The position numbers and the translations under genes were made by a program. Of a stretch of DNA of 64,000 nt, positions 1 to 64,000 are shown in pieces. Source of the stretch: an uncultured Nitrososphaerota archaeon (lineage in GTDB: Archaea; Thermoproteota; EX4484-205; JAAOZP01); the NCBI GenBank assembly GCA_964635675.1, contig CAZWPT010000003.1, positions 3,672 to 67,671 on the forward strand, in the 5' to 3' direction. The notes below the pieces were generated by a model. The model was not told the DNA's origin, made no database searches, and saw only the letters and a program-made list of their open reading frames with translations. Positions within the stretch are counted from its first letter, which is position 1; each line of letters begins with the position of its first letter.

Positions 1-271
1 GCCGACGGCTACGGAAGCGATGCTCAAACCATCATCGGCAGGCAACGCTAACACCCTCCTACCTGAGTGCAGGAGGCAACCGCGGTCCAAGCACGCCTTC
101 AATATAAGAATTATTCGCCTGAAGCATCATGCCTTCTTAAGAAGCAAGCGTAATCAGCTTAAAAGCTTTAAAAACCAGAATGTTCTTAACCCCATTCTAA
201 ACGCCCAGAACAACCTAGCAATGCTTATTACGGTTATTCTGAAAAAAGAATAAGGATTTAGATAGAGATTA

Positions 272-1318
<1,047 letters not shown>

Positions 1319-1392
1319 TCAGGGTGTTTAAAAACTTAACGCGATTCCATTATTGCTGAGGAAACTCTTTAATCTTAATCTATGCGAACACT

Positions 1393-2241
1393 TTGCTCAT
1401 GAGTGCCAGTGTCGAGGAGATTGTTAGGAGACGGGTTTTACGAGAGGTTGAGAAATACCGGTTTTTTAGGAGGGCTGCTGTCGCCCTCTCGGGTGGGAAG
1501 GATAGTGGGAGCCTTCTTCACGTTGTCAGAGAAGTGTGCCCAGATAAAGAGGTTATTCCCATCCATCTGAATCTTGGCATAGGTGGTTTCTCAGAGGCCT
1601 CTGAGCGTTTTGCGAGAATGCAGACTGAAAAAGCTGGTCTCCAGCTTGTGGTTTTCAACCTTCAGAGGGAATTTGGCTTCACAATTATTGATGCGGCGAA
1701 GGTTTACCCGAAGGTTTGCAGCGTCTGCGGAGGTTTTAAAAGATACCTTTTGAACAAGGTTGCCTACGAGCTTGATGCTGAAATTATTCTGACTGCTCAC
1801 CACCTGGAGGATTTTCTAGTGAGGATGTTAAAGTCTGTTTTGAACGCAGGGTTTGAGGAGTTCGCTAGGTTTAAAACATATCTCCCGAGGAATGGGAACC
1901 TGGTTGCTAAAGGCAGGCCGTTCTGCAGGGTTCCGGAGAGGCTCATAATGAAGTATGCCTCTGTCACGGGCATTCCGTTTTTACCTGAGAAATGTCCTGT
2001 CGGGAGGAAGGAGAATGTTGAAAGATTCAGGAAGGCGGTTGAAATCCTTGCTTGGAGGCAGAGTCAGAAGCTTCTTTATTTCTCGTCGTTGACGAAGCTG
2101 GCTGAGAGGCTTCAGAGCAGTGGAGCCATGCCTGTTTCAGAGTTGAGGCCCTGCTCGTCCTGTGGCTTTCTTGCTTCAAGCGAAACATGCTCGTTCTGTG
2201 CAAGGGTGAGAAAGATCAGGGCTTTTCTAGGCAGGGAGTAG
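1393..2241 (+). CDS. PP-loop ATPase of the TtuA/TtcA-like tRNA thiolation family
   Basis: 282 aa. SGGKDS PP-loop motif. Internal CSVCGG and C-terminal CSSCG...CSFC cysteine pairs are typical of Fe-S/Zn-containing tRNA 2-thiolation enzymes. Confidence 0.6.
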   Translation: MLMSASVEEIVRRRVLREVEKYRFFRRAAVALSGGKDSGSLLHVVREVCPDKEVIPIHLNLGIGGFSEASERFARMQTEKAGLQLVVFNLQREFGFTIIDAAKVYPKVCSVCGGFKRYLLNKVAYELDAEIILTAHHLEDFLVRMLKSVLNAGFEEFARFKTYLPRNGNLVAKGRPFCRVPERLIMKYASVTGIPFLPEKCPVGRKENVERFRKAVEILAWRQSQKLLYFSSLTKLAERLQSSGAMPVSELRPCSSCGFLASSETCSFCARVRKIRAFLGRE

Positions 2242-2319
2242 GCGTAATGGTCTTCACGAATACTTGTTTTAAGCCGGTTTCTAAGCAATTCTTTAAATAC
2301 GTTGCCTGCCTAAACATTT

Positions 2320-3438
2320 TTGGAAGCGGGATACTACATGAGGATCGCCTTCGTTTATGACGCAGTGTATCCCTGGATTAAAGGCGGTGTAGAGAGGAGA
2401 ATATACGAGATTGGAAGGAGGCTATCCCGCCGGCATGAGGTGCACTGGTTCGGCTTAGAGTGGTGGGGCGGTGGAGAGAGGGATATTGACGGTATCCGAC
2501 TTCACGGGGTTGGAGGGGGAAGACCGCTTTACGTCAATGGGAAGCGGTCGATAAGCGAGGCCTTATACTTCGGGCTTAAGCTACTCTCAGGATTCAAGCA
2601 TGATGTCGACTTCATAGATGTTCAAGCGTTCCCGTACTTCTCCTGCTTCACCTCTAAGGCCCGCTCCATGATGGCGGGGGCACGCATGGCAGTGACGTGG
2701 CACGAGCTTTGGGGAAGCTACTGGTTTGAATACTTGGGTATTAAGGGGCTCGCGGGCTGGGCTGTTGAAAGAGCCGTCCCCAAGCTTACATCCATGCATA
2801 TTGCTGTATCAAGCGTGACGAGGAGAAGACTGGAGGCAGTTGGTGTTCAAGCCGAGGTGATCCCAAACGGAATAGACTTTGAGCATATAGCGAGAGTCAA
2901 CAGAAGTTGTGAGGAGTCTGACCTTGTTTTCGCAGGAAGGCTGGTGAAAGAGAAGAATGTTGACTTGATTATAAGAGCTGTTAGGATCCTGAGGAAAAGT
3001 GTTCCAGACGTTAAATGCGTAATAATAGGCGACGGGCCGGAGAAACAGGCTCTAGTAAGACTATCAGACCGCCTTGGAGTAGGCGGGAACATTGTGTTTA
3101 AAGGATTCCTTGATAATCACGACGATGTTATAGCTTGCATGAAGTCCTCCAAGGTTTTTGTACTCCCCTCGACCCGGGAGGGTTTTGGAATCGTTGTGTT
3201 AGAGGCGAACGCGTGCGGAATTCCTGTCGTCACGGTTAGGCACGAGAGGAACGCTGCTTGCAGCCTAGTGGAAGAGGGTTTAAATGGTTTCACATGCGCC
3301 GTTTCACCTGAGAAAATCGCGGAGAAAACTCTGGAGGCCATGTGTAGGAACATGAGGCAGGAGTGTTTTAACAATGCTTCCAAGTATGACTGGAGCAAAA
3401 TAGTAAGCCTTTACGAGAATCTTCTGGAAAGGATCTAA
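2320..3438 (+). CDS. GT4-family glycosyltransferase
   Basis: 372 aa. C-terminal EGFGIVVLEANACGIPVV (E-x7-E motif of GT-B/GT4 retaining glycosyltransferases). Confidence 0.8.
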   Translation: MEAGYYMRIAFVYDAVYPWIKGGVERRIYEIGRRLSRRHEVHWFGLEWWGGGERDIDGIRLHGVGGGRPLYVNGKRSISEALYFGLKLLSGFKHDVDFIDVQAFPYFSCFTSKARSMMAGARMAVTWHELWGSYWFEYLGIKGLAGWAVERAVPKLTSMHIAVSSVTRRRLEAVGVQAEVIPNGIDFEHIARVNRSCEESDLVFAGRLVKEKNVDLIIRAVRILRKSVPDVKCVIIGDGPEKQALVRLSDRLGVGGNIVFKGFLDNHDDVIACMKSSKVFVLPSTREGFGIVVLEANACGIPVVTVRHERNAACSLVEEGLNGFTCAVSPEKIAEKTLEAMCRNMRQECFNNASKYDWSKIVSLYENLLERI

Positions 3439-3463
3439 AGTGCCATAGGCAGCCGGTTGTTTC

Positions 3464-3877
3464 CTACTGGCGCTTCTCCCCCGAGATCTTTAAAACGGTG
3501 CTTGTGTTAAGGTATGGCGGGACCCTGCCGGCCAGCAGCATGGAGCAAACCTCTGAGCCAAGCCCTTTTGAAACAATCCTGTTGAACGCCCTCCATGTAA
3601 AAACAGATACTGCAAGCATCCTCCTCGTGTCCACAACGAGAACCCTCCACTTCCTGCAAAAGTTTGCAGCATCCCTAGAAACCTCCACCCCGCCGAAGTG
3701 CGTCGCCCTGGCATACATTCCCCGTCTAGACCTTACTCTTGCCCTTGATAATGCCACTACGCATATGAACTCCCTGTTCCCGGGGCTGATCCTCCAGTAT
3801 TTATCATGCTTTACAGCATTTACAAGGTCCTCCGCCTCCCTCTTTGTCAAACCTTTGAAAACACTGTTCTTGAACAT
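3464..3877 (-). CDS. Hypothetical protein (uncertain ORF in a 487-bp gap between convergent genes)
   Basis: 137 aa with a plausible charged composition. An overlapping +strand ORF (3498..3929) looks less protein-like. No recognisable domain. Confidence 0.25.
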   Translation of the reverse strand: MFKNSVFKGLTKREAEDLVNAVKHDKYWRISPGNREFICVVALSRARVRSRRGMYARATHFGGVEVSRDAANFCRKWRVLVVDTRRMLAVSVFTWRAFNRIVSKGLGSEVCSMLLAGRVPPYLNTSTVLKISGEKRQ

Positions 3878-3925
3878 CTTGATTCACGAGAGCTGGAGGG
3901 AGATGATGAGTGCCCAGGACAATCC

Positions 3926-5173
3926 TTAAGAAGACTGTAGCTCAACCACCCTGATCCCGTAGAAACCGGCTAGTTGCCTCGCGTCATCTGTCAGCTTCGG
4001 CTTAACTATTAAAGTCGACCCGCTAATCATCTCCTCAACATCATTCCTCTTAGTGTAGAAGCCAACTATGGATGTGACTGGAACATCAGTCACGTCGAAA
4101 ACAATGTCACAGACAATCGGCTTATCCCCGTTTAAAACACCTATGTCGAACGCATGCGTGATTCCAGATTTACCGGTTATCTTAATGTCCTCCTCAATCT
4201 GCAGCCCAACCATTGAAAGGTATTGAGAGAGCTGTTTTTTAAAAGAAGCATACTCCTCCTCCCTCATCTTCAACTCCTGCTCAACCGGGAGCATCCTAGC
4301 CGATACTTCCTCAGGCTGCATCATGCTTCTGAACAGCTTCTTGAGAGACTGTACCAAAGCATCGCTATTAGTCCAGATCGCAGTGGCCTCTTTTCTCTCA
4401 GCCCGGCTTACACCCGGCGGCTTAGTGAACAGGAGAAGCTGCTTATTGTCAACGATTACGAAGCACGGTGCTGAAAGACTCATCGTCTTAACCTCTATCA
4501 CCTCGGCATGCTTCTTGAGGAACGACGTGATGCTTGACGTGCCTGAAATACCGTGTGTAAGTATCTGGATGCGAACATTATCTTTGCTCAAGTTGCGAAG
4601 CTTCTGAAGGATCCCCGCGTTATACGCTCTGACGAGTTCAGTCCTGAGAGCCACTATGTTAACCTCCTCCTTAGCCTCGTCAAGCATGTCTGCAAACCTG
4701 GCGTAAATCTGCTCTATCCCCTTTAAAAGCTGAAGCTTCTCCTGCTCCTCCACTTTAGAAGGTACGCGGACCGTCTTCCATATTTCCATAAGCTCCTCCT
4801 TGCTTTTCTCCATCGTCATCACTCTTCTCTTCTCAGCCTCTATCAGAATGTCTAGAGCCTTTTCGAAGCCTATTGCTGAAAATCTGGCGGGACGGTCCAG
4901 ACTGGCTTCAATAATACCCTTGTTCTGGAGGCTTGTCAGTATGTTGTATACCTCTGTCCTGGAAATGCCTAGTGATAACCCTATTTCACTGGCCTTCATC
5001 GGCCCTAGTTTTAAAAGATGCATGAAAACCTTGGCCTCATTATCCGTTAAACCGTATTCGCCAAGCTCCTCCCGAAGCTTTTCAAACTCTTGAGATCCCC
5101 CTTCTAGAGCAACGCGACTCTCTCCCTCAGTGGAAGCCATCGCTGGATTTAAACATATGTGTGTCAACGGCAC
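3926..5173 (-). CDS. TrmB-family transcriptional regulator with an extended C-terminal domain
   Basis: 415 aa. N-terminal winged HTH (KVFMHLLKLGPMKASEIGLSLGISRTEVYNILTSLQNKGIIEA) typical of TrmB sugar regulators. The C-terminal about 250 aa is unassigned. The start may be the downstream M (MASTEGES). Confidence 0.65.
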   Translation of the reverse strand: MPLTHICLNPAMASTEGESRVALEGGSQEFEKLREELGEYGLTDNEAKVFMHLLKLGPMKASEIGLSLGISRTEVYNILTSLQNKGIIEASLDRPARFSAIGFEKALDILIEAEKRRVMTMEKSKEELMEIWKTVRVPSKVEEQEKLQLLKGIEQIYARFADMLDEAKEEVNIVALRTELVRAYNAGILQKLRNLSKDNVRIQILTHGISGTSSITSFLKKHAEVIEVKTMSLSAPCFVIVDNKQLLLFTKPPGVSRAERKEATAIWTNSDALVQSLKKLFRSMMQPEEVSARMLPVEQELKMREEEYASFKKQLSQYLSMVGLQIEEDIKITGKSGITHAFDIGVLNGDKPIVCDIVFDVTDVPVTSIVGFYTKRNDVEEMISGSTLIVKPKLTDDARQLAGFYGIRVVELQSS

Positions 5174-5271
5174 TAATTAAGCTTTTTTAAAAAGCCTGGG
5201 AAATACGCCTAGCAATCTTTAGATCCTCAGCCCATATAGGCTGAGAATGCTTAACGCAAAACCCTTAAGTA

Positions 5272-6084
5272 TTGAAGCCCGACTCATGCTTAAGGATGAT
5301 CGGGTTAATCCTGGCGGCTGGAAAGGGCACTAGAATGCGGCCTTATTCCAACGCGATAAACAAGGAGATGTCCCTAATCGGGGAGAGCCCCGTCATAGAG
5401 TATAACGTGAAGGCTCTTGCAGACGCCGGAATTAGAAAGGCGTTCATAGTGCTCGGAGAAGGCAAGTGGCAGATATTCGAGTACCTTAGGGACGGCTCCA
5501 GGTTTAACATTGCACTCTCCTACATCTATCAAGACCTGGGTGAGAAGGAGGAGAAGAAGGGTACGGCGAAGGCGATACAGGTTGCTGAGGAATGGGTTAA
5601 CGATGATTTCATAGTTATCTATGGCGACTCGTTTTTCTACCCGTATGATTTCCTCAGGAGCGAGATTGAGCTCCACCAGATGGAAAAAGCCGATGTCACA
5701 ATGGGGATCTACATGATGAAAGAGTATAAGGATTACGGTATTGTTCAGACGCACGGCGGGAGGGTTGTCGACATTCTGGAGAAGGCGACCGAGGAGGAGG
5801 CTGAGAAGACTAAGGTCGACGACATGTTTGCAGTCAACTCCGGCCCACTGGTTTTCACGCGTGGAGTCTTCCCCTATATTAGGCGGACTCCTGTTTCGCC
5901 AGCCGGAGAATACTGGATAACTGACACAATCAGGCTGATGATTAAAGACGGTAGGAAAGTATTGGCGTACAGGATACCCGAGGGAGTCTTCTGGAGGGAC
6001 ATTGGGAGAATGAAGCACAGAATGGAGGCTGAAGCATACCTCTTGAGCAAGCATTCCGACTACAACATGCTAAACAGGAAGTGA
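5272..6084 (+). CDS. Sugar-1-phosphate nucleotidyltransferase (glucose-1-P thymidylyl/uridylyltransferase-like)
   Basis: 270 aa. GLILAAGKGTRMRP signature. The likely true start is M at 5296 (MIGLILAAG). Confidence 0.75.
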   Translation: MKPDSCLRMIGLILAAGKGTRMRPYSNAINKEMSLIGESPVIEYNVKALADAGIRKAFIVLGEGKWQIFEYLRDGSRFNIALSYIYQDLGEKEEKKGTAKAIQVAEEWVNDDFIVIYGDSFFYPYDFLRSEIELHQMEKADVTMGIYMMKEYKDYGIVQTHGGRVVDILEKATEEEAEKTKVDDMFAVNSGPLVFTRGVFPYIRRTPVSPAGEYWITDTIRLMIKDGRKVLAYRIPEGVFWRDIGRMKHRMEAEAYLLSKHSDYNMLNRK

Positions 6085-7035
6085 ACAGCCTGAGCCCTCG
6101 ACAGCCATCCTGATAAGGCGTAGCGCGTCTTCAAGCTTAATCTCCTGTTTAAACTGGATGCCACCAATATTTGCCCTGCCTCCCGCGTTCACACCATTGT
6201 TTTTCAAGAGTTCAGCGTAAACCTTGCTGAGGTCTATGCCTCTCGCAGCTATTGTTGCGGAAACCGGTTTGCCCTTCCTTAAGCCTATGCAGACAACCAC
6301 TTTCTCACTCTTCTCCAGCTCGAACATCAACATTCTTCTAGCAGCGGCCTCAAGCTGGTCGGTAACATCATACGTGAAGTAGGTGACTACACCTGTTCTG
6401 GCCAAGGAGCTTCTGAGCTTCTCAACCCTGTTCTCCACGAGGCTCCATCTGCCTATCTCGTTTTCAACCCACTCCAGAACACTGCTCCAATCCATCTCGT
6501 AAACCATGCGCGTGAGGCTGGTTCTAACATCTTCCCTCATGCTGTTCAAGAGAAAAGCCTTATTCATCTTCACAGACAGCTCTGAAACCATGTTTCCAGA
6601 GTCTATCTCGTCAACAGCCTCGAGAATCCTGACACCGTTCTCGTTTAACTCAAGGAAGTCTTTGAAAACATTGAAAACAAGCCTTGAAACACTTCTAATC
6701 CCGCTGTTAAAAAGTATTTCCCTGGTTTTCCTAGAGCCGTTGTAAAGCGCTATTACAGGTGCTTGACCATGGTGGTCTATCAAAACGTTGCTGCCAACAT
6801 AAGTCAAGCCTTTACTTAAAGGGAGTTCTATGAGTATGCTTCTAGAGGCTTTCACAGTGTCGATCTCGCTGGGCTTAGGATATTGGATTCTTGAAATATC
6901 CGCGCCCAGAGCCTTCCCAGTTATTGAGGCGGCGAAAATACCGTCTAGATCAGGGTCGCTCAATATCATGTACTCCGGATTGTCTTCAACGAAGCGGAAG
7001 AGTATTTGCCTCCCCTCCTCGTTTTCAAAGCTCAA
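6070..7035 (-). CDS. DHH-family phosphoesterase (NrnA/GAN-like)
   Basis: 321 aa. DHH motif in VLIDHHG, with DHHA1-like GGxxxxGG near the C-terminus (AGGRANIGG). Overlaps the convergent 5272..6084 gene by 15 nt. Confidence 0.65.
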   Translation of the reverse strand: MSFENEEGRQILFRFVEDNPEYMILSDPDLDGIFAASITGKALGADISRIQYPKPSEIDTVKASRSILIELPLSKGLTYVGSNVLIDHHGQAPVIALYNGSRKTREILFNSGIRSVSRLVFNVFKDFLELNENGVRILEAVDEIDSGNMVSELSVKMNKAFLLNSMREDVRTSLTRMVYEMDWSSVLEWVENEIGRWSLVENRVEKLRSSLARTGVVTYFTYDVTDQLEAAARRMLMFELEKSEKVVVCIGLRKGKPVSATIAARGIDLSKVYAELLKNNGVNAGGRANIGGIQFKQEIKLEDALRLIRMAVEGSGCSLPV

Positions 7036-7132
7036 GCCTTGTTTCCCTCTTTTTCAGAGTACTGGTGGAGTTTTCCGGAGCACCCTTATTTAAAACTATT
7101 TTTAAAAACTACTACGGCTAGACCATCCCTGG

Positions 7133-8035
7133 TTAAAAGATTTGAAGCATGCTTAAGAGGATAATAATTGCTCCAAATGCTAGGCAGTAGTAGGAAAACT
7201 TGTGGAAGCTATGTTTAGCAACGTACTTCCTAACCGTCCCTAGGGCAAGGTAGCCGACGACAGCGGTTACCAGAATCCCTAGGCTAATCATCCAATACTC
7301 CTGCTCGAAACTAATTTCTTGAAGCTTAACTAGGCTTCCGCCTATTATGCTCGGGATTGATAAGAGCAGGGAAAACCGGTAGGCCTCTTCTTCCCCAACC
7401 CCTCTAAGTAGACCGGTTGAAACAGTCATCCCGGTTCTGGATATTCCAGGCGTGATTGAAGCAGCCTGAGAAACCCCTATCAGAAAGGAGTCTAAAGCAC
7501 CCAGTTTCCTACTTGGTTTAGCATTCCTCGTCGAATACAGTATTAAGCCGTTGAGAAGCATTGCAACACCGGTTGCGAAAAGGCTTTGAAACAAAGATTC
7601 GAAGAAGCTTTTAAGAAAGAAGCCCGCTAAGCCAATGGGAATTGTGCCGAGAGCAATGTACACGAGCATCCTGCCCTCTTCCCCTGAGAAATCTAGCTTT
7701 AACGCTGCTCTAAGGATTGATTGTAAATCCTTTCTTAGAAACAGTATTACCCCAATGAGGGTTCCTAGATGAAGCACTATGTCGAAAGCAACGGAGACTT
7801 TTATGTTAAACAGCTCCTGCACTATTACTAGGTGCCCAGTGCTTGAGACTGGAAACCATTCTGTTAAACCTTGAACGAGGCTTAGGCAAACCGTCTCCAG
7901 AATTCCCGCCAAGCCGGTTCTTCCCTGTTTGGAAAAATCGATGGTTAAAACTGCCTCGGCGAAGATAACTAGCGTTTGAATAAACAGGTAACTAGTGATA
8001 ATAAACGTTAGCAACTGACGTTTTCTCTTATCCAC
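7133..8035 (-). CDS. uppP: Undecaprenyl (polyprenyl)-diphosphatase UppP/BacA
   Basis: 300 aa polytopic protein. LTEWFPVSSTGHL and PGISRTG motifs are characteristic of the BacA/UppP family. Confidence 0.8.
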   Translation of the reverse strand: MDKRKRQLLTFIITSYLFIQTLVIFAEAVLTIDFSKQGRTGLAGILETVCLSLVQGLTEWFPVSSTGHLVIVQELFNIKVSVAFDIVLHLGTLIGVILFLRKDLQSILRAALKLDFSGEEGRMLVYIALGTIPIGLAGFFLKSFFESLFQSLFATGVAMLLNGLILYSTRNAKPSRKLGALDSFLIGVSQAASITPGISRTGMTVSTGLLRGVGEEEAYRFSLLLSIPSIIGGSLVKLQEISFEQEYWMISLGILVTAVVGYLALGTVRKYVAKHSFHKFSYYCLAFGAIIILLSMLQIF

Positions 8036-8092
8036 AGCCTTTCATAGCAACCACCTTATAAAAGTTTTACAGTTGATAAGACTCTCTACGAG

Positions 8093-11000
8093 TTAAGATT
8101 TTTCAACAAACTTTCTTGCCGATATCTCATACATCTTTCCTTCAGCATCGAAAGTTATGATGTTTTTGTTCAGCCGTATTGCTGCTATTGCGAGCGCTGA
8201 GCTTAACAGGCCGTCGTCCGAGTCTAAACATACAGCGTCTATCGTGAGGATTTCTTCAGAAAGCCTTTCGACAAGCGTATTCACGTCTCTTGATTCAACC
8301 CTCCTAACCTCGATCGTCGGAGGCCAGATGCCTTCAGACCTAACTCTCCTCCGCAATTCCCTTACCTTGCCACTTACATCCGATCTTGAATAGATGATTA
8401 AAAATTGAGGCCGGTATTTTCTAACAACTGTTGCAGCATACTCTATTGATTCACCTATTACTACAGCCACGTTAAATCTTAGCGTAGACCATTCTAGGAC
8501 GAGCTTCCTAACATGAGTTATAACTTCATGCGCATTCGACTCAAGCATAACTGCGTAAAGGGATTTCGTATGAACGTAAGCCGCATACTCTTCGCCATCC
8601 TTCTTAACCTCGATCGCAGTTAGGGCTGTAAACGGCCTATTGCCCCCCTTTCCATACCTGAAACTCACCGAATAAGAGATATTCCCGTTCTCATCCAGTT
8701 TTTCCTCGCGCGCAACATCTGAAATTACTAGCTCTAATGCTGTACTGCTTTGAGGCAATCTTTCATAAAGATAGTTAACAAACGTTTCAACCTTCTCCGA
8801 AGGAATCCTCACCGGGATTCGAACCGTCCACACTCCTTCTTTAACTACTTTTTCTTCCATTCTCCACCTTCTCAAAAGCGAGGGGGTTGCTATTTTCGCA
8901 GCCTTTAAGGCAGGGATTGTTGAAGAAACCATGGCTGTCAGAAATGCCATCATTATCAGGGAAAGCATATCTATAGGAGTAGTTTTCACGTCTATAGGTA
9001 TGATCATATTAGAGACGTCAAACACTTTGAATATAATCATGCTCAATATATAGCCAATACCGCCGCCGATGAAACCGAATACCCCTGCCTCCACTATGAA
9101 CAGGCTTGAAATATGAGTAGGGTTTAAGCCTACAGATGAAAAAATGAATATTTCATTCCTCCTTTCATAAACTAGCGTGTAGAATAGCAGCATAATGTTT
9201 AACACGGTAATGATCATTGGAATAAGAACTGTCGCGCCAAAGACCTCGACAGAACCTCCTCTGAAGTAGTAGGTTATGCCCTCTGAACTAGGCATAGTTA
9301 TGACTGAATAGTTTGCTAGCAAAGCTAATCTTCTCGAAACCTCCCTTGCCTGCGCATTGTCTTTGAATGTGCAGTAGAGCGCGGAAACGTAGCCGCCTAA
9401 TCTTTGAGCGGTGAAAGCATCCGTTATCAAGAGGTTGTCAGCGGGCACAGGCTGGGGGCCATTTTCAAAGCCCGGAAGAATATACATGGGCAGGAAATGA
9501 CTGCCATCTGGCTCTTTTATCACGTTAACAAGCCCACCGTCAAATATGCCGGCTACCTTTAGCCTTACCCCTCTGAAAACTATGGTCATGCCTATGTCCA
9601 CGTCTGCTCTGGCTGCCAAATACCTGCTTATAAGAACAGTATTACTATTGTTGAACAGGCTTTCTATTGCATGCTCCGGGTATGTGGCGCTCTTAATCAA
9701 GCTTAGAGACGGGTCTCCCTCGGAAACCCCCCTGACCCCATAGATCGGTACCTCGCTAACATAGTCTAGGGCGCCGTACGCAACAGGAGTTATCACCTTA
9801 TAGTCTATTCTCGAAACCTCTCTCTGCGCGCCTATGAAACTAAAATCTTCAAGCGTGAGGGGGCCGGAAGGCTTGATCACCATCGACACTGGAGGCTTAT
9901 CGGCTGGCCACGTTTTTGCCACCATTATAGCGTTAGTCGTTAGAGACACCCTTATTGAAGTCAACGTTGATATTGCTATAATCATTATTGTAATTGAGAC
10001 GAGAGTTAGCGTAGTCCTTAGCTTTCTCTTTTTCAAGTTTCCAATAGAGTATGAAATAGCGATCAATAAGGCGGGTATCAATGAAACTCCTCGCTCGCTC
10101 TTTATTTCAAGAAAGTAGGGAGCTAAAAATACGAGTAGAAACATGATTATAACAATATAGATTCCTGTCTGAAGCTCTAAAGTTGTAATTCTTGAAAGAC
10201 CCGGGAACACCTGGTAAGCTATAGTCATTAAAACTATGAATGTAATCGCTGTAAACATCGCGTATTGATCCTTCCTCTCTGCAATTATCGAGCCGATGGA
10301 TAAGGATAGAATCGCCACGATCACGAATACTATAATCTGGTTGGTCCGTGTTTCCCTCACAATATTTTGAATAGCATTGATTATTAATACACTGCTCATC
10401 ACGGCTTCTTGCTGATACGCCAGTATCTTAATTGGGTCAGAGGTGTTTAAAACAGCTAAACTGGATCTTTCAATCTGCTCCAACCTGTAAAGCTCCAAGC
10501 CCACGTAGAGCCCAATGTTCCTGGTTTCTTCTACATGTCTTTCAGCAGATTCAACTGTTTCATTGACGAGAGTTTGGTAAGACTTTACTTGGAGGAAAGC
10601 AGGTTGATCCAGGTAGATTTTAGCATTTTTGCTTAATCTAATCGGCTGCGTACTATTCCCTATTTCCACTACTGTTCTTCTCCCACCGACAGTGATTGAA
10701 ACCAGTATCGACAAGTTTGTTTCAGAAGGAACTATAAGGGTATTTCCAGTTATGTTTAGCAGGCCAAGTAGCGGCAGATGGCTTGAATCATAATTCAGCA
10801 TTAATTGATTAAGCCGCGTCTCATTAAGTAGAAGGACATACATTTCCTGCGTTGGAATCGTCAGGTCAAAGGGAGAGGGAACAACAGCCAGGACTTTTGC
10901 GACCGCTCCTGGACATAGGTTTATTTCTATGTTCCTGGTTTCTCTGACTGACAGTTTTCCTAGGCTTATTATTTGAGGCACATAAGTATCTTTTTCGTTT

Positions 11001-13525
11001 AGCGAGGGACCTATGATCCTTATTTCTGAGCCGGAGGGCACTGCCATCGTTGTTTCATCCCAAACCCTGGTCACCATGTATGTCTCGTTCACGAACACTA
11101 GGAACAACTGGGGTTCCCTAGGCTTCGGGTTCAACGTTATTTTAAGCATTGACGACGGTTTTACGACGAAGCGTTTAGAATTAGTGTCGATCCTAGTGCC
11201 GTTTGCTAGGAGCAGCTCCGTTGAAACCTCCAGCACATGCTCGGAGTCAACATGGTGTGGCGCCTCGAAGACACGTTTTACGGCAAGATAGGCAGGTGAT
11301 GATGAAGATGGTATTTCAACGCTTATGTTCTCACTGACTAGAGTTTTATTGGAGGTTATATCGTTCAACCTCCAGCTTAGCACTGCGTCGAAAGGCTCCT
11401 GAAACACGTCGTTCACAAGCCAGAGCGCAATCCTAACTGTTGAGCCTGGAAGAAAGAATAGGGATGTCAGATTATGCCTATAGTCCCCGTCAACCATTAT
11501 TACGGTATGCACAGGGTTGAAAGCGTTCCTAACCTCGTAGTAAGACTCTTTCTTAAAGCCGTAAGAATCTATGATTGAGCCGCTGACGAGCAGGGGGTAG
11601 TCTGTAAGCGGAAGAACATTAACACCTATAGAAATATTGTACCTAAGTATTCTAACCCTATCTATCGCATGCCTCAAAACCAGAGATTGGTACTTCTGGC
11701 TTAGCTCAATTAAGCTGGAGAGGTTCTCAGCCGCATCCCTCCAGTAGGCGTTTTGGAAATCCGGGTCAAGCCCTTCCGCCTCGAGAAGCTGAAGAACCTG
11801 CTCATAAGGCAGGGTTTGAACCTCTTCCCAGAATGGAGAGTTTAAACTGGGCAAGCCCACTGGACTAATTACGTTTGGAAAAGATTCCTTGTAATGCAGG
11901 TAGTCAACCCAGCTGCCCGTTCCCCAACCGTAGTCTACGAACCTGTCAACATAATCGTATGCCTCAACGTATGATAGAACTATGATTCCCTTATTCACCT
12001 CTTTAACCAAGACGTTCAGATCACGGTCAAGGTAGAAATTGGTTCCAGAACCATAGTATGGTGACTCCTTGTTCAGCCACGGCGGGAGGGTGTGGGGGCA
12101 GACTATTGTTATCGAGGGATAGTTGTACGTTAGCAGTAACAGTTCAACGAGCTGCATCTTCACGAGCCTAGCATAGTTTTCAGAGTAGTCTAGGGCAGGG
12201 TAAGCGCCTATCAGGGGGAAGTCCAGCTGGACGATGAAGCCTTTCAAAGAGGTTAACTCATAGAACTCTTTCGGCTCAACATGCGCGAACGACCTTAAGA
12301 AATTGACATTGGCCCCTCTCAGCAGGCTGAGCGTCTCATTCATTTTGACGCTACGACTTGTGTCGATAAGCCATTCGAGCCTAGAGAAATACGACCCGCC
12401 CCTCAGAAAAACATTCCTACCGTTTACTTTAACGTAAGGATTCTTCTGGGAAATCGAACCCTCTAAGAAACGTATTCCAAATAATGTTTCAACCGACCCG
12501 GCGTACTCATCACCATGGTGCAGACTAATGTTGAGAAGGTAAACGTTTGGAACACCAATATCCCATGGGAACCAGTATGCTGGGTCCCGGAGGGAGATGC
12601 TTAACGTTTCCCACCTTCTTTCCCCAGCAGAAAGCTGTATGCTGAACGACTGTTCTAAGCCGGTTGTGTTATTGGAGCCAAGGTCTTTTATTCTTACGGA
12701 TGCTAGAAAGCTATCGTCAACACTCCCCTTGTTCTGAAGTAGAATACGCAGGTTTAAGGAGGCAGGGTTCGAGTACTGTGCTGCATCAACTAAGACCAGG
12801 TTAATAACGGGATCCAGCGTCCCGACGAGGGTGACGCCTCCAGATATCCCGATGTAACTGTCGTGGAGGTTTGGAAGAACTTCTGAGAAAGAGTATATGC
12901 CCATCGGGTGAACCCTAGATTCATACGTTTCCTGGACTGGAGACTCTAAGTATAGGGTCAGTAAGTTGACACTGTCGCGAACAACAATTCCATCTATGTC
13001 GAAGAAGAATTGGGAAAAATAACCCACGTGCTCCCCCAGATAGAAGCCGTTCAACCAGACTTTCGCAGCAACCCAGACTCCTGAGAAAACAAGCCTCAGC
13101 CTCTGCCCCCTCATTTCACTAGGCACTGTGAATGATGTTCTCACCCATAGCGAGCTGTTTGATCTAGTTGACTTAAAAAGGAAGGGTGCTTCAACCCTGC
13201 TCCAGGAAGAATCATCATAATAAGGATCATAGTAAAGATTAATGTTTCCAGGGTCAAAAGCGTCAACCTTGTAACTCCACTTCCCAGTCAATTCATGTTT
13301 AGAGAGATAGAAGTAGTCGAAAGGCGCCAAGTATGCAGAAGCCTTGTCAACCAAATTTTCAGAGGGCTCTACGAAGAAATATCGTAAACCAGGCAGAATC
13401 AGAGCCGCTATCAAAAACGATACTGAGACTATTGTTAGAAGCGGCTCTACGATTCTCCTCGACGCCATCACCGGATTGCTTCCAATTGAAGCACGATATA
13501 AGTTTTTACTTAATGTTTTAACCAT
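8093..13525 (-). CDS. Giant membrane protein fusing a GH2-like glycosidase ectodomain, an FtsX/MacB-type permease module and a C-terminal cytoplasmic domain
   Basis: 1810 aa in a single ORF. The N-terminal signal-anchor TM is followed by a GH2 sugar-binding jelly-roll (WSRVEAPFLF...RLVFSGVWVAAKVWLNGFYLGEHVGYF...DIDGIV). Next come an Ig-like domain and a TIM-barrel-like region (VKVNGRNVFLRGGSYF...). Further beta-rich domains are dense in N-x-S/T sequons. At aa 1064-1547 there are about 8 TMs with two FtsX signatures (LKKRKLRTTLTLVSITI; LLFYTLVYERRNEIFIFSSVGLNPTHISSLFIVEAGVFGFIGGG) and a MacB-PCD-like extracytoplasmic loop. A 263-aa cytoplasmic tail of unknown function follows. Confidence 0.7.
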   Translation of the reverse strand: MVKTLSKNLYRASIGSNPVMASRRIVEPLLTIVSVSFLIAALILPGLRYFFVEPSENLVDKASAYLAPFDYFYLSKHELTGKWSYKVDAFDPGNINLYYDPYYDDSSWSRVEAPFLFKSTRSNSSLWVRTSFTVPSEMRGQRLRLVFSGVWVAAKVWLNGFYLGEHVGYFSQFFFDIDGIVVRDSVNLLTLYLESPVQETYESRVHPMGIYSFSEVLPNLHDSYIGISGGVTLVGTLDPVINLVLVDAAQYSNPASLNLRILLQNKGSVDDSFLASVRIKDLGSNNTTGLEQSFSIQLSAGERRWETLSISLRDPAYWFPWDIGVPNVYLLNISLHHGDEYAGSVETLFGIRFLEGSISQKNPYVKVNGRNVFLRGGSYFSRLEWLIDTSRSVKMNETLSLLRGANVNFLRSFAHVEPKEFYELTSLKGFIVQLDFPLIGAYPALDYSENYARLVKMQLVELLLLTYNYPSITIVCPHTLPPWLNKESPYYGSGTNFYLDRDLNVLVKEVNKGIIVLSYVEAYDYVDRFVDYGWGTGSWVDYLHYKESFPNVISPVGLPSLNSPFWEEVQTLPYEQVLQLLEAEGLDPDFQNAYWRDAAENLSSLIELSQKYQSLVLRHAIDRVRILRYNISIGVNVLPLTDYPLLVSGSIIDSYGFKKESYYEVRNAFNPVHTVIMVDGDYRHNLTSLFFLPGSTVRIALWLVNDVFQEPFDAVLSWRLNDITSNKTLVSENISVEIPSSSSPAYLAVKRVFEAPHHVDSEHVLEVSTELLLANGTRIDTNSKRFVVKPSSMLKITLNPKPREPQLFLVFVNETYMVTRVWDETTMAVPSGSEIRIIGPSLNEKDTYVPQIISLGKLSVRETRNIEINLCPGAVAKVLAVVPSPFDLTIPTQEMYVLLLNETRLNQLMLNYDSSHLPLLGLLNITGNTLIVPSETNLSILVSITVGGRRTVVEIGNSTQPIRLSKNAKIYLDQPAFLQVKSYQTLVNETVESAERHVEETRNIGLYVGLELYRLEQIERSSLAVLNTSDPIKILAYQQEAVMSSVLIINAIQNIVRETRTNQIIVFVIVAILSLSIGSIIAERKDQYAMFTAITFIVLMTIAYQVFPGLSRITTLELQTGIYIVIIMFLLVFLAPYFLEIKSERGVSLIPALLIAISYSIGNLKKRKLRTTLTLVSITIMIIAISTLTSIRVSLTTNAIMVAKTWPADKPPVSMVIKPSGPLTLEDFSFIGAQREVSRIDYKVITPVAYGALDYVSEVPIYGVRGVSEGDPSLSLIKSATYPEHAIESLFNNSNTVLISRYLAARADVDIGMTIVFRGVRLKVAGIFDGGLVNVIKEPDGSHFLPMYILPGFENGPQPVPADNLLITDAFTAQRLGGYVSALYCTFKDNAQAREVSRRLALLANYSVITMPSSEGITYYFRGGSVEVFGATVLIPMIITVLNIMLLFYTLVYERRNEIFIFSSVGLNPTHISSLFIVEAGVFGFIGGGIGYILSMIIFKVFDVSNMIIPIDVKTTPIDMLSLIMMAFLTAMVSSTIPALKAAKIATPSLLRRWRMEEKVVKEGVWTVRIPVRIPSEKVETFVNYLYERLPQSSTALELVISDVAREEKLDENGNISYSVSFRYGKGGNRPFTALTAIEVKKDGEEYAAYVHTKSLYAVMLESNAHEVITHVRKLVLEWSTLRFNVAVVIGESIEYAATVVRKYRPQFLIIYSRSDVSGKVRELRRRVRSEGIWPPTIEVRRVESRDVNTLVERLSEEILTIDAVCLDSDDGLLSSALAIAAIRLNKNIITFDAEGKMYEISARKFVEKS

Positions 13526-13539
13526 GAGGCGAAGATAGA

Positions 13540-13549
13540 TTTATAAAAA
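13540..13549. promoter_or_regulatory. Archaeal TATA box (TTTATAAAAA) in the 49-bp divergent intergenic region
   Basis: AT-rich box 26 nt upstream of ATG 13575 (+ gene) and 15 nt from the minus-strand start at 13525. This suggests leaderless or very short-leader transcripts and a shared bidirectional control region. Confidence 0.5.
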
Positions 13550-13574
13550 GGCTGGGTTTCGAGATAGGTGAGAA

Positions 13575-15911
13575 ATGCCTGTGAAAGCACCCAGCCGGAT
13601 TATAGAAACATTTAAAAAACACTATTACATGCTATCTCTGCTTCTGCTCTTCCTATACGCATTGCTTTCTGTGAAGACAATTTTTCTAGAAGGCGTGATC
13701 CCGGGCTGGGACAATCCTGTGCACTACGTGAACTCCTATCTCACAGCGCTCCACATGTTTCCCAAGCTGGATATTCTAGGCTGGGACCCTTTCAACCAGT
13801 TCGGCTGGGTCTTCAACCTATACTACAACTCGGGCATGAGCATCTTCGTCGCGTCCATCCACAGCCTTTTCCTAGGGCGTATGGATCCTTTAATGGCTTA
13901 CAAGATTGCGTTTTTCCTAGCGTATTTCCTACTGGCCCCCGCCACATTCATGTTCGTCCACGCTTTAACAGAGGATAAAATCGCACCCGTAGTCGCCTCA
14001 CTGCTTTCAATAACAACCTTCACCGAAGAATCAGCATGGTTTGACGCTGGTTTAAAGCAAATGTACTACATAGGCATGTGGCCAGAGAGACTGGGCTTAG
14101 TCTTTCTGTTTTTCAGCATAGCCCTCTTGGCCTACTCCTTTAAATCTAAAGCGCTTTCAAAAACCCTGCTTTTCACTGGACTGGGCTCCCTGTTTTTCAC
14201 CATGGCTGTCCTAACCCATGTAATGATGGGGATTTCAGCGGCTTTAATGGCATTATTACTATGGCTATTTGTCTCCGCCAGAATATTGACCGACCTTTGT
14301 TCCGTTGACAAGCTTAAGCCGATCTTGAAAACCGAGGCCGTTGTCTTGGCGAAGTTTGCATCCATAGGCTTGCTTTCTATAGGGATGGCTGCTTTCTGGA
14401 TGGTCCCGTTGTTTCAAACAATAGACGCGTATCATAGTTTTCCAGCCGTCACATGGGCCACTGGACCATATATTTTTGGAGAAATATTTGCCAGTATACC
14501 GTGGTACTTGCTGGTTTTTTATTGTCTAGGCGCTTTCACGCCCGTTTACGCGAGAAAGAAAGTCTCCTATTCATCCTTAGCCGCCTCTGCAGTCATCCTT
14601 ATATTGCAGTTCCTTAACCTGGTTAACCTGTACGATGGCAACATCGGGCTGAGGCTTATTTTCGCATTCACGGCATCACTGGTTTTACTGGTTTCCTCCA
14701 AGGATCTCTATGTGCCGTTCCTGCTTGCATCCATATCCATCCTCGGTTTTCTGGCAACCGGCCCGGATACGTATCTTGTCTACTTCGGCCCGTTTAGGCT
14801 AGACCTACTTAGCCTAATACCTTTCGCAAGGAGCTTCGGCTACGCTAAGTTTAACGCTCCAGTCAGAATTCTAATACTCAGCTTAGCGGCCCTTGGTTTC
14901 TCGAAGATTTTGAGCAAGCTCTACGCGCTCTCCAAAACAACAAGGTTTCCAGCAGTTTTCTCAATAGTCTCCGGATTACTAGCGTTCTTGATTCTCAACT
15001 CTTCGCTTAGCGCTCAACTGCAGAACACTGATCTCGTCTACCCGTTTTCCAAGGAGAAGGTTTTCAAGCTAACCTCAGACTACCCCGGCTTCGAAAAGGT
15101 TGACGAGCTTATAGGCTGGGTGGAGAACAATGTTCCCAAAGACACTTACATACTGTTTCAGGATACTTTGGATTTCGGCGACAGCGAGGACTTTCAGACA
15201 TCGCACTATGTCTATATTGCTTCAATAAGGCTAAAAAGACCTATTATCGGCGGTTGTTTTGGGACCCGCTACATAACTAATACCTATGCCCTTACCGAGG
15301 GAGGGTATCTTCTAAGTTTCTCCGTTGAAAAGCTGATTAAGAACAATCTGATTCAGCGGCTGATGGATGAGCTTGGAATCGGCTACATCGCTATCCACGA
15401 TTCGAGACTAATAAATTTCTTAAACTCCTCCGCCGATTTTTGCCTTGAGTACTATAATGAGCTGTACGCAGTTTTTCGGAAAACTAATTTCTCAAAGATC
15501 GTTTTCATCCAGGGAGAGGGGACAGTTGAATCAGTAGATTTCACTATAAATAGAATTGAAGTCACGGTATCCAACGTGTCTGGAAATACTTCATATCTGA
15601 TAGTTAGGCAGGTGAACTTTCCAGGCTTCACCGCTGAGGCAGATGGGGAAATTATCCCGATAGACACGTACTATCCGAAGCTGCCAAACGTAATAACGGG
15701 TTGGCATGGAATCCAGCCAGTATTCAACTGGAGGATACCGTTCATTAGGGTGAAAATACCAGCCGGGTCTAATAGGGTAACGCTAAGGTTCAGTATGCAT
15801 ACTGTGGGAAGCGATGTATCAAAAATAGCCTGGGCAGTGTTTCTCTGTCTTTTGATCTCCGGCATAGCCCTGCCGATAGTGAGGAAGCTACGTGGAAAAT
15901 GGCGAAAGTAA
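13575..15911 (+). CDS. Polytopic membrane protein, putative GT-C-type glycosyltransferase (polyprenyl-phospho-sugar dependent)
   Basis: 778 aa. About 13 predicted TM helices in the N-terminal 480 aa with aromatic/Asp-containing extracytoplasmic loops (GWDNPVHY, GWDPFNQFGW). A roughly 300-aa C-terminal soluble domain ends in a TM anchor. The 3' end overlaps the UbiA-like gene by 13 nt. Confidence 0.45.
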   Translation: MPVKAPSRIIETFKKHYYMLSLLLLFLYALLSVKTIFLEGVIPGWDNPVHYVNSYLTALHMFPKLDILGWDPFNQFGWVFNLYYNSGMSIFVASIHSLFLGRMDPLMAYKIAFFLAYFLLAPATFMFVHALTEDKIAPVVASLLSITTFTEESAWFDAGLKQMYYIGMWPERLGLVFLFFSIALLAYSFKSKALSKTLLFTGLGSLFFTMAVLTHVMMGISAALMALLLWLFVSARILTDLCSVDKLKPILKTEAVVLAKFASIGLLSIGMAAFWMVPLFQTIDAYHSFPAVTWATGPYIFGEIFASIPWYLLVFYCLGAFTPVYARKKVSYSSLAASAVILILQFLNLVNLYDGNIGLRLIFAFTASLVLLVSSKDLYVPFLLASISILGFLATGPDTYLVYFGPFRLDLLSLIPFARSFGYAKFNAPVRILILSLAALGFSKILSKLYALSKTTRFPAVFSIVSGLLAFLILNSSLSAQLQNTDLVYPFSKEKVFKLTSDYPGFEKVDELIGWVENNVPKDTYILFQDTLDFGDSEDFQTSHYVYIASIRLKRPIIGGCFGTRYITNTYALTEGGYLLSFSVEKLIKNNLIQRLMDELGIGYIAIHDSRLINFLNSSADFCLEYYNELYAVFRKTNFSKIVFIQGEGTVESVDFTINRIEVTVSNVSGNTSYLIVRQVNFPGFTAEADGEIIPIDTYYPKLPNVITGWHGIQPVFNWRIPFIRVKIPAGSNRVTLRFSMHTVGSDVSKIAWAVFLCLLISGIALPIVRKLRGKWRK

Positions 15912-16759
15912 AGGATTTTTTAGTGGAAGCAAGGATTCTAGACTGGTATAAGAATCTACTTATACTGCTTGCACCATTCTTCGGCGGAAAGCTTCTACTC
16001 CCAGTCTATTATCCTAGCCTTTTATTGGGATTTCTAGCCCTGTCAGCGACCTCCAGTGCTTGCTACGTGATTAATGATATTAAAGATGCTGCTCAGGATG
16101 CTTATCATCCTAGGAAAAAAAATAGGCCTGTGGCTAGTGGGAAAATGAGTAGGGCTTCAGCGTTAATCTTCTCGATTATCCTACTGGGTTTTTCCCTCTT
16201 CGTCTCATACCGGGTGAGCATCCCCTTTCTAGTACTGTGCATCTCCTTATTCCTAAACTCGACCACTTACACTTTTTTCCTAAGGGATATAGCATGGTTA
16301 GACCTGCTTAGCATATCTCTTAATTACATCATTAGGTCGCTAGCAGGAGGCGAAATAGTTAATGTGTATATTTCACCATGGCTGTTGATTAGTGTCTTCT
16401 ATGTTTCAATGCTCTTTGCATTATCGAAAAGAAGGGAGGAATTAACCGCTTTAAATAAACCTGAACATCATAGAAAGTCTTTCAAGCATTATGACGTGGC
16501 TCTTATAGATCAAGCGATCACCGTCTTCTCAACCCTAATAATAATCTCTTATTCTCTCTATACTTTTCACTCGCCGTATGCAGATGGTCTCCTGCCTTTC
16601 ACGATTCCGATAATAACGCTAATAGTATTGCAGTTCATTTCGATTTCGAAAAAAACCGTGGAGGCTGGAATTATAAGAAGACTCCTGTCCAGCAGGATCA
16701 TATTTATAAGCCTCCTTATTTGGCTTGCAATAATGTTTTACTTAATATATTTAACATGA
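15899..16759 (+). CDS. UbiA-family prenyl-phosphate phosphoribosyltransferase-like (DPPR synthase-like)
   Basis: 286 aa, multi-TM. YVINDIKDAAQDAYHPRKKNRPVASG matches the NDxxDxxxDxxHPxKxxRPxAxG first Asp-rich motif of decaprenyl-phosphate 5-phosphoribosyltransferase (Rv3806c family). Confidence 0.7.
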   Translation: MAKVKDFLVEARILDWYKNLLILLAPFFGGKLLLPVYYPSLLLGFLALSATSSACYVINDIKDAAQDAYHPRKKNRPVASGKMSRASALIFSIILLGFSLFVSYRVSIPFLVLCISLFLNSTTYTFFLRDIAWLDLLSISLNYIIRSLAGGEIVNVYISPWLLISVFYVSMLFALSKRREELTALNKPEHHRKSFKHYDVALIDQAITVFSTLIIISYSLYTFHSPYADGLLPFTIPIITLIVLQFISISKKTVEAGIIRRLLSSRIIFISLLIWLAIMFYLIYLT

Positions 16760-16836
16760 GTCTTTCCAAATAATTGCTTGAAACAAGATTTTAGAGAAAT
16801 GAAGATTTATTAGTAGAGCGAGAGGAGTTTATCAGC

Positions 16837-17967
16837 ATGGTCCATATTTATGAACGAGACTGGGCGAGGGATGATATTCTTAAACGAGTTGGCAGCATGG
16901 AGCAGATTGCTGGGGTGAAAATAGCGGAATTCTCCAACGGTTTTGAACGCGGTGTAAAAGTTGCCGTAGTCAGAAACGGGGACCTAAATTTTCTAGTGGC
17001 AATAGACCGAGGTATGGATATAGTGAATGCAGAGTATAAAGGAGTACCGTTAAGCTGGATTAGCCCTACTGGGATAGTTGCACCCGGTTTCTACGAGCCG
17101 GAAGGGCTCGGGTGGCTCCGCGGCTTCCCAGGCGGATTAATGACGACATGTGGCCTAACCTATATGGGTGCACCTACTTTCGACGATGGCGAGAGCCTGG
17201 GGCTGCATGGACGCATATCCTACTCGCCGGCTAATCTGCTGAATGCCGATTGCTGCTGGGAGGGGGAAAAATACAAGATTGTTTTAGAAGGGGAGGCTAG
17301 AGAATCCAAGGTGTTTGAGCCAAACATCGTGTTGAGACGGCGAATAACAACGTTCCTAGGGGAGAGGCACATAGCAATACGTGACCTTGTGACGAACCGC
17401 GGGTGGAAAACACAGCCTCTGATGATACTATACCACATCAACATAGGTTTCCCCCTGCTGGATGAGGGTGCCAGGTTCTTGTCGACAACCGGCTGCCTCG
17501 CCCCGAGAGACCGGGATGCCTTAGAAGGTGTTGAAGACTTTGCAAGTGTCCATGGGCCAAGGCCCGGCTATAGGGAAAAAGTATACTTTCACAGCATGCT
17601 GAGTGATAGTGATGGGAACGCCTACGCTGCCATATTGAACCACAGGCTTCTCGGAGGCTTGGGAGTATACGTGAAGTATAACACTAGAGAGCTTCCAAGA
17701 TTCGTTCAGTGGAAAATGCTTGGCGAGGGGACATACGTTATGGGCATGGAGCCTGCGAACAGCCTCGTCTTGGGAAGAGACAAGGAGCGAGACTTTAAGA
17801 CACTGCAACATATTAAGCCTCAGGAAACAAGAGAATTCAACATTGAGATAGGTGTTTTAGTTGGAAGCGAACTAGCTGTTTTTGAAGAAAGGATAAACAG
17901 TGTGACAGGCATGAGGAGGCCTCGGGTGTTTGAAAACCTGGAAAGCTTCATCGAACTCTGCAGCTAA
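16837..17967 (+). CDS. Hypothetical protein, possibly galactose-mutarotase-like (DUF4432-like)
   Basis: 376 aa soluble protein. Assignment is by weak family resemblance only. Confidence 0.35.
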   Translation: MVHIYERDWARDDILKRVGSMEQIAGVKIAEFSNGFERGVKVAVVRNGDLNFLVAIDRGMDIVNAEYKGVPLSWISPTGIVAPGFYEPEGLGWLRGFPGGLMTTCGLTYMGAPTFDDGESLGLHGRISYSPANLLNADCCWEGEKYKIVLEGEARESKVFEPNIVLRRRITTFLGERHIAIRDLVTNRGWKTQPLMILYHINIGFPLLDEGARFLSTTGCLAPRDRDALEGVEDFASVHGPRPGYREKVYFHSMLSDSDGNAYAAILNHRLLGGLGVYVKYNTRELPRFVQWKMLGEGTYVMGMEPANSLVLGRDKERDFKTLQHIKPQETREFNIEIGVLVGSELAVFEERINSVTGMRRPRVFENLESFIELCS

Positions 17968-18212
17968 AAAGCAGGGTGGTTTCTAGCGCCTGTTTCTCAG
18001 CCAGTACTGAAGCTATTTCTCTCGAGAAAGCCTCTAGCGCGCTAGGCAGGCTCCAACGATACTCCCTACTGCAATTACCGTTATAAGCACGAGTACACGT
18101 TGCCTACGCATAATACTGTCTTCCACATGGGGAAACGATTTAAAGATTAACCGGAAGCTTTTTGAGCCTTAGCAGATAAACATATGAGTACCGGCCATTA
18201 AACTATGAGGGG

Positions 18213-21074
18213 ATGAATGAAGCTCCCCTGCCCCAGAAATCCTTGGAACTGCTTCCAAAACCCATTAGGACAGCCATGAAACGTATGGGGATAGAAGAAT
18301 TAACGGAGCCCCAGGAGAAAGCTATTCCAGCCATCGTGAATGGGAAAAACATCCTTTTAATAGCTCCGACTGGAAGTGGGAAGACGGAGGCAGCGATCCT
18401 GCCAGTTCTGGGTAAGCTGTTCAGCATTAACGGCAGAAGGGGGATCTCACTCCTCTACATCACTCCATTAAGGGCTTTGAATAGGGACATGATGAGAAGA
18501 ATAGTGAAATGGTGTGCCCTGCTAGGCTTGTCTGTAGACGTGCGGCATGGGGACACACCGTCATCAACGAGGAGGAAACAGGCTTTAAAGCCCCCCGATA
18601 TTTTGATAACGACTCCTGAGACTCTTCAAGCAATCCTCCCGGGTAGGAGAATGCAGGACAATCTTAAGAGGGTTAAATGGGTAATTGTAGACGAGATTCA
18701 TGAAATAGCTGAAAGCAAGAGGGGTGTTCAGCTCGCAGTAGCCTTGGAAAGGCTGAGGGAAATCACTGGCCATGATTTTCAGAGGATAGGTCTCTCAGCA
18801 ACCGTCGGGACGCCGGATAAGGTTGGAAGGCTTCTCGCAGGCAGCAAGAGACCGTTTGAAATCCTCAAGGTCCGTGTGCCGAAAGGCTACAGGTATTGGA
18901 TAGAATGGCCTCAGCCTAATGAGGAGGATTTCGACCTTTCAACTACTCTCTACACTTCTCCCGAGGCTGCCGCGAGAATAAGGACAATAAAGGATCTTTG
19001 CGACTCTTATACTTCTACCCTTGTCTTCGTAAACAGCAGGCAGGTGGCTGAAATGCTTGCTTTAAGACTGGGTCTACTAGATCCTAAGATAGGCATCCAC
19101 CACGGCTCCCTATCAAGAGAGGAGAGGACAAAGATTGAAGACGGTTTCAAAAAAGGCTTGATTAAGGCTATTGTCTGCACTTCAACACTTGAACTCGGCA
19201 TAGATATTGGTACTGCTAACCTGGTGATACAGTATCTTTCCCCGCGTCAAGTGGGGCCTTTCATCCAGAGAGTAGGTAGGTCTGGTCATAGGCTTGGATT
19301 AACGTCTGAAGGAGTAATACTAACCGCCTTCATAGACGACGCTCTCGAATCAACAGCCGTTGTGAATAGGGCGCGGAGCGAAAAGGTTGAGCCTACCCGG
19401 ATCCATGAGGGGGCTCTAGACGTTCTTGCACACCAGCTAGTTGGGCTCTCCCTAGACCATGGGAGCATAAGCATTTCTAAGGCGGTTGAAATAGTGTCGA
19501 GGGCATACCCTTTCAGAAGGCTGGATGAGGAGGAGCTTCGGAGGGTAGCGGGCTTCCTTTCCAAGCTTGGCCTAATAAGGCTGGAAGGAGACAGCATAAC
19601 ACATACTAGAAAAGCCAGGAAATATTATTTCTCGAATCTCTCAATGATACCTGACGAGAGGAGATATCCCGTTGTCGACCTTACGTCGAACAGGACAATA
19701 GGAATAGTTGGTGAAGAGTTCGTAATGCTTAGAGCAAGGATAGGGCTCCACTTCATCTGCAGAGGAATGGTTTGGAATATTGAGCAGATTTCTGACGATG
19801 GGGTGTACGTGACACCGGTTGAAGACCCTAGAGCCGCCCTACCCGGATGGGATGGCGAGATTCTTCCAATACCCTACGAGCTGGCTAGGGAAGTCGGCAG
19901 GCTTCGGAGAAAAATCAGCGTAAAACTCCGCAGAGGCGAGAATGAGCAAGCCGTAAGCTGGCTTTGCAGAGAGTTTCAGATAGATAGTAATGCCGCTAGG
20001 AAAATAGTCGGTGAAATCCGGGAGCATATGGAGATGAGGGCTCCAGTCCCCTCTGACAACCTTATCTTAATAGAGGGTTTCGATAGGTATTTGATTGTGA
20101 ATTGCTGCCTGGGAGAGCTGGCGAACAGAACACTCGGATACGTTATTGACCAGAGGCTTTCCAGAGACGGGCTCATTAGAAACTGGTGGGCAGACGGGTA
20201 TAGGATCCTGATCGAACTACCGGTTGAGGTATCAGAGTCCAACTTCAAACACCTTGTCGAAAAAGTATTGCCTAGAGGCCCTGAGGAGGTTGAGAGGGAT
20301 TTCTACGCTAGGATTAGGGAAAGGTTTCCATTCGGATATTACATGAAGTTCATCGCCGAAAGGTTCGGTGCGATTGAACGTGGCCTGTCGCTGGGGAAAG
20401 AAAAGCTGCTCGACTTGTACAGCAGGTTCAAGCAGACACCGATATACGATGAAACTATACGGGAAGTTCTTCAGGAGAAGGCTGATGTCGAAACGGTGAA
20501 AAAGGTGGTTTCAGCCATTGGAAGTGGGAAAATCAGGGTTGAAACCCAGATCTCAAGCGAGAAACCCACTCCAATATCATACCACATACTGAACAAGTAT
20601 GCTGAGATTCCCGAGATGATCGCACCGGAGCAGGTTCAGGCCGATACGGTGGAGAGAATGAGAAACGCCATAATGCATACTAATGTTGAGTTTATATGCA
20701 TGGAATGCGGGAGGAAGCAGGAGCCGATTCCTATTAGGGATCTTCCGCAGAAGCCAAGCTGCTCCTGCGGCTCAACTCTTCTAGCGGTACTGCCCGGGTA
20801 TAGGGGGTATCTTGCGGGAATCGTGAATAAGAGGCTGAACGGTGAGAAACTGTCTGAAGACGAGTTGAGGCTTCTTGCCGACTTGAGGAGGACTGCAGAC
20901 GTTATTCATTCTTATGGGAGAAGAGGAGTTATCGCGTTATCCGTCTACGGAATAGGGCCACAGACCGCTCTAAGAATACTTTCGAAAATGCATTACAGTG
21001 AGGATGAATTGCTCAGGGATCTTCTGGAAGCAAAATTGCAGTACATAAGGACTAAGCCCTACTGGAAGACCTAG
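18213..21074 (+). CDS. lhr: Lhr-type ATP-dependent helicase (DEXH box)
   Basis: 953 aa. Walker A APTGSGKTEAA, DEIHE box and helicase C domain (ATSTLELGIDIG). A long Lhr-like C-terminal extension carries a Zn ribbon (CMECG...CSCGS). Confidence 0.85.
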   Translation: MNEAPLPQKSLELLPKPIRTAMKRMGIEELTEPQEKAIPAIVNGKNILLIAPTGSGKTEAAILPVLGKLFSINGRRGISLLYITPLRALNRDMMRRIVKWCALLGLSVDVRHGDTPSSTRRKQALKPPDILITTPETLQAILPGRRMQDNLKRVKWVIVDEIHEIAESKRGVQLAVALERLREITGHDFQRIGLSATVGTPDKVGRLLAGSKRPFEILKVRVPKGYRYWIEWPQPNEEDFDLSTTLYTSPEAAARIRTIKDLCDSYTSTLVFVNSRQVAEMLALRLGLLDPKIGIHHGSLSREERTKIEDGFKKGLIKAIVCTSTLELGIDIGTANLVIQYLSPRQVGPFIQRVGRSGHRLGLTSEGVILTAFIDDALESTAVVNRARSEKVEPTRIHEGALDVLAHQLVGLSLDHGSISISKAVEIVSRAYPFRRLDEEELRRVAGFLSKLGLIRLEGDSITHTRKARKYYFSNLSMIPDERRYPVVDLTSNRTIGIVGEEFVMLRARIGLHFICRGMVWNIEQISDDGVYVTPVEDPRAALPGWDGEILPIPYELAREVGRLRRKISVKLRRGENEQAVSWLCREFQIDSNAARKIVGEIREHMEMRAPVPSDNLILIEGFDRYLIVNCCLGELANRTLGYVIDQRLSRDGLIRNWWADGYRILIELPVEVSESNFKHLVEKVLPRGPEEVERDFYARIRERFPFGYYMKFIAERFGAIERGLSLGKEKLLDLYSRFKQTPIYDETIREVLQEKADVETVKKVVSAIGSGKIRVETQISSEKPTPISYHILNKYAEIPEMIAPEQVQADTVERMRNAIMHTNVEFICMECGRKQEPIPIRDLPQKPSCSCGSTLLAVLPGYRGYLAGIVNKRLNGEKLSEDELRLLADLRRTADVIHSYGRRGVIALSVYGIGPQTALRILSKMHYSEDELLRDLLEAKLQYIRTKPYWKT

Positions 21075-21126
21075 AGAAAAACCTCCGTTATAATTCGAAT
21101 GAAAAAAACATGGGGAATTACGGGTT

Positions 21127-21666
21127 TTAGGGCTTCTCGATTACTGTACGAGTTATTATCTCAATCCTAGTTACTTTACTGTTCTCAACATCCACCCATA
21201 CAAATGCCAAGCTAGAGCTGTCTTTACGCAGCGTGAGGATGGCGCTCTTAGCCTTAGCTACCACGCTTCCATCAGCCTCAACAACGGTTTTTATAATCGG
21301 TTGAATACAAGTTACGTTGTAGCCTTCTGAGAGTAGATTCTGCACATCAGAATCGCTCTTAGCTATATTAACGACATTGTTCTTAAACTCCTCACTGATC
21401 TCGATAGGGCCCCATCCTCGCTTGATGCGACCACAGTATGTTTGAGCCCTACTAAGATTCGCCTCGACCTTGGCAGAACCCCATTTGAAACGGTCCAGCG
21501 GGCCGCGGAACGGTAGCCAAGGCAAGGGTGTTTCTGAAGATTCACCAGTCTGTGCAACGACGTTTGTCAGGCTAACGTATATGGCTATGCCTAGTAGGAG
21601 GACGAATATAGGTAAAGAGATCTTGAGAGCGCTGGTCATCATTGCTACTATTGAATATAGTAGCAA
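21127..21666 (-). CDS. Hypothetical membrane-anchored/secreted protein
   Basis: 179 aa. N-terminal hydrophobic segment followed by a soluble domain. No recognisable motif. Confidence 0.4.
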   Translation of the reverse strand: MLLYSIVAMMTSALKISLPIFVLLLGIAIYVSLTNVVAQTGESSETPLPWLPFRGPLDRFKWGSAKVEANLSRAQTYCGRIKRGWGPIEISEEFKNNVVNIAKSDSDVQNLLSEGYNVTCIQPIIKTVVEADGSVVAKAKSAILTLRKDSSSLAFVWVDVENSKVTRIEIITRTVIEKP

Positions 21667-21765
21667 TATATAAATGTTACGTTCCTCTTAAACGGGCATA
21701 AAAACCGATCGGGCTGGAGACGGGGCCAGGATAATCTTTTTACCCGGGTTTAATAAGGCTCTTCC

Positions 21766-22302
21766 ATGAAAAAAGAGATTGGCCTAGGAGAGTCATATAA
21801 GCTACTGCATCCTAGACCAGTAGTTCTTATATGTGCAAGAAGCAAGGAGGGCAGGGTTAATATCATGAGCTGCTCCTGGGTTACCCCTGTGAGCGACGAC
21901 CCTCCGCTTATAGCGATGTCTCTATGGGAGAAGGGATATACTCATACTTTGATAGACGAGACCAGAGAATTCACAGTAAACATCCCCTCTTCAAAGCTGC
22001 TTAAACAGGTTTGGCTGGCAGGCACCAGAAGCGGTAGTAAAATGGATAAGGCTAAGCTTCTAAAAGTTAGCTTCACAACCTCTAGCACCATTAAAGTGCC
22101 CGGAATAGAGGAATGCTTAGGGATCCTTGAATGCAGAGTCAGAGATAGAATGAAATTCGGAGAGCAGATACTATATGTCGCTGAAGTCAAAAGAGCATGC
22201 GCTGAAGAAGGCTTGTTCAAAAAAGGTGTATGGAGTAGTAAAGCAGAACCCCTGCTTCATCTTGCCGGCAAAGCCTTCTCAATACCCAGGCCGGTTGATT
22301 AA
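21766..22302 (+). CDS. Flavin reductase-like FMN-binding split-barrel protein
   Basis: 178 aa. LLHPRPVVLICARSKEGRVNIMSCSWVTPVSDDPPLIAMSL is typical of the flavin reductase-like domain. Confidence 0.75.
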   Translation: MKKEIGLGESYKLLHPRPVVLICARSKEGRVNIMSCSWVTPVSDDPPLIAMSLWEKGYTHTLIDETREFTVNIPSSKLLKQVWLAGTRSGSKMDKAKLLKVSFTTSSTIKVPGIEECLGILECRVRDRMKFGEQILYVAEVKRACAEEGLFKKGVWSSKAEPLLHLAGKAFSIPRPVD

Positions 22303-22439
22303 ACGGCAAACCCTGTCATTTTTCCCATTTCCTCTGACCATCATTCTTTTCTGCTTCCTTTACCAAATCGTTCAAACCGTTCAAAAATTTTCTAATAGAA
22401 TTTGTATTGCATGTTCTTTAAGAAAAATAAATATTAGGA

Positions 22440-22472
22440 AAAGCTCCGCGCCACGCGCTTAGTTGGAGCTTT
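22440..22472 (+). terminator. Stem-loop (8-bp stem AAAGCTCC/GGAGCTTT, 17-nt loop) followed by a T-rich run
   Basis: A perfect inverted repeat is seen directly, followed by CTATTTTTAG. It could be a transcript 3'-end structure downstream of the flavin reductase gene, or part of an ncRNA. Confidence 0.35.
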
Positions 22473-22486
22473 CTATTTTTAGAAAA
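22470..22486. promoter_or_regulatory. Palindrome TTTCTA-TTTT-TAGAAA(A), candidate operator (copy 1)
   Basis: Palindrome seen in sequence. A more complete copy CTTTTCTA-TTTT-TAGAAAAG lies at 22749-22768. Both are in the long AT-rich region upstream of the first URO-D-like gene. Confidence 0.35.
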
Positions 22487-22748
22487 CTCTGAAACACCCT
22501 TTTTGACTTTTCTAAATAGGGTGTGAGGCTTTTGTAAACAATACTTATATTCATTCTTTTTCGAAGCGTCTCACACCTAACGTTATTCGTAGACAATACT
22601 TATGGAGGCATCTTGTAGCAATGAAGCCGGCTTAATCATCAAAAGTTATTCAAGGCCGCGCTCTTAAATACAACAACACTAATAGAACACGGATATGAGG
22701 CTAAGCTATAAGAACCAGAGAGCACCATTAGATCATGCGGTAAGACCT

Positions 22749-22768
22749 CTTTTCTATTTTTAGAAAAG
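22749..22768. promoter_or_regulatory. Perfect 20-bp palindrome CTTTTCTATTTTTAGAAAAG, candidate operator (copy 2)
   Basis: Perfect palindrome seen in sequence, about 210 bp upstream of ATG 22980. Related to the copy at 22470-22486. Confidence 0.35.
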
Positions 22769-22948
22769 TCCACATAACGGCTTTCCGCTTTCAGTATTTT
22801 TGTCCAGCATCCCGATTTTCTTTTTCTTTAAAATTTTGAAATAGACTTTCTATAAGAAAAATATTGAAAAAGTTTTTACGAGTTTTTACTTTCATATCAA
22901 CCGGCGAGATTGAAAGAGTTTTGGAAAAATAATAAGGACATAATGAAT

Positions 22949-22958
22949 GTTTATATAA
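22949..22958 (+). promoter_or_regulatory. TATA box (GTTTATATAA) plus GGAGG upstream of the 22980 gene
   Basis: TATA-like box about 22 nt upstream of the ATG. GGAGG at 22971-22975. Confidence 0.45.
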
Positions 22959-22979
22959 CCCAATTTAGAGGGAGGCCCT

Positions 22980-24107
22980 ATGAACTCTTGGGAAAGAGTC
23001 GTAAAAGCTATGCAGCTTTCAGCACCCGATAGGGTTCCAATCTACGAGATGCACATCCCTCCTAAAATATCTTCAGTAATATTGAATAAGAACGTGAATG
23101 AAATCATGTATGCTAATGCCGAGGCCTTCTATAACCTGATAGTGTCAAAGGCAGAGATTAATCTAGATAAGTTGAATGCGCAAGTGGCGGAGGAACAGTT
23201 AACCCTTTACAAGAAGCTTGGGTTAGATTGGATAAGAGTTGGCGGAGCCTACACCGGCATTCCAAAGAATGTTAAAAAGCTTGAAGACAACGTGTGGCAG
23301 ATAAATGGCGGACGCTACAAATGGACAGGAGATACAGCTTGGTTTCTGGATGAGCCTAAAGAATACGATCCCGATGAGGTGATAAGGGCTTGCAAGAAGA
23401 GCAGTATAAGGGTGAACACCGGTGTTTTCGACGTGTTGAAGCGGATTTCCAAAAAAGTTAAGGGCGAGGTCTTTCTATCCTTTGACGCTGACGGAACTTG
23501 GGGGCCAATAGTTTCAAATCCAAATCTGCTTAAGCATGTTCTCGTCTGGGTGTATAGAAGACCTGATGCTGTTGAAGCTCTGATCAACTATCATACTGAA
23601 ATTGCAATAGAATACGGGAGGTATGCAATCGATGAGGGTGCTGATGCGATTCAGCTCTGCGTTGACTACGGTAATAAAAATGGTCCTTGGCTTTCTCCGC
23701 CGATGTTCAGAAGATTCGTGAAACCGGCCTTAGAGAGGCATGTGAATGAATTCAGAAGAAAAGGGGCTTTTGTAGTGGTTCATTCAGACGGTTATATCAT
23801 GCCGCTGCTGGGCGACATGGTGGATGCAGGGATTAATGCCTATCAGGGTATAGATGTAATAGCAGGCATGAACCTCAAGGAAGTCAAGGAGAAGTATGGG
23901 GATAGGATTTGCCTGGTTGGGAATGTCGACCCGAGGGTAATCGAGTACGGTACGAAGTCTGATGTGGAGAGAGAGGTTGAAAGGTGTCTCAGGGAGGGCG
24001 GAAAAGAGGGGTATATACTGTCAGCATCTGCCAACATTTCTATTAACACGAATGCTGAGAACTTCATGCATATGGTGGAGTATGCTAAGAAAATGTCGTA
24101 TGCTTAG
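22980..24107 (+). CDS. URO-D/MtaA-superfamily protein, paralog 1 (uroporphyrinogen decarboxylase-like / methyltransferase-like fold)
   Basis: 375 aa. N-terminal MNSWERVVKAMQLSAPDRVPIYE. Central ...AFVVVHSDGYIMP... and C-terminal GNVDPRVIEYG...GGKEGYILSASANI resemble the URO-D/MtaA family. About 65% identical to the 31485..32612 product. Confidence 0.65.
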   Translation: MNSWERVVKAMQLSAPDRVPIYEMHIPPKISSVILNKNVNEIMYANAEAFYNLIVSKAEINLDKLNAQVAEEQLTLYKKLGLDWIRVGGAYTGIPKNVKKLEDNVWQINGGRYKWTGDTAWFLDEPKEYDPDEVIRACKKSSIRVNTGVFDVLKRISKKVKGEVFLSFDADGTWGPIVSNPNLLKHVLVWVYRRPDAVEALINYHTEIAIEYGRYAIDEGADAIQLCVDYGNKNGPWLSPPMFRRFVKPALERHVNEFRRKGAFVVVHSDGYIMPLLGDMVDAGINAYQGIDVIAGMNLKEVKEKYGDRICLVGNVDPRVIEYGTKSDVEREVERCLREGGKEGYILSASANISINTNAENFMHMVEYAKKMSYA

Positions 24108-24603
24108 CTGCTTCACCTATTTTTCCGAATCTCCGAAGCGCCTCGCATTCCTGTTGTTGAATCTCGATAACACCGTGGACTTATGACGAGGAGACAGTTA
24201 AAAAGCAGGAGATACCCTCTTCTTCACGTTTACCTTGGGGACTATTATGTATATCCTGAGGATGAGAACTGTATGTTCATAAACGATGAATACCTGGTAG
24301 GAAACCTTTTAGTGACCCAGTGGTTAAAAGCGGTTGCAATGAAAGAAGCATCTACATACTCGAGACGCATGATGCAGAGCTGGCTACAATAATTAGAAAG
24401 ACGAGGAGGGAAATCTTCAACCTGTAAAGAAAAGGATTGGGCAATGTGTGGCGCGCTAGAAGAAACCCTGTGAAACAAGTCGGTTACGAATATTTCTGAA
24501 ACGCTCCGTAATCTTAGCTATAGGCATGCTGGGTAAAAAAATGGGTAAAAAATCGCACAAGTCTTATAAACCATGGCGTTACCTTAGTTGACGGTGGTGT
24601 GAA

Positions 24604-24975
24604 ATGGAGGAAGAGAGAAAAGAAGTTGAGCTGCCTGAAGCAGAGAAGAAAAGAGAGATGACGCATCACGCTGAGGATGTTGAAGAATTGCGAGAAGTTT
24701 TGAAGACTGTTAGAGAGGAAGTACCTGGCCTCTTAAAGGATATCGTTGGTCCTCTTAAGGAGTTGATGGGTACATCATTAACGGAGGAGCAGGCGAGGGA
24801 AAGGGCTAGGGCAATAGCGACTTTCTATAAAGAATTAGTAGCGGCGGGAATGAAGGAGGATGTTGCTATCGAGCTGGTTAAAAACCAGTTTATCAGCCCA
24901 GCAGAATTAATCAAAAACGTGCTTGGGCAAACCGGCAAGATAAGAAGAGAAGAAGAGAAGGTTTTAGAGAAGTAA
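24604..24975 (+). CDS. Hypothetical charged protein
   Basis: 123 aa, rich in Glu/Lys, helical. No motif. Confidence 0.35.
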   Translation: MEEERKEVELPEAEKKREMTHHAEDVEELREVLKTVREEVPGLLKDIVGPLKELMGTSLTEEQARERARAIATFYKELVAAGMKEDVAIELVKNQFISPAELIKNVLGQTGKIRREEEKVLEK

Positions 24976-24985
24976 GAGATTCGAA

Positions 24986-25288
24986 ATGGGAAAGGCGTTG
25001 CAAATAGTCCTAATCGTAGTGGAGGCTTTAATAACTCTCATTGTATTAACCCCCGTTTTTTTATGGCTTTTGTTGAATGTTTATCTAGTCAATTACAGGA
25101 TAGGAAAGAACAGGAAGAAGATGGTGAAGATGTTGAGGAGGGAAGGCTTACCGGAGGATACTTCCATCAAGATAGCTGAACACATGTTTCCTAAAATGGA
25201 GTTTTCCCCTTGGAGGCTTAGATCCATAATGAGTGGAGGAGAATCCGGTGGGAGGAAAGAGGGGAAAACTGATTGGAAAGCAGGATAG
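24986..25288 (+). CDS. Hypothetical small membrane protein
   Basis: 100 aa, with one or two N-terminal TM helices. Confidence 0.3.
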   Translation: MGKALQIVLIVVEALITLIVLTPVFLWLLLNVYLVNYRIGKNRKKMVKMLRREGLPEDTSIKIAEHMFPKMEFSPWRLRSIMSGGESGGRKEGKTDWKAG

Positions 25289-25677
25289 ACGAGCTTGTCA
25301 GGAAGATCAATCTTCTTGAAGAAGAGCTTAGGAAAGAAAGGGAGTTGAACAGGGATATATTGCGAGAGTTGGCTGTCGTTAGAAGCATCCTCTCCTTAAG
25401 TTCAGATGCCTATAAGACTTCTAAGAAAATAAGCCTCCTCTCAGAAAGCCTAAGAGCAGGACCATTAGCTAGAGATATAACTGAAATATTGATAGCTGAG
25501 GGGCCATTAAACATATCTCAGCTGACTAATCTACTGAGAGAAATTAGAGGAAGGGCCTCTCGGAAAACGGTTGCAAAGAAGCTTAGAGAATTAATGGAGC
25601 TAGGGATTGTAGATGCGATAGAAGGAAAAAAGAGTGAAAAGCTCTTTAAAGTACGAAGCGAAGATTCAAGCAAGTAG
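25273..25677 (+). CDS. Putative winged-HTH transcriptional regulator
   Basis: 134 aa. An N-terminal coiled-coil is followed by an HTH-like segment (ITEILIAEGPLNISQLTNLL...LMELGIVDAIEG). Confidence 0.4.
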   Translation: MESRIDELVRKINLLEEELRKERELNRDILRELAVVRSILSLSSDAYKTSKKISLLSESLRAGPLARDITEILIAEGPLNISQLTNLLREIRGRASRKTVAKKLRELMELGIVDAIEGKKSEKLFKVRSEDSSK

Positions 25678-25881
25678 CTGCGACAGTTTTTTGTAAAAAG
25701 CTTCATCCTCTCTAAAGGAGCTAACTCCTCGTATCTGGCGGGTTTCCCACACCTTTGTAAGAATAATGATACCCTGCTGCAACATCAGAGCATTCAACTT
25801 ACAACTGAGAAGTTATATCATTTCTGGACTCTACTCTAACGCTGATGCTCATAACTATGGTTTTGAAAGACTATTCAATGT

Positions 25882-26715
25882 TTAAAGAGTAATATTTCCG
25901 TATTCTCTGAAAAATTTTTTTAAGTTTTCCAGACTTCTAACAGCTATAGTTTCCGCATTCGGTTTATAGTCAAAAACCTCAACAGACAGGTATCCGGAAT
26001 AGTCGGTTTCAATCAGACCCTGAACTATTTCTTTATAGTTAGCGGAGCCGGACCCTGGAATATACCCATTGCAGTCATTCGCATGAAAATGCTTCAGGTA
26101 GGTTCTTCCTTCTTTTATTATGTCTTTGAAAGATCTTTTTTCCTCACACATGCTTCTCACGTCGAGAATAAGTCTGATGTTTTCATGATTAACGCCCGTT
26201 ATGAATTTGATTGCTTCGCTAACATTGTTTATGAAATTTGTCTGATCTTTAGATAAGGGTTCGATGCAAAAGACCACCATTTTTTCCTTAGCAGAATCCC
26301 CAATATCTCTGAAGGCGGAGACAGCAGAATCCCATGCTCTTTTAAAAACCTCCTTTGATGGGATGCTTCTTTGCTTTGGAGAACCAAAAACCACTATTCT
26401 TCCGCCTATTTCGCTTGTAAACTCTATTACTTTAGCTAGATACTCTACGGCCTCTCTACGCACTTCTCCCGAGTCATTAAAAAGGTTCACGTTCTTGTCG
26501 CAGACCAAGACCCAATGAGTGCCAACTACTTCAATACCGCTTTCGACCGCTTTCCTCCTTATCTCCCATCTCCTATCCATGGAAATTTTCTCAACATTGC
26601 TAGCTATGGTGAAAGGGGCGACTTCGACACCGTGATATCCGAACCGCTTAACGTGAAGAAAGACTTCAGTAACATCCATCCCTGAAAACACTTCGTTGCA
26701 TATGGAAAGCTTCAT
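25882..26715 (-). CDS. Sugar phosphate isomerase/epimerase (xylose-isomerase-like TIM barrel)
   Basis: 277 aa. MKLSICNEVF...GYHGVEVAP N-terminus and overall pattern of the AP-endonuclease-2/xylose-isomerase-like TIM-barrel family. Confidence 0.7.
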   Translation of the reverse strand: MKLSICNEVFSGMDVTEVFLHVKRFGYHGVEVAPFTIASNVEKISMDRRWEIRRKAVESGIEVVGTHWVLVCDKNVNLFNDSGEVRREAVEYLAKVIEFTSEIGGRIVVFGSPKQRSIPSKEVFKRAWDSAVSAFRDIGDSAKEKMVVFCIEPLSKDQTNFINNVSEAIKFITGVNHENIRLILDVRSMCEEKRSFKDIIKEGRTYLKHFHANDCNGYIPGSGSANYKEIVQGLIETDYSGYLSVEVFDYKPNAETIAVRSLENLKKFFREYGNITL

Positions 26716-26787
26716 TTGTACCGAAAAATTGAATCAGGCTAATAAGTTTTTAAAGACCAGCATAATGGTTTAAAAAGTGTTGTTTCA

Positions 26788-27939
26788 ATGAACTCAATAA
26801 AAATGAGTAGGAAGATAGCTGAAGTCAAGATAGAGGCCGGTGTTCACGACAGGGTTGATACTCCGGTTTGTTTCTCGTTGCAGAAACTGGCTTCATTCCT
26901 TGAGGACAAAAAGGACGTTCATCTGGAGATAGATGGTGTAAAAATACCTTTGCAAGTTGCGGAGCAAGAAAACTCGCTTCAAGGTTGCTTCATCCTTCCT
27001 TATGCGAAGGCCGGGGGAACCTTAAGGGGAGATATTGTTCTGAGTGAAGAAGAGGAAGAAACCGGTTTCTCATACTACTTGAAGGAGGGCACTCTGATTG
27101 TCAACCATGGGGAAAACATGGTGGCAGGCTATAATTATGGAAAATTGCTTAGCAAACCTTATCTGTATCCGGTCTTCAGCACGAATGGCGTCAGGGTTAC
27201 GGAAGACAGGCCTAAGGATCATGTGCATCACAGGTCGCTATGGGTTGCACATGGGGATGTGAATGGATATGATTTCTGGGCTGAGTTTAACGATAGTGGA
27301 AGGATTGAAGCGAAAAATGTTAAAGTGAATAGTTGTGGGAAAGTTTTCTTAGAATTCAGCAGTAGCAATGTTTGGATTACCAAGTCAGGAAGCATTGAGC
27401 TATATGAGGAGAGGACAACGCGTATCTGGAGGCTTAAAAGAGATGTGCTCCTAGACCTTGAAATAATTCTCTCTAACCCTGAGAAAGATGTTAAATTCGG
27501 AGATACTAAGGAAGGTGGAATTCTTTCAATAAGGGTTAACGAAAAGATTAAGGTTGACAACGGTGGTAAGATTGAAAACTCGTTTGGTGGGATTAACGAG
27601 GCGGAAACATGGGGTAAGAGAGCAGCTTGGTGTGACTATAGCGGGATCGTTGATGGAGAGAGTGTTGGAATAACTGCTTTTGATCACTTGGGCAACTTCA
27701 GATACCCAACCTACTGGCATGTAAGGAATTACGGACTGATGACTGCAAATATGTTCGGCGTCTCAGTCTTTACGAATATGTCTAAGAACAGAGGGGACTA
27801 TAAGCTTCCGAAAGGAGAGAAATTGAGATTTAAGTATAGGGTTCTTGTGCATGAGGGCAGAGACTCCAGCTACATAAAAAGTAAGTATATTGATTTTATC
27901 TATCCGCCCAGGGTGGAAGTTTCAGAGGTTAAAGCATAG
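26788..27939 (+). CDS. DUF6807/PmoA-like family protein (function unknown)
   Basis: 383 aa. HHRSLWVAHGDVNGYDFW resembles the conserved core of the PmoA-like DUF6807 family, which is often adjacent to Gfo/Idh/MocA oxidoreductases. Confidence 0.4.
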   Translation: MNSIKMSRKIAEVKIEAGVHDRVDTPVCFSLQKLASFLEDKKDVHLEIDGVKIPLQVAEQENSLQGCFILPYAKAGGTLRGDIVLSEEEEETGFSYYLKEGTLIVNHGENMVAGYNYGKLLSKPYLYPVFSTNGVRVTEDRPKDHVHHRSLWVAHGDVNGYDFWAEFNDSGRIEAKNVKVNSCGKVFLEFSSSNVWITKSGSIELYEERTTRIWRLKRDVLLDLEIILSNPEKDVKFGDTKEGGILSIRVNEKIKVDNGGKIENSFGGINEAETWGKRAAWCDYSGIVDGESVGITAFDHLGNFRYPTYWHVRNYGLMTANMFGVSVFTNMSKNRGDYKLPKGEKLRFKYRVLVHEGRDSSYIKSKYIDFIYPPRVEVSEVKA

Positions 27940-27983
27940 GTCCTCTAAATGAATTTTACACTCATACCGCTGCTAGTCCTACT

Positions 27984-29138
27984 TTACTCCTTATAGAGGC
28001 CGATTTTCTTCAAAAGCTCGTAGGTGAAGTTAAGGTGTTCCACGGGAGTGTTCGGAGCCACATTGTTAGCGTCTCTGAAAACAAACTTTTTCCCTTTTGT
28101 AACTCCAGAGTCCAATACGGTTTTAACCTCCTCTTCAATCTTGCTTAAAGGACCCTGTTTAAGTGTTGTAACTCTAACACCACCCTGTATCACCACGTCT
28201 TCTCCAAGTATCTCTCTAGCCCTTCCCAAGTCTAGTGGAAACCCAGTGTCGATCGAGGAAATATTAAGCTCCTCCTTCAGGGTTTTCAGATGCTGTATAA
28301 CTGCTCCGCATAAGTGTATGCTTGGTCTTCCAGAGCAGAAAGTGTTAACTATCTTCTTATGAAGAGGGAGAACGAATTCTCTATAGGCTCTTGGAGACAG
28401 AAGCTGAATAGAGTCATCTGCAAACCCGAATCCTTCATACGGAAATGAAATCTTAAGCAATCTATGCCAAGCCTTCATTCTCTCAATTATGGATTCCGTC
28501 ATAAACCAGAGGAATTCCTCAGCTAAACTCCTGTTTAGATAGAGCATTTTAACCACGTAGCCGCCCGTAATGTTAGTCGCTATAGTGAAAGGCCCGTCTG
28601 TACCAATCGGTGCGGAGATGCTTCCAATAGGTCTTCCAAAGTAGGTGTAGCCTTCCTCCTTCTTCTTAAGGAAATATTCGTAGAAGCTTCTTACTCTTGC
28701 CATAAAGCCGGTGAAAGGCTCCGGTATGCCTTTTTTCATAAAGGTTCTCAAGTCATCAGCACTCTTCAGAAAAGGAATTATATCTGGAACACTATAGGCA
28801 GAGAAGTAGAGAGGTGCTCCGAACCATGCTGATTCATAAACGTTTTGAAACTGTACTGGAGTGGGCCATTCTCTGGGCAAACCCATTTCCCAGTCGGCAT
28901 AAACATTATGCCTCTTCCAGTATTCGAATTCGAGTTCAACCTGCAACATAGTTTCAGGATCGTTGAAAATCTTCTCATAAGTATAGTTCCTAATATTTAG
29001 CTCCTTGTTTAAAACAATCATTCTATCGTTCATTCCCCATATGACCGGGATTCTTTTATGCCTGTTTAGCTTGAAGTCTTTCCATAAGCGCAAAACCATT
29101 TCGTTGTGCTGCTCAAAACTATTGGTAGTATGCAGCAT
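27984..29138 (-). CDS. URO-D/MtaA-superfamily protein, paralog 2 (has an H-L-C-G motif)
   Basis: 384 aa. ...SGRPSIHLCGAV... sits at the position where paralogs 1, 3 and 5 have H-S-D-G. The H-x-C is reminiscent of the Zn-binding motif of MtaA-type methyltransferases. Lies immediately downstream of GH36 on the same strand. Confidence 0.6.
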   Translation of the reverse strand: MLHTTNSFEQHNEMVLRLWKDFKLNRHKRIPVIWGMNDRMIVLNKELNIRNYTYEKIFNDPETMLQVELEFEYWKRHNVYADWEMGLPREWPTPVQFQNVYESAWFGAPLYFSAYSVPDIIPFLKSADDLRTFMKKGIPEPFTGFMARVRSFYEYFLKKKEEGYTYFGRPIGSISAPIGTDGPFTIATNITGGYVVKMLYLNRSLAEEFLWFMTESIIERMKAWHRLLKISFPYEGFGFADDSIQLLSPRAYREFVLPLHKKIVNTFCSGRPSIHLCGAVIQHLKTLKEELNISSIDTGFPLDLGRAREILGEDVVIQGGVRVTTLKQGPLSKIEEEVKTVLDSGVTKGKKFVFRDANNVAPNTPVEHLNFTYELLKKIGLYKE

Positions 29139-29227
29139 TGTTCAAAAGCTTAACTTAGTATACATATTTAAGCCTTATTCTGAAAACGCTTTTCAAAGAT
29201 GTGTAATCACATCTATTTCCTGTCGGA

Positions 29228-31351
29228 CTATCTTACCAGCTTTAACCGGATCCTCTGCCCACAGCACCGGATTTTCAGTAAAGGCTCCTCCTGCACAGGC
29301 TCTCCTCCTTCAACCATTACTTTACCCTTAGACTTTGCAACGAGTATTCCAGGCTCTCTAAGCTTAAGAAACGCTTCGTCTTCATAAACAACCGCGTAAT
29401 CAATGCCCCGCGGCATAATATAGATGCCCTTCAATCCTATCAGTGTCAGCCAGTCGCTCCACGGTGCGAATATGAAGAGCTTCACACCCATGGGGTTAAG
29501 CTCAAAGCTGACAGATTTCTCCCACAACTCCTCGCTGAAGTATTCGAAAACTGCATACCTCTCATCCGGAAGCATTGCGTCGAAGGGGGTTACACTTCCT
29601 TTAACCGGTATGTCGTCCTTTGTGATGTTGAAAGCAGCTACCACACCGTATACTCCCACATCGCTCAAGCTAACCTTGGTGAAAACTTTAAGCGGTACTG
29701 CTTCATTGTAAGGATCGCGCATCAGTATATCTTTAGTGGGCAGTGCAGGCCCATCGGGCAACGGAAGGAAACCGTCGGTGAATGCAAGGGGTTTCACTAG
29801 TTCCGCTACGCTTTTTCCAGCTTCATCAGTAAGGTATATTGGACCGCCACTCACAGCTCTTGCTACCGCCTGCTGCAGAGCCCAAGGATCGTGACTCTGA
29901 AACATATCCCAGTCGGGCCATACGATCTGAGACATGAAAAGCGCATTGTATGCGTTAAAATAGAGGTGTAATTTGTTTCTGGATTTTTTATGAGGTACGA
30001 TGTAGTCCACACAATTTCTAGCTATCGTTGACCTAAACCAGCTGAATGCATTCTCTGGTTGCTGAGCCATACAGTTAAGAACCTCCAGTGAATTGATGTA
30101 AGCCGCTGCTTCCAGCCCCTTGTGGAGCATCTCGGCCGCCTCTCCAACAGGTATTTTAGCGGAATACGTATGGCCGACGGAAGACTGGTTATCAACCTTC
30201 ACGAAGTCGAAGCCCCATTCTCTGAGCTTAGAGTACCAGTCCCTGAAAAGATCGAATGAATCAGCGGGTTTTGGTACTAGGTTTCCCTCCACCTCCATCA
30301 AATGTTTTCCCCATCTCTCTGCTAGCTGGCTTCCCTTAGCGATTCCTCTCCAATGTATGTTAAGCGTGTGCCAAAGCCCAACGTATCTCGCCCCCATGCT
30401 CTTCAGTTTGCCAACGACATCCTCAAAACCTCCTGGAAACTTTCTCACACTGGGCTCCAAACCCTTCATACTCATATCCTCCTCGTCTTGCCACCCATCG
30501 TCAATCAAGGCAAAACCGGGTTTGATACCCTTCTCTAATAAGGACTTGAACGTAACCACTATTTTCTCCTCCGTAGGGTCACGCCAGCAAGCATTCCAAG
30601 AACACCAGCCAAGGTACTTGAAGATCTCTGGTAACGCCTTATTCTTCCTAAGTACGTCATGCTTTCCTGTAAGCGTGAAAGCGGACTCGTATGCAGATTC
30701 CACTGCTCTATAGGGGTTGCTCGAGGTCGCAAACGCGAAAAGAGGCACCCGACTCCAAGCTCCTGCTACCATCCTGTTCAGCAGGATGCTGAACTCACCC
30801 TGTTCGAACCGTGAGACGTAACCACGAGCACCCGAGTTCGAAATTGGAAGCAAGAACGCATAACTTCCTGCACCTTCGGCAATGAGTTGAGAAACCTTGA
30901 TATTCCTCGGCAAGCCTTTAAAGCCTGAAGCATGGATTGGGTAGCTCCATGCGCAATACTCGAACTCCTCCGCCTCTCTTAGCTGTGGATACTGATATGG
31001 TTCCTGTGATTCACCAAAGTATTTGTCAGGATCGTAAGTGAAGTGGAACAGGAGAAGACTTTTAAAACCTTCAAAGCTTGACCTTAGCTCAACTAGAAGA
31101 CCATTATCGCTCAGTCCATCGGCCTCAGCTGTCACAACGATGGCCTCCGGCCCCCATTCTTCGAATACCAGTTTACTCTTTCCCTCAGGGTATTTGACGT
31201 GCGCAGTACTGGCATGCAGCTCTACGGAAAGAGGATTCGAAAGCTCACCGGCGAGAGCCATCAGTGGCCTAAAGATAAGTCTAAAGCCCTCCTTTTCCAT
31301 AAGGATCTCCGAATCTCTAACCCTAAAGGATGCTGGACCCATGGAAAACAC
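29228..31351 (-). CDS. GH36-family alpha-galactosidase (raffinose-synthase-like clade)
   Basis: 707 aa. ALIDDGWQDEE (DDGW motif) and FDFVKVDNQ (K-x-D nucleophile motif) are characteristic of GH36/GalS-like enzymes. Confidence 0.7.
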   Translation of the reverse strand: MFSMGPASFRVRDSEILMEKEGFRLIFRPLMALAGELSNPLSVELHASTAHVKYPEGKSKLVFEEWGPEAIVVTAEADGLSDNGLLVELRSSFEGFKSLLLFHFTYDPDKYFGESQEPYQYPQLREAEEFEYCAWSYPIHASGFKGLPRNIKVSQLIAEGAGSYAFLLPISNSGARGYVSRFEQGEFSILLNRMVAGAWSRVPLFAFATSSNPYRAVESAYESAFTLTGKHDVLRKNKALPEIFKYLGWCSWNACWRDPTEEKIVVTFKSLLEKGIKPGFALIDDGWQDEEDMSMKGLEPSVRKFPGGFEDVVGKLKSMGARYVGLWHTLNIHWRGIAKGSQLAERWGKHLMEVEGNLVPKPADSFDLFRDWYSKLREWGFDFVKVDNQSSVGHTYSAKIPVGEAAEMLHKGLEAAAYINSLEVLNCMAQQPENAFSWFRSTIARNCVDYIVPHKKSRNKLHLYFNAYNALFMSQIVWPDWDMFQSHDPWALQQAVARAVSGGPIYLTDEAGKSVAELVKPLAFTDGFLPLPDGPALPTKDILMRDPYNEAVPLKVFTKVSLSDVGVYGVVAAFNITKDDIPVKGSVTPFDAMLPDERYAVFEYFSEELWEKSVSFELNPMGVKLFIFAPWSDWLTLIGLKGIYIMPRGIDYAVVYEDEAFLKLREPGILVAKSKGKVMVEGGEPVQEEPLLKIRCCGQRIRLKLVR

Positions 31352-31454
31352 GCTTCACGGTTACTAATTAACGTATCGCAGCATTTTTAGCCAAAATGTA
31401 AACTAACTCCCAGTAAGCACCTAAAGAAATTGAAAATAGAAGCCGTCTTAAAAT

Positions 31455-31464
31455 TTTTATAAAC
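31455..31464 (+). promoter_or_regulatory. TATA box (TTTTTATAAA) upstream of the 31485 gene
   Basis: AT-rich box 21 nt upstream of ATG 31485, implying a leaderless transcript. It lies in the 133-bp divergent region shared with the GH36 operon. Confidence 0.45.
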
Positions 31465-31484
31465 TGTGTTCTGCCTCTTTTCGA

Positions 31485-32612
31485 ATGAACTCTTGGGAAA
31501 GGGTAGTAACGGCTATGCAGATTTCAATACCGGATAGGGTTCCGATTTATGAGTTGCACCCCTCCTTGAAAATATTTTCCACCGTGCTTGGTAAAAATGA
31601 CGACAGTATCATGGCTCATAACCCTGAAGCGTTTTTCAACCTAATAGCTTCTAAGGGAAATATTGATCTAAACAAGGTTAACGAACAAATTGCGGAAGAA
31701 CTTCTAAACCTTTATGGAAAACTCGGGCTAGATTGGATTCGCGTTGTAAAAGCTTATGTCAGCATCCCGAGGGAATTGAAGAGGATTGGCGAGCATACGT
31801 GGCAGGTAGACGGGAAAATATACAAGTGGTCGGGAGAAACCCTTTGGAACATGAGCGAGCGTAGGACCTATGACCCGGATGAGGTGATAAGAGAGTGTAG
31901 GAATAGTGATGTTGAAATAGATCCGTTAGCGTTTGAAGTGCTTAGGAAACTAGCAGCCAAGGTGAAGAAAGACATGTTCCTGTCTTTTGACGCTGACGGA
32001 ACATGGGAGCCCATAGTGTCTAATCCAAATCTCCTCAAACACGTCCTACTATGGGTTTACAGGAGGCCTGATGCTGTAGAGGCCTTAATCAACCATAATA
32101 CTGACGTTGCCATCGAGTACGGCAAGTGGGCTATAGATGAAGGTGCTGACGCAATTCAACTCTGCGTTGACTATGGGAACCAGAACGGTCCTTGGATGTC
32201 AATCGAAATGTTCAGGAAATTTGTTAAACCAGCTTTGAGAAGAGAAGTGGATGCTTTCAAGAGAAAAGGCGCATTTGTAGTTCTTCACTCCGACGGGTAT
32301 ATCATGCCCATTCTCCCCGATATTGTTGACACGGAGGTAGATGCTTACCAGTGCATCGACGTGATCGCCGGTATGAAGATGTGGGAGGTTAAGGAAAAAT
32401 TCGGAGACAAAATTTGCCTAGTTGGGAATGTGGATCCTAGGATAATAGAATACGGGACTAAAAATGACGTAGAGAAAGAGGTTGAGAGATGCTTAAGAGA
32501 AGGGGGGAGAGAAGGCTACATTCTTTCGGCTTCAGCAAGCTGTGCGCTTAACAATAACGCAGAGAATTACATTTATATGATAAACTACGTTAAGAGAAAA
32601 ACATTACAGTAA
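31485..32612 (+). CDS. URO-D/MtaA-superfamily protein, paralog 3 (close duplicate of paralog 1)
   Basis: 375 aa. MNSWERVVTAMQISIPDRVPIYE...AFVVLHSDGYIMP...GNVDPRIIEYG...GGREGYILSASASC. The DNA is also clearly similar to 22980..24107 (identical first 17 nt). Confidence 0.65.
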   Translation: MNSWERVVTAMQISIPDRVPIYELHPSLKIFSTVLGKNDDSIMAHNPEAFFNLIASKGNIDLNKVNEQIAEELLNLYGKLGLDWIRVVKAYVSIPRELKRIGEHTWQVDGKIYKWSGETLWNMSERRTYDPDEVIRECRNSDVEIDPLAFEVLRKLAAKVKKDMFLSFDADGTWEPIVSNPNLLKHVLLWVYRRPDAVEALINHNTDVAIEYGKWAIDEGADAIQLCVDYGNQNGPWMSIEMFRKFVKPALRREVDAFKRKGAFVVLHSDGYIMPILPDIVDTEVDAYQCIDVIAGMKMWEVKEKFGDKICLVGNVDPRIIEYGTKNDVEKEVERCLREGGREGYILSASASCALNNNAENYIYMINYVKRKTLQ

Positions 32613-32661
32613 GCAGCACCCTAACACCAGTAAGAAAACAAAACTTATATATGAAAAAGAC

Positions 32662-33666
32662 TTGGAGACAAGGGGATTGGGTGGAAAGTTTGACGTAATC
32701 GGATTGGGAATGAGTTGTGTCGATTGCATTCTAAAGGTTGAAAGCGTTGAGAATCTGAACCGGGTAAGTGTACTCGACTGGACTATCCAGGGAGGGGGTA
32801 AGGCCTCTACCGCCATGGTGGCCGCGGCCCGTCTCGGGGCAAAAACCTCCGTGATAACGAGGATTGGGCAGGATGAGGCTGGAGAACTCATCATCTCAGA
32901 GTTTAAAAAGTATGGGGTAGACACTAGTAGAATCATTGTGCAAGAGGGATATAGTACTCCAATACTCTTCATACTTGTTGATGCCAATGGTAGTCCTAGA
33001 TGGATTGATGCTAAAGTATTAAAAGACCGTGTTCTTCCAGAGCCAGTAAAGCATATGGTTAAGTTAGCGGAAGCAAAGAACCAGTTTGTGAACAACATTA
33101 CAAGAAAACATGTTGAGGACGAGCTCGACTTCGTAACTGAAGGGAGAATACTCCTCCTGGATTGTTTTGAGCCCGAGTGTTTAGATGCGGCTATAGCTGC
33201 CAGGAAGAATAATGTTGAAACTTGTCTCGATATGTATTTTCACCCAAATCTGACAGAACTTCTCCGAAACATAACATACTGTATACCATCTAGGAGAGCT
33301 GCTGCTAATTTTACTGGAGAAACTGATCCTGAAGCCATGTGCAGAAAGCTTCTTCGCCTAGGGCCTGAAGTAGTGGGAGTGACGCTCGGCGAAGAAGGTT
33401 CTGTGTTCATGACTCAGAAGGGGGAGGTGGTGAAGCAGAAAGCCTTCAGGGTTCAGGTGGTGGATACAACTGGAGCCGGTGACGTGTTTCACGGTGCCTT
33501 CTGCTACGGCGTGGCGCAAGGCTGGAGTCTTCCTAAGACCGTGGAATTTTCAAGTGCAGTTGCAGCGCTAAAATGCAGAAGACTCGGCGGCAGGGCAGGG
33601 ATTCCCTCTCTGAACGAGACTGAGGGATTCTTAAGAAGATTTAAACAAAGCATAAATATGACTTGA
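32662..33666 (+). CDS. PfkB-family carbohydrate kinase (ribokinase-like)
   Basis: 334 aa. C-terminal DTTGAGDVFHGAF signature of the PfkB family. Confidence 0.8.
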   Translation: METRGLGGKFDVIGLGMSCVDCILKVESVENLNRVSVLDWTIQGGGKASTAMVAAARLGAKTSVITRIGQDEAGELIISEFKKYGVDTSRIIVQEGYSTPILFILVDANGSPRWIDAKVLKDRVLPEPVKHMVKLAEAKNQFVNNITRKHVEDELDFVTEGRILLLDCFEPECLDAAIAARKNNVETCLDMYFHPNLTELLRNITYCIPSRRAAANFTGETDPEAMCRKLLRLGPEVVGVTLGEEGSVFMTQKGEVVKQKAFRVQVVDTTGAGDVFHGAFCYGVAQGWSLPKTVEFSSAVAALKCRRLGGRAGIPSLNETEGFLRRFKQSINMT

Positions 33667-33700
33667 GTTTATACTTTCCTCTAAGGAGGTTTGTCTAAAC

Positions 33701-35065
33701 TTGGAAGGTCAAAACACTAGGGTGAAACTTGGTTTTGTCCCATCTCATAGACGGATGTTCAAAAGGTCTGAATCATGGGCAAAGGAGCTGCGTGACAGGA
33801 CTCTGCAAATACTTAGAGAAATTAGTTTCTTGGAAGTTATAGCCCCTGATGAAAACCTTACTGGGAACGGTCTGGTGCAGACTGATGAAGATGCAGAGAA
33901 AGTAATACGGCTGTTTAAGGGAAACTGCGTAGACGGGATTATTATTGAAGCTGTAGATTTTGGCGACGAGGTTTCAGCAGCACTCGTAGCATCTGCTTTG
34001 TCTAAACCCGTCATATTATTTGCAACAAGAGAACCGCCTTTCACTGCTGAGGGGGAACGAATCTCGGATTCCTTCTGTGGAACAATATCAATAGGTTCTG
34101 CGCTTTATAGAAGAAAGATACCGTTCGTCTGGGGAGGAGTAGTTTTTCCGGAGGAAAAAGAGTTCAGGGAATCCATTGAGAATTTTGCTAGAACATGCAC
34201 CATAGTTAATGGTTTCTTAAAGGCCAGGATAGGTCTGGTAGGTCCTAGGCCAGAGAGCTTCGAAACCTGCGCCCTGGATGAGGTCACCCTAATAAGAGCA
34301 TTCAATCAAAGAGTGATCCCCATTTCTCTCGTTGAAGCCGGAGCATTGGCAGAAAATATTAATGTTCAGGAGATTAATAGAATTATGCAGTCCATTAGGA
34401 GCGAAGCCGATACGTCGACGATAAATGAAGAAACTCTGGTTAAAATAGCGAGGCTCGAATTCTGCTTGCTGGCACTGGCCGATAAGTGGAGGCTTGACGC
34501 TATGGGAATCCAGTGCTGGGGGCCCATGCACCGTGTCTTTGGAATTGCTCCGTGCCATGTAAGCGGTAGACTTGTCGACCAAGGCATTATGGTGTCCTGT
34601 GAGGCAGATATCCTTGGTGCTTTAACAATGCTGATTCAATATTTGGCCTCCTTTAGAAAGACTCCTCCTCATTTCGTCGACTGGACGGTGCAGCATCAGG
34701 AGAAAGAGAATGTTTTCTTAGCCTGGCATTGTGGAAACGCTCCGCCGTCTCTTGCAAACGATAAGGCCAGGATTAATCAGAACGGCATGGGAACCTTTCA
34801 GCTTAAGCCCGGTATTGTAACCATTAATAGGTTAGCGGAATATGAAGGTAAATTCAAAATGCTGATGACGATGGGAAGAATTTTAGAGAGCCGTCAGAAT
34901 CTTCAAGGCACTTGGGCCTGGGTTGAAGTGCCCGATTTGAAGAGGCTTTACGAGGCTATTCTTAAGAACGGCTTTACTCATCATGCTAGCATGATTCATG
35001 GAGATTACACTAGGCCGATTCAAGATGCTTGTGAAATACTTGGAATAGAAATAGTCAAGGTCTAA
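33701..35065 (+). CDS. L-fucose/L-arabinose isomerase-family sugar isomerase (tentative)
   Basis: 454 aa. The N-terminal VKLGFVPSH...R and overall size are consistent with FucI/AraA-like isomerases. Assignment is tentative. Confidence 0.45.
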   Translation: MEGQNTRVKLGFVPSHRRMFKRSESWAKELRDRTLQILREISFLEVIAPDENLTGNGLVQTDEDAEKVIRLFKGNCVDGIIIEAVDFGDEVSAALVASALSKPVILFATREPPFTAEGERISDSFCGTISIGSALYRRKIPFVWGGVVFPEEKEFRESIENFARTCTIVNGFLKARIGLVGPRPESFETCALDEVTLIRAFNQRVIPISLVEAGALAENINVQEINRIMQSIRSEADTSTINEETLVKIARLEFCLLALADKWRLDAMGIQCWGPMHRVFGIAPCHVSGRLVDQGIMVSCEADILGALTMLIQYLASFRKTPPHFVDWTVQHQEKENVFLAWHCGNAPPSLANDKARINQNGMGTFQLKPGIVTINRLAEYEGKFKMLMTMGRILESRQNLQGTWAWVEVPDLKRLYEAILKNGFTHHASMIHGDYTRPIQDACEILGIEIVKV

Positions 35066-35163
35066 TCATGCTGTTTTGTTAAGCATGCTGCCGAACCCGT
35101 TGCTAATCCTCTAAAGTAGACTTTCTAAAACGTTTTTAAACAGTGTTAACACCATAGGGTTTC

Positions 35164-35571
35164 ATGCATGAATGGGCTTTAGCCGAATCGGTGATAAAAA
35201 CAGTTCTAAGAATAGTTGATGAAAAAGGGATTAGAAAAGTCACCGAGATTAAAATAAAAATCGGGGAAATGCAGCAATTGGAATATGAAGTGTTCAGAGA
35301 AGCACTGGTGCAGTTGAAACCTGTTGAGTTGAAGGACGCTGAGTTCATTATAGAGGTTGCGGAGACAGAGTTTAAATGCAGAGCCTGTGGGTTCAAATGG
35401 CTTTTTCCAAAGAAGGACCTTGGCGAAGACGTGCTGGAAGCCATACACTTTCTCCCGGAGGTTTCTCACGCCTACTTAAAGTGTCCTCGGTGCGGAAGCC
35501 CGGATTTTGAAATAACCGGGGGCAGAGGGGTTTGGATCGAGAGTATAAGCGGAGTGGAGAAGAATGGTTGA
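35164..35571 (+). CDS. hypA: HypA-like metallochaperone (hydrogenase Ni-insertion factor family)
   Basis: 135 aa. N-terminal MHEWALAES (the MHE Ni site) and two CxxC pairs (CRACG, CPRCG) forming the Zn site. Confidence 0.7.
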   Translation: MHEWALAESVIKTVLRIVDEKGIRKVTEIKIKIGEMQQLEYEVFREALVQLKPVELKDAEFIIEVAETEFKCRACGFKWLFPKKDLGEDVLEAIHFLPEVSHAYLKCPRCGSPDFEITGGRGVWIESISGVEKNG

Positions 35572-36289
35572 TCCGAGAATAAGCGTGATTGACGATAGGA
35601 TGAGGAAAGTAGGAAGGATAATTGCTGTTTCAAGCGGTAAGGGGGGCGTGGGTAAGAGCCTACTGGCTTCTACGCTCGCGTTGATCTTGGCAGGAAAAGG
35701 CTATAGGACCGGGTTGTTCGACTTGGATTTTACAAGTCCTTCTACGCATGTCATTCTGGGTTTTAAAGAAGCTCGGCCTGTGGAGGACAGGGGGATTATT
35801 CCACCACTTGCCCATGGCTTAAAATACATGACGATAATCTACTATTCGGGTGAGCGTGCAACGCCGCTGAGAGGCATGGATTTTTCAAACGCGTTTATCG
35901 AGCTGCTTTCTGTTACTAATTGGGGTGAATTGGATTTCCTAATACTGGATATGCCTCCGGGTATTGGCGATGCTACTCTCGACGTCATACGTTTAATGAG
36001 AAAATCTGAATTTCTAATAGTTACAACCCCGTCTCCACTAGCTTTTGAAACAGTTGAGAAGCTAGTAGGAATGCTGAGGGAGCTCGATGTTCCTATAGTG
36101 GGTGTAGTCGAAAACATGAAAACAGGGTTGAGCAATATTCAGCAGGAATCTCGAAAACTCAATGTCAGGTTCCTAGGAGAAATACCGTACGACCCGGCGG
36201 TTGAGGAGAATCTTGGGAACGTAGATGGATTGTTGAAGACAGTTTTCGCAAAAGAGGCTGAGAAGCTGCTCGAGCATCTAACAGGGTAG
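35564..36289 (+). CDS. Mrp/MinD-family P-loop ATPase, ATPase-type HypB-like partner of HypA
   Basis: 241 aa. Deviant Walker A SSGKGGVGKS. The 8-nt overlap with the hypA-like gene suggests translational coupling. Thermococcales-type HypB belongs to this ATPase family. Confidence 0.65.
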   Translation: MVDPRISVIDDRMRKVGRIIAVSSGKGGVGKSLLASTLALILAGKGYRTGLFDLDFTSPSTHVILGFKEARPVEDRGIIPPLAHGLKYMTIIYYSGERATPLRGMDFSNAFIELLSVTNWGELDFLILDMPPGIGDATLDVIRLMRKSEFLIVTTPSPLAFETVEKLVGMLRELDVPIVGVVENMKTGLSNIQQESRKLNVRFLGEIPYDPAVEENLGNVDGLLKTVFAKEAEKLLEHLTG

Positions 36290-36333
36290 TGGTGAAAAAC
36301 GCATCACCCTGTTTCCTCAGGACGCCGGATATA

Positions 36334-37800
36334 CTAATCTTTGTTGCATATGCAGTGACCCTTATATCCATGGCAAACAGGACAAGTAGCCACGTTTTGC
36401 CCACTAGGATACCATCCGGCTTCTCCAGGCCCCAAGATTACGAAGCTTGCTATCCTATTTTCAAACTCTATATTAAGCTCATTTACGTTTTCGACTTCAG
36501 GCGCTTCGACAAGGAAGCGCTTCTGACCGAACAGGCCCTTTAATTCAGTCACTTCCCACCTAGGGGGAGTTCTCAGCCCTATTTCCGGTTCCACCTGTAA
36601 ATTGTTCTTAAAGACTCTTATACCTAGGGTTTTTCCTACATGCGGGTAGATGACTGGCTCCCCATTGTAGTGCAGCCACACTTCACAGTCGTCAATGCTT
36701 CTTACAGAGGAATGGACATCGTTTTTCAAGGAGCCTATTGCCAGCTCGTTTCTCATAAGGAGCGATACATGGTTCTCAGGCAGAATTGTGCAGTCTCCGA
36801 GTTTTACTTCCCGGTTTTTCTCCAGAACCTTTTCCGCTACAGCCACCACTCTATCCGTCAATTCAGACACTGTCTTAGGAGCATTATCCAGCCTGGTATA
36901 CTTGTGAAGGATAATCTTCTCGCCAACCCCCTTTCTCCAATCATCCGGAATACCCTTGGTTCCGAGGATTATTCCAAGCAGAGAGCCCAGAGTTGCCCCA
37001 GTGCAATCAGTATCATAACCACAGTTCACAGCCTTACACAGCTTGTCGCCGAAATCCTTCCCGTAGAGCAGGCCAAGTACCGTGAACCCGTGGTTCTGCA
37101 CAGCGTGGCACGCACTGTTATGCCCATACCAGTAGACTATTCTCTCCCTGGCTTCAGCCCACCTGACGTTATTCCTATAGCACCATAAGGCTTCTCTTAT
37201 AACTCTCGATATCTGGGAATATACTGGGATCATGTTTAAACCTATCCTTATTAGTGCCTCAGCATCGCTTACCAGGAAGGCTGCGCTCTCTACAGCAGCC
37301 CAAAACATCTCCCCGTACATGCCTTCGCCCCCAGAATGATCCAGGCAGGAGTCTTTCCAAGCGTAGGAGGCTGCGAGCTGCGGGTTACCGGGGGCGATGC
37401 AGGCCCATATTTCACTCCTTATTGGCGATCCCATCTCGTCCACGTAGTAGTTTTCGAAGCATCCTGAAACAGGAGGAAGGAGGCCTCTTCTGAGGTTCCT
37501 CTGGCAGAACCCATACTCGTTCCAGGGGTATGCTGAGAGGTGCTTAAGCCAATATTCTGCAAGTGTTTCAAGCTTGACCTCTATCCCATGGTCTTCAAGC
37601 ATCTTCAGCCAGACTAGTTGAAAATCAAGATCATCATTCGGAGCGGCTTCGCCAACCGGTTGAGCGTAGAACTCCAGGTTATTCACAAACTTCTTTCCTT
37701 CGAAGGGCGCGCCCAAAGTGCCTCCGATGTTCTTTCCAAGCCAGCAAGCGTTGACCTTGTCCCAGTATTCTGACCTTGAAAGTATTATAGGCTTATCCAT
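36334..37800 (-). CDS. ADP-ribosylglycohydrolase (ARH) family protein with a C-terminal beta-rich extension and Cys/His-rich tail
   Basis: 488 aa. N-terminal IGGTLGAPFEG and later GYDTDCTGATLGSLLG match ARH family motifs. The C-terminal extension of about 150 aa ends in CPVCHGYKGHCICNKD. Confidence 0.65.
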   Translation of the reverse strand: MDKPIILSRSEYWDKVNACWLGKNIGGTLGAPFEGKKFVNNLEFYAQPVGEAAPNDDLDFQLVWLKMLEDHGIEVKLETLAEYWLKHLSAYPWNEYGFCQRNLRRGLLPPVSGCFENYYVDEMGSPIRSEIWACIAPGNPQLAASYAWKDSCLDHSGGEGMYGEMFWAAVESAAFLVSDAEALIRIGLNMIPVYSQISRVIREALWCYRNNVRWAEARERIVYWYGHNSACHAVQNHGFTVLGLLYGKDFGDKLCKAVNCGYDTDCTGATLGSLLGIILGTKGIPDDWRKGVGEKIILHKYTRLDNAPKTVSELTDRVVAVAEKVLEKNREVKLGDCTILPENHVSLLMRNELAIGSLKNDVHSSVRSIDDCEVWLHYNGEPVIYPHVGKTLGIRVFKNNLQVEPEIGLRTPPRWEVTELKGLFGQKRFLVEAPEVENVNELNIEFENRIASFVILGPGEAGWYPSGQNVATCPVCHGYKGHCICNKD

Positions 37801-37866
37801 TTATTTCCAATTTAGCCCGCAGGATCTGATTTTTAAAGTTTTAAACATTAATGGTCCTCTGGCTGA

Positions 37867-38973
37867 TCATTTTTTCGCAGCAAGTTCATCAAGCAGTTGT
37901 GAAACCATTCTTACCCTCTCGATATCTGCAGGAGGGGGAAGCTCATCCGATATGCCAAGTATGAGCCGTGGAATAGCCTTCACTATTTTTCTTACCAGTT
38001 GCTCCAAAGTTTCGAAAGGCACGTTCGGAAGGAAAAGTAGGAAGGGTATGCCGTCTAAGACGACGATCTCATCCTTAAACTCTCCTGCAATATCTTCGAC
38101 TGTCATGTCTCCAACGGGCTCAGGGGTTAAGGCTTCAACCCCATCAACCCCAGACCTCCAGAGTAATGGGAGAAGAGGCTTCGCATAGCCGTCAACATGT
38201 ATATGCACGTACTTGCCTCTTTTATGCAAGTATTCGCACCTCTTCTGATAGATCGGCAGACAGAATTTCTCGAACAGCCTTGGAGAAGTTAACCTAACAT
38301 CAATGTTTTCCCCCAAGTTAAATATTTCAATCGGAGAATTGCCCATCAGCTCAAAGAACTTATCATTATATCTTTCAATAGCATCCATAATCTCCTCAAG
38401 CCTATTATACCCTTCAATGTATAGGAACCTCATTGTCCGAGTGAAACCCATGTAGTCCAGTATTAGAGCCTGAAGAGGCGAGTGTGGAAAGAAGAAGGAA
38501 ACTATTCCTTGCTCCTTTACGTTCCTCTCCAACTCCTCGTAAACCCCCTGGTTGAACCTGACTTCAGCACTGTCCAGCAGGTAGGATAAAGCCTTAAAAT
38601 CCTCAGCGGTTTTCAAAAGATACTCTAGTTTTCTCGAGGACAGGCCCCATTCGTCAGTCTTAGCTACTTCCTGAAGCGAGCCGACGGGCGTTTTAATCCT
38701 TGTCCTAACCATGTTTCCGTTTCTCGTAACATTAAACTGAACGTCATCCCCGTATGATACTTCCACAGCGCTTTTCACGAAGTATCCCGAGTAACACCTC
38801 CAGCTTGCTCCAAGATCTATGCAAACATCTGCGAGACTAACTCCCTCGTATTTTTTAGGAAGCTTTCCACTCTTCTTCGCCACGTAATACCAGTATTCAT
38901 GCCTTATATTCCAAGGGACCTTGTCTACCTGTCTTCCCTGGAAGACCGCTAGGATTCTTTCATGAGCGTTCAA
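37867..38973 (-). CDS. URO-D/MtaA-superfamily protein, paralog 4
   Basis: 368 aa. N-terminal MNAHERILAVFQGRQVDKVPW aligns with paralogs 1 and 3. The central motif is VHIHVDGYAKP. The called start codon is TTG (caa on + strand at 38971-38973). Confidence 0.6.
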   Translation of the reverse strand: MNAHERILAVFQGRQVDKVPWNIRHEYWYYVAKKSGKLPKKYEGVSLADVCIDLGASWRCYSGYFVKSAVEVSYGDDVQFNVTRNGNMVRTRIKTPVGSLQEVAKTDEWGLSSRKLEYLLKTAEDFKALSYLLDSAEVRFNQGVYEELERNVKEQGIVSFFFPHSPLQALILDYMGFTRTMRFLYIEGYNRLEEIMDAIERYNDKFFELMGNSPIEIFNLGENIDVRLTSPRLFEKFCLPIYQKRCEYLHKRGKYVHIHVDGYAKPLLPLLWRSGVDGVEALTPEPVGDMTVEDIAGEFKDEIVVLDGIPFLLFLPNVPFETLEQLVRKIVKAIPRLILGISDELPPPADIERVRMVSQLLDELAAKK

Positions 38974-39017
38974 AGCAGCATGTTTTTGCTAAAGGGCATT
39001 ATAAATTTAGCGCTAGC

Positions 39018-42000
39018 CTATTTCCTTAGTCTGATCGTTTTTATTTCCCACGGTCCAAGTTTGACTTTGAGCGAGCCTTCTTGAAGCTTAAGCCTCGACA
39101 GGTTTCTTTCAAGCAAATCGGTCTCAACAGCCTCTCTAACGGGAAAACCTGGAGTGATTTCTGCTTCGCTGCCTTCCCCAGTCGCGTCGTAAATTCTGAT
39201 TATGATGCCGTCCGAATCCTCAGCCGTCTTTAGGCAGGACAATACTATGTTTTCAGGATTTATTCTCATGAACGACGCTTCCTCTGGAAGATTTCCCTGG
39301 GAGGCTCTAACAGTCACAACAACTGTTTCGAGTGGATGGTTCAGTTCGTATCCTCTTCTGAAGGTAAGCGCCTTCCTCCAATCCTCTCTGTGAGGATACA
39401 AAGAATACTTAAGCTCGTGACGGCCCTGATCCGGATTTGGGTCTGGACTATAACTCGTCCTGAGAATCGTCATTCTCATTGTATTACCCTGCACATCAAA
39501 CCCGTACTTGCAGTCGTTCAGCAAGCTGACACCATACTCGCCGTCTGAGAGGTCAACCCATCTTAAAGCAGGAAACTCTCTTCCATCAGCAATTCTTGAA
39601 ATGCTTCCAAAAGGTATTTCAAAGGTTGCGGTTGAGGTTCCTAAGATTGGTGTGAAAGAGACTTTCAACATGGGGGCGTCAGTGAACTCGTCAGACACTT
39701 CATGCCAATCAACAGTTGTGTGAAAATCAATCCTAGGGATCCCTGCGTAAAGCATTATTTCTTGGGTTATGGTTGAATCCCTATATCTCCTTGTAGTATG
39801 GATCCTCGACACCACTGGGCCTTTCTCAACCGCTTTTACCTCAGCCCCAGTAAGCAGGTTCTCCACCTTAGTTATAGGCCCTATTATCCAGGCAGACATT
39901 CCATGAGGAGCCTCGTGAAACACTTGAAACAGGTTGCTGAACTCTGGCCGTGTAGCCTCATGTCTAAAAGCCTTAGTCACAAACCTGCCTTCCTTCTTAT
40001 CGTAAACCGACTCTATTGCTCCAGAATCCTGATCTACCTCAATCTTGAAAAACTCGTTTTCAAGCACTGTCTGCTTTGGTTCAGGTTGATAAGACTCCTC
40101 TTCCCCTCCTTCTACTAGATAGTAGGTTGAGTAGCCTAGACTTGGTACTTCAGCGATGAAAACCAGCTCATCGCCATTAATCTGAACAGGGTGTTTCTTT
40201 CCACGCACATCCCTAACAACCGGGTTTTCAGGAATTATCTCCCTAGGTATTTTAACTCTTACAACATCCTTTCTATCCCAGGCAAGAGTATTGAATACTA
40301 TTATTGCCAACCCTTCTTGAGAGAATTTTATCCTTTCAGCTGTCTTCTTCATGGATTTATCTAAGATTTCCTTTGCTGTTGCAAGAACCTCCTCAGCTAG
40401 ACGGTTAGAGTATGAGTAGGCGTCGTGAAACGCACTTCCATCCAGAATGTCGTGGAACTGGTTGAACAGTGTTTTCTTCCATGCTTCTTCAAGTTTTTCT
40501 CCAGGATATTCGCTAGCGATTGCTGAAAGCTTTTCAGCATCAACTAAATATCTTTCACACAACCTGTTGTAACGCTTAATGTCAGCATGAGTCGTGTAGC
40601 AACCGTCGAAAGTAAAGTTGAGCTCATCCCTAACTACTGGTAACTCTAGTTTCTCCTTCGAAACCTCGTCGAAAAACCGGTGCGTCGAACTGAAGACTAC
40701 GTCAGGAAGAACTGGCTTCTCCCGTATTTTGATCGCAGCCTTAATGTCCTCAATAGTTGCACCACCACCATGATCCCCAACCCCGTAAACGAACATGCTT
40801 GTTTTCAATCCGTATTTCTCATGCAAGAGTTTCGCGGTTTCAACTATGTTTTTAGGAGTGATCATGTTATTGTAAACACTGTTGAAGGCAAGCAGTCTTG
40901 AGCCATCTGGTCCCTCCCAACAAAACATTGGATATCCTTTTCCACATCTTGTGAAATAATAGTATTCCACTCTGGCTTTCTTTAAAACCTGCGGGAGTGT
41001 CCAAATGTGGCCGAAAGTATCAGGCTCCCATCCTACCTTTATTTCGAAGCCGAATTTCTCCTCCACGTATCTTTTTGAATACATTATTTGTCTAACCAGC
41101 GTCTCTTCCCCTATCATGTTGAGATCTGCCTCAACCCACATGGAAGCTGTAACATCCCAGTTTCCAGAGCGGATTTTCTCCCTTATTTTCTCGAAAAGAC
41201 CAGGGTTCTTCTCCTCCACTACTCTGTATGTTACTGCCTGGCTTTGAGAGAAGTGGAAATCCGGATAGCGATCCATTAGATCCACCATTGTTGAGAAGTC
41301 TCTCTCTATGACTTTCACAGTGTCTTCCCAAGGCCAGAGCCAATTCATATCTATGTGAGCATGCGCTACAAGGTGAACTTTAAACTCTTTAGCATACTTA
41401 GACAGAACCTTTAGCTTCTGTCTCGCCTCCTCTATTTCTATCAGAACGCTTTCGGCATTACGCGAAAAAACACCGAAGTCAAATTCTCCAACAACCCTGT
41501 TCAATGTTTCAGGCCCACCAGGCAGGATTTGGGCAAAACCCAACTCTTGAATGAAAGACTCTATTTCGAACGCGACGTTGTCGACAACATCATATGCTAG
41601 TTGAAACAAGGGTATTCCTTTTTTCTCCCCCCTTGAAAATGGTCTTTTTTCATACGCGTGTATAGCCACCACATGAATGTCGCCAGGTCTCGCTTTCTCC
41701 GCAATAGTTATTCTCGGTCCTCGAAAATCAGTCCAATAATCCTCCTTCAAGACAAGCCTGGAATCAACATAGACCTCGCCGCCGGTTATCATTGCTGAAG
41801 AATACATTTCAACCTTCGAGCCTGAAACCTTAAGCCCTTCTATCTCATCAGGAATCCTGATTTTACATCTCAGCCATACATCGCCTTTAGAAGGATCCCA
41901 TTGAAAAGGCAGTGAAACAGTCTCCCATGAGGAATCGTCAAAATCCCTCATGTAGGCTTCTTTCAAATCCCCTTGGAAAAACCTCCAGGATAATTTAGAT

Positions 42001-42080
42001 CGGTAGTCGGTTAGCATCCGATAGACGTTTTCCAGGTTTGCTTTAAGCTCCTCAAACTCGCCGACATCGGGTTCAGCCAT
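39018..42080 (-). CDS. GH38-family alpha-mannosidase
   Basis: 1020 aa. HAHIDMNWLW motif (the GH38 H-x-H-x-D metal/nucleophile region), plus GH38 central and C-terminal domains. Confidence 0.85.
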   Translation of the reverse strand: MAEPDVGEFEELKANLENVYRMLTDYRSKLSWRFFQGDLKEAYMRDFDDSSWETVSLPFQWDPSKGDVWLRCKIRIPDEIEGLKVSGSKVEMYSSAMITGGEVYVDSRLVLKEDYWTDFRGPRITIAEKARPGDIHVVAIHAYEKRPFSRGEKKGIPLFQLAYDVVDNVAFEIESFIQELGFAQILPGGPETLNRVVGEFDFGVFSRNAESVLIEIEEARQKLKVLSKYAKEFKVHLVAHAHIDMNWLWPWEDTVKVIERDFSTMVDLMDRYPDFHFSQSQAVTYRVVEEKNPGLFEKIREKIRSGNWDVTASMWVEADLNMIGEETLVRQIMYSKRYVEEKFGFEIKVGWEPDTFGHIWTLPQVLKKARVEYYYFTRCGKGYPMFCWEGPDGSRLLAFNSVYNNMITPKNIVETAKLLHEKYGLKTSMFVYGVGDHGGGATIEDIKAAIKIREKPVLPDVVFSSTHRFFDEVSKEKLELPVVRDELNFTFDGCYTTHADIKRYNRLCERYLVDAEKLSAIASEYPGEKLEEAWKKTLFNQFHDILDGSAFHDAYSYSNRLAEEVLATAKEILDKSMKKTAERIKFSQEGLAIIVFNTLAWDRKDVVRVKIPREIIPENPVVRDVRGKKHPVQINGDELVFIAEVPSLGYSTYYLVEGGEEESYQPEPKQTVLENEFFKIEVDQDSGAIESVYDKKEGRFVTKAFRHEATRPEFSNLFQVFHEAPHGMSAWIIGPITKVENLLTGAEVKAVEKGPVVSRIHTTRRYRDSTITQEIMLYAGIPRIDFHTTVDWHEVSDEFTDAPMLKVSFTPILGTSTATFEIPFGSISRIADGREFPALRWVDLSDGEYGVSLLNDCKYGFDVQGNTMRMTILRTSYSPDPNPDQGRHELKYSLYPHREDWRKALTFRRGYELNHPLETVVVTVRASQGNLPEEASFMRINPENIVLSCLKTAEDSDGIIIRIYDATGEGSEAEITPGFPVREAVETDLLERNLSRLKLQEGSLKVKLGPWEIKTIRLRK

Positions 42081-42149
42081 TACTCTACAAAAATAAATTA
42101 CATATATAAAGTTTGAGGCAAAATGGCTATTGATTAGATACGCTGCATG

Positions 42150-43235
42150 TTAAGTCTTAATCGGGTATCTGCCGTATTTTTCTGCAGCCATGTACATTGC
42201 TAAGGCGTTCTCAGGCGGCACATACCTGGTTAACACATTAGTAGTGCTTAAAATGTAGCCTCCTCCTGGAGCCACTTCCAGCATGAGGCGTTTCACTTCA
42301 GCTTCCACGTCTTCCGGTTTACCAAACGGCAGTAGATAGTCTAAGTCAACGTTTCCCATCAAACACAGCATGCCCCCCCAACTCTTCTTGATATCAACGA
42401 TGTTAACGCCCGCACTTGGTTGAAGACTATGTAAACCGTCAAACCCAGCCTTAGCTATATCCTCCATTAATAACGTGATATTACCGTCTGAATGCAGCAT
42501 AACTGGGAGATTGCGCTTGTGTGCAGCCTCAGCCTCACCAGCCAAGTAGGGGAGCACGCATTTCCTGAGAAGGCTTGGAGGGATGAAGGGGCCGTTATCA
42601 TACGCTAGATCATCACCAACCAGTATCACGTGCGCCCCGGCCTCGGCAAACATCTTTATGACTTCTAGGTTAAACCTGTAGACTTCTTCGATCACATGTC
42701 TCAGAGCATTCGGATAGAGGTAGAGGGCTTTAACGTAATTTGTAAAGCCCATATGGGGGTAAATCGAGTCGAATACGCCGCCTACTTGAGCGAAAACGCA
42801 AAAATCAGTCTGCTCAACCCACTTCCTTATGCTTGAAGTGTTGAAGAGGCTTATGTCAGGCATGTAGAATTGCTCCATGTCTCCAGGAGTGTGAGGAGCA
42901 TATTTCAAGTAGCGCCGCGTTTTTCCACTTTCAACCCATTCTGCTCCAAGCCAGTTTCGATATATTGGATATCCCTCCTTCGTTGTCCCTATGGTTTCAA
43001 CTTTAGGCCCACCACCTAATCCGAGGTTTACCAGATCCATATTGAGCAATTTTCGAACCCTTACATGAGCCTCAAAAGAATCATCAATGGGCTCCCTTAG
43101 AAGAGCTGAGACAAGTTCATCATGTATTCCTAACTCTCCCTTAGGTACCTTATCAGCCTCTTCAATGTTCAAAGCTCGATAGACTCTTTCAACCTTATCC
43201 AATGATACCACCTGCGGCAACGTGGAACCGTACAA
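42150..43235 (-). CDS. URO-D/MtaA-superfamily protein, paralog 5
   Basis: 361 aa. ...PVMLHSDGNITLL...CLMGNVDLDYL...GGGYILSTTNV. The called start is TTG at 43233-43235 and the N-terminus aligns with the other paralogs. First gene of an apparent minus-strand operon with GH38, paralog 4 and ARH. Confidence 0.55.
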   Translation of the reverse strand: MYGSTLPQVVSLDKVERVYRALNIEEADKVPKGELGIHDELVSALLREPIDDSFEAHVRVRKLLNMDLVNLGLGGGPKVETIGTTKEGYPIYRNWLGAEWVESGKTRRYLKYAPHTPGDMEQFYMPDISLFNTSSIRKWVEQTDFCVFAQVGGVFDSIYPHMGFTNYVKALYLYPNALRHVIEEVYRFNLEVIKMFAEAGAHVILVGDDLAYDNGPFIPPSLLRKCVLPYLAGEAEAAHKRNLPVMLHSDGNITLLMEDIAKAGFDGLHSLQPSAGVNIVDIKKSWGGMLCLMGNVDLDYLLPFGKPEDVEAEVKRLMLEVAPGGGYILSTTNVLTRYVPPENALAMYMAAEKYGRYPIKT

Positions 43236-43382
43236 CTGATTGCATCAAGCCTATTAACCCTTTGATAGCCATATCCATCACGTTCAGAACCTCCGAAGCT
43301 TCTTTTAGTTGTTTTTCCAGCCATATGTCCATGCTTAGAAATGGTTCGTGCTATTTATTAATTTAATGACGGCGGAAAGATA

Positions 43383-43850
43383 GTGCTATCCATGCGTGCG
43401 CTCGCCTTCATTATAGGCCGGATTCTTAAAACTTTAATAATGGCCTCTGAATATTTTCTCGTAATGCCGCGTATTGATGAAGTGAGGCTTTTGAGGAAGA
43501 GGGCAAAATCCTTTTTCGTAAGAGCCCTAGAGAGCTTAAATTCAGGGGATTATGACTTAGCCGCCTTCTTATCTGAGCAGTCGGTACAGCTTTATCTTAA
43601 ATCGATATTACTGGAAAAAATAGGTGATTATCCCAGAGTACACTCGATCCTAACTCTTGCCTTTATCCTTAAGAAACTACCTGATTGCAAAGACCTTGCA
43701 GAATTTCTCGACAAAAAGAAAGCCGAGGTTCGCTTGCTGGAAGACGCGTATATAGCTTCAAGATACTTATTAAGGGAGTATGTTAAAGAAGAAGCTGAAA
43801 TGCTCGTAAACGTTGCAAGCGAGGTTTTAAAGTATGGAGAACTATGTTGA
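43383..43850 (+). CDS. HEPN-domain protein (toxin-antitoxin partner of MNT)
   Basis: 155 aa, helical. Gene order and 17-nt overlap with the downstream MNT gene are typical of archaeal HEPN-MNT pairs. Confidence 0.55.
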   Translation: MLSMRALAFIIGRILKTLIMASEYFLVMPRIDEVRLLRKRAKSFFVRALESLNSGDYDLAAFLSEQSVQLYLKSILLEKIGDYPRVHSILTLAFILKKLPDCKDLAEFLDKKKAEVRLLEDAYIASRYLLREYVKEEAEMLVNVASEVLKYGELC

Positions 43851-44175
43851 CATTCTCATAAAGAGGGCCGAAATGGTTAGAAACTGGAGAGAGTATATAA
43901 ATAGTATAGTGGAAACTGTGAAGTCTGTTCTACCAGATTCGAAAATTTATGTTTTTGGAAGTGTAGTGAAAGGCGAATCCACCGGTGGGAGTGATGTAGA
44001 TATACTGGTGGTTTCAGAAAGAATCCCAAGGAACAATCTAGAAAGGGCAGGATTAAAGATAAGAATAGAGGAGCTTTCAAACCTTCCGCCATATCATCCG
44101 TTTGAATTTCATTTGGCGGATAGAGAAGAAGGAGAATGGTACTTTAAGAGAATTAAAGAGCTAATAGAATATTAA
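43834..44175 (+). CDS. Minimal nucleotidyltransferase (MNT) of a HEPN-MNT pair
   Basis: 113 aa. GSVVKGESTGGSDVDILVV equals the GSxxxGxxxxxSDxD nucleotidyltransferase motif. Confidence 0.8.
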   Translation: MENYVDILIKRAEMVRNWREYINSIVETVKSVLPDSKIYVFGSVVKGESTGGSDVDILVVSERIPRNNLERAGLKIRIEELSNLPPYHPFEFHLADREEGEWYFKRIKELIEY

Positions 44176-44333
44176 ATCAGCAATAGATCGTGCATTGCGG
44201 AGATTGTTGGTTAATTTGTAGATTGCTTTGCTTTCTTCATTCTTAGCTTATCCGCTTTTTGACGTATTTTTGAATACCGTACCTTCACCATTTTTCATAA
44301 ACCCCTATTGAAACTTCCTCATGATTTATTCTT

Positions 44334-44795
44334 TTAAGTTTCCCTGTTTGCGTCGTGGAAATCTTTGTTGACACTAACCCCTCGATATATTTCAATAAGG
44401 TTTTTGATAATTATTAAGCTTGCGGGAGCTATTACTATTAAAGCTATCAGAGACTCCAAGGGCGATCTGGATCGATGTATGTCATATAGAAACTGGTCAT
44501 ACATAAAAAGAGAGAAACCCAGAAGAAGGAATATTAAAGCACTGTACACCGCCATCCTTCTGTTTACACGGGACCGCTCCGCTAGGAACATGGAAAGCCA
44601 GACGCAGAAGACAAAAAAGAGGCTTGCAGTGGAGTAAGGAGGATAAGGAGTTGGAGAAACAAGACGAAGAAAGATGCTGATCAGCACAAGTATCATGAGG
44701 AATATGAGCGAAAATTTAGACACCTTGAATTTCTTTTGCAGATGCCCCGATCTTACATATCTAGGCACCTTTTTAGCGTGCGCGCGCTCTCCCAT
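44334..44795 (-). CDS. Hypothetical membrane protein (about 4 TM)
   Basis: 153 aa, hydrophobic. No motif. Confidence 0.35.
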   Translation of the reverse strand: MGERAHAKKVPRYVRSGHLQKKFKVSKFSLIFLMILVLISIFLRLVSPTPYPPYSTASLFFVFCVWLSMFLAERSRVNRRMAVYSALIFLLLGFSLFMYDQFLYDIHRSRSPLESLIALIVIAPASLIIIKNLIEIYRGVSVNKDFHDANRET

Positions 44796-45032
44796 TACCC
44801 CCTAAATAAAGAGGAAAGAGGAGGTATTTATTTTTTTTAATGCATGTAAAACAGGTTGATTTACGTCCATAAGAATAAAAAATTTTTCGGTTTCCCATGC
44901 CCAATTTCTGGCAAGGTATTTTTAAGTTCTCGTAAATACTTATTTTCGGATCCTAAATCTGCGAGGGGCTGGCACCCGCTTAGTTTCTAAGACGCATTAT
45001 GTTTCGTCTTTCAGCAAAGCTTTAGGGCTGTT

Positions 45033-46151
45033 TCATACATGGTCTAAAGAAGGCATGTGTACTGGTAAGGGAAGCAGCACGCTAAGTTCCCTTAGTTTCC
45101 CGATGCTTACCGCAGCACCGCCGAGGAAGATGCGTACGGCTTCACGCTCATCAAGCTCTACGTAGTTTCTTGAAAAACTGCCTTTTTCAATGTCAACCTT
45201 ACCGTTGTTTACATAAATTGTGGCCGTATCGACATCAACGCCAAGCTTCAATCCGATGGAGAGTTCAAAGTCCCTCACCATCTCTGCTCTGCCGGACATA
45301 AACTCTTTAAAAGCTTCGAGCAGGCCAGTTATGTCGATTATCCTGAACAGTCCTTCAGGAACTATTTCCCAGTATGAGGCTGCTTTAAGCAGGTGTTCAA
45401 GCCTTTCAGTGTCAAACGCGTTGACCTCTATGGAGGCGGAGTCTCCGAAGCAGCGTTCCATAACGCCTCCAACTAATTCTGCCTCTTTTCCCTCTAGCGA
45501 TGCAACTTCAAGTATCCTTGGCGGGCCGATTTCGCCGGAAGAAATAGCATATCCTTCTTTTCCAATCCATATTCTTATCCCTTCCTTCTTCAAAATCAAA
45601 GCATGATGCCTACGTTCAACCCTCATCTTGAGGGAACTGTGAAGTTTCTCCACTTTGAGAGCGGCATCCTCGGGGAAAACCTCCTCTACTTTAACAGGCT
45701 TCACATGCGCCCTTTCAAGAGAACGAGCCGTTATGTTTATCGAGTATTTTAAGCCAGCAATATCCCATCCAAAAGGATAGTATCTTTGCCTGTCCCCCCA
45801 GAGGACTGACAGCGGCAAACCCTTCTGCTTCATCAGATTGCCCACATGCTTCAGAAGCATCGACATATAGCCTTTCTTCCTTTCTTCCGGCAGGGTTGCG
45901 ACGCCGCCTATTCCACCAATCTTTATACGGGTCCCTAAGCTAAATAGCTCGAGGGGAAACAGTCCTACGTGTGAAACTATTCTCCCGTTTTCCTCCAGAA
46001 CTATGAATGATGAAAGAGCCTCTTTCTCTTGCCTGTAGAGCTGCGGATAGTAACGGGGAAAATAGTTTCTAGAATGCCCGTAGCTTCTTTCAAGAAATCG
46101 CATGAAATCATCCCACTCCTCCGGTTTTAAGCTTCTTATAGCAGGAGTCAT
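45033..46151 (-). CDS. GNAT-family N-acetyltransferase, Eis-like (with C-terminal SCP2-like domain)
   Basis: 372 aa. N-terminal acetyltransferase core (VGLFPLEL...IGGVATLPEERKKGYMSMLL) with a downstream domain arranged as in Eis-type enzymes. Confidence 0.6.
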   Translation of the reverse strand: MTPAIRSLKPEEWDDFMRFLERSYGHSRNYFPRYYPQLYRQEKEALSSFIVLEENGRIVSHVGLFPLELFSLGTRIKIGGIGGVATLPEERKKGYMSMLLKHVGNLMKQKGLPLSVLWGDRQRYYPFGWDIAGLKYSINITARSLERAHVKPVKVEEVFPEDAALKVEKLHSSLKMRVERRHHALILKKEGIRIWIGKEGYAISSGEIGPPRILEVASLEGKEAELVGGVMERCFGDSASIEVNAFDTERLEHLLKAASYWEIVPEGLFRIIDITGLLEAFKEFMSGRAEMVRDFELSIGLKLGVDVDTATIYVNNGKVDIEKGSFSRNYVELDEREAVRIFLGGAAVSIGKLRELSVLLPLPVHMPSLDHV

Positions 46152-46353
46152 TTCAGATATTTTTGTAATTCTTATTTATTAAGTTTAATCTAAGAATTGG
46201 CTTACTCCGGGTTTTAATGAACTCGAGAAGACTATTTTGAATTGAACAATAGAAATACGATTTAACACATGTGTTAACTCAGATTATAAAGACCCTTGCA
46301 ACTGATACTGGCTACATTTTGAAGATTCGGATTCGAATAAAGCTTAATAATGA

Positions 46354-47712
46354 TTGGTGAAATGTTTGTTTATGAGTAATTTTCTGAAAATAGTAGTGGT
46401 TGGCGGTGGTGCTGCAGGCATGGCTGCCGCCGCCAGTGCCAGAAGAGTTAACCCAAGTGCAGAAATAACCGTGCTGGAGGCTTCCAGGTATGTTTCCTAC
46501 GGATCATGTGGTATCCCGTATTACCTAGGGGGCCTTGTGGAAGACGTTTCAAGACTTGTGACCTATACTCCTGAAGAATTCAAAAGAAGCAGAAGAGTTG
46601 AAGTCCAGATAAACTCGTATGTAAAGAGTATCAACGCTAGGTCGAAAACCCTCGTGTACGTTTCTGAAAAAGGAGAAGAGAAGGAAATAGGCTTCGACGT
46701 TCTTATTCTTGCAACCGGTGCTAAACCGCTCGTTCCAAAAATGGAGGGTCTTGGTCTCAAGGGTATCCATACTGTTCGTTTTCTCGATGGTGCCGTTAAG
46801 CTGAAAGACGACCTGACCCATTCAAAGAGAGTTACAATAATAGGTGCTGGCTACATAGGTTTAGAGTTAGCTGAGAACCTTAGGAGGATCGGTAAAGAGG
46901 TTACGATTCTCGAGCTACTGCCACGTCCAATGCCTAATGTCGACCCGGAGTTGTCCGCAGTAATAAGCAGGGAGCTTACTAGAAACGGTGTGAAACTTGA
47001 GCTTAATAAAAGGGTTATCGGCTTTAAGGGTAGTGAAAGAGTCGAGAAGGTGGTTGCTGAGGACGCTGAATACGAGACTGACCTGGTGGTTATAGCTGTC
47101 GGCGTGAGGCCAAATGTCAGCTTAGCAAGGCAGGCAGGTGTTGAACTGGGTGAAAGCGGAGCGATAAAGACTAATAGCAGGATGGAAACAAGTGTTAAAG
47201 GAATGTTTGCCGCAGGAGATAATTGTGAAGCCCAACACATTGTGTTGAACAAGCCTGTCTACATTCCTCTTGCTCAAACAGCCAATAAGATGGGTTACGT
47301 TGCCGGTGCAAACGCTGCCGGAGGAGATGAAGAGTTTCCCGGCGTCGTGGGAAGCGCCATAACTAGAGTTTTCAACCTTGAAGTAGGCAGGACAGGGCTT
47401 GGCGAGGAGGAGGCTGAGAAACACGGTTTTGAAACCAAGAGTGTTTTGATTAAGGCGAGGTCGAGAGCAGGCTATTTCCCGGGGGGTGGAGACATATGGG
47501 TTAAACTCATCATAGAGAAGCCCAGTGGGAGAATTGTTGGGGGGCAGATCGTTGGTTATGAGGGGGTTTGGAGCAGGATTGCAGCATTATCATTAGCGAT
47601 TACGAGCAGGCTTACTGTAAAGCAAATAGTGTTTTCAGACCTGCCTTATGCTCCCCCGTTCAGCCCCGTTTGGGATCCGTTGATAACTGCTGCGAGAGTA
47701 GCCTTAAGATAG
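46354..47712 (+). CDS. NADH oxidase / CoA-disulfide reductase family flavoprotein
   Basis: 452 aa. FAD motif VVVGGGAAGMAAA, redox Cys in SYGSCGIPY, second Rossmann TIIGAGYIGLE. The likely true start is M at 46372. Confidence 0.8.
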   Translation: MVKCLFMSNFLKIVVVGGGAAGMAAAASARRVNPSAEITVLEASRYVSYGSCGIPYYLGGLVEDVSRLVTYTPEEFKRSRRVEVQINSYVKSINARSKTLVYVSEKGEEKEIGFDVLILATGAKPLVPKMEGLGLKGIHTVRFLDGAVKLKDDLTHSKRVTIIGAGYIGLELAENLRRIGKEVTILELLPRPMPNVDPELSAVISRELTRNGVKLELNKRVIGFKGSERVEKVVAEDAEYETDLVVIAVGVRPNVSLARQAGVELGESGAIKTNSRMETSVKGMFAAGDNCEAQHIVLNKPVYIPLAQTANKMGYVAGANAAGGDEEFPGVVGSAITRVFNLEVGRTGLGEEEAEKHGFETKSVLIKARSRAGYFPGGGDIWVKLIIEKPSGRIVGGQIVGYEGVWSRIAALSLAITSRLTVKQIVFSDLPYAPPFSPVWDPLITAARVALR

Positions 47713-47714
47713 TT

Positions 47715-49679
47715 TCACATAGAGGCTTCTTGCGGAAGCAATTCGTCCACAGCCTCGTATAGACTCTGCCTGATTTGGCTGGACCTTTTTAAACTGAAAA
47801 GAGCCTCATTAAGCAGGCGCATCGCGAAGACGGAGGCGATCCAGCTGTTTGTCCAGCCTGACTCAACGCTCCAAGCCCCCCATCCTGTGTCTGAAGAACT
47901 CCCCCAGTACTCCCATTTCTCATAGTCGAAACCCCGCATCCAGCAGCCATCCAGATACGGTTGCTCCTCTGAGCGAAGCTGTATCCTGCATAGGAACCCT
48001 GCCAGCTTGTCCTCCGCCTGTTTTAAACTGGCACTTCCGTAAGCGGAAGCCAGCTCGTGCAGACCGAGGAAGGCGAAGTTTAAGGTGTAAAGCAGGTCGC
48101 ACGCGGGGTCTCCGTTCTCCTGGATTACCGGAGCCTCGGTCGTACCGTATTGTTCGTTCGAGCTGGGAGGCGGGTATTGGCCGTTTCCCACCGGCCCCAA
48201 CGTTTCCCTGATGGCGCCGCACGCCTGCTGCTGAGAAACCAGGTCTCCAACAATTCTGTCAACCCACATCCTGTATTCAGCCCTGTCTTCAACCCGGATG
48301 AGAAAGGCGAGTGGCAAGGCCATCCTTGCCAGTTCCTGCGTAAGCCCGTTTGTCCACTTCCAATCCGGGTATTTCTCAATAGTCATGCGAACCGCGTTAA
48401 CGGTTCTCTCCAGAAACCTCGGGTATCCTGCTAATAGAAAACCCCATAGGAAACAGGCCCACAGGTAAGCCTGGTAGTGAGGCGAATAAGAAACAATAGG
48501 GGTTTTCCAATAGTATTCCCACCCGTTTCTAAGTAGATCTGGAAGGTCTATCCTGTTCTTCCTAAACCCGAGGGGACCCGTAGTCCGGAGATTAGCGATC
48601 AGGCAGAGGGCCAGAGCCTTGTCCCACCGGTCATCCTCCAGATTGCTGCTTGCGGAAAGCGTTGAAAGAATGACCCTCGCATTATCATCCCCGTAGAAGA
48701 CTGGGAGGCCATCCATCCAGTTAACCAGCCCGTACGCAGGACTGTTCTTATCGGTTTGCTGGAAGGACCATACGTAGTCGAGGATGCTGGTGGCGATTAG
48801 CCTGCTCCTCGGGTTGCCTGTAAGCCTCCAATCGTACGCAAAAACCATCGCCGCCTCAGCCAAGCAGTCTGAACGTATCACCACCCTCTTGAGTTGATGC
48901 CCCTCGTAATCTATATTTGACTGATAGCCTTCAATAACACCTCTGTTTCTCTCAACGCCGAAAAGAACGTGTTTACGAAACCATTCTACAGACCTCCGGT
49001 AAGCCTCCTGTTCCGCATTATCAGGCAGGGGCTCGCTATTCTCGAACATGGTTCTAACGGTCGGAACCCAAGATAAGTCGTAGGCTTCCCCCGTTAACCA
49101 TTTCAACAACTTCCTCCATACCTGTCTCCAAGCATTGCTAGGAGCATACCTTCCTGTTCTAAACTGGCTCAGCTTACTCGTGGAGACCATGGTTCTATCA
49201 GAATACTCGAACAGAATAGGGTGGAACTCTCCGGGCAGGCCGAAAACCGCTTTATCATACCCTGCAACCCTTGCCAACACCATGTGAGAAACACCCTCCT
49301 TTTTATAGAGAGGCAGAAACCAGCAGTCATGCATGTTCAGTATAGTCATACGGGGAAGCTCGGGCTCGAAGAAACTTGAAGTGACGACCACTCTCTCCCA
49401 CTCTACTGTCCGTGGCTCTTCGAATACAATGTTCGGAAGACCTGATGGATATTCTAAGTAGAGCCTTAAATTTTTCTCCACGGCCTTATTTAAAATGACC
49501 GGCCCGATTGTCAGTTTCGGAACAGGATAAGAGTCCGCTAAGGCAAGCACACCGTCTCCATGGGAAGCATTGTTAACAGCCTCTTCTAACAGCTCATAAC
49601 GCATTAAGGTCCTCCCAGATTCCGCTAGAACCTTGTACAAGTCGTTTTCAGGAGAGCAGCACAGTATCAGCCTTCCCAT
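47715..49679 (-). CDS. Hypothetical 654-aa protein, possibly an (alpha/alpha)6-type glycoside-hydrolase-like enzyme (unverified)
   Basis: Long soluble ORF, rich in Trp/Tyr in its C-terminal half. Divergent from the LmbE-like gene and adjacent to GH38. No diagnostic motif recognised. Confidence 0.45.
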   Translation of the reverse strand: MGRLILCCSPENDLYKVLAESGRTLMRYELLEEAVNNASHGDGVLALADSYPVPKLTIGPVILNKAVEKNLRLYLEYPSGLPNIVFEEPRTVEWERVVVTSSFFEPELPRMTILNMHDCWFLPLYKKEGVSHMVLARVAGYDKAVFGLPGEFHPILFEYSDRTMVSTSKLSQFRTGRYAPSNAWRQVWRKLLKWLTGEAYDLSWVPTVRTMFENSEPLPDNAEQEAYRRSVEWFRKHVLFGVERNRGVIEGYQSNIDYEGHQLKRVVIRSDCLAEAAMVFAYDWRLTGNPRSRLIATSILDYVWSFQQTDKNSPAYGLVNWMDGLPVFYGDDNARVILSTLSASSNLEDDRWDKALALCLIANLRTTGPLGFRKNRIDLPDLLRNGWEYYWKTPIVSYSPHYQAYLWACFLWGFLLAGYPRFLERTVNAVRMTIEKYPDWKWTNGLTQELARMALPLAFLIRVEDRAEYRMWVDRIVGDLVSQQQACGAIRETLGPVGNGQYPPPSSNEQYGTTEAPVIQENGDPACDLLYTLNFAFLGLHELASAYGSASLKQAEDKLAGFLCRIQLRSEEQPYLDGCWMRGFDYEKWEYWGSSSDTGWGAWSVESGWTNSWIASVFAMRLLNEALFSLKRSSQIRQSLYEAVDELLPQEASM

Positions 49680-49763
49680 GGGTCTTCGCTTTCCAAGTCT
49701 TATTTAAACATATTCTCGAGTTATCAACATAAGATTTTTAATTCACCCCGAATCTGTCTAACC

Positions 49764-50522
49764 ATGGCACATGTGAAAACGAGCAGGGTGTGGAGGAACG
49801 GTGACAGGATTCTAGTTATTCAGGCTCATCCTGATGATGCTGAGTATTATGTTGGCGGAACAATAGCGAGAATGACTGGAGACGGATGCGTCGTGAATTA
49901 TGCCACTGTAACCGACGGTAGCAAGGGGACCTTCGACGTGAACATGGACCCTGCTGCTCTAAGCGAGATTAGAAAGAGAGAGCAGAGGGCTGCGGCAGAT
50001 GTGCTTGGGGTGAAGGAGCTCTTTTTCCTAGGTTATCCCGATGGCGACCTATATCCCTCTCTCGAACTGAGAGGGAAGCTTGTAGAATTGATAAGAAAAG
50101 TGAAGCCTAATATTGTTATGACGCTTGACGCTTGGCTGCCTTACGAAATACATCCTGACCACAGGGTTACTGGACTAATGGCATCTGAGGCAACGGTTTT
50201 CGCGGGCATGCCTAACTTTTACAGAGAGCAGACTCTTTCAGGAATTCCGCCTCACAAGCCCGACATAATACTTCTGTTTGCTACAGGCAACCCGAATCTC
50301 TTCGTCGACATCACCAAGCTTATAGAGAAGAAGGCTGAAGCCATTATGAAGCATGAGAGCCAACTACCCCTAGCCTTCCGAGAAGGCTTTGGAAAGGGGA
50401 ACTTGGAAGAAGTAAGAAAGGAACTGGTAAAAAGCCTCAGGAAAAGAAGTAGAAAAGAAGGAAGATACGTGGAACCCCTTAGAATGTTTAAAGTGGGAGC
50501 AGGCCATTTTGTAAGAGAGTGA
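49764..50522 (+). CDS. PIG-L/LmbE-family N-acetylglucosaminyl deacetylase
   Basis: 252 aa. ILVIQAHPDDAE zinc-binding motif, plus the HPDH motif region (EIHPDHR). Confidence 0.8.
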   Translation: MAHVKTSRVWRNGDRILVIQAHPDDAEYYVGGTIARMTGDGCVVNYATVTDGSKGTFDVNMDPAALSEIRKREQRAAADVLGVKELFFLGYPDGDLYPSLELRGKLVELIRKVKPNIVMTLDAWLPYEIHPDHRVTGLMASEATVFAGMPNFYREQTLSGIPPHKPDIILLFATGNPNLFVDITKLIEKKAEAIMKHESQLPLAFREGFGKGNLEEVRKELVKSLRKRSRKEGRYVEPLRMFKVGAGHFVRE

Positions 50523-50600
50523 ATGCTTAAAGCTTTAATCATGCGAATCTGTGTAGACGCTTTCAAAAGATTTATATAAATCCTGAAACGGAAAAGCTTC

Positions 50601-53531
50601 ATGCGGACGATTCAGGAGCTTGAAGCAAGACTAGCCCTTTTGTACGCCGCTTCCTTCAAAAACATCAGGATCCTTGACTGGGATTCCTTCACCGGCAATA
50701 AGGCGACGATAACCTTGGACGCTGCCGGAGAGAATTTTCAACTCGCAGTGTTGGATTACAAGGGTTCTGCACTTGTGAAGCTGGATTCAAAACCATATTT
50801 CGCCCTAGACGGCTACCATTATGCCATACCGATTCCACAGGGTCATCACGTGGTGGAGGCGGAGTTCTCGCCTTTCCTTGCATTCGGCGAGAAGGTGGAT
50901 GTTCACCCGGGTAAGCCTGTAGGCGTCAACAGAAACATGGAGGCGTTGAAGCTCTGGGCGTATGGAAGGTCGATTTTGGAACTAGCACGTGCAACTAAGG
51001 ATGAGGAGCTAAAATCTGTTCTCCTAAGGGCTTTAAGCAACTCCCTTAAGGAAGCTCCTTTCGAAACCGTTTCTAAAGAGCAGGTTCTCCTGGCCACTTC
51101 TTTCAAGGCTATGATAGGAGGGCTAGATAGTGTTCCAAGACTATTATCTGAGGATATTGCATCGCTATACGTTGAGGAGCAGGGCATAGAGAAATACGGG
51201 AGAGCGCTAAACCTGCTTAGGAGCATACTTAGTAATCTTGTTGGAAAATACGGGAAGAGGGGGGAAATGGTTGCGCTTGCCCATGCGCACATTGACACTG
51301 CTTGGCTCTGGCCCTTCGAAGAGACTAGGAAGAAGGTTTACAGAACATTCTCCACGGTGTTGACTCTAATGGAGCATTACGATTTTAAGTATATTCAGAG
51401 CGCTGCTATATATTACAATTGGATCAAGAAGGAGGAGCCTTCGATCTTTGAAATGGTCAGGGAGAAAATCAAGGAGGGGAAATGGATACTGGGAGCAGGC
51501 TGGGTGGAGTTCGACACTCAAATGATATCCGGCGAGTCGTTGGCTAGACAACTCTTATACTCTCAAAGGTTCTACATGGAGAACTTCGGGAGGACTGCTG
51601 AAGTACTTTGGCTCCCGGATACCTTCGGATTCTCGCCAACCCTCCCCCAGGCAGCGAAACTCGCCGGGGTCAAGGTTTTTGCAACCCATAAGGTTTTCTG
51701 GAATGATACGAACACTTTTCCATATAACGTGTTTCTCTGGGTCTGTCCAGACAACGCTAGGCTTGCGGCTGTAGCCTTTGGCCATGGCAGGGGAGGCTAT
51801 AACTCTGATTTCACTGCAGACAGTGTTTACGAGCAGTGGCAGAACTGGGTTGACAAGGATCGCCCCATGCTTTACTCCTACGGCTATGGAGACGGTGGGG
51901 GAGGACCTACTGAAGAAATGCTTCTGAGAGCTGAAGCAGTAGACTCGCTTCCAATCCTGCCGAGAGTGGATCTGAAAGGATCATTTGAATCAGTCGTCAA
52001 GCCTCCTGTTTATGAAGAATGGAGGGGAGAACTCTATCTTGAGGACCACAGGGGTGTTTTCACGTCGCATTCAAGGATGAAGCTGTTAAACAGGAGGGCG
52101 GAGCTAGCTTTAAGGGAGGCGGAAACATGGGCGACTTTCGCCGGAACGTATGATGGAGAAAGGTTTTCAAGCCTTTGGAAAATCCTTCTTAAAAACCAGT
52201 TTCACGATGTTCTGCCAGGCTCCTCCATAAGGGAGGTTTACAGCGAGGCTTACCCGGAGCTTGAGAAGGTGATTTCCGAGGCAGAGGAGATTGCTGAGGA
52301 AGCCATGAGGAAAATAGCTGGGAAAGGCCGTACGACGCTGGTTTTCAACTCATTACCCTGGGAGAGGGAGGACTATGTGGTGCTCAACAGACAGGTTGAT
52401 GGTTCCCAGAGGGTTCCCGAGGGCTTCTTAATAAGGGTGAGGACACTCTCAGCAGGGTATGCTCCGCTTAACAAGGCTCAAACGACCCAGGTGAAAATCC
52501 TTGAGGAGGATGATTCCTACATTGTTGAGAACAGGTTTTTCAAAGCCAGGATTGCTAAAAACGGGAGGCTGCTTTCAGTATTCGACAAGGAGGCGGGTAG
52601 GGAAGTCTTGAAGAGTCCGGGGAACAGGCTTGTTGCCTACGAGAACATCCCGGGGTGGGCTGACGCGTGGAATATAGAGAAGGGCTATAGGGAGACCTCT
52701 TTCGAAATATCTTCCTCGAAAAGCATGGTTGTCTGCAAAGGCCCGTTGATGGCTTCCGTCTGCTTCACCTACCCGTTCAGAAGATCCGAGATAAAGCAGG
52801 AAATCAGGGTCTACTCCGACTCTAGAAGAATAGACTTCAAAACAACTGTAAACATGAAGGATAGGGAGTTGCTGGTTAAAGCATGGTTTGATCTAGATTT
52901 GAACGCTGAGAAAGCCGTTTCAGACACCCCCTTCGGCGTTATTGAAAGGCCCACTACTGGAAACACTTCCTGGGAGAAAGCCAAGTATGAGGTGGCGATT
53001 CAGAAAATGATAGACCTCTCTGAGCACAATTATGGCGTTGCATTGCTGAACGACGGGAAATATGGAGTTTCAGTAGAGGGTTCTTCAATAGGTCTTTCAA
53101 TAACGAGGACCCCCGTCTTCCCAGACCCTTCTACCGACTTGGAGGAGACGGCCTTCACCTACTCTATCTACCCCCACGTAGGAGACTGGAAGGAGGCGGG
53201 AGTATTAAGGAGGGCTTACGAGCTTAATGTTCCGTTGAGAGCGTTAGAGGGGAAGAAGGGGAGTAAAAGCTTCTTGAAAATAGACTCCGGCAACCTGATG
53301 CTTGAGGCTGTTAAAAAGTCCGAGGATGGGGATGATGTTGTTCTAAGGCTTTACGAATTCTGGAATGCACGGGGCAAGGCACGCGTCAAACTTTCTTTTA
53401 ACGTTAAGAGCGTGGAATCAGTAGACATTCTTGAATCAAACAGTGTTGAGAGAGACATTAGCATAAGCAGGACTGCTTTAGACTTTACGTATCGCAATAG
53501 GGAAATAATCACTTTAAAAATACGCAGGTAG
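50601..53531 (+). CDS. GH38-family alpha-mannosidase (second copy)
   Basis: 976 aa. LAHAHIDTAWLWPF motif. Moderately diverged from the 39018..42080 copy. Confidence 0.85.
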   Translation: MRTIQELEARLALLYAASFKNIRILDWDSFTGNKATITLDAAGENFQLAVLDYKGSALVKLDSKPYFALDGYHYAIPIPQGHHVVEAEFSPFLAFGEKVDVHPGKPVGVNRNMEALKLWAYGRSILELARATKDEELKSVLLRALSNSLKEAPFETVSKEQVLLATSFKAMIGGLDSVPRLLSEDIASLYVEEQGIEKYGRALNLLRSILSNLVGKYGKRGEMVALAHAHIDTAWLWPFEETRKKVYRTFSTVLTLMEHYDFKYIQSAAIYYNWIKKEEPSIFEMVREKIKEGKWILGAGWVEFDTQMISGESLARQLLYSQRFYMENFGRTAEVLWLPDTFGFSPTLPQAAKLAGVKVFATHKVFWNDTNTFPYNVFLWVCPDNARLAAVAFGHGRGGYNSDFTADSVYEQWQNWVDKDRPMLYSYGYGDGGGGPTEEMLLRAEAVDSLPILPRVDLKGSFESVVKPPVYEEWRGELYLEDHRGVFTSHSRMKLLNRRAELALREAETWATFAGTYDGERFSSLWKILLKNQFHDVLPGSSIREVYSEAYPELEKVISEAEEIAEEAMRKIAGKGRTTLVFNSLPWEREDYVVLNRQVDGSQRVPEGFLIRVRTLSAGYAPLNKAQTTQVKILEEDDSYIVENRFFKARIAKNGRLLSVFDKEAGREVLKSPGNRLVAYENIPGWADAWNIEKGYRETSFEISSSKSMVVCKGPLMASVCFTYPFRRSEIKQEIRVYSDSRRIDFKTTVNMKDRELLVKAWFDLDLNAEKAVSDTPFGVIERPTTGNTSWEKAKYEVAIQKMIDLSEHNYGVALLNDGKYGVSVEGSSIGLSITRTPVFPDPSTDLEETAFTYSIYPHVGDWKEAGVLRRAYELNVPLRALEGKKGSKSFLKIDSGNLMLEAVKKSEDGDDVVLRLYEFWNARGKARVKLSFNVKSVESVDILESNSVERDISISRTALDFTYRNREIITLKIRR

Positions 53532-53535
53532 TTGA

Positions 53536-54819
53536 CTATTCCGAGTTTTCAGCCCTCCAGACAGCGTAGAGCTCTCTTAGAACATCTTTCTCAGCGCCGT
53601 CAAAGTTCCAGTACACTAGGCCGTCAGCATGGCCGCGCACCGCTGATTTAACGCTTTCCACGAAAAACTCTCTGCCAACCATAGACAAGTTTGAGATGCG
53701 TTCCCCAAGGAGGCTGTGCATCGTGTCGGTTCGGACGACGAGTATGACTGGCCAGACCCTAGCGTTCCCAATGTTCCAAGAGGAGATTTTTCGTAAGCCT
53801 GCTTCAATCGAGCTTGATGGTAGCCCTGAGAGCCTTGTCTCGTCGAAGCCGCGTGGCTCAACAATGGTGCTTAAGCCCGTTGCAACATAGTAGAACTTGG
53901 TGAGAAGATCCTTGTCGACACCGTAGGCACGGCTGAGCTCCTTGACCGCTGTTAAACCCTCCCACTGCATCCAGTCGAAGTAAAGCATTGGTTCGACAAC
54001 GTCGAGAACACGGCTGAGAGCCCTGTAGCTCTGGCCCGCCAGCAGGCTCCACCATGGGGATAAAAGGTTGGCGCCCACCACTGTACCCCGGCCACCCTCC
54101 TCCTTAACCGCTGAGGCGAAAGTCGTAACAACATTCTCAATATACTCGTTCCTATACCTGAACCATTCGAACACACCTGGAAACTCGTTGTAAAGATCCA
54201 GGATGTCAGGAGTGCTTAAGCCCCCCTGTTCAACCATCTCCTTCGGGAAAAGTCCTTTGCCGAGGAGGCCCGCTAGGCTTAACCAGTCTCTCCTAATGGA
54301 GCCCGGGTCGTAGCCCAGCCGCCTCATCTCCTCGCAGCAACTGGGGCAGAAGCATGTGAGAAAGTAGTCGAAGCCAGCCATCGGGCTTTCGAACCTTATG
54401 AAGTCGAGCACAACTCCCTCAACCCCGTATATTCTGACTAGGCATCTTAGGTCGGCGACTATTCTCCTTAAAACATCAGGGTTGGTGGGGCAGGCTCTAG
54501 CGGAATGAGGCTTCCCCAGTATTGTCCACGCAGAATACTCCGCCCCTTTTTCGGCGATATCAGGCCTGCTGAAAACAGGGTAGCTCGCGAAGAACTTTAA
54601 GCCTGCTCCGCGAAGCTCCTCGACAATCCTCTTTAGCTCCCCGTATGATTCTTTCCCAGCGTCTTCTGGAAGACACTTCACCCCTTTATAGAGCTCTTCA
54701 GCCTCCTCTGGGAAAACAGGAAGATGCGTATGCACGTACTCTATGCCGTATTCTTCGAGAAGACGACCACCGTATTCCCTCAGAGCCTTTTGACTGATGA
54801 AAGCTCCTATCGGCTTCAT
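53536..54819 (-). CDS. GHL-type (glycoside-hydrolase-like) TIM-barrel protein with a CFCPSCC motif, paralog A
   Basis: 427 aa. VVLDFIRFESP resembles the DYIRYP motif of GH-like families such as GHL10, followed by a FLTCFCPSCCEEMRRLGYD Cys cluster. Confidence 0.45.
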   Translation of the reverse strand: MKPIGAFISQKALREYGGRLLEEYGIEYVHTHLPVFPEEAEELYKGVKCLPEDAGKESYGELKRIVEELRGAGLKFFASYPVFSRPDIAEKGAEYSAWTILGKPHSARACPTNPDVLRRIVADLRCLVRIYGVEGVVLDFIRFESPMAGFDYFLTCFCPSCCEEMRRLGYDPGSIRRDWLSLAGLLGKGLFPKEMVEQGGLSTPDILDLYNEFPGVFEWFRYRNEYIENVVTTFASAVKEEGGRGTVVGANLLSPWWSLLAGQSYRALSRVLDVVEPMLYFDWMQWEGLTAVKELSRAYGVDKDLLTKFYYVATGLSTIVEPRGFDETRLSGLPSSSIEAGLRKISSWNIGNARVWPVILVVRTDTMHSLLGERISNLSMVGREFFVESVKSAVRGHADGLVYWNFDGAEKDVLRELYAVWRAENSE

Positions 54820-55958
54820 TTTCCAAGCGCCTCCGAGACCCTGAGGATCCGGTTCTTCTCCTCCTCTCGGAAAGCGAAGAAATCCAGCCCGTCTAAGCCT
54901 GTTTCAACAGCCAGCTTGACAACCTCCTCGATCTGCGGATCGTCAAGCATCACGATAGGGTGAAGCTCGCTTCGGCCAGCCAGAAGCCTTTTGGAGGCGA
55001 GAAACTCCATGCTTAGAGAGGATAATGGGAGGCAGTCTTCGAAAAGCCTGTTAATGCTTAGAGGATAACCCTCCCCGGAAAAACCGAAAAACCGGTAAAT
55101 TGCCTCTAACAGCTCGCTCTCAACCAGCCAGGGATTCCGCCTTAGAAGGTCCTCAGCGATTTTAGCCAGCTCGAAGTTGAGGCAGGCGACTCCCCGCCCC
55201 TTTCTGTAGACCATGGGTTTAACGAAATCCAGGTAGCGCCAAAGCTCCTGATAGTTCTGGCCGACGAGGAAGGCTAGTGAGGGGGTGAACACGTAGGCAC
55301 CTAGGCCCGCCTTCTTGTTGTAGGACCTGATTATGTTTCTAACTTCAAGTATTAACTCTGTTACACTACGCTCCCTGAACCTAAGCCAGTCTAAGAGAGG
55401 GCTTAACCCTGCGGCAATATCCAGGATACCCGCTGGAGAAGAACGGTATGCTTGCAAAGCTTCCCAAACGTTTTTAAAATCGTAGAAGGCGTCGAGCATT
55501 TGCTTAGCAGACTTCCTCATTTCTTCGAACCGGTAGCCGTATTCCGCAGCCTTGCTCCTACAATTGTCGCAGAAGCATGTCGCAAAGGCTTCGATTCCAC
55601 TGCCCATTGAGGCAAACCGTATTCCGTCGAGCAAAACGCTGTTAACATCGTATTTCTCAACGATCTCAGAAACCTGGCTAAGAGTCCTACGTCTTATCTC
55701 AGGGTTATTCGGGCATCCTGATCCGAACCATATGTGTCTCCTCCCGTACGGGTCCTCAGCTAGAAACTGCGGGGCTTGAAACTCCTTGTCCAGCCTGAAA
55801 GCCCCGATTACAACGTGGACGTTGAAACCCTTATCTATCAGCCCCTTGATGAGCCCAGGCTCGTAGCCAACAACGATATTCTGAAAACCGTTTTCAAGGA
55901 GAAAATCAGCGTAGTTGAGATTCGGGATCCCGAACATCCAGAGCCTCAGTTTTATCAC
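54816..55958 (-). CDS. GHL-type TIM-barrel protein with a CFCDNC motif, paralog B
   Basis: 380 aa. VLLDGIRFASM and FATCFCDNCRSKAAEYGY. The stop overlaps the start of paralog A by 4 nt (tandem, co-directional). Confidence 0.45.
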   Translation of the reverse strand: MIKLRLWMFGIPNLNYADFLLENGFQNIVVGYEPGLIKGLIDKGFNVHVVIGAFRLDKEFQAPQFLAEDPYGRRHIWFGSGCPNNPEIRRRTLSQVSEIVEKYDVNSVLLDGIRFASMGSGIEAFATCFCDNCRSKAAEYGYRFEEMRKSAKQMLDAFYDFKNVWEALQAYRSSPAGILDIAAGLSPLLDWLRFRERSVTELILEVRNIIRSYNKKAGLGAYVFTPSLAFLVGQNYQELWRYLDFVKPMVYRKGRGVACLNFELAKIAEDLLRRNPWLVESELLEAIYRFFGFSGEGYPLSINRLFEDCLPLSSLSMEFLASKRLLAGRSELHPIVMLDDPQIEEVVKLAVETGLDGLDFFAFREEEKNRILRVSEALGK

Positions 55959-55990
55959 CGTGCAGTAAGCGTTGGAGACAATATTTAAAC

Positions 55991-58768
55991 GTGTCCTTTA
56001 GGCTAATGGGAAAATTTTTTAGCACGTGTTTCAATGTTTCTAAGAAAAGGTGTCTGCTCGCTATGGAGAACTGGATCTTGGGAACCGAGGTCAGGAGCGT
56101 CGCGTCGAACGTTAGGCTCCCTTTTAACCGCCTCATAGTTCTCAACGATGGATGGATGTTTACAACCGATTCTGAGGAAAAGCTGACACATGAGGCAGTC
56201 AGCTCCGTGAAGGAAGCCAGGAGGGCTAGAGCGGGCCTACCTTGGGAAGCACAGTTCCCGGATCTCATAGACTACGACGGGGCTGCATGGTATTGGCGGG
56301 ACTTCAGCATCCCCGAGAGTCTTAAGGGTAAGAGGATAATCCTAAGGTTCGACGCCGCGGACTATGAGGCCACAGTATGGTTGAATGGGGTTGAGCTCGG
56401 CTCCCATAAGGGAGGCTACACTCCCTTCGAATTTGAAGCGACGAGTATCGTCAAGTTCAACGGTGAGAATAGGCTGGTTGTCAGGATTTACGACCCTAAG
56501 GATTGCTCCGAGGTTCCGAACGGCAAACAGTCCCATTACTGCAATATCGGCGGCCTCTGGCAGGGGGTTAGCATCCTTATCAGAGAGAAGGTTTACGTGC
56601 ACTCAGCCTTCGTAGTGCCGGATGTTGATAACTCTAGGATTATGGTTCGCCTAGTTCTTTCCCACGCTGAGGAGGCTCCTGGGGAAGGGCTTAGGCTAGT
56701 CCTCAGGGTTTCTCCAACAGGTGAGGAAAGGATTGTTGAAGTATCGAGGGGGAGACCTGTCTACGACGTGGAGATACCTATCCGTGAACTGAGACCATGG
56801 TCTCCAGAATCCCCATTTCTATACAGGCTTGAGATAATTCTCTTCGGGGAAGGGGTTGAAGACGCTTGTTTCGTAGACTTCGGAATGAGGAGGATCGAGG
56901 CGCGGGGGAACATAATCCTCCTTAACGGTGAACCCTTATACCTTATGGGAGCGCTCGACCAGGATTTCTACCCTGACGTGGTATACGGCACGCCCCCGGA
57001 CGAAACTCTTAGAGACCAGTTCCTGAAATCTAGAGAACTGGGGTTAAACTTTCTGAGGACCCATATTAAAATCCCGTGTCCAAACTACCTTGACTGGGCA
57101 GATAGGCTTGGAGTCATGCTTTGGATCGATTTTCCGAGCTTCTACAAGTTCACCGAGGAGGCGAAGAAAAGGATGAGGAGGGAGCTTGAAGAATGGATTT
57201 GGAGGGATTTCAATCATCCCTCAGTCTTCTGCTGGTGCCTTGTCAACGAGGAGTGGGGTGTTCCGCTTGCTGAAAACCCGGAGGCTAGACAGTGGCTTAA
57301 AGAAATGTGGCTGCTGGTTAAGAAGCTAGACCCCACTAGGCTTGTCGTAGACAATTCTCCCGCGAACGCGGGTCACATCGTTAGCGACATAGAGGACCAG
57401 CATGTCTACAAGGCTATACCCGACCATGCTTGGGAGTTCGAAGAGTGGGTTGAGGATTTTTCTAAACACCCAGCCTGGACTTTCAGGTTTCCCGAATCTG
57501 AGAGAAGGGGTTTTGAACCCCTGATGGTTTCAGAGTTCGGCAACTGGGGGCTTCCGGATGTTGAGGAGATTCTCCGTTACTATGATTGGATAGACCCATA
57601 CTGGTTTAACCAGGCGAGCTACGGCGGGCCAATTCGTACAGGTATTAACGAGTTCTTTAGGCTAAGGTTGGATGAAGCTTACGGCTCGTTGAAAAAGCTT
57701 TCGGAAGCTACTCAAAAGCATCAGCTTGACTCCCTGAAGTTTGAGATAGAAACAATGAGGCTTCATCCCGAGATAGTTGGCTACGTAATAACCCAGTTTA
57801 CAGATTTGAACAGTGAGAGCAACGGCCTCATGGATATGTGCAGGAGAGAGAAATTTTTACACCGTTTCATGAGATTATTCCAAGCGCAGGATGTTGTCGT
57901 AATAAGGCCTAGAAAATGGAGTTACCTCGAGGGTGAAGAAGCCAGGGTGAAAATATATGTTTCAAGGTTTTCAGCTGTTGAGCCGAAGACTGTGGAATGG
58001 TGGGTTGAAAACACTCCTCTGAGCGGTGTATTAAAGAAGGTTGAGGTTAAAAGGGCTGGTTGCGTTGAGGTTGGAGAGGCGTGTTTCAAGGTTCCAGAGG
58101 CCCACCATCCGGGGAAGCTAACCGTATGGGCAAGGCTGCTGGACGACGGTGGGAGAGAGGTCTCTCGAAACTACCAGGAGCTTCTGGTCCTACCGTCATG
58201 GTCCGTCAGGACCAGTGGGGAAATACGCGTGTTCGGAGTGGAAGAGAACATTGTGGAGAAGCTTAAGGAGACGGGCTTAACCATCGCTGAACCCGGTGAA
58301 TCCAGCATAGCCGTATCTTTAGGGCTTGTTGAAGAGGCTATTAGCCTTGTTGAGAAAGGGGGTAGGGTACTCTTTCTCCTAGAAGAGGTGGAGGCGGGGT
58401 CGTTATTATTCAGCAGATTCCGACTGGCCGATAGGAGGGAGAAAGGACGCTGGGGGGACTGGTGCACATCATTCCTCTGGCTTAAGAATAATGTTACGGG
58501 CAGGCTTTTTTACGAGGGACACTTGGGAATGCCGTTCATAGAATGTGTTCCAAGCATGGTTTTAGAAGCTCTAAGCCCCGGCGACATGAGGAACGCTCTA
58601 GGCGGGATTTTCCTCGGCTGGATGCGGGAGCCGGCTGCTACAATAGTTACCGTCAAACTGGGCCTCGGCCTCGCCGTCCTCTGCACTTTCAGGCTGATTA
58701 AGAACCTCGTTAAGGACCCTGTTTCAACCGCACTATTCTGCTCGCTGGTTGACCTAATGGTTTCATAG
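55991..58768 (+). CDS. GH2-family glycosidase (beta-galactosidase/beta-mannosidase/beta-glucuronidase-like)
   Basis: 925 aa. GH2 sugar-binding domain (AAWYWRDFSIPESLKGKRIILRFDAADYEATVWLNGVELGSHKGGYTPFEF) and TIM-barrel region with WCLVNEEWG. The true start could be 56006 (TATA-like AATATTTAAA 26 nt upstream) or 56063 (MENW). Confidence 0.8.
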   Translation: MSFRLMGKFFSTCFNVSKKRCLLAMENWILGTEVRSVASNVRLPFNRLIVLNDGWMFTTDSEEKLTHEAVSSVKEARRARAGLPWEAQFPDLIDYDGAAWYWRDFSIPESLKGKRIILRFDAADYEATVWLNGVELGSHKGGYTPFEFEATSIVKFNGENRLVVRIYDPKDCSEVPNGKQSHYCNIGGLWQGVSILIREKVYVHSAFVVPDVDNSRIMVRLVLSHAEEAPGEGLRLVLRVSPTGEERIVEVSRGRPVYDVEIPIRELRPWSPESPFLYRLEIILFGEGVEDACFVDFGMRRIEARGNIILLNGEPLYLMGALDQDFYPDVVYGTPPDETLRDQFLKSRELGLNFLRTHIKIPCPNYLDWADRLGVMLWIDFPSFYKFTEEAKKRMRRELEEWIWRDFNHPSVFCWCLVNEEWGVPLAENPEARQWLKEMWLLVKKLDPTRLVVDNSPANAGHIVSDIEDQHVYKAIPDHAWEFEEWVEDFSKHPAWTFRFPESERRGFEPLMVSEFGNWGLPDVEEILRYYDWIDPYWFNQASYGGPIRTGINEFFRLRLDEAYGSLKKLSEATQKHQLDSLKFEIETMRLHPEIVGYVITQFTDLNSESNGLMDMCRREKFLHRFMRLFQAQDVVVIRPRKWSYLEGEEARVKIYVSRFSAVEPKTVEWWVENTPLSGVLKKVEVKRAGCVEVGEACFKVPEAHHPGKLTVWARLLDDGGREVSRNYQELLVLPSWSVRTSGEIRVFGVEENIVEKLKETGLTIAEPGESSIAVSLGLVEEAISLVEKGGRVLFLLEEVEAGSLLFSRFRLADRREKGRWGDWCTSFLWLKNNVTGRLFYEGHLGMPFIECVPSMVLEALSPGDMRNALGGIFLGWMREPAATIVTVKLGLGLAVLCTFRLIKNLVKDPVSTALFCSLVDLMVS

Positions 58769-58811
58769 GAGGCTTTCAATCTGTTTTGCCCGGGCACGCG
58801 TGAAAATCGGT

Positions 58812-60326
58812 TTAGAAAGACAGTAACACTTGCCAGATGAACAAGTATCCGAGCGAGTCGATCTCCTCCCAGACCCTTTTTAACAGACCCTCGTCCCCAG
58901 AGATCTCTGCAATCTCCCTGCGTTTCTCATCCCAAGGAATGCAGGAACCAGGTTTCACCCCCGGCTTTTTCAGCGTGGCTTCCGGCATACTAGCAACCCT
59001 TTCCAGACTAGAATGCTTCAAGCCCTCGGAGCCTCGTTCATACTTGCCATAGTTGCGTGTAAAATCAGTCATCGCCTTCACGTTTTCCACCTTGGCATCA
59101 TTCTGAATAATCGCTGACGCATCCATGATGTATCCTCCGTCTGAAGAAATAGTGTCAATGATCTTCTTGCAGTAGCGACGAACCTCGTCAGGCGTCCCGA
59201 TGGTAAGCAGCCAGTTGGGCAGGCCTCCGCTTAAACAGAACCTACGGCCTAGTTTCCTATGTGTTTCCGAGACATCGCTTCTATCTATGTGGAAGACTAT
59301 GCTGCCCTCGGGCAGTTCTGCAAAACTGTCTAAGTGTGGTGTCCAGTCTCCTTCAGCGTAGAAAAGCACCCGGTGCCCGTGGGACCAGAGCTCCTCCACG
59401 ATAGGCTTCAGAGTACGCCAATGAATGTTTTTAAAATGGTTCATGCTGATGAACGGTATAGAGGTGCGATGCATCCAGAAGCCTATGGGTATTTTCTTCT
59501 CAGGGTCGGCGGTCATGCGTGCAACCTCTGCCAAGTGTGGGGCGAGTGCTTCACAGGCTTCAAGCACCTTTCCAGGCTGCCTGTGTAGATCCTTAGCTAA
59601 GCCAACATAGCCGCGCAGCTTATCGGCAATAATATCAAGAGGGGCTTTGAGAATACCGGCTATAGCGGATACGGTTCCAGCCTCCCTCCTCATTCTCTCC
59701 ACCTGGGGTCCAAACGCGTTAAAGTATTCACTCATCGCCATGGCTCCCTTTACAAGCGCAAGCCTGCTCCGATATTGGCAGCCAGACGCTTCCGCACCTA
59801 TATCGCTTGAAACACGTGGCAGCCAGACGTTGTACAGGAACGCCGTAGGGTCGTCGATCAGCAAGTTATACTCATTTGGCTTCATAAACGCTTTCTCCTC
59901 AGGAGGCTCAAGATACTGGAATGCCGTCTCGGGAGGAATGTCTACGCCGGGTATAGCATAGTATTTCAGGCCCAGGGCCTGCGTCAAACCCGTCCAGACG
60001 TAGACCATGTTGGCGACCATCGCATCCCAGTCGAAATCCCTGGCGCATTTCAACACTGCTTCAAAAGCCTTCCTGTAGTCGTGCGTCACCTCCTGACAGG
60101 TATAGCCGGCATACTTCGCGGTAAACTCGGCGACGAAAGGGCGAATCGGGATGCAATCAGGTTTTTCATTACACATAGCGGTTAAATAGCGTTTTAACCT
60201 CTCCTGGTAAAGCTGCTCTTTTTCACCCATCTCAACGGCCCCCGTCAGTCTCAGTATTTCAACCAGCCTCATCCTTAAATGCTTTGCACCGTTGGAAGAA
60301 GAATTAGAAGGCTCTCGACTTTTCAT
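58812..60326 (-). CDS. Distant URO-D/MtaA-superfamily-like protein, paralog 6 (longer, with N-terminal extension)
   Basis: 504 aa. The C-terminal ...CLSGGLPNWLLTIGTPDEVRRYCKKIIDTISSDGGYIMDASAIIQND parallels ...CLVGNVDPRVIEYGTKSDVEREVERCL..GGKEGYILSASANISIN of paralog 1. The H-x-[CD]-G position reads FYAEGD here. Confidence 0.45.
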   Translation of the reverse strand: MKSREPSNSSSNGAKHLRMRLVEILRLTGAVEMGEKEQLYQERLKRYLTAMCNEKPDCIPIRPFVAEFTAKYAGYTCQEVTHDYRKAFEAVLKCARDFDWDAMVANMVYVWTGLTQALGLKYYAIPGVDIPPETAFQYLEPPEEKAFMKPNEYNLLIDDPTAFLYNVWLPRVSSDIGAEASGCQYRSRLALVKGAMAMSEYFNAFGPQVERMRREAGTVSAIAGILKAPLDIIADKLRGYVGLAKDLHRQPGKVLEACEALAPHLAEVARMTADPEKKIPIGFWMHRTSIPFISMNHFKNIHWRTLKPIVEELWSHGHRVLFYAEGDWTPHLDSFAELPEGSIVFHIDRSDVSETHRKLGRRFCLSGGLPNWLLTIGTPDEVRRYCKKIIDTISSDGGYIMDASAIIQNDAKVENVKAMTDFTRNYGKYERGSEGLKHSSLERVASMPEATLKKPGVKPGSCIPWDEKRREIAEISGDEGLLKRVWEEIDSLGYLFIWQVLLSF

Positions 60327-60398
60327 TAGAACGAAGAGAGGCGACGGTTCACGAGGAAAGACTAATATCCTTTAACTTCTCTCTAAAAGCGGTTAAAA

Positions 60399-61229
60399 AT
60401 GGGGAGCCTGAAAATAGGTGTAGCATTATGGTCGTTAGGATTGACTAGGAACGAGTCGGAGTTTAAGGCGGCTCTTAAAACCGCGAGTAGAATCGGCGTC
60501 AAAGGTGTGCAACTCTTTTGCGTCGACTACTCGCCTTCGGAACCATGCTTCCTGGATCCGGATAGGTGTGTAGGCGTTGAAAGGAGGAGGATTCTGGAGC
60601 TGGTGGAGTCATATGGGCTTGAGATAACCGGGTTCTGCGCTCAACTCACAGGACCAATGGACCCCGGTATGCCATGGCCGGGCTCCGCTCTCGGAGACCC
60701 GAGGGGTCTTGAGAAGAGGATTGAAAAAACAATGAGGGCTCTGGAGCTGGCTTCAGACATGGGCTCGAAAGTGGTTACGACCCATCCCGGTGAAATACCT
60801 TCAGACGCATCGAGCAATAAGTATAGAGTGATGCTTGATTCCTGCAGGATTCTTGCTAAGCATGCTGAACAGGTTGGCGCCGCATTCTGTATAGAGACGG
60901 GGCAGGAGCCGGCTGAGGTCCTCAGGCGTCTGCTAGAGGAAGTCGGCAGCGAAGGATTGAAGGTTAACTATGATCCTGCAAACATGCTTCGCTACGGTGT
61001 GGTTGAGGGTGTGAGAACCCTGGCCCCATGGATTGTACATACTCATGCTAAGGATTACAACCCGGTAACGAAGCGTGCAACAGTAGGCGAAGGCCTAGTG
61101 CCCTGGGATGATTACGTAAACGCGTTGAAGTCGATAAACTATTCAGGATGGTTTGCGATCGAGGATGAAACCGGTATTGACGTTGTCGAATCCATTAGGC
61201 GTGGCAAAGCATTCTTAGAAAAATACTAG
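60399..61229 (+). CDS. Sugar phosphate isomerase/epimerase (xylose-isomerase-like TIM barrel)
   Basis: 276 aa. LKIGVALWSLG...GVKGVQLF N-terminus and ...VHTHAKDY... pattern of the PF01261-like family. Confidence 0.7.
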   Translation: MGSLKIGVALWSLGLTRNESEFKAALKTASRIGVKGVQLFCVDYSPSEPCFLDPDRCVGVERRRILELVESYGLEITGFCAQLTGPMDPGMPWPGSALGDPRGLEKRIEKTMRALELASDMGSKVVTTHPGEIPSDASSNKYRVMLDSCRILAKHAEQVGAAFCIETGQEPAEVLRRLLEEVGSEGLKVNYDPANMLRYGVVEGVRTLAPWIVHTHAKDYNPVTKRATVGEGLVPWDDYVNALKSINYSGWFAIEDETGIDVVESIRRGKAFLEKY

Positions 61230-61269
61230 CCGGGATGGCTCAGCCTTAACGCCTAACGCTTTTTCCGTC

Positions 61270-62424
61270 CTACTTAAAACTCGATAAAACCCTCAGCCTG
61301 TTTCCAGTTCTCGAGGACTGAATCGACTTTATCATTATTTCACTGACATGCATACCCCATTCTAGGCTTGGCAGAGGCTCCTTATCGTTCAGTATGCAGT
61401 TGAAAAAGTGTTCAGTCGACGCTTGATAGTAGTTCCAGGGTGGGAAATCCTGCTTGGGAATACAGTACCAGCCTTCCGGCGAATAGTACTTGCTCTCCTT
61501 ACGCTTCGTCATTACGGATATCGCTGCCGACCCGCCTAGGAGTAGAGCACCATCACTACCGTAAATCTCTATATCAGGCATGTTTCCAACACCATTCCTG
61601 AGGCCGTCTGGAGTAACGAAGTTGGCTATGACACACCCTAGGCTCCCGTTTCTCATGCTTAACAGCGTGAACGTGTTGTCCTCCGCCCCCATCTTTATCC
61701 GTTTAGTGGGCTTCGCGGTGGCAAGCTTCTTCCAGAACGGCTCGTAGGGCTTTTGGGAGAGGTGCTCCGTGAAGAATTCTTCCGGAACTATGAACCTCTC
61801 CAGTATGGATATCTTCGCCATTCCAGCCACCGATGAAGCCGGGCCTAAAAGGAAGGTTAGCGCAGCTATCTGGTATACTCCGAGGTCGAAAAGAGGTCCT
61901 CCTGCCTGCCTGGTGAAGAAGGTTTCCTCACCCCAGGTGGGTGGGCCTCTCCCCAGTCCTGCTCTAAACCAGTAGACCTCTCCTATGGCTCCCTCCTCAA
62001 GTATGCTTTTAGCCTTCAGGTATAAAGGGTTCATCTGCACGTTTGGCTCGACAAGCGCCTTAACACCGGCCTTTTTAATCGCATTGAAAACTTTCCTTGC
62101 ATCCCTCATGCTCGTCGCCAACGGCTTCTGAATCAAGAGGTGTTTCCCAGCCTTCGCCGCCCTCGTTGCATGGTCTGCATGCATACCCATGCCTGACAGT
62201 ATGAAGACAGCTTCGATATCGGCTTTTCTCAGCATCTCGTCGATATCCGTGTAGTACTCTTTAGCACCCCACAGCTCCATGCTTCTCTTAGCCCTTTCCT
62301 TAATCCTGTCGCACGTTGCCACAAGCTCACCCTTCTCCACTATAGCTGGAAAATAGGCCTCGTTGGCAACAACGCCGCATCCCACGACTCCGCATTTCAC
62401 CTTCCGGTCCCCCATCGCCTTCAC
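61270..62424 (-). CDS. Gfo/Idh/MocA-family NAD(P)-dependent oxidoreductase
   Basis: 384 aa. N-terminal Rossmann VKCGVVGCGVVANEAYFPA, with size and layout of the family. Confidence 0.8.
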   Translation of the reverse strand: MKAMGDRKVKCGVVGCGVVANEAYFPAIVEKGELVATCDRIKERAKRSMELWGAKEYYTDIDEMLRKADIEAVFILSGMGMHADHATRAAKAGKHLLIQKPLATSMRDARKVFNAIKKAGVKALVEPNVQMNPLYLKAKSILEEGAIGEVYWFRAGLGRGPPTWGEETFFTRQAGGPLFDLGVYQIAALTFLLGPASSVAGMAKISILERFIVPEEFFTEHLSQKPYEPFWKKLATAKPTKRIKMGAEDNTFTLLSMRNGSLGCVIANFVTPDGLRNGVGNMPDIEIYGSDGALLLGGSAAISVMTKRKESKYYSPEGWYCIPKQDFPPWNYYQASTEHFFNCILNDKEPLPSLEWGMHVSEIMIKSIQSSRTGNRLRVLSSFK

Positions 62425-62568
62425 CTCTCAGCGTGCAATCTCAAAGGATTCATTTAAAGTTATCTCTATTGGCAGCAAAAATAAAAAACATCTAATACAG
62501 GTTGCAATGGAACGAGTATTTGCATACCGACTTAAAAATTTAAGTAGTATGTTGAAAAGATTCAACCT

Positions 62569-63297
62569 ATGAAGACTAGGTATGAGGAAATGACTCCCAG
62601 AGAGTTTCTAGAAGCGGTTGAAAAGATGCCGGTCTTCATAGTTCCAACGGGTCTTCTCGAATGGCATGGTGACCATCTTCCTCTTGGACAAGACGCGTTA
62701 AAGGCTTACGGCATATGTCTGCGAGTCGCTGAGAAGCTTGGAGGCGGCATAGTTCTCCCCCCTAACTATTGGGGGAGGCCGGGCTTTTCAACATACGTAG
62801 GAACCTTAACGTTCAGCGACGGTTTGATTCGAATGCTCTTCTGGGAGCTCTTTGAACAGCTGAGGAAGGTTGGGGCGAAGCTGATACTCGTCGTCACAGG
62901 CCACTACGGCCCTTGCCAAGTCGACTGCCTAAAGGGAGTGGCGGATGATTTTAACAGGTGTCACCCGGATGTTCATGTGACCGTCCAGCCTGAGTATGAG
63001 GGCGTTGAGGTCGACGGGGAAACGCCTGCGGATCATGCTGGCAAGTGGGAGACCTCGATGTTCTGGTACATGTATCCCCACCTCACGGTGCTCGAGGACT
63101 TCAAACCCGGGAGAATTGAGGTATATAACTATCCTGATGCGCCATACAACTATTATCGTGAAAACTCGGTGTGGGAGTGGCGGGAGGACCTTAGAACGGT
63201 TGCCTCGCGGGAGCTTGGAAGAAAGGCTGTAGACATCATAGTGGACCATCTGGTTGAACTGGTTAGGCGAAAGCTGGAAGAGCGGGAGGGACGCTGA
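62569..63297 (+). CDS. Creatininase/ArfB-family amidohydrolase
   Basis: 242 aa. PTGLLEWHGDHLPLGQDAL matches the creatinine amidohydrolase family metal-binding motif. Confidence 0.65.
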   Translation: MKTRYEEMTPREFLEAVEKMPVFIVPTGLLEWHGDHLPLGQDALKAYGICLRVAEKLGGGIVLPPNYWGRPGFSTYVGTLTFSDGLIRMLFWELFEQLRKVGAKLILVVTGHYGPCQVDCLKGVADDFNRCHPDVHVTVQPEYEGVEVDGETPADHAGKWETSMFWYMYPHLTVLEDFKPGRIEVYNYPDAPYNYYRENSVWEWREDLRTVASRELGRKAVDIIVDHLVELVRRKLEEREGR

Positions 63298-63302
63298 GGC
63301 TG

Positions 63303-64000
63303 TTAAGCTTTCCTTCTTATCCCGATGACAATGATGAGGCACGCTATAAGCATTAAAACACCCATAGTGCTGAAAGTCAACCTATACCCGTAGGCTTGGC
63401 TAAGCAGGCCGATCGACATCGGGGTGAGCATGCTCGCTATGTTCCAGGAAGAGTTGAACAGGCCCATGGCAACACCCCTTTTATCCTGGTCGACAAGCTC
63501 GGAGGCAAATGCTGAACTAGCCCCGGAGAAAGATCCCCAGACAAAGCTGTAGAGCACCATGGCGAGCAGAGCCCCTTCAAAGCCACTGGCCATGGAGTTG
63601 GCAAACATGTATGTTGCGCACAACACGTAGGCGACCAGCACTATTGTCTTACGCCCAAGCCTATCCGAAAGGTGGCCGAAAAACACGTTAAGCGGTATTT
63701 CTAGCCAGCTGGTGAGACTCAGCAACAGCGTGGCTGTCACCATGCCGAGCCCCAGCTCAAACGCGTAGAACATCGGCACATACACGTTCTTCGTGAAATC
63801 AGCCATGAAGAAGAGCATGCTTCCGGAGAGAAACGCTAGAAAAGGGGCTCCCAGCCTGGAGATCGGGCTCGCGGAACCGCCTCCGATCCTCTTCCTCGTA
63901 TTGGAAGCATGGCCTCTAACCCTTAAGCCGAGGTGAACTATAGTGAGCGAGGCGAAATAGAGGAGTGAGCAAAGTCCGAAAAAGTAGCCTCCCCCCAACT
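63303..64000 (-). CDS. MFS transporter (partial; N-terminal half lies beyond the window end)
   Basis: At least 231 aa and about 6 TMs. GHLSDRLGRK MFS loop motif. The ORF runs to the window edge, so the start is not observed. Confidence 0.6.
   Translation of the reverse strand, partial: LGGGYFFGLCSLLYFASLTIVHLGLRVRGHASNTRKRIGGGSASPISRLGAPFLAFLSGSMLFFMADFTKNVYVPMFYAFELGLGMVTATLLLSLTSWLEIPLNVFFGHLSDRLGRKTIVLVAYVLCATYMFANSMASGFEGALLAMVLYSFVWGSFSGASSAFASELVDQDKRGVAMGLFNSSWNIASMLTPMSIGLLSQAYGYRLTFSTMGVLMLIACLIIVIGIRRKA

Follow-up and report, generated by a model that had tools for sequence, protein, structure and literature searches.

What do six genes of the URO-D/MtaA superfamily do in an island of sugar-degrading genes? 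The question is raised by a 64,000-nucleotide stretch of DNA from a hot-spring archaeon (the window), in which six genes of Pfam family PF01208, here called p1 to p6, lie within 37 kb. Locus comparison showed that these genes are conserved in the relatives L004, L011, L013 and L020, and such a concentration, kept across relatives, is far beyond chance. Our main point is that the functional link between these URO-D genes and the genes for glycoside hydrolases and sugar uptake is real. It is conserved in archaea and in at least eight bacterial lineages. The URO-D sets that recur beside alpha-mannosidase and sugar uptake genes in many anaerobic archaea and bacteria suggest that carbohydrate breakdown involves a group of enzymes not yet characterised, and we found no literature on an association of URO-D-fold enzymes with sugar genes.

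Six divergent members of the URO-D superfamily

The first-pass annotation assigned six open reading frames to the URO-D/MtaA superfamily, and all six are present: p1 (22980..24107, plus strand, 375 aa), p2 (27984..29138, minus), p3 (31485..32612, plus), p4 (37867..38973, minus), p5 (42150..43235, minus) and p6 (58812..60326, minus). A Pfam search for PF01208, with a gathering threshold of 23.9 bits, recognized each of them, with scores of 135.2, 79.2, 115.1, 33.6, 100.5 and 85.6 bits from p1 to p6. Structure prediction agreed for p5 and for p4, the weakest Pfam match. Their AlphaFold2 models (pLDDT 96.1 and 95.4) have the (beta/alpha)8 fold of the MT2 enzymes MtaA and MtbA. The best Foldseek match of both was M. 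mazei MtaA (PDB 4ay7), with TM 0.74 for p5 and 0.62–0.66 for p4, followed by URODs at about 0.6–0.7; MetE is a remoter structural relative (E about 1e-7). MtaA is also the best PDB match by sequence for p1 (E=8e-14), p2 (E=6.7e-5) and p5, and it shares with the paralogs the N-terminal ..DRVP.. segment, the His of H-x-C and the G-N-V motif. All six genes encode genuine URO-D/MtaA-type TIM-barrel enzymes.

Their deep divergence was borne out as well. While p1 and p3 form one subfamily with 66% identity, the other pairs are only 20–27% identical, so the six are old subfamilies and not recent duplicates; p2, for example, stands in a subfamily of its own. Judged from sequence, the paralogs make up at least five old subfamilies. 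All six stayed far below the thresholds that NCBIfam sets for HemE, MtaA and MtbA: the HemE profile TIGR01464 gave 20–63 bits where 303 are required, and the MtaA/MtbA profiles 18–105 bits where 235–600 are required. Although Pfam family and fold are common to HemE/UROD and the paralogs, sequence identity is 11–18%, and Pfam scans of the window found no other tetrapyrrole genes. The gene p6, previously described as a distant member, proved to be homologous along its full length to CdmB (PDB 9rui; E=5.7e-40 over residues 39–429), one of the MTI methyltransferases of O-demethylase and dehalogenase systems (CdmB, MtvB, OdmB, VdmB, MtoB). Its alignment with CdmB spans about 390 residues including the zinc-free motif region, whereas CdmB gives at best weak matches to p1–p5 (p5, E=1.7e-5) and for some of them none. 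Homologues of p6 comprise 277 cluster representatives at E<=1e-30, with alignments from about residue 34. The true start of p6 is likely later than annotated, at about Met32 (about 60233), and likewise that of p5 at codon 12 (about 43202).

In MtaA, a His/Cys/Cys zinc site activates coenzyme M. The motif at the H-x-C position had been said to vary among the paralogs, and it reads HSDGY in p1 and p3, HLCGA in p2, H-I-H-V-D-G in p4, HSDGN in p5 and YAEGD in p6. No paralog keeps both cysteine ligands together. In p1, p3, p4 and p5 both are replaced, with Asp in place of Cys242, and p2 retains His-x-Cys with the C-terminal cysteine gone; the residue at Cys319 is Ala (as in p1), Gly, Asn or Asp. 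The invariant His is retained in p1–p5, followed by Asp, Cys or His, and the C-terminal ends of the barrel strands bear additional conserved Asp, Glu and Asn. The motifs of p1 are H268-S-D270, D292 and GNVD, and alignments of p5 show conserved D197, D198, H237, D239, S259, Q261, N284, D286, S319 and N322. In the p4 family H256-I-H258-V-D260, E279, D306 and S341-D342-E343 are invariant, i.e. an H-x-H-x-D, E(+21) and S-D-E pattern at positions parallel to MetE and MtaA ligands. Cobalamin-independent methionine synthase (MetE) binds zinc through His, Cys, Glu and Cys, and H258, D260, E279 and D342 parallel the spacing of what we take to be the ligand positions of MetE and MtaA. Unlike in MetE, the putative ligands of p4 are carboxylates instead of thiolates, the protein is a single barrel, and there is no homocysteine or folate context. 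We infer from these residues that p1–p5 may be metal-assisted. CdmB and other MTI enzymes are part of the UroD superfamily and work without zinc (PMC13222342), so corrinoid chemistry would be compatible with the loss of these ligands.

Sugar genes around the paralogs in the window

Pfam scans recovered the neighbours reported earlier, namely a GH36-like gene, a GH38, an ADP-ribosylglycohydrolase and a GH2, together with a second GH38. On the minus strand, p5 lies 69 bp upstream of a GH38 alpha-mannosidase (39018..42080; Glyco_hydro_38N, 38C, Alpha-mann_mid and 38C2), followed by p4 and a gene of the ADP-ribosylglycohydrolase (ARH) family (36334..37800; ADP_ribosyl_GH, 142 bits). Same-strand spacing is tight (22–69 bp) here as in L007 and L008, and ARH, URO-D and GH38 genes are grouped also in L004, L020 and Bathyarchaeota B24 (L086). 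The GH36/raffinose-synthase-like gene (29228..31351, minus; Raffinose_syn, 162 bits) ends 89 bp upstream of p2. The proposed pairing of the two is seen in the window but not in the syntenic Brockarchaeota contig L004, where GH36 is absent. What L004 keeps is the trio of p2, DUF6807 (26788-27939, plus) and a xylose-isomerase-like TIM barrel (25882-26715, minus; AP_endonuc_2); the p2 orthologues of L011 and L020 adjoin the same two families. Divergent from the GH36-like gene, p3 shares 83% identity with P0032 of Brockarchaeota. Downstream of it lie genes for a PfkB sugar kinase and for a protein resembling fucose/arabinose isomerases (32662..35065, plus). The best NCBIfam match of the latter is sulfoquinovose isomerase, below the cut-off; PfkB and isomerase genes recur in bacterial URO-D loci.

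The rest of the island up to p6 (49764..58768) holds a PIG-L deacetylase, the second GH38 (50601-53531, plus), an unassigned 427-aa ORF, a weak GH42-like ORF and the GH2 (55991-58768, plus), which is convergent with p6. This block is conserved in L011, L013, L020 and L025. On the other side of p6, a xylose-isomerase-like TIM barrel (plus) and a GFO/IDH/MocA oxidoreductase (minus) occupy 60399..62424, so that p6, in contrast to the known MTI systems, is surrounded by sugar genes. With its two GH38, GH2, GH36, deacetylase, sugar kinase and isomerase, oxidoreductase and xylose-isomerase-like TIM barrels, the island serves cytoplasmic glycan catabolism. The claim that every paralog adjoins a glycoside hydrolase failed for p1, whose immediate neighbours are a flavin reductase and small ORFs. 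Between p1 and one distant relative, shared synteny is limited to Lhr-helicase.

Conservation of the association across archaea and bacteria

We compared 79 loci anchored on p5 relatives with 34 MtaB-anchored control loci. The adjacency of glycoside hydrolase and URO-D-like genes is conserved in related archaea and also in bacteria. A GH38 alpha-mannosidase was found in 27 of the 79 loci and in 0 of the 34 controls, and in 17/79 it lies directly beside a URO-D gene. Bacterial relatives of p5 (35–42% identity) adjoin GH38, and those of p4 lie within GH38 operons. Altogether 78/79 loci contain URO-D ORFs (144 in number); 32/79 carry two to five, in every case (32/32) copies of different subfamilies, and one ordered triad is common to L043, L046 and L061. 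Recurrent neighbours are sugar ABC transporters, AraC-type regulators with histidine kinases, GFO/IDH/MocA (13/57 bacterial URO-D loci), Zn-ADH, HAD, mannose-6-P isomerase, D-lyxose/mannose isomerase, PfkB, GH95 and GH43. Individual operons take the forms GFO-UROD-GH38-HAD (Vallitalea-type), GH38-UROD-HAD (Bathyarchaeia) and GH38-UROD-UROD-ADH-GFO-UROD. Mixed URO-D sets are thus found repeatedly beside GH38, sugar ABC importers, mannose isomerases and NAD-dependent oxidoreductases. Deacetylase or esterase genes are present in URO-D loci including the window. All taxa in which p5-type genes were recovered are anaerobes. In some archaea (L005, L006, L009) p1 or p5 orthologues have no glycoside hydrolase neighbour.

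Corrinoid partners and possible functions

The paralogs had been said to have no corrinoid partner, and none is encoded in the window: an MtaC-type HMM gave no match at E<=1 against the six-frame translation, and Pfam scans found no B12-binding domain in the larger ORFs. The surroundings of p6, 10 kb on one side and the 3.7 kb of window on the other, encode neither a corrinoid protein nor an MTII nor an activating enzyme. Just 2/79 p5-anchored loci have a corrinoid protein within +/-10 kb, and neither pterin-binding MTII nor RACo is among the recurrent neighbours of URO-D loci. A sugar catabolism context with no corrinoid gene nearby sets the paralogs apart from MtaA and MtbA. We noticed no coenzyme M synthesis gene in the window or the loci and know of no report of such synthesis in these hosts. 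The claim calls for qualification, as p6 is a clear MTI homologue and the close relative L012 has mtaC-mtaB upstream, in the order GH30-like, MtaC, MtaB, unknown, p5 and p4 orthologues. In the metagenomic loci L101–L104, URO-D genes of the H-x-D type (H-T-D-G-D) lie directly upstream of mtaC-mtaB; in L104, sugar-type URO-D genes, xylose-isomerase-like TIM barrels and GFO stand beside the URO-D-MtaC-MtaB set. These MtaCB-linked URO-D genes form groups of their own (13 and 20), apart from all six window paralogs. Ten of the 11 close MtaB loci are without any URO-D gene (L099 has one distant p5-like), and MtaB adjoins a p5 or p4 orthologue in none of them, with L012 as the exception. MtaC, MtaB and the activator RACo are encoded elsewhere in the lineage, and in relatives (PMC8065059).

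As the best reading, which we hold tentatively, p1–p5 are metal-assisted sugar-processing enzymes with no dedicated corrinoid partner, and p6 is a separate, MTI-type case. The enzymes p1–p5 would bind sugars, not tetrapyrroles or thiols, and would perform steps beyond those of glycoside hydrolases, either O-substituent removal or sugar rearrangement or cleavage. Each subfamily would serve a different step or linkage, and in some loci the URO-D step may come after oxidation by the adjoining GFO/IDH/MocA and Zn-ADH. By homology, p6 would be a substrate:corrinoid methyltransferase and would depend on a corrinoid protein whose gene lies in another part of the genome. The chemistries suggested in the first-pass annotation, O-demethylation of sugars and decarboxylation of uronates, are guesses. 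Oxidative, non-hydrolytic glycoside processing is carried out on levoglucosan by LgdA/B and on C-glycosides by DgpA/BC, with GFO/IDH/MocA enzymes and xylose-isomerase-like TIM-barrel lyases or hydratases. The same partner families (GFO/IDH/MocA, AP_endonuc_2) occur beside p2 and p6 and, in many loci, beside URO-D genes, a likeness of context only; to our knowledge, the URO-D fold is part of no described system of this kind. It counts against the sugar-processing reading that we know of no characterised superfamily member acting on sugars. Further points against it are the MTI homology of p6, the L012 gene order, the mtaC-mtaB linkage in L101–L104 and the p1/p5 orthologues with no glycoside hydrolase, and the exclusively anaerobic p5-type hosts would fit oxygen-sensitive Co(I) chemistry.

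Several of these points favour a serious rival, which we consider less likely, namely that the paralogs are MTI-type methyltransferases that O-demethylate sugars and pass the methyl group to a corrinoid protein elsewhere, possibly with MtaC and RACo, in what would be an anaerobic O-demethylase system for sugars. All known superfamily members apart from HemE are corrinoid-dependent methyltransferases (PMC13222342). The zinc independence of MTI enzymes, the CdmB match of p6, the L012 and L104 arrangements, the MtaC, MtaB and RACo genes of relatives, the anaerobic hosts and the decoration-removing deacetylase and esterase genes in the same loci all fit. However, known MTI genes are usually clustered with their own corrinoid protein (PMC10989822), which is lacking within +/-10 kb in 77/79 loci, as are MTII and RACo among the recurrent neighbours, and outside L012 the p5/p4 orthologues keep away from MtaB in the closest MtaB loci. 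The GH38 link would also demand that methylated mannosides be common in guts, digesters and sediments, and three to five different subfamilies per array seem excessive for methyl removal alone.

De Anda et al. described Brockarchaeota with MtaB and MtaC and no MtaA (PMC8065059), and p5, p4 or both might be this 'missing MtaA', moving methyl groups from methyl-MtaC to a C1 carrier in an incidental sugar context. The MtaA matches of p1, p2, p4 and p5, the L012 order and the H-T-D-G-D genes upstream of mtaC-mtaB speak for this, yet we regard it as improbable: the MtaCB-linked groups include none of the six paralogs, the close MtaB loci are nearly devoid of URO-D genes, and p5/p4 relatives of Spirochaetes, Planctomycetes, Victivallales and Clostridia lie in GH38 operons in loci with neither MtaB nor MtaC. 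In addition, L087 carries a pterin-binding MTII, so its URO-D gene is not needed in that role. Least probable is a chance gathering of unrelated or housekeeping genes, tetrapyrrole synthesis included, in the sugar island. The orthologues with no glycoside hydrolase neighbour and the limited synteny of p1 would agree with it; against it stand the low HemE scores, the tight same-strand spacing and the excess of GH38 over the control loci, in loci that span two domains of life.

Family membership and fold of the paralogs

The first-pass annotation had assigned six ORFs to the uroporphyrinogen decarboxylase (UROD)/MtaA fold. All six were recovered in an ORF check of the window: p1 (22980-24107, +), p2 (27984-29138, -), p3 (31485-32612, +), p4 (37867-38973, -), p5 (42150-43235, -) and p6 (58812-60326, -), with probable starts at codon 12 for p5 and at about Met32 for p6. 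Each passed the Pfam gathering threshold for PF01208 (23.9 bits), scoring 135.2 (p1), 79.2 (p2), 115.1 (p3), 33.6 (p4), 100.5 (p5) and 85.6 bits (p6). Structures were then predicted for two of the six, p5 and p4, and both models superpose on the (beta/alpha)8 fold of MtaA and UROD, so that the assignment stands. In a fold search the p5 model (pLDDT 96.1) matched the methylcobamide:CoM methyltransferase MtaA (PDB 4ay7) best, with a TM of 0.74 and E=8e-16, followed by about 25 UROD entries (TM about 0.7) and then MetE. The ranking was the same for p4 (pLDDT 95.4; TM 0.62-0.66 to 4ay7), which has the weakest Pfam score of the six yet yields a confident model. The sole close pair is p1 and p3 (66% identity). 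All remaining pairs share 20-27% over partial alignments, which points to at least five old subfamilies among the six rather than to recent duplicates. Relatives of p1 are annotated in Thermoproteota, 'Thaumarchaeota' and Brockarchaeota MAGs, and a protein identical to p1 is encoded on a hot-spring metagenome contig.

None of the paralogs reached the equivalog cut-off of the HemE model TIGR01464 (302.95 bits). The scores were 62.7 for p1, 33.0 for p2, 53.2 for p3 and 19.8 for p5, and p4 and p6 gave no match to this model. Pfam scans of the larger ORFs of the window revealed no haem or sirohaem genes other than those of URO-D type. Given scores this far under the cut-off and the lack of tetrapyrrole-pathway context, a classical HemE function was rejected.

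The MtaA, MtbA and CmuA models (NF040654, NF041608, TIGR01463 and NF004889; cut-offs 235-600 bits) were likewise not reached by any paralog, the best scores being 105 (p1), 61 (p2), 88 (p3), 18.5 (p4) and 65 bits (p5), with no match to these four models for p6. The zinc ligands of Methanosarcina mazei MtaA, which we take to be His240, Cys242 and Cys319, fit the register of chain numbering in the alignment of p1 to MtaA. At these positions p1 has H, D and A, the Cys of H-x-C being replaced by Asp and the C-terminal Cys by Ala. The p5 family profile has H, D and G, with Gln at the position of an MtaA Glu; p4 has H, D and D, and p6 has Y and E. H-x-C is retained in p2, with D/N at the position of the second Cys. 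The first-pass readings of the motif at the H-x-C position, which varies between paralogs, were correct, and the full MtaA site of His-x-Cys plus C-terminal Cys was not found in p1, p2, p4, p5 or p6. With family scores under the cut-offs and zinc ligands replaced, a classical zinc-thiolate MtaA was rejected.

The most distant gene, p6, resembles the substrate:corrinoid methyltransferases (MTI). Its residues 39-429 align with residues 18-429 of CdmB (PDB 9rui), the chloromethane:corrinoid methyltransferase I of Acetobacterium, over about 390 residues (E=5.7e-40, 141 bits), a similarity that covers the full length. By homology, p6 is a protein of MTI type. CdmB, MtvB, OdmB, VdmB and MtoB have been placed in the UroD superfamily, in which uncharacterised clades were also remarked on (PMC13222342). 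CdmB does not need zinc (PMC13222342), so loss of the zinc ligands alone is not sufficient to exclude corrinoid chemistry for the other paralogs. Relatives of p6 amounted to 277 cluster representatives at E<=1e-30; no orthologue was present among the loci compared here. An MTI-style cluster of corrinoid protein, second methyltransferase (MTII) and activating enzyme was not seen around p6 in the window, which shows 3.7 kb on one side of the gene.

Carbohydrate context in the window and in other genomes

Each paralog had been described as adjoining a glycoside hydrolase (GH). This layout was borne out for p2, p3, p4, p5 and p6, and p1 proved to have no direct GH neighbour. A GH36/raffinose-synthase-like gene is followed after 89 bp by p2; p5, GH38, p4 and an ADP-ribosylglycohydrolase (ARH) form a run on one strand with gaps of 44-69 bp; and GH2 is convergent with p6. 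The rest of the island comprises a further GH38 and a weak GH42-like ORF, a PIG-L deacetylase and a GFO/IDH/MocA oxidoreductase, PfkB and a sugar isomerase, and finally DUF6807 and two xylose-isomerase-like TIM barrels. Synteny extends to a Brockarchaeota contig, L004, where p1 and the three small ORFs found downstream of it in the window are followed by a xylose-isomerase-like TIM barrel, DUF6807, p2 and p3, then ARH-p4-GH38; the GH36, PfkB and isomerase genes of the window are missing from it. Both keep p2, DUF6807 and the xylose-isomerase-like TIM barrel as a trio (window 25882-29138; L004 5480-9920), whereas the neighbouring GH36 is not kept.

Related orders occur in distant organisms. In a Bathyarchaeia MAG, GH38 is followed after 22 bp by a URO-D gene and then by one for a HAD hydrolase. 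The gene for a protein 41% identical to p5, with an identical counterpart in Vallitalea guaymasensis, stands in the order GFO/IDH/MocA, URO-D, GH38, HAD, with genes for an AraC regulator and for sugar ABC transport alongside, and that of a p4 relative (42%) in the order AraC / GH38, URO-D, URO-D, Zn-ADH, GFO, URO-D.

To assess how widespread this is, species-representative genomes were scanned with the p5-family alignment, and ORFs were called and clustered de novo in the 79 resulting loci, 22 archaeal (Thermoproteota, Brockarchaeota, Bathyarchaeia) and 57 bacterial. The bacterial loci are those of Christensenella, Blautia, Faecalicatena, Robinsoniella, Oscillospiraceae, Acetivibrionales, Spirochaetes, Planctomycetes, Victivallales, Anaerolineae, Armatimonadota, Bacteroidales and Propionibacteriaceae. 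All 79 come from anaerobic lineages or habitats. We counted 144 URO-D ORFs in 78 loci. GH38 is present in 27 of the 79 (21 bacterial, 6 archaeal) and directly adjoins a URO-D gene in 17; GFO/IDH/MocA genes occur in 13 bacterial loci, Zn-ADH in seven, and sugar-binding proteins and permeases in 17 each, all of these frequencies being lower bounds since many loci lie on short contigs. Other neighbours recurring in the Pfam annotation are AraC-type response regulators with histidine kinases, MalK-type ATPase, HAD, mannose-6-P isomerase, D-lyxose/mannose isomerase, PfkB, GH95, GH43, GDSL and SASA esterases, L-fucose isomerase and rhamnose mutarotase. In Christensenella sp. Marseille-P2438 the order is SBP, permease, permease, MalK, lyxose isomerase, Zn-ADH, GFO, three URO-D, PfkB, GH38, URO-D, RhaM, FucI and LacI. 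None of 34 control loci anchored on the methanol methyltransferase MtaB contained GH38, as against 27 of the 79. These URO-D subfamilies are very probably linked to cytoplasmic carbohydrate catabolism, especially to GH38-type alpha-mannoside catabolism.

The arrays are mixed. Clustering by BLAST score yielded more than 20 groups of URO-D ORFs, and no group is represented twice in any of the 32 loci that hold two or more full-length copies. Groups 21, 16 and 18, the last being that of p5, form an ordered triad in three loci (L043, L046, L061) and are present in a different order in L063. Apparent 1.5-kb fusions in L046, L049, L067, L068 and L079 were rejected: tblastn showed those of L068 and L079 to be neighbouring URO-D genes in tandem, and the ORF calls point the same way for L046, L049 and L067. 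At the former zinc site, group 18 has H-s-D-G-N, group 16 K-H-T-D-G-N, group 21 I-H-f-H-G together with D-C-v-C-P, F-E-R and G-N-V-H, and the p4 group (group 4) H-I-H-V-D-G with E at +21 and S-D-E. The pattern among 135 ORFs was HxD in 96, HxC in 18 and HxH in 15, and its third residue was always a potential metal ligand. Active sites of TIM barrels sit at the C-terminal ends of the strands. Conserved polar residues of the p5 and p4 models lie at, or just past, these ends and may form a putative metal site.

Corrinoid links and possible chemistry

The first-pass annotation had seen no corrinoid partner in the window. An MtaC-type HMM searched against the six-frame translation agreed, with nothing at E<=1, as did Pfam scans of the larger ORFs. 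This HMM was used in place of a D-x-H-x-x-G regex, whose matches were discarded as false positives in NrdD-type anaerobic ribonucleotide reductase. The short reading frames that separate URO-D genes in three loci (L066, L085, L043) were likewise dismissed as corrinoid candidates, since they encode a GDSL esterase and D-lyxose isomerases. Only two of the 79 loci, L087 and L012, contain a corrinoid protein. L087 is a Bacillota methylotrophy island with MtaC, MtaB, CobW, MtaC, a pterin-binding MTII, BCCT and MttB, and given this MTII its URO-D gene is not needed as one. L012, from an organism closely related to that of the window, has a GH30-like gene, MtaC, MtaB, an unknown protein of 397 aa and the orthologues of p5 (84%) and p4 (77%). 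The generality of this order was checked by a metagenome scan with the L012 MtaB. The 11 closest MtaB loci usually show MtaB, the corrinoid activator RACo and unknown-397, with an upstream MtaC ORF called in four; none has a p5 or p4 orthologue, so that L012 looks like a rearrangement.

In more distant MtaCB loci a URO-D gene lies directly upstream, of the H-I-C...C zinc type in L111, L116 and L118. In L101-L104 the genes directly upstream of mtaC-mtaB (e.g. L102 791-1876, L104 7968-9116) carry H-T-D-G-D, the H-x-C zinc motif being replaced. Both MtaCB-linked types group apart from all six window paralogs. According to De Anda et al. (PMC8065059), MtaA is lacking in Brockarchaeota, which have MtaB and MtaC, and the H-T-D-G-D genes are candidates for this 'missing MtaA'. 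That p5/p4-type paralogs fill this role themselves is improbable. The mtaC-mtaB genes of relatives also directly adjoin xylanase-type genes, GH30-like in L012 (1575-5281) and GH10 in L116 (6365-11335), an order suggestive of some connection of hemicellulose degradation with C1 metabolism.

We tentatively favour the reading that p1-p5 are corrinoid-independent, metal-assisted sugar-processing enzymes. In 77 of the 79 loci there is no corrinoid protein, MTII or activator, whereas genes of known MTI systems usually form clusters (PMC10989822). The neighbouring genes encode sugar importers, oxidoreductases, isomerases and kinases, and the active-site residues are hard ligands, not thiolates, both of which argue in the same direction. 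GFO/IDH/MocA and xylose-isomerase-like partners recall oxidative, non-hydrolytic glycoside-processing systems. The main alternative, somewhat less likely, is that the paralogs are corrinoid-dependent sugar O-demethylases served by a corrinoid protein encoded elsewhere. It draws on the precedent of characterised superfamily members, the homology of p6 to MTI enzymes, the arrangements in L012 and L104, the MtaC and RACo genes of relatives of the window organism, which encode MtaB too, and the confinement of p5-type genes to anaerobes; the genes missing from 77 loci weigh against it. Set beside the GH38 counts in the p5-family and control loci, chance clustering of the paralogs in a sugar island is very improbable.

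It is doubtful, and we offer it as speculation, that the URO-D arrays are an anaerobic route by which sugars brought in with GH38 substrates lose their methyl ethers or other O-substituents. Such stripping might proceed by methyl transfer to a shared corrinoid protein or by redox-assisted beta-elimination with release of methanol; methyl or methanol would feed MtaBC in Brockarchaeota-type archaea. In relatives, MtaBC genes adjoin GH30-like, GH10 and URO-D genes (L012, L104, L116). Aerobes remove these groups with oxygenases, and to our knowledge no anaerobic sugar O-demethylase has been described.

The known functions of the URO-D/MtaA fold are those of one decarboxylase and of methyltransferases that depend on corrinoids. 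Nothing relevant was found in the open-access literature on URO-D tied to glycoside hydrolases, GH38, carbohydrates or mannosidase. The fold itself is known; its functional setting here is undescribed and widely conserved. The analysis points to at least 20 subfamilies, none of them characterised, that travel in mixed sets with GH38, sugar importers and sugar oxidoreductases in anaerobes of hot springs, sediments and digesters, and in others of the human gut (Blautia, Faecalicatena, Robinsoniella, Christensenella). Should they act on sugars, they would be a new enzyme class missing from carbohydrate-active-enzyme catalogues and glycan-turnover models; should they depend on corrinoids, they would be the first sugar demethylases known to work anaerobically, tying polysaccharide breakdown to C1 metabolism. 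Several hosts are in culture, which makes either reading testable.

Other ORFs in and around the island

The three small ORFs 3' of p1 (123, 100 and 134 aa) keep their order in the window (24604-25677, +) and in L004 (656-1726). A fucose/arabinose-isomerase-like protein (33701-35065, +) has the sulfoquinovose isomerase SftI as its top NCBIfam match, at 159 bits against a cut-off of 700. Two ORFs, 47715-49679 (-, 654 aa) and 53536-54819 (-, 427 aa), gave no Pfam, NCBIfam or PDB sequence match; relatives (L011, L013, L020, L025) keep both within the glycan island, and the two may be carbohydrate-active enzymes that have so far escaped recognition.

A protein of 1810 aa (window 8093-15911) combines GH2-like sugar-binding and FtsX/MacB-type permease domains and is followed by an unannotated ORF of 778 aa. 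In Thermofilum (L005 1362-9974) a similar giant FtsX protein and DUF6785 adjoin the p1 orthologue, and DUF6785 is also found near GH38/URO-D in Bathyarchaeia L007. Between p5 and a GNAT gene the island is interrupted by a HEPN-domain ORF (43383-43850, +), probably a toxin-antitoxin-type element. An Lhr-type helicase lies near a p1-type gene in the window (18213-21074, +) and in L006 (11363-14239), where the p1 homologue is only 50% identical; this proximity looks like an old synteny unrelated to sugars.

Follow-up and report, generated by a model that had tools for sequence, protein, structure and literature searches.

Genes A (22980-24107, plus strand) and B (31485-32612, plus strand), located in a 64,000-nt stretch of DNA from a hot-spring archaeon (hereafter the window), are an ancient, stably inherited pair and not a recent copy, and they fall into the category of ancient paralog pairs retained in synteny. 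The explanation favoured here as a whole combines an old orthologous pair, vertical inheritance, leaderless TATA promoters, and membership in a subfamily distinct from both HemE and MtaA; its probability is estimated at about 0.8. According to this explanation, A and B would be orthologous groups, both of them old, within a single uncharacterised URO-D/MtaA TIM-barrel subfamily with an H-(S/T)-D-G motif, and a single duplication in the ancestor of the sampled Brockarchaeota-like Thermoproteota would have given rise to both. After the duplication, they would have been passed on vertically as neighbours on a conserved chromosomal backbone, both copies being under strong purifying selection, with GH36, GH43, GFO oxidoreductase, PfkB, and isomerase genes coming and going around them. 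A would be nearer to the ancestral sequence state and B somewhat more derived, and each gene would have a canonical archaeal TATA promoter of its own, the default gene-start architecture of this genome.

Both genes encode proteins of 375 aa that share 66% identity without gaps (248/373, BLASTP), in good agreement with the roughly 65% stated in the original prediction, and of the six URO-D-family paralogs in the window, no other two are nearly as similar (66% versus 18-31%). The two genes have their first 17 nt, ATGAACTCTTGGGAAAG, in common, and GTTCCAATCTACGAG in one copy aligns to GTTCCGATTTATGAG in the other, exactly as had been described. The similarity is real and not due to chance, since the pair is the sole DNA-level repeat of the window, with the best two segments being 76% and 79% identical; still, the "clear" DNA similarity claimed earlier needs correction, as identity over the whole coding sequence is only 66.6%. 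The H-S-D-G variant is likewise present in both proteins (VVHSDGYIMP and VLHSDGYIMP), but it is not a derived trait of A and B: HSDG or HTDG is found in 68/69 aligned members and is thus a hallmark of the subfamily. A run of five T at 24120-24124 (plus strand), 13 nt past the stop codon of A, is a candidate archaeal oligo-T terminator, with which A would be monocistronic; the next ORF begins 497 nt past the A stop.

The original prediction regarded the duplication as recent and proposed pairwise alignment and a phylogeny with homologs as checks, and both of them speak against recency. In the alignment, behind the 66.6% DNA identity, synonymous sites prove to be saturated, with pS reaching 0.82 (a value at which the Jukes-Cantor correction is undefined), third codon positions being 41.6% identical, and dN amounting to 0.24. 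The A-versus-B dN is nearly constant over three genomes (0.238, 0.246, and 0.247). Orthologs diverge from each other with dS of 0.31-1.58 and dN/dS of about 0.06-0.09, the latter being about 0.07-0.09 for copy A against its orthologs. Compared in register, the flanks of A and B are 31% identical upstream and 23% downstream and do not align; neither duplicated flanking DNA nor repeat boundaries are present, and the repeat finder returns intragenic segments only.

In a distance-based neighbor-joining (NJ) tree of 86 sequences with 100 bootstraps, A orthologs (14 cluster representatives) and B orthologs (6 representatives) form separate clades, each supported at 100%. Both genes occur in the same order in at least four further Brockarchaeota-like MAG lineages, the order being conserved in the loci L003/L004/L008, L001 together with L005, L007, L014, and L015. 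The assumption of an ongoing paralog expansion fares no better than that of recency, because a repeat search has found no younger duplicate in the window. The pair resembles ordinary subfunctionalised paralogs kept in synteny, with which it shares saturated synonymous sites, purifying selection on both copies, the presence of both copies across related genomes, and differing regulatory DNA.

Each copy is preceded by its own TATA box at a leaderless distance, as the original prediction had it. The box of A, TTTATATA, lies on the plus strand at 22950-22957 (-30 to -23 from the ATG, its 3' end 22 nt before the ATG), and that of B, TTTTTATAAA, at 31455-31464 on the same strand (-30 to -21, its 3' end 21 nt before the ATG). 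Canonical archaeal BRE/TATA promoters give leaderless mRNAs in Sulfolobales and other Thermoproteota. The elements found here are similar to such promoters in being A/T-rich 8-mers of the TTTAWAWA type centred about 26 nt before the start codon, in lacking a Shine-Dalgarno (SD)-like sequence between the box of B and its ATG, and in having a spacing shared by a third of the window genes. They differ in the SD-like hexamer within the spacer of A and in the GTG codons that occupy the leaderless start position in some orthologs (L001, L009, L011, and L012). Boxes of the TTTAWAWA type show a window-wide peak at -32 to -29 (14 boxes), and a box starts at -33 to -27 in 15/45 window genes versus 1-3.4 expected, suggesting that a leaderless start is the norm in this genome; for bacterial sigma-70 promoters, the window shows no excess of matches (19 versus 19.4 expected). 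The box of A keeps its position in L001, L002, and L006 despite differing spacers, and the B box is found at -31 to -24 in L005 and L007, with a block cgtcttaaaatttttataaactgtgttc upstream of B being identical in L003 and L004. From a box centred about 26 nt before the start codon, we infer that the mRNAs of A and B start at this codon or within a few nt of it. With their own TATA promoters and unrelated upstream regions (the 31% identity mentioned above), separate control of A and B, also put forward in the original prediction, is plausible.

It is unlikely that the mRNA of A is instead leadered, starting inside the conserved region upstream of the gene, with the hexamer GGGAGG serving as an SD sequence and the -30 box being incidental. 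This hexamer (22970-22975, plus strand) occupies -10 to -5, between the TATA box and the ATG, and most A orthologs retain its GAGG core; with a leaderless mRNA, the hexamer would lie outside the transcript, and it is the one feature there suggesting a short leader. L003 and L004 have another TATA box some 50 nt upstream, from which transcription would produce a leader of about 22 nt with the GAGG motif in it, and 677 nt of upstream DNA are conserved. However, the -30 position of the box is exact in L006 and L011, both of which lack GAGG. In L006, the spacer is wholly different and the entire intergenic region is only 43 nt long, yet the box is still at -30 to -23. In L003 and L004, an insertion of about 18 nt that displaced the old A box brings a new one at -29. 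Finally, the -30 spacing is modal among the window genes. Leaderless transcription of A, therefore, remains the preferred reading.

Control of A nevertheless appears more complex than a bare TATA box would allow, given the strongly conserved 677-nt noncoding region (22303-22979) that always directly precedes A-type genes. Across lineages, it is 69-85% identical to the window sequence versus about 48% at synonymous sites. The region contains two copies of a 16-nt palindrome TTTCTATTTTTAGAAA (within 22470-22489 and 22751-22770), the sequence TTCTAATAGAA at 22390-22400, and direct repeats at 22531-22548 and 22586-22603. It has no Rfam match and no ORF open across all lineages, and its core yields no consensus RNA fold.

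Acquisition of B by horizontal transfer from another lineage, as opposed to duplication within the lineage, is a distinctly unlikely origin. It would be compatible with the poorly resolved deep branching in the NJ tree, where the order of A, B, and a 78% sister group receives only 43-58% support, so that the tree does not fix the duplication node and the 78% group may be either a pre-duplication lineage or an A-type lineage; in addition, genomes differ in the GH36, PfkB, and isomerase genes that surround B. Nevertheless, a single clade with 86% bootstrap unites A, B, and the 78% group and leaves Thermofilum, Bathyarchaeia, and other homologs outside, and all B-clade members found come from genomes that carry A as well, where they occupy the same syntenic slot. 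In GC content the region is unremarkable, and neither a tRNA gene nor a mobility-related domain has been found.

B appears to have changed somewhat more than A. Among the 24 clade-fixed differences between A and B, the outgroup state coincides with A at 14 and with B at 8, and B alone alters the otherwise near-invariant M24, P28, G175, G290, L299, and N352. Evidence for a faster evolution of B is marginal, the Tajima test being significant with 3/27 outgroups. As B appears more derived and precedes a sugar kinase gene and an isomerase gene in some genomes, an ancestral activity has most likely been divided between the two or altered.

As to the nature of the proteins, both match the Pfam family PF01208 (URO-D) well above the cut-off of 23.9 bits (A, 135.2 bits over residues 149-371; B, 115.1 bits over residues 185-371). 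The AF2 model of A (mean pLDDT 95.4, pTM 0.92) predicts the URO-D/MtaA TIM-barrel fold for the pair, and the top 26 Foldseek matches in the PDB are all MtaA or UROD (E-values from 1e-15 to 4e-12, TM 0.63-0.79), followed by MetE. Judged by their sequences, however, A and B are neither uroporphyrinogen decarboxylases nor Zn-thiolate methylcobamide:CoM methyltransferases. Scores for the HemE equivalog TIGR01464 (A 62.7 and B 53.2 bits versus a cut-off of 302.95), MtaA NF040654 (77.1 and 64.2 bits versus 400), and MtaA/MtbA/CmuA TIGR01463 (76.8 and 71.0 bits versus 235.4) all fall short. With HemE/UROD (PDB 1uro and 1j93), the proteins share PF01208 and the fold (TM about 0.67-0.73) but only 16-18% identity. 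The N-terminal third of HemE carries the substrate-binding arginines. This third is left unmatched in A and B by the Pfam model, and Pfam and phmmer alignments to HemE begin only at residues 149-191. The same region of HemE includes a catalytic Asp, to which the invariant D83 of the subfamily may or may not correspond. In addition, A and B reside among glycoside hydrolase genes, not haem genes, with six paralogs in 64 kb; no hem gene is present in the window. An identity with HemE has been rejected on account of the scores far below the cut-off and the gene context devoid of haem or tetrapyrrole genes.

MtaA from Methanosarcina mazei (PDB 4ay7/4ay8) is the best match both in sequence (E 8e-14, residues 149-366) and in structure (TM 0.71-0.79), with the TIM barrel shared and the His of H-x-C kept, at 20% identity in the Foldseek alignment. 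It has therefore been considered that A and B might be corrinoid-dependent methyltransferases (MtaA/MT2-like or O-demethylase MT1-like), perhaps even the missing second methyltransferase of the methylotrophy proposed for Brockarchaeota, but this is very improbable. Apart from the MtaA matches, an N-terminal PDRVP...E motif, which we take to resemble the MtaA type, counts in its favour. So does the reported lack of MtaA in Brockarchaeota (De Anda et al. 2021, PMC8065059). Among the genes on mttB/mtaB contigs, Supplementary Data 9 of the same study nonetheless has 10 from COG0407, including one at a distance of 1.7 kb from an mttB gene; these may or may not be orthologs of A or B.

Against a methyltransferase function stands the predicted active site: in the alignment to 4ay7, the MtaA zinc ligands H-I-C...C correspond to H268-S-D270...A351, so that two of the three are replaced, and with the Cys of H-x-C changed to Asp and the distal Cys to Ala, the thiol-activating Zn(His)(Cys)2 site would be absent from A and B. 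D270 is kept in 68/69 subfamily members, and position 351 is Ala, Asn, or His, never Cys. No gene for a corrinoid protein, MtaB, or MttB exists in the window, nor does any for a corrinoid protein, MtaBC, or MttBC appear in the gene tables of loci L001-L007. Close homologs of A and B occur in MAGs of Thermofilaceae and Desulfurococcaceae, lineages in which corrinoid methyl transfer is not known to occur. The AF2 model also differs from MtaA in an extra beta-meander predicted at residues 84-122. The low scores, the replaced ligands, and the missing corrinoid partners have led to the rejection of an identity with MtaA. The conserved polar residues, His and Asp among them (R6, D17, R18, E23, D83, D229, Y230, H268, D270, and N315), would fit a hard-ligand metal or an acid-base active site. 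The substrate can only be guessed at, with low confidence, as a small carbohydrate-derived molecule.

The identity of the first 17 nt results from conservation of the N-terminus (MNSWER) together with a 5' synonymous constraint common to all orthologs, and not from recency; presumably, synonymous sites are under selection where a leaderless message begins. The first 75 nt of A and B are 84% identical versus 66.6% overall, and the same codon is used at 12/18 conserved residues in codons 2-25 versus 78/215 elsewhere (Fisher p = 0.012). Such figures might be expected from a recent gene conversion tract at the 5' end, but this scenario is highly improbable, because every A and B ortholog, and even the L012 homolog at 62% identity, has the sequence ATGAACTCYTGGGARAGRGT..., and because the DNA just upstream of the ATG is unrelated between A and B. 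Moreover, the excess of shared codons also holds across all A-versus-B pairs from different genomes (61% in codons 2-25 versus 38% elsewhere), which argues for an ancestral constraint; among the pairs tested, those from within a genome are not more alike at the 5' end than those between genomes.

There is next to no chance that A and B are recent tandem-like duplicates of a URO-D family still expanding inside a sugar island: they are the closest of the six paralogs, and a distance of 8.5 kb separates them on one strand, but a recent segmental or tandem duplication is rejected by the saturated synonymous sites, the unduplicated flanks, the equal A-B dN in three genomes, and the presence of both copies in relatives, in separate clades and with ortholog dS of up to 1.6.

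The ancient pair is embedded among GH36, GH38, GH2, sugar kinase, isomerase, DUF4432, and DUF6807 genes; distant homologs reside in unrelated gene contexts, and no conserved partner gene has been identified. A third URO-D-family paralog (27984-29138, minus strand; HLCG motif, 79 bits for PF01208, 20% identical to A) lies between A and B, preceded by a TTAAATAT box of its own at about -33. Two more adjoin a GH38 mannosidase gene, one on each side (37867-38973, minus strand, HVDG motif; 42150-43235, minus strand, HSDG motif, 31% identical to A), and another, of 503 aa with a YAEG motif, is found at 58812-60326 (minus strand). B is indeed divergent from a Raffinose_syn/GH36-type gene (29228-31351, minus strand; PF05691, 162 bits), and the gap of 133 bp given in the original prediction is correct if translation begins at GTG 31351; the likely start is, however, the in-frame ATG 31342, which leaves 142 bp and matches the 704-aa ortholog called in L003. 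The designation of this gene as a second GH36 paralog could not be upheld, as none is detectable in the window. L003 and L004 possess the GH36-type gene, whereas L005 and L007 lack it and have the third URO-D paralog directly divergent from B across 80 nt. Downstream of B, genes for a PfkB sugar kinase (32662-33666, plus strand) and a fucose/arabinose-isomerase-like protein (33701-35065, plus strand) follow in an order also seen in L005; both are decayed in L003/L004 and absent in L007. For the PfkB gene, TTG 32677 is another possible start, preceded by a TTATATAT box of its own (32645-32652).

Copies A (22980-24107, plus strand) and B (31485-32612, plus strand) are an ordinary ancient paralog pair; they belong to an uncharacterized branch of a known superfamily and have the gene starts usual in archaea. 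Both open reading frames encode 375 aa, and the originally estimated protein identity of about 65% agrees with a gap-free BLASTP alignment of the two, in which 248 of 373 residues (66%) are identical. The first 17 nt are the same in both genes, the 15-mers quoted in the original prediction can be aligned, and H-S-D-G is found in both proteins. Searched for repeats, the entire window yielded only two families, both composed of A/B segments (76% and 79% identity), so that the resemblance at the DNA level is real and not due to chance. The count of six URO-D paralogs also holds, with PF01208 members at 22980 and 31485 on the plus strand and at 27984, 37867, 42150, and 58812 on the minus strand. 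The Raffinose_syn (GH36-type) gene divergent from B is separated from it by the predicted 133 bp if its start is GTG 31351, and by 142 bp if it is the in-frame ATG 31342, which agrees with the 704-aa ortholog in L003, one of the homologous loci used for comparison. The designation of a GH36 paralog 2 has to be given up, as no second GH36 paralog is detectable in the window.

The pair was also supposed to result from a recent duplication and to reflect ongoing paralog expansion; both suppositions are refuted by divergence, phylogeny, and synteny. In a gapless codon alignment, A and B share 66.6% of their nucleotides (77%, 82%, and 41.6% at codon positions 1, 2, and 3); the Nei-Gojobori pS of 0.82 lies past the correctable range, and dN is 0.24. 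The 200-nt flanks are unrelated, being identical in register at 31% of upstream and 23% of downstream positions. A search of 5.8 billion protein clusters revealed A orthologs at 82-93% identity and a distinct set of B orthologs at 83-97%. In a neighbor-joining tree of 86 full-length homologs (100 bootstraps), the A clade (14 members) and the B clade (6 members) each have 100% support, the latter 99% when one further sequence, P0028, is included. A third group, whose 12 members show about 78% identity to A, likewise has 100% support. The three are united at 86%, and the branching order among them reaches only 43-58%.

Genomes with both copies, arranged in the same order at a distance of 7-10 kb, are represented by L003, L004, and L008, by GCA_038862835 (L001 and L005), and by L007, L014, and L015, where L007 and L014 come from two Brockarchaeota MAGs. 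Between such genomes, orthologs differ by a dS of 0.31-1.58 with dN/dS of about 0.06-0.09, while dN between A and B is nearly constant in three genomes (0.238, 0.246, and 0.247). Divergence, phylogeny, and synteny together show one old duplication, with no later homogenization and with purifying selection on both copies. The corrective value of this result is that 66% identity of neighboring genes in a deep-branching archaeon is no sign of recency. A stably inherited ancient pair with standard leaderless promoters is ordinary, says nothing of ongoing expansion, and matters little as such.

At 24 sites, each clade is fixed for a residue of its own; the outgroup majority has the A state at 14 of these and the B state at 8, and the 78% group matches A at 17. 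Six replacements found only in B (M24L, P28L, G175E, G290C, L299M, and N352S) fall at sites where 27 outgroup sequences show little or no variation. B-specific changes were the commoner in Tajima tests (median 43 vs. 34), with p < 0.05 for only 3 of the 27 outgroups. Tentatively, A can be regarded as the copy that retains the ancestral state and place, and B as the shifted one. On a 1.38-Mb contig (L022, 7001-11239), a 51%-identical homolog adjoins an Lhr-type helicase gene, and copy A nearly adjoins an Lhr helicase gene too (window 18213-24107); a remnant of ancestral synteny may survive at the position of A.

The 17-nt start shared by A and B reflects ancestral constraint on 5′ synonymous sites. 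The MNSWER N-terminus is conserved family-wide, with R6 nearly invariant and E5 the majority residue, the same in all six paralogs of the window. Where a residue is conserved between A and B, their codons also coincide in 39% of cases over the whole gene; within codons 2-25 (22980-23054 and 31485-31559) they coincide at 12 of 18 such residues, and in the rest of the gene at 78 of 215 (Fisher p = 0.012). The excess persists across all A-to-B pairs taken from different genomes (61% vs. 38%), which argues against gene conversion at the 5′ end within a genome. Recency of the duplication fails as the cause for the same reason and because the 5′ sequence is near-identical in every ortholog, as well as in a 62%-identical homolog (L012). 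The ancestral constraint plausibly arises because the first nucleotides of a leaderless message would double as its initiation region.

That each copy has its own TATA-box promoter and would yield a leaderless mRNA is supported by the comparative evidence. The box of A, TTTATATA, lies at 22950-22957 on the plus strand (-30 to -23), its 3′ end 22 nt before the ATG, and that of B, TTTTTATAAA, at 31455-31464 on the plus strand, its 3′ end 21 nt before the ATG. In archaea, the TATA box is typically centered about 26 nt upstream of the transcription start. As the spacing at A and B corresponds to this standard geometry, leaderless starts are predicted for both, and transcription most likely begins at their start codons, as it would for a third of the neighboring genes. 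Among 45 genes of the window, TTTAWAWA boxes (at most one mismatch) peak at -32 to -29, with 14 boxes there and 0-7 in every other 4-nt bin; a box begins between -33 and -27 in 15 of the 45, where the window-wide rate predicts 1.0 and the intergenic rate 3.4.

The position of the box is kept in orthologs. TTTATATA stands at -30 to -23 of the A-type gene in the window and in L001, L002, L009, L010, and L015, and CTTATATA takes this place in L011; in L006 the box is at -30 to -23 despite an unrelated T-rich spacer and an intergenic region of only 43 nt in total. In L003 (about 9950-10000) and L004, an insertion of about 18 nt in the A promoter has moved the old TTTATATA box to about -50 and has brought a second box, TTCATATA or TTAATATA, at -29, by which the TATA-to-ATG distance is restored. 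B orthologs have their box at -31 to -24, and the 28 nt around it are identical between the window and L003. A caveat to the leaderless reading is a GGGAGG motif at -10 to -5 of A, whose GAGG core is kept there in most A orthologs; the displaced upstream box of L003 and L004 could yield a leadered transcript carrying this motif. A second caveat is that four A-type genes (L001 10001, L009 2704, L011 4778, and L012 4371) have a GTG exactly where the window has its ATG, with the same TATA box at -30; these are apparently leaderless GUG starts.

A is probably monocistronic, given a T5 run 13 nt past its stop codon followed by a 496-nt gap. The PfkB gene begins 49 nt after B and has its own box, TTATATAT (32645-32652), about 30 nt ahead of TTG 32677, which is in frame and is probably the true start rather than 32662; because the box is at leaderless distance from this TTG, B and PfkB may be separate transcription units. 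A candidate shared operator upstream of both copies, GARATTGAAA, was taken as chance, since at least two matches occurred in 10 of 100 shuffles; it is missing from B orthologs that lack the GH36-type gene. Over 22300-35600, sigma-70 promoter matches are at the shuffle level (19 vs. 19.4) and hairpin terminators are rarer than expected, both scans being based on bacterial models and uninformative for an archaeon.

Pfam places A and B in the URO-D family through their C-terminal two thirds only, and the NCBIfam models for MtaA, MtbA, the MtaA/CmuA subfamily, and HemE all score far below their cut-offs (e.g., 77 vs. 400 and 63 vs. 303 bits). Among solved structures, MtaA of M. mazei (E 8e-14) is the best match, and UROD from plants and humans comes next. 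An AF2 model (pLDDT 95.4) retrieves MtaA and UROD in Foldseek at TM 0.63-0.79, and then MetE. The zinc ligands of MtaA are provided by H-I-C and a distal cysteine, whereas the aligned counterparts are H268-S-D270 and A351. Among 69 aligned subfamily members, H268 is present in all and D270 in 68, and position 351 is never a cysteine; H-S-D-G is therefore a hallmark of the whole subfamily. R6, D17, R18, E23, D83, D229, Y230, N315, S350, and N361 are also invariant or nearly so. Thus, A and B are neither HemE nor a Zn-thiolate MtaA and should not be annotated as uroporphyrinogen decarboxylase or MtaA; the conserved histidine, aspartate, and other polar residues point to an acid-base site or one with a hard-ligand metal.

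The H-(S/T)-D-G clade has three members in the window, A and B among them. The corresponding motif is HSDG in the paralog at 42150, HVDG at 37867, and YAEG at 58812. The third paralog, between A and B (27984-29138, minus strand), has H-L-C-G, the His-x-Cys form of MtaA, unlike the HSDG of A, B, and 42150; in the six-paralog alignment, no cysteine is visible in its stretch facing the distal-ligand region of MtaA.

De Anda et al. 2021 (PMC8065059) described Brockarchaeota with MtaB, MttB, and corrinoid proteins but without MtaA, the second methyltransferase (MT2) of the methylotrophy pathway, and proposed that an undescribed protein carries out the second methyl transfer. According to their Supplementary Data 9, mttB/mtaB contigs carry ten genes assigned to COG0407 ("uroporphyrinogen-III decarboxylase"); one is located 1.7 kb from mttB and adjoins a sugar-phosphate-isomerase-type gene. 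Brockarchaeota-like genomes hold many URO-D/MtaA-fold genes with altered metal ligands, which bears on the published claim that a second methyltransferase is lacking, and the family as a whole deserves a look for the missing MT2. For A and B themselves this role has a low probability, since they have no thiol-activating site and no corrinoid neighbors. The carbohydrate-gene context, together with the kinase and isomerase genes behind B, allows a low-confidence guess that the substrate is carbohydrate-derived. A literature search found no paper on this URO-D subfamily, nor any tying it to carbohydrate metabolism, and the distant homologs at L021-L023 lie in unrelated contexts with no recurrent partner gene indicating a substrate.

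The residual value of the locus is in the activity of the H-x-D-G clade and in a conserved element upstream of A, a side result that, like the altered metal ligands in Brockarchaeota-like genomes, possibly matters more than the gene pair. Between the flavin-reductase gene and A lies a noncoding region of 677 nt (22303-22979) that aligns over its full length at every A-ortholog locus, with identities to the window of 85% (L003 and L010), 75% (L090), 71% (L001), and 69% (L011). For comparison, the window and L001 differ at 52% of the synonymous sites of A (about 48% identity), and the intergenic DNA 3′ of A is alignable only over its last 75-115 nt or so, before the first small open reading frame. 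In this region, the perfect 16-nt palindrome TTTCTATTTTTAGAAA appears at two places (one in 22470-22489 and one in 22751-22770, 281 nt apart), and a third match, TTCTAATAGAA, lies at 22390; these are the only three matches to the palindrome pattern in the 64-kb window (0.95 expected), and the 16-mer is absent elsewhere in the 23 loci compared. An 18-nt direct repeat around ACAATACTTAT occurs at 22531 and 22586 (0.08 expected). A metagenome-wide scan with the conserved 19-mer ATACAACANYACTAATAGA gave 79 matches, of which 4 are real, all directly upstream of A-type genes, and 75 are chance hits from unrelated environments.

The most economical reading of the region is an array of putative protein-binding sites controlling A. 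An unstructured sRNA or another DNA element is possible. A structured RNA is unsupported: RNAalifold with column shuffles gave z of about 0 on both strands for the core (22520-22700), the signal was limited to the palindromic parts and equal on both strands, and Rfam yielded no match at the gathering threshold over the window and, for 22250-23050 with E up to 10, nothing but sub-threshold noise. In the conserved core, no frame is open in all five lineages, which excludes a missed small gene there, and a C/D box was rejected by eye, as the minus-strand UGAUGA near 22636-22641 has no CUGA partner. B has nothing comparable, and this contrast fits separate regulation of the copies. A more far-reaching joint reading would have the H-(S/T)-D-G clade represent a new activity, either evolved from corrinoid methyltransferases via a swap of Zn-thiolate for His/Asp and recruited in several copies to archaeal glycan-utilization regions, or supplying the methyl-transfer step that Brockarchaeota reportedly lack, and the 677-nt region a new regulatory element or RNA dedicated to A; taken as a whole, it is improbable.

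The window is archaeal, and its closest proteins come from MAGs labeled Thermoproteota, "Thaumarchaeota archaeon SJ3.Bin56", and Candidatus Brockarchaeota. The URO-D paralogs are surrounded by a GH36-type gene, two GH38 mannosidase genes, and GH2-like genes, along with genes for DUF4432, DUF6807, and xylose-isomerase-like TIM-barrel proteins, a GFO/IDH/MocA oxidoreductase, a PfkB kinase, a fucose/arabinose-isomerase-like protein, and a TrmB-type regulator. No marks of a mobile island were found in the window, neither a tRNA gene (tRNA scan) nor a mobility-related domain or compositional break. The cargo varies around the conserved copies. The GH36-type gene (29228-31351) is present in the window, L003, and L004 and missing in L005 (8762-10001) and L007 (8766-10001), where the third paralog is directly divergent from B across 80 nt and keeps its promoter, GGCTTAAATAT. 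L005 has intact PfkB and isomerase genes, L003 and L004 have decayed ones, and L007 has neither. In L001 and L002 (11190-15800), GH43-like, GFO/IDH/MocA, two xylose-isomerase-like TIM-barrel, and GNAT genes lie between A and three small open reading frames; no remnants of the GH43, GFO, and TIM-barrel genes were found 3′ of A in the window. The three small frames (24604-25677; 123, 100, and 134 aa) belong to no Pfam family and keep their order in L001-L007. The third (25273-25677) has only sub-threshold matches to winged-helix families (FUR, ArsR-type HTH_5, and HTH_20; E 0.009-0.07, residues 63-130).

Three large open reading frames in the sugar region of the window, at 13575-15911, 47715-49679, and 53536-54819 (778, 653, and 426 aa), match neither Pfam nor NCBIfam, and in the Thermofilum locus L021 a 651-aa frame without a Pfam match immediately precedes the URO-D homolog. 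At 8093-13525 on the minus strand, the window encodes an 1810-aa protein with N-terminal GH2-like sugar-binding domains and C-terminal MacB periplasmic-core and FtsX permease domains; L021 (444-5015) encodes an analog of 1523 aa, a Peptidase_M28-MacB-FtsX protein, two genes upstream of the URO-D homolog.

Follow-up and report, generated by a model that had tools for sequence, protein, structure and literature searches.

A 64-kb stretch of DNA (hereafter the window) from an uncultured Brockarchaeota-like archaeon carries four co-directional minus-strand ORFs, URO-D5, GH38, URO-D4 and ARH, which raise the question of whether such closely packed genes form one operon, as the initial annotation had predicted, or a looser assembly. 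The nearest named homologs were from Brockarchaeota and Thermoproteota MAGs. We favor, with moderate confidence, a lineage-specific cluster lying in a mannoside/N-glycan-type sugar-catabolism island over a tight operon whose products work on a common substrate. The sugar-related setting was borne out by the many other carbohydrate genes in the window (a second GH38, GH2, GH36-like, PIG-L, PfkB, fucose-isomerase-like, GFO/IDH/MocA, and AP_endonuc_2), and the URO-D-like genes numbered six rather than five. The four gene products are cytoplasmic proteins.

The four ORFs were located on the minus strand at the coordinates first given, with spacers of 69 nt (URO-D5|GH38), 44 nt (GH38|URO-D4) and 66 nt (URO-D4|ARH). 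The N-termini of the URO-D-like paralogs aligned as described, with a common M-x-x-x-E-R-(V/I)...D(K/R)VP. Both URO-D-like genes had been called with TTG starts; that of URO-D4 was conserved in 5/5 relatives, whereas the URO-D5 start at 43235 was merely that of the longest ORF (42150–43235, minus strand, 361 aa, TTG). The TTG at 43202 fitted better because its product, beginning MDKVERV, matched the paralog N-terminal motif and because an AGGTGG-N5/6-TTG arrangement was conserved at the related loci L012 and L001. The source gene calls for URO-D5 in L002 and L012 were 350 aa, and TTG 43202, giving a 350-aa protein, is most likely the start codon.

Table 1 Positions in the window of the genes, protein domains and candidate signals of the four-gene region.
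Feature	Position	Strand	Basis
Shine-Dalgarno-like AGGTGG, 5 nt upstream of URO-D5 TTG	43208..43213	-	Read in sequence; conserved in L012 and L001
URO-D5, URO-D-superfamily TIM-barrel protein, 350 aa (most likely start)	42150..43202	-	PF01208; paralog N-terminal motif; conserved SD/TTG
BRE/TATA-like CTCAAAC-TTTATATA; TATA start 30 nt upstream of GH38 ATG	42103..42117	-	Perfect TTTAWAWA match
T5 run in URO-D5|GH38 spacer, possible oligo-T terminator for URO-D5 transcripts	42089..42093	-	Sequence
GH38 alpha-mannosidase (predicted), cytosolic Ams1/MAN2C1 class, 1020 aa, ATG	39018..42080	-	Four GH38 Pfam domains
TATA-like TTTATAAT, start 32 nt upstream of URO-D4 TTG	38998..39005	-	Promoter-position scan; conservation
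URO-D4, divergent URO-D-superfamily protein, 368 aa, conserved TTG, own subfamily	37867..38973	-	PF01208 (2.8e-8)
TATA-like TTTAAAAA, start 37 nt upstream of ARH ATG	37830..37837	-	Promoter-position scan; conservation
ARH-like protein, 488 aa, ATG	36334..37800	-	
ARH-like all-helical catalytic core, residues 1 to ~330	36811..37800	-	PF03747; AlphaFold; Foldseek
ARH-like Ig-like beta-sandwich, family-specific, residues ~360–456	36433..36723	-	Structure models
ARH-like C-terminal Cys4 knuckle C473-P-x-C476-x6-C483-x-C485	36346..36384	-	Alignment conservation
Hairpin + T5 directly past ARH stop codon, likely end of the transcription unit(s)	36295..36324	-	Terminator search

The spacers were inspected for promoter- and terminator-like signals. 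The stand-alone genes of the window typically had TATA boxes at −28 to −32, and tightly coupled genes lacked them. The TATA-like boxes of GH38 (−30), URO-D4 (−32) and ARH (−37) reproduced the layout of the stand-alone genes. TATA-like strings arise easily by composition in spacers of 29–39% GC, yet across five genomes these three elements stood at a constant distance from their start codons, even though spacer length ranged from 44 to ~200 nt. Upstream of GH38, a block of ~17 nt was near-invariant in the five genomes with diverged flanks; A(T/C)TTATA was retained 26–29 nt 5' of the URO-D4 TTG in spacers of 44 to ~125 nt; and AAAC(C)TTTAAA stood at a fixed distance from the ARH ATG in spacers of 66 to ~200 nt. 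No Shine-Dalgarno sequence preceded GH38, URO-D4 or ARH, while the one before URO-D5 implies a leadered mRNA, whose translation would thus be SD-led. GH38, URO-D4 and ARH would each have their own BRE/TATA promoter and yield leaderless or nearly leaderless mRNAs. Because each bears a conserved TATA-like box, the operon reading is weakened; independent promoters, which had been named in advance as evidence against it, are probably present, and on the sequence the locus is probably a cluster with internal promoters rather than a simple operon.

A true four-gene operon, in which a promoter ahead of URO-D5 drives one polycistronic mRNA and the products sequentially process one decorated mannoside, would still account for several features, namely co-directional genes only 44–69 nt apart, the SD of URO-D5, and a gene order kept in the closest relatives. 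The hairpin and T5 past ARH, the T5 lying 35 nt beyond the stop codon, was the sole minus-strand terminator-like site within 36200–43450. As the two inner spacers (GH38|URO-D4 and URO-D4|ARH) contained no T runs of four or more, one long transcript could still be made, and read-through from GH38 to the terminator past ARH may also occur. Besides the internal TATA-like boxes at leaderless-promoter distance and the missing internal SDs, the T5 run between URO-D5 and GH38 (against a background of 0.057 T5+ runs per 60 nt of coding strand) speaks against a single transcript, as does the widening of the spacers to ~125 and ~200 nt in L018. The order URO-D/GH38/URO-D/ARH was retained in L001, L002, L012, L018, L019 and L098, but only close relatives kept it, those with an ARH identity of 82% or more. 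In L013 and L014, whose ARH proteins were 75% identical, the order was lost and the ARH gene lay elsewhere, and in Bathyarchaeia L015 URO-D5 and URO-D4 orthologs stood side by side without GH38. We therefore regard the four-gene operon as unlikely. Under the cluster reading, ARH would have joined in this lineage only.

The GH38 assignment held, with 4/4 GH38 Pfam domains detected. Its best solved relatives were the Ams1 entries 7vqo and 6lz1 (E ~1e-86), it had no signal peptide, and its sequence contained HAHID, the metal motif, at residue 240 and EPDTFGH at residue 352; the protein is thus predicted to be an Ams1/MAN2C1-class alpha-mannosidase with intact catalytic motifs. An MngB-type mannosylglycerate hydrolase was rejected, the score being 136 bits where the cut-off is 1138. 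The enzyme would trim alpha-mannosides off imported or recycled oligosaccharides.

The two URO-D-like proteins differed in their Pfam matches: PF01208 was hit by URO-D5 at 1.3e-28 and by URO-D4 at 2.8e-8, the latter confined to the C-terminal half. URO-D4 had 869 homologs, 50–57% identical in Bathyarchaeia and ~40% in bacteria, with no solved relative found by sequence; its invariant residues included H257-x-H259-x-D261, N223, D225, E280, D307 and S342-D343-E344. Where MtaA has its H-x-C-G zinc motif, URO-D5 has H-S-D-G, and the URO-D-like proteins have H-S-D-G or H-V-D-G there and Thr or Asn at the second Cys position. URO-D4 and URO-D5 are, by their sequences, mutually distant URO-D-superfamily TIM-barrel proteins without MtaA-type Cys zinc ligands. 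This bears on one form of the initial proposal that the ARH-like or URO-D-like proteins might take off a non-sugar substituent ahead of the mannosidase, namely that the URO-D-like proteins are corrinoid-dependent O-demethylases stripping methyl ethers from methylated mannose or other sugars for the glycosidases. The superfamily does contain corrinoid methyltransferases that demethylate O-, S- and halide compounds (PMC10418091), URO-D5 matched MtaA 4ay7 and CdmB 9rui, and Brockarchaeota encode MtaB/MtaC and MttB systems with MtaA reported missing (PMC8065059). The substituted Cys ligands nevertheless make this role very improbable, together with NCBIfam scores far under the HemE, MtaA and MtbA cut-offs and the absence of any corrinoid protein or Ram/RACE from the 64-kb window and from the 25 top-ranked families among the neighbours of the URO-D4 subfamily.

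In L015 the URO-D4 ortholog adjoined a URO-D5 ortholog 65% identical to that of the window, and in the bacterial locus L017 a URO-D4 ortholog came 9 nt after GH38 and was itself followed by a URO-D5-like gene. A neighbour census of the URO-D4 subfamily counted URO-D in 18/108, SBP_bac_1/8 in 8, ROK in 5 and GH38 in 3; among the URO-D neighbours with a BLAST match, 13/18 were URO-D5-like. GH38 lay alongside URO-D4 in just 4/79 metagenome loci. We infer that the conserved functional core is the pair of URO-D4 with a URO-D5-type protein, which recurs in sugar-uptake loci and to which GH38 would be a recurrent accessory gene. The pair would convert a sugar, or a derivative of one, in a metal-dependent reaction that needs no corrinoid.

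The fourth protein matched ADP_ribosyl_GH PF03747 (4.2e-41, residues 18–286) and contained the ARH motifs first reported, GGTLGAPFEG at residues 26–35 and DTDCTGA at residues 263–269. Its AlphaFold model (pLDDT 89, pTM 0.92) retrieved ARH3, Tri1, MJ1187 and DraG with Foldseek at TM ~0.7 and 14–20% identity. Alignment of the metal-binding positions gave a divided result: the metal site had kept its acidic residues (E34, D56, D57, D263 and D265), with no change in any of 38 family members, but the expected threonines were replaced by the likewise invariant N55 and C266, which by alignment appear to occupy two Thr/Ser metal-ligand positions. Homologs with the full-length architecture numbered more than 4,571, and at least 594 species genomes encoded a relative. 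The protein is a member of this large and strongly conserved ARH clade, which is uncharacterised.

The C-terminal extension had been described as Cys/His-rich. Linker helices, a beta-sandwich at ~360–456 and the CPVCHGYKGHCICNKD tail were all present, but the histidines were unconserved and the tail was a Cys4 knuckle, every Cys of which was at least 90% conserved (alignment A7). Asgard members P0091, P0108 and P0113 lacked the motif, and P0030 stopped short of it; the knuckle is thus dispensable. The beta-sandwich gave weak, generic fold matches (Ig/filamin/SbsC, E ≥2e-3) and no sequence relatives beyond the ARH-like family among 1.84 billion representatives. This Ig-like domain, as modelled, is family-specific.

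The presence of an ARH-fold enzyme beside a mannosidase had been taken as a functional hint. That hint lost its footing outside the close relatives, as a GH38 gene lay within 6 kb of an ARH-family gene in 1/77 other loci; GH38 is not a usual ARH neighbour. URO-D-like genes were the commonest neighbours of ARH genes, though not significantly (5/111 adjacent against 5/286 more distant ORFs; Fisher p = 0.11), and elsewhere were merely 22–34% identical to the window paralogs. It is conceivable, though doubtful, that the protein is a genuine ADP-ribosyl hydrolase placed incidentally beside GH38 and URO-D4, acting on protein or small-molecule ADP-ribosylation, O-acetyl-ADP-ribose or NAD-derived ribosides. 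The fold and acidic ligands would suit it, and the gene was mostly stand-alone with highly variable neighbours, including phosphoribosyltransferase, ROK, metallophosphoesterase, or DeoC-type aldolases with AFOR. Bacteroidetes ribose-utilisation (rus) PULs also carry uncharacterised ADP-ribosylglycohydrolase genes (bioRxiv 10.1101/574913). Against this role stand the DraG score of 27.2 (threshold 337), the Tri1 score of 21.2 (threshold 490), the low identity to characterised ARHs, the two apparently substituted metal ligands, and top 25 neighbour families that contained neither ADP-ribosyltransferase nor macrodomain and were mainly sugar genes with AraC/LacI regulators. We prefer a sugar-related activity, in which the two-metal site would hydrolyse the glycosidic bond that a cis-diol sugar makes through its anomeric carbon; the sugar would be of ribosyl or a similar type, and part of a small metabolite in the cytoplasm.

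Compared with the ARH/DraG superfamily (PF03747; human and Latimeria ARH3, DraG, Tri1, MJ1187 and T. thermophilus 2cwc), the ARH-like protein shares the all-helical fold (Foldseek probability 1.0), the N-terminal G-x-x-x-G-x-P-x-E helix with its conserved Glu, and the DD and D-T-D motifs of the two-metal site. It differs in the invariant Asn55 in (T/S)DD and Cys266 in DTD(T/S), in ~160 additional residues (linker helices, Ig-like beta-sandwich, Cys4 knuckle) found in no solved ARH, and in sugar-gene rather than nitrogenase or toxin-gene neighbours. In the rus PULs as in this locus, an ARH-family gene lies among genes for glycosidases and for sugar kinases, and the setting is one of carbohydrate scavenging, a PfkB kinase gene lying 2.7 kb from the ARH gene of the window; the phylum and locus type are different, SusC/D are absent here, and the comparison is made at the level of the ARH family rather than of the 490-aa clade. 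The mannosidase resembles Ams1/MAN2C1 (6lz1, 7vqo, 5jm0) in its four-domain GH38 architecture, length of ~1,000 aa, lack of a signal peptide and conserved HxHxD and (E/I)PD(T/P)FGH motifs, but this predicted mannosidase is archaeal and has URO-D-like genes on both flanks.

The URO-D-like proteins share with HemE, MtaA, MtbA, CmuA and CdmB the PF01208 TIM-barrel, the N-terminal E-R-x...D(K/R)VP helix and the His of H-x-(C/D)-G. They are set apart by the lack of Cys zinc ligands, of a nearby corrinoid protein and of threshold scores, by six paralogs within one sugar island, and by the H-x-H-x-D and S-D-E signature of URO-D4. Type 1 mlp clusters, whose defining members are a corrinoid protein, a reductive activase and zinc-site Mlps, and for which a part in S/Se-methyl metabolism has been proposed (PMC10418091), likewise group multiple URO-D-superfamily paralogs outside methanogens; none of these features occurs here, where the partners are instead glycosidases, ROK proteins and the binding proteins of sugar ABC systems.

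Four co-directional minus-strand ORFs were found at the positions given by the initial annotation, and the spacers between them measured 69, 44 and 66 nt, in agreement with the claimed gaps of 44–69 nt. Pfam backed the domain calls of all four genes, and the ARH-like sequence (ADP-ribosylglycohydrolase superfamily, PF03747) contains GGTLGAPFEG, DTDCTGA and the CPVCHGYKGHCICNKD tail. TTG starts had been proposed for both members of the uroporphyrinogen decarboxylase/MtaA superfamily (PF01208), URO-D4 and URO-D5; the TTG of URO-D4 is kept in five genomes, whereas that of URO-D5 should most likely be moved downstream. All URO-D paralogs share the N-terminal pattern M-x-x-x-E-R-(V/I)...D(K/R)VP. 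Translation from the TTG at 43202 yields MDKVERV, which fits this pattern, whereas the longest-ORF TTG at 43235 does not. AGGTGG precedes the TTG at 43202, and AGGTGG-N5/6-TTG is kept in two relatives (loci L012 and L001), so that the URO-D5 start was corrected to 43202. The source gene calls of relatives give URO-D5 a length of 350 aa. A small ORF upstream of URO-D5 (GTG/ATG at ~43270) was rejected, as it is not conserved in L012.

Coordinates of the cluster genes, in transcription order, and of other features of the window
Feature	Position	Strand	Remarks
URO-D5	42150-43235	-	361 aa, TTG (longest ORF)
GH38	39018-42080	-	1020 aa, ATG
URO-D4	37867-38973	-	368 aa, TTG
ARH-like	36334-37800	-	488 aa, ATG
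GH2-like/FtsX ORF	8093-13525	-	1810 aa
Large ORFs	13575-15911 (+), 47715-49679 (-), 53536-55958 (-)		778, 654, 427 and 380 aa, no Pfam match
Three small ORFs	24604-25677	+	123, 100 and 134 aa, co-directional, no Pfam match
HypA and Mrp/NUBPL-type P-loop ATPase	35164-36289	+	convergent with the ARH-like gene
HEPN and nucleotidyltransferase (MNT-type) pair	43383-44175	+	between the cluster and the GNAT gene
GNAT gene	45033-46151		
Second sugar block	49764-63998		contains the features below
PIG-L deacetylase	49764-50522		
Second GH38	50601-53531		976 aa
GH2	55991-58768		
Sixth URO-D-like gene	58812-60326		504 aa, N-terminal extension
AP_endonuc_2	60399-61229		
GFO/IDH/MocA	61270-62424		
Creatininase-like gene and MFS transporter	within 49764-63998		

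The four genes had been predicted to form one operon. Their common orientation and short spacers stood and would suit a true single operon of all four genes, whereas internal promoters are probable on sequence evidence and the order is not conserved beyond close relatives. In archaea, the promoter TATA box lies ~26 nt ahead of the transcription start, and leaderless mRNAs are common. Strong matches to TTTAWAWA were located 28–32 nt upstream of the start codons of stand-alone window genes (e.g., 2320, 22980, 31485, 47715, 50601, and 54816), and genes that overlap or are closely coupled to a neighbour (15899, 35564, and 53536) lack one. Across the window, this pattern points to mostly leaderless transcripts in the host and offers a simple rule for splitting transcription units. 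As judged from sequence, GH38, URO-D4 and the ARH-like gene follow the putative promoter layout of the stand-alone genes, with TATA-like elements TTTATATA at -30, TTTATAAT at -32 and TTTAAAAA at -37, respectively. URO-D5 has no TATA-like box within 70 nt upstream and a Shine–Dalgarno sequence instead.

The TATA-like elements keep a fixed distance to the start codon in five genomes, while the remaining spacer sequence varies and the spacer lengths range from 44 to ~125 nt (GH38/URO-D4) and from 66 to ~200 nt (URO-D4/ARH); the block CTCAAACTTTATA(T/A)AT upstream of GH38 is near-invariant. A T5 run lies inside the URO-D5/GH38 spacer, the other two spacers contain no stretch of at least four T, and the sole hairpin followed by T5 on the minus strand lies 3' of the ARH-like gene. 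A scan for sigma-70 promoters and intrinsic terminators gave fewer matches than shuffled sequence and is inapplicable to archaeal promoters, so that only the hairpin was useful. The conserved boxes suggest that independent internal promoters, which would argue against a single operon, are probably present, and that the cluster probably consists of individually promoted genes with possible read-through from GH38 to the ARH-like gene. The order URO-D/GH38/URO-D/ARH was restricted to loci of close relatives (L001 and L002, each with 82% ARH identity; L012 with 89%; L018, L019, and L098). At 75% identity (L013 and L014), the ARH gene is solitary, flanked by an MFS/DeoC/AFOR block on one side and an AP_endonuc_2 gene on the other. 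The outcome at the level of the locus is modest: a sugar-catabolic cluster with probable individual promoters rather than a dedicated four-step operon.

The ARH-like protein matched PF03747 over residues 18–286 with 141.9 bits (gathering cut-off 26.2; E = 4.2e-41). Its clade comprises more than 4,571 matches of identical full-length architecture, is encoded in at least 594 species-level genomes of bacteria and archaea, and retains 55–60% identity across Armatimonadota, Planctomycetota, Brocadiia, Asgard archaea and Bathyarchaeia. Because this identity is held between domains and over so many genomes, the function of the clade is strongly constrained. We found no literature on the clade, and none pairing an ADP-ribosylglycohydrolase with a rhamnosidase or uroporphyrinogen decarboxylase.

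Residues E34, N55-D56-D57 and D263-T264-D265-C266-T267 were invariant in an alignment of 38 sequences. In solved ARHs, the counterpart of E34 is the Glu of GDALGxPxE and that of DTDC is GGDTD(T/S); NDD aligns with TDD of MJ1187, and the acidic residues E34, D56, D57, D263 and D265 match the motifs of MJ1187, Lmo0067, 2cwc and DraG. The conserved metal-binding Asp/Thr residues expected of the family are therefore present in part: by alignment to the solved ARHs, the acidic ligands of the predicted two-metal site are kept, whereas the two hydroxyl ligands, the Thr/Ser of (T/S)DD and DTD(T/S), appear to be replaced by the clade-invariant Asn (N55) and Cys (C266). An AlphaFold model (pLDDT 89, pTM 0.92) comprises a helical ARH core, linker helices and a beta-sandwich at ~360–456. 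Foldseek matched the core to ARH3, Tri1, MJ1187 and DraG (probability 1.0, target-normalised TM 0.6–0.7, identity 14–20%).

The model bears out the extra C-terminal domain of the initial annotation, as a predicted beta-sandwich plus Cys4 tail. Modelled by itself, the sandwich (pLDDT 84) gave only weak, generic matches to Ig/filamin/SbsC-type folds. When the C-terminal domain was compared by phmmer with 1.84 billion representatives, the only matches were fragments and full-length members of its own family; as no other architecture was found, there is no function to borrow for this domain. The tail had been described as Cys/His-rich: its Cys4 knuckle (C473, C476, C483, and C485) is conserved at 90% or more at each position, whereas its histidines are not conserved. 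The Cys4 motif is missing in Asgard members of the family. Locus L013 also carries a shorter, 438-aa ARH-family paralog (19717–21033) ~8 kb from the ARH ortholog, and two Brockarchaeota MAG loci (L069 and L090) carry ARH-family genes with 44–51% identity, indicating several ARH paralogs in these archaea.

The fold and the acidic ligands would also suit a genuine ADP-ribosyl hydrolase that was placed in this cluster by chance. Neither ADP-ribosyltransferases nor macrodomains were among the top 25 families in a Pfam census of 123 immediate ARH neighbours, which was led by URO-D (7), GFO/IDH/MocA (4), AraC-type regulators (4), GH78 rhamnosidase (3) and LacI regulators (3). With close relatives excluded, the surroundings (up to 6 kb) of 77 ARH-family loci contained URO-D-like genes about twelve times and GH38 once; functional coupling of ARH and GH38, at which the initial annotation had hinted, was accordingly rejected as a general rule. 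With our own HMMs, URO-D was detected in 5 of 111 adjacent and 5 of 286 more distant ORFs. Significant enrichment beside ARH was rejected at p = 0.11 despite the top rank of URO-D by count, and the URO-D neighbours are just 22–34% identical to the window paralogs, so that the ARH–URO-D link is only suggestive.

The GH38 protein contains all four family domains (N-terminal, 4.1e-62; middle, 3.6e-22; C-terminal, 2.3e-47; C2, 3.5e-19), is closest to cytosolic Ams1-type mannosidases (E ~1e-86) and has no signal peptide. The metal-binding HxHxD motif of the family occurs as HAHID (residue 240) and its Asp-bearing PD(T/P)FGH motif as EPDTFGH (residue 352).

The PF01208 match of URO-D5 (E = 1.3e-28) and the weak match of URO-D4 (2.8e-8) covered only the C-terminal ~55–60% of each protein. 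URO-D4 forms its own subfamily, with 50–57% identity in Bathyarchaeia and ~40% in bacteria, whose invariant residues include H-x-H-x-D, N223/D225, E280, D307 and S-D-E. Among 79 URO-D4 metagenome loci, another URO-D gene was nearby in 22, GH38 in four and ARH in none. The census of 108 URO-D4 neighbours gave URO-D (18), sugar ABC binding proteins (8), ROK (5) and GH38 (3), the sole glycosidase family in the top 25, and among the 18 URO-D neighbours that had a BLAST match, 13 were URO-D5-like. In Bathyarchaeial locus L015, the URO-D4 ortholog adjoins a URO-D5 ortholog (65% identical), and bacterial locus L017 has the order AraC, GH38, URO-D4 ortholog (9 nt after GH38), URO-D5-like, Zn-ADH, GFO/IDH/MocA and URO-D. 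These data suggest that the URO-D4/URO-D5-type pair is the conserved core, with GH38 as a recurrent companion and ARH as a lineage-specific addition. The tightly packed, AraC-regulated L017 run (4810–13070), which ends with a 701-aa unknown after the last URO-D, is a cleaner operon candidate than the window cluster for the role of the pair. A literature search for URO-D with mannosidase found nothing relevant.

The window as a whole is a sugar island and looks like one for mannoside/N-glycan catabolism. It encodes two GH38, one GH2, a giant GH2-like/FtsX protein, a GH36-like gene, PIG-L, PfkB, a fucose-isomerase-like gene, two AP_endonuc_2, DUF6807, DUF4432, GFO/IDH/MocA, an MFS transporter and six URO-D-like genes; its TrmB regulator, HypA and HEPN/NT pair accord with an archaeal host. 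No tRNA genes or Rfam families were found in its 64 kb. The closest named homologs belong to Brockarchaeota and Thermoproteota MAGs (ARH identity 82–89%). The 1810-aa ORF joins, in an unusual combination, a glycosidase-like part made of GH2-like N-terminal sugar-binding domains to the MacB periplasmic-core and FtsX permease domains of an ABC-type permease module. The HypA and Mrp/NUBPL genes occupy the same place in L001 and L012 and lie beside PfkB and KDPG-aldolase genes in L016, an odd recurrent siting of a metallochaperone pair amid sugar genes with several probable metalloenzymes. The HEPN/MNT pair is missing from L012, where the GNAT gene is the immediate upstream neighbour of URO-D5; this suggests that the pair is a mobile toxin–antitoxin-like insertion. 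In Asgard locus L008, the ARH gene has a similar pair ahead of it. The three small ORFs lie in an otherwise ORF-poor stretch (24100–25900), in which no repeats were found, and similar small unannotated genes adjoin AP_endonuc_2 in L001 and L012. These two loci also carry a 650–652-aa gene without a Pfam match at a location matching that of a large window ORF.

The locus itself is an ordinary sugar cluster, two of whose protein families are large and conserved. In the mechanism that we infer, GH38 would trim alpha-mannosides in the cytoplasm, the URO-D pair would convert a sugar or sugar derivative in a metal-dependent reaction that needs no corrinoid, and the two-metal site of the ARH-like enzyme would hydrolyse a glycosidic bond at a cis-diol sugar. 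We consider this general picture reasonably probable and hold low confidence in any specific substrate. A stronger reading is rather unlikely: that the 490-aa clade, with its ARH core, Ig-like domain, Cys4 knuckle and Asn/Cys-modified two-metal site, is a new metal-dependent glycoside hydrolase family whose substrate is a ribosyl-, mannosyl- or rhamnosyl-type glycoside of a cis-diol sugar and not ADP-ribose, and that it operates with the paired corrinoid-independent URO-D-like TIM-barrel enzymes in an undescribed cytoplasmic sugar route common to Planctomycetota, Armatimonadota, Asgard and TACK archaea. The URO-D4/URO-D5-type pair recurs beside sugar transporters, ROK proteins and GH38. Either activity, once established, would set right an annotation in wide use and might contribute a further step to the anaerobic breakdown of glycans.

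The protein groups to which three of the four genes belong are very large and well conserved. Databases label them by known relatives ("ADP-ribosylglycohydrolase family" and "uroporphyrinogen decarboxylase family"); they do not pass the tests for the functions so named. The ARH-like protein missed the equivalog cut-offs of DraG (TIGR02662; 27.2 vs 337.05) and Tri1 (NF041672; 21.2 vs 490). GH38 scored 136.5 bits against the 1138 required for mannosylglycerate hydrolase (MngB, NF007331) and is not an MngB equivalog. For uroporphyrinogen decarboxylase (HemE, TIGR01464), URO-D5 reached 19.8 against a cut-off of 302.95 and URO-D4 had no match, in addition to the partial Pfam matches. Membership of the MtaA superfamily would also accord with corrinoid-dependent sugar O-demethylases; no corrinoid-binding protein or activase was found among the ORFs scanned in the window, and no B12-/corrinoid-binding domain among the top 25 neighbour families of the URO-D4 subfamily. 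Brockarchaeota have been reported without MtaA (De Anda et al., PMC8065059), and their URO-D-superfamily genes could be mistaken for it. On sequence grounds, the window paralogs should not be: the cut-offs of the methylcobamide:CoM methyltransferases MtaA/MtbA were missed (48.7 vs 400 and 32.7 vs 600), the zinc motif H-x-C-G of MtaA (4ay7) is replaced by H-S-D-G in URO-D5 and H-V-D-G in URO-D4, and its distal Cys position aligns with Thr/Asn.
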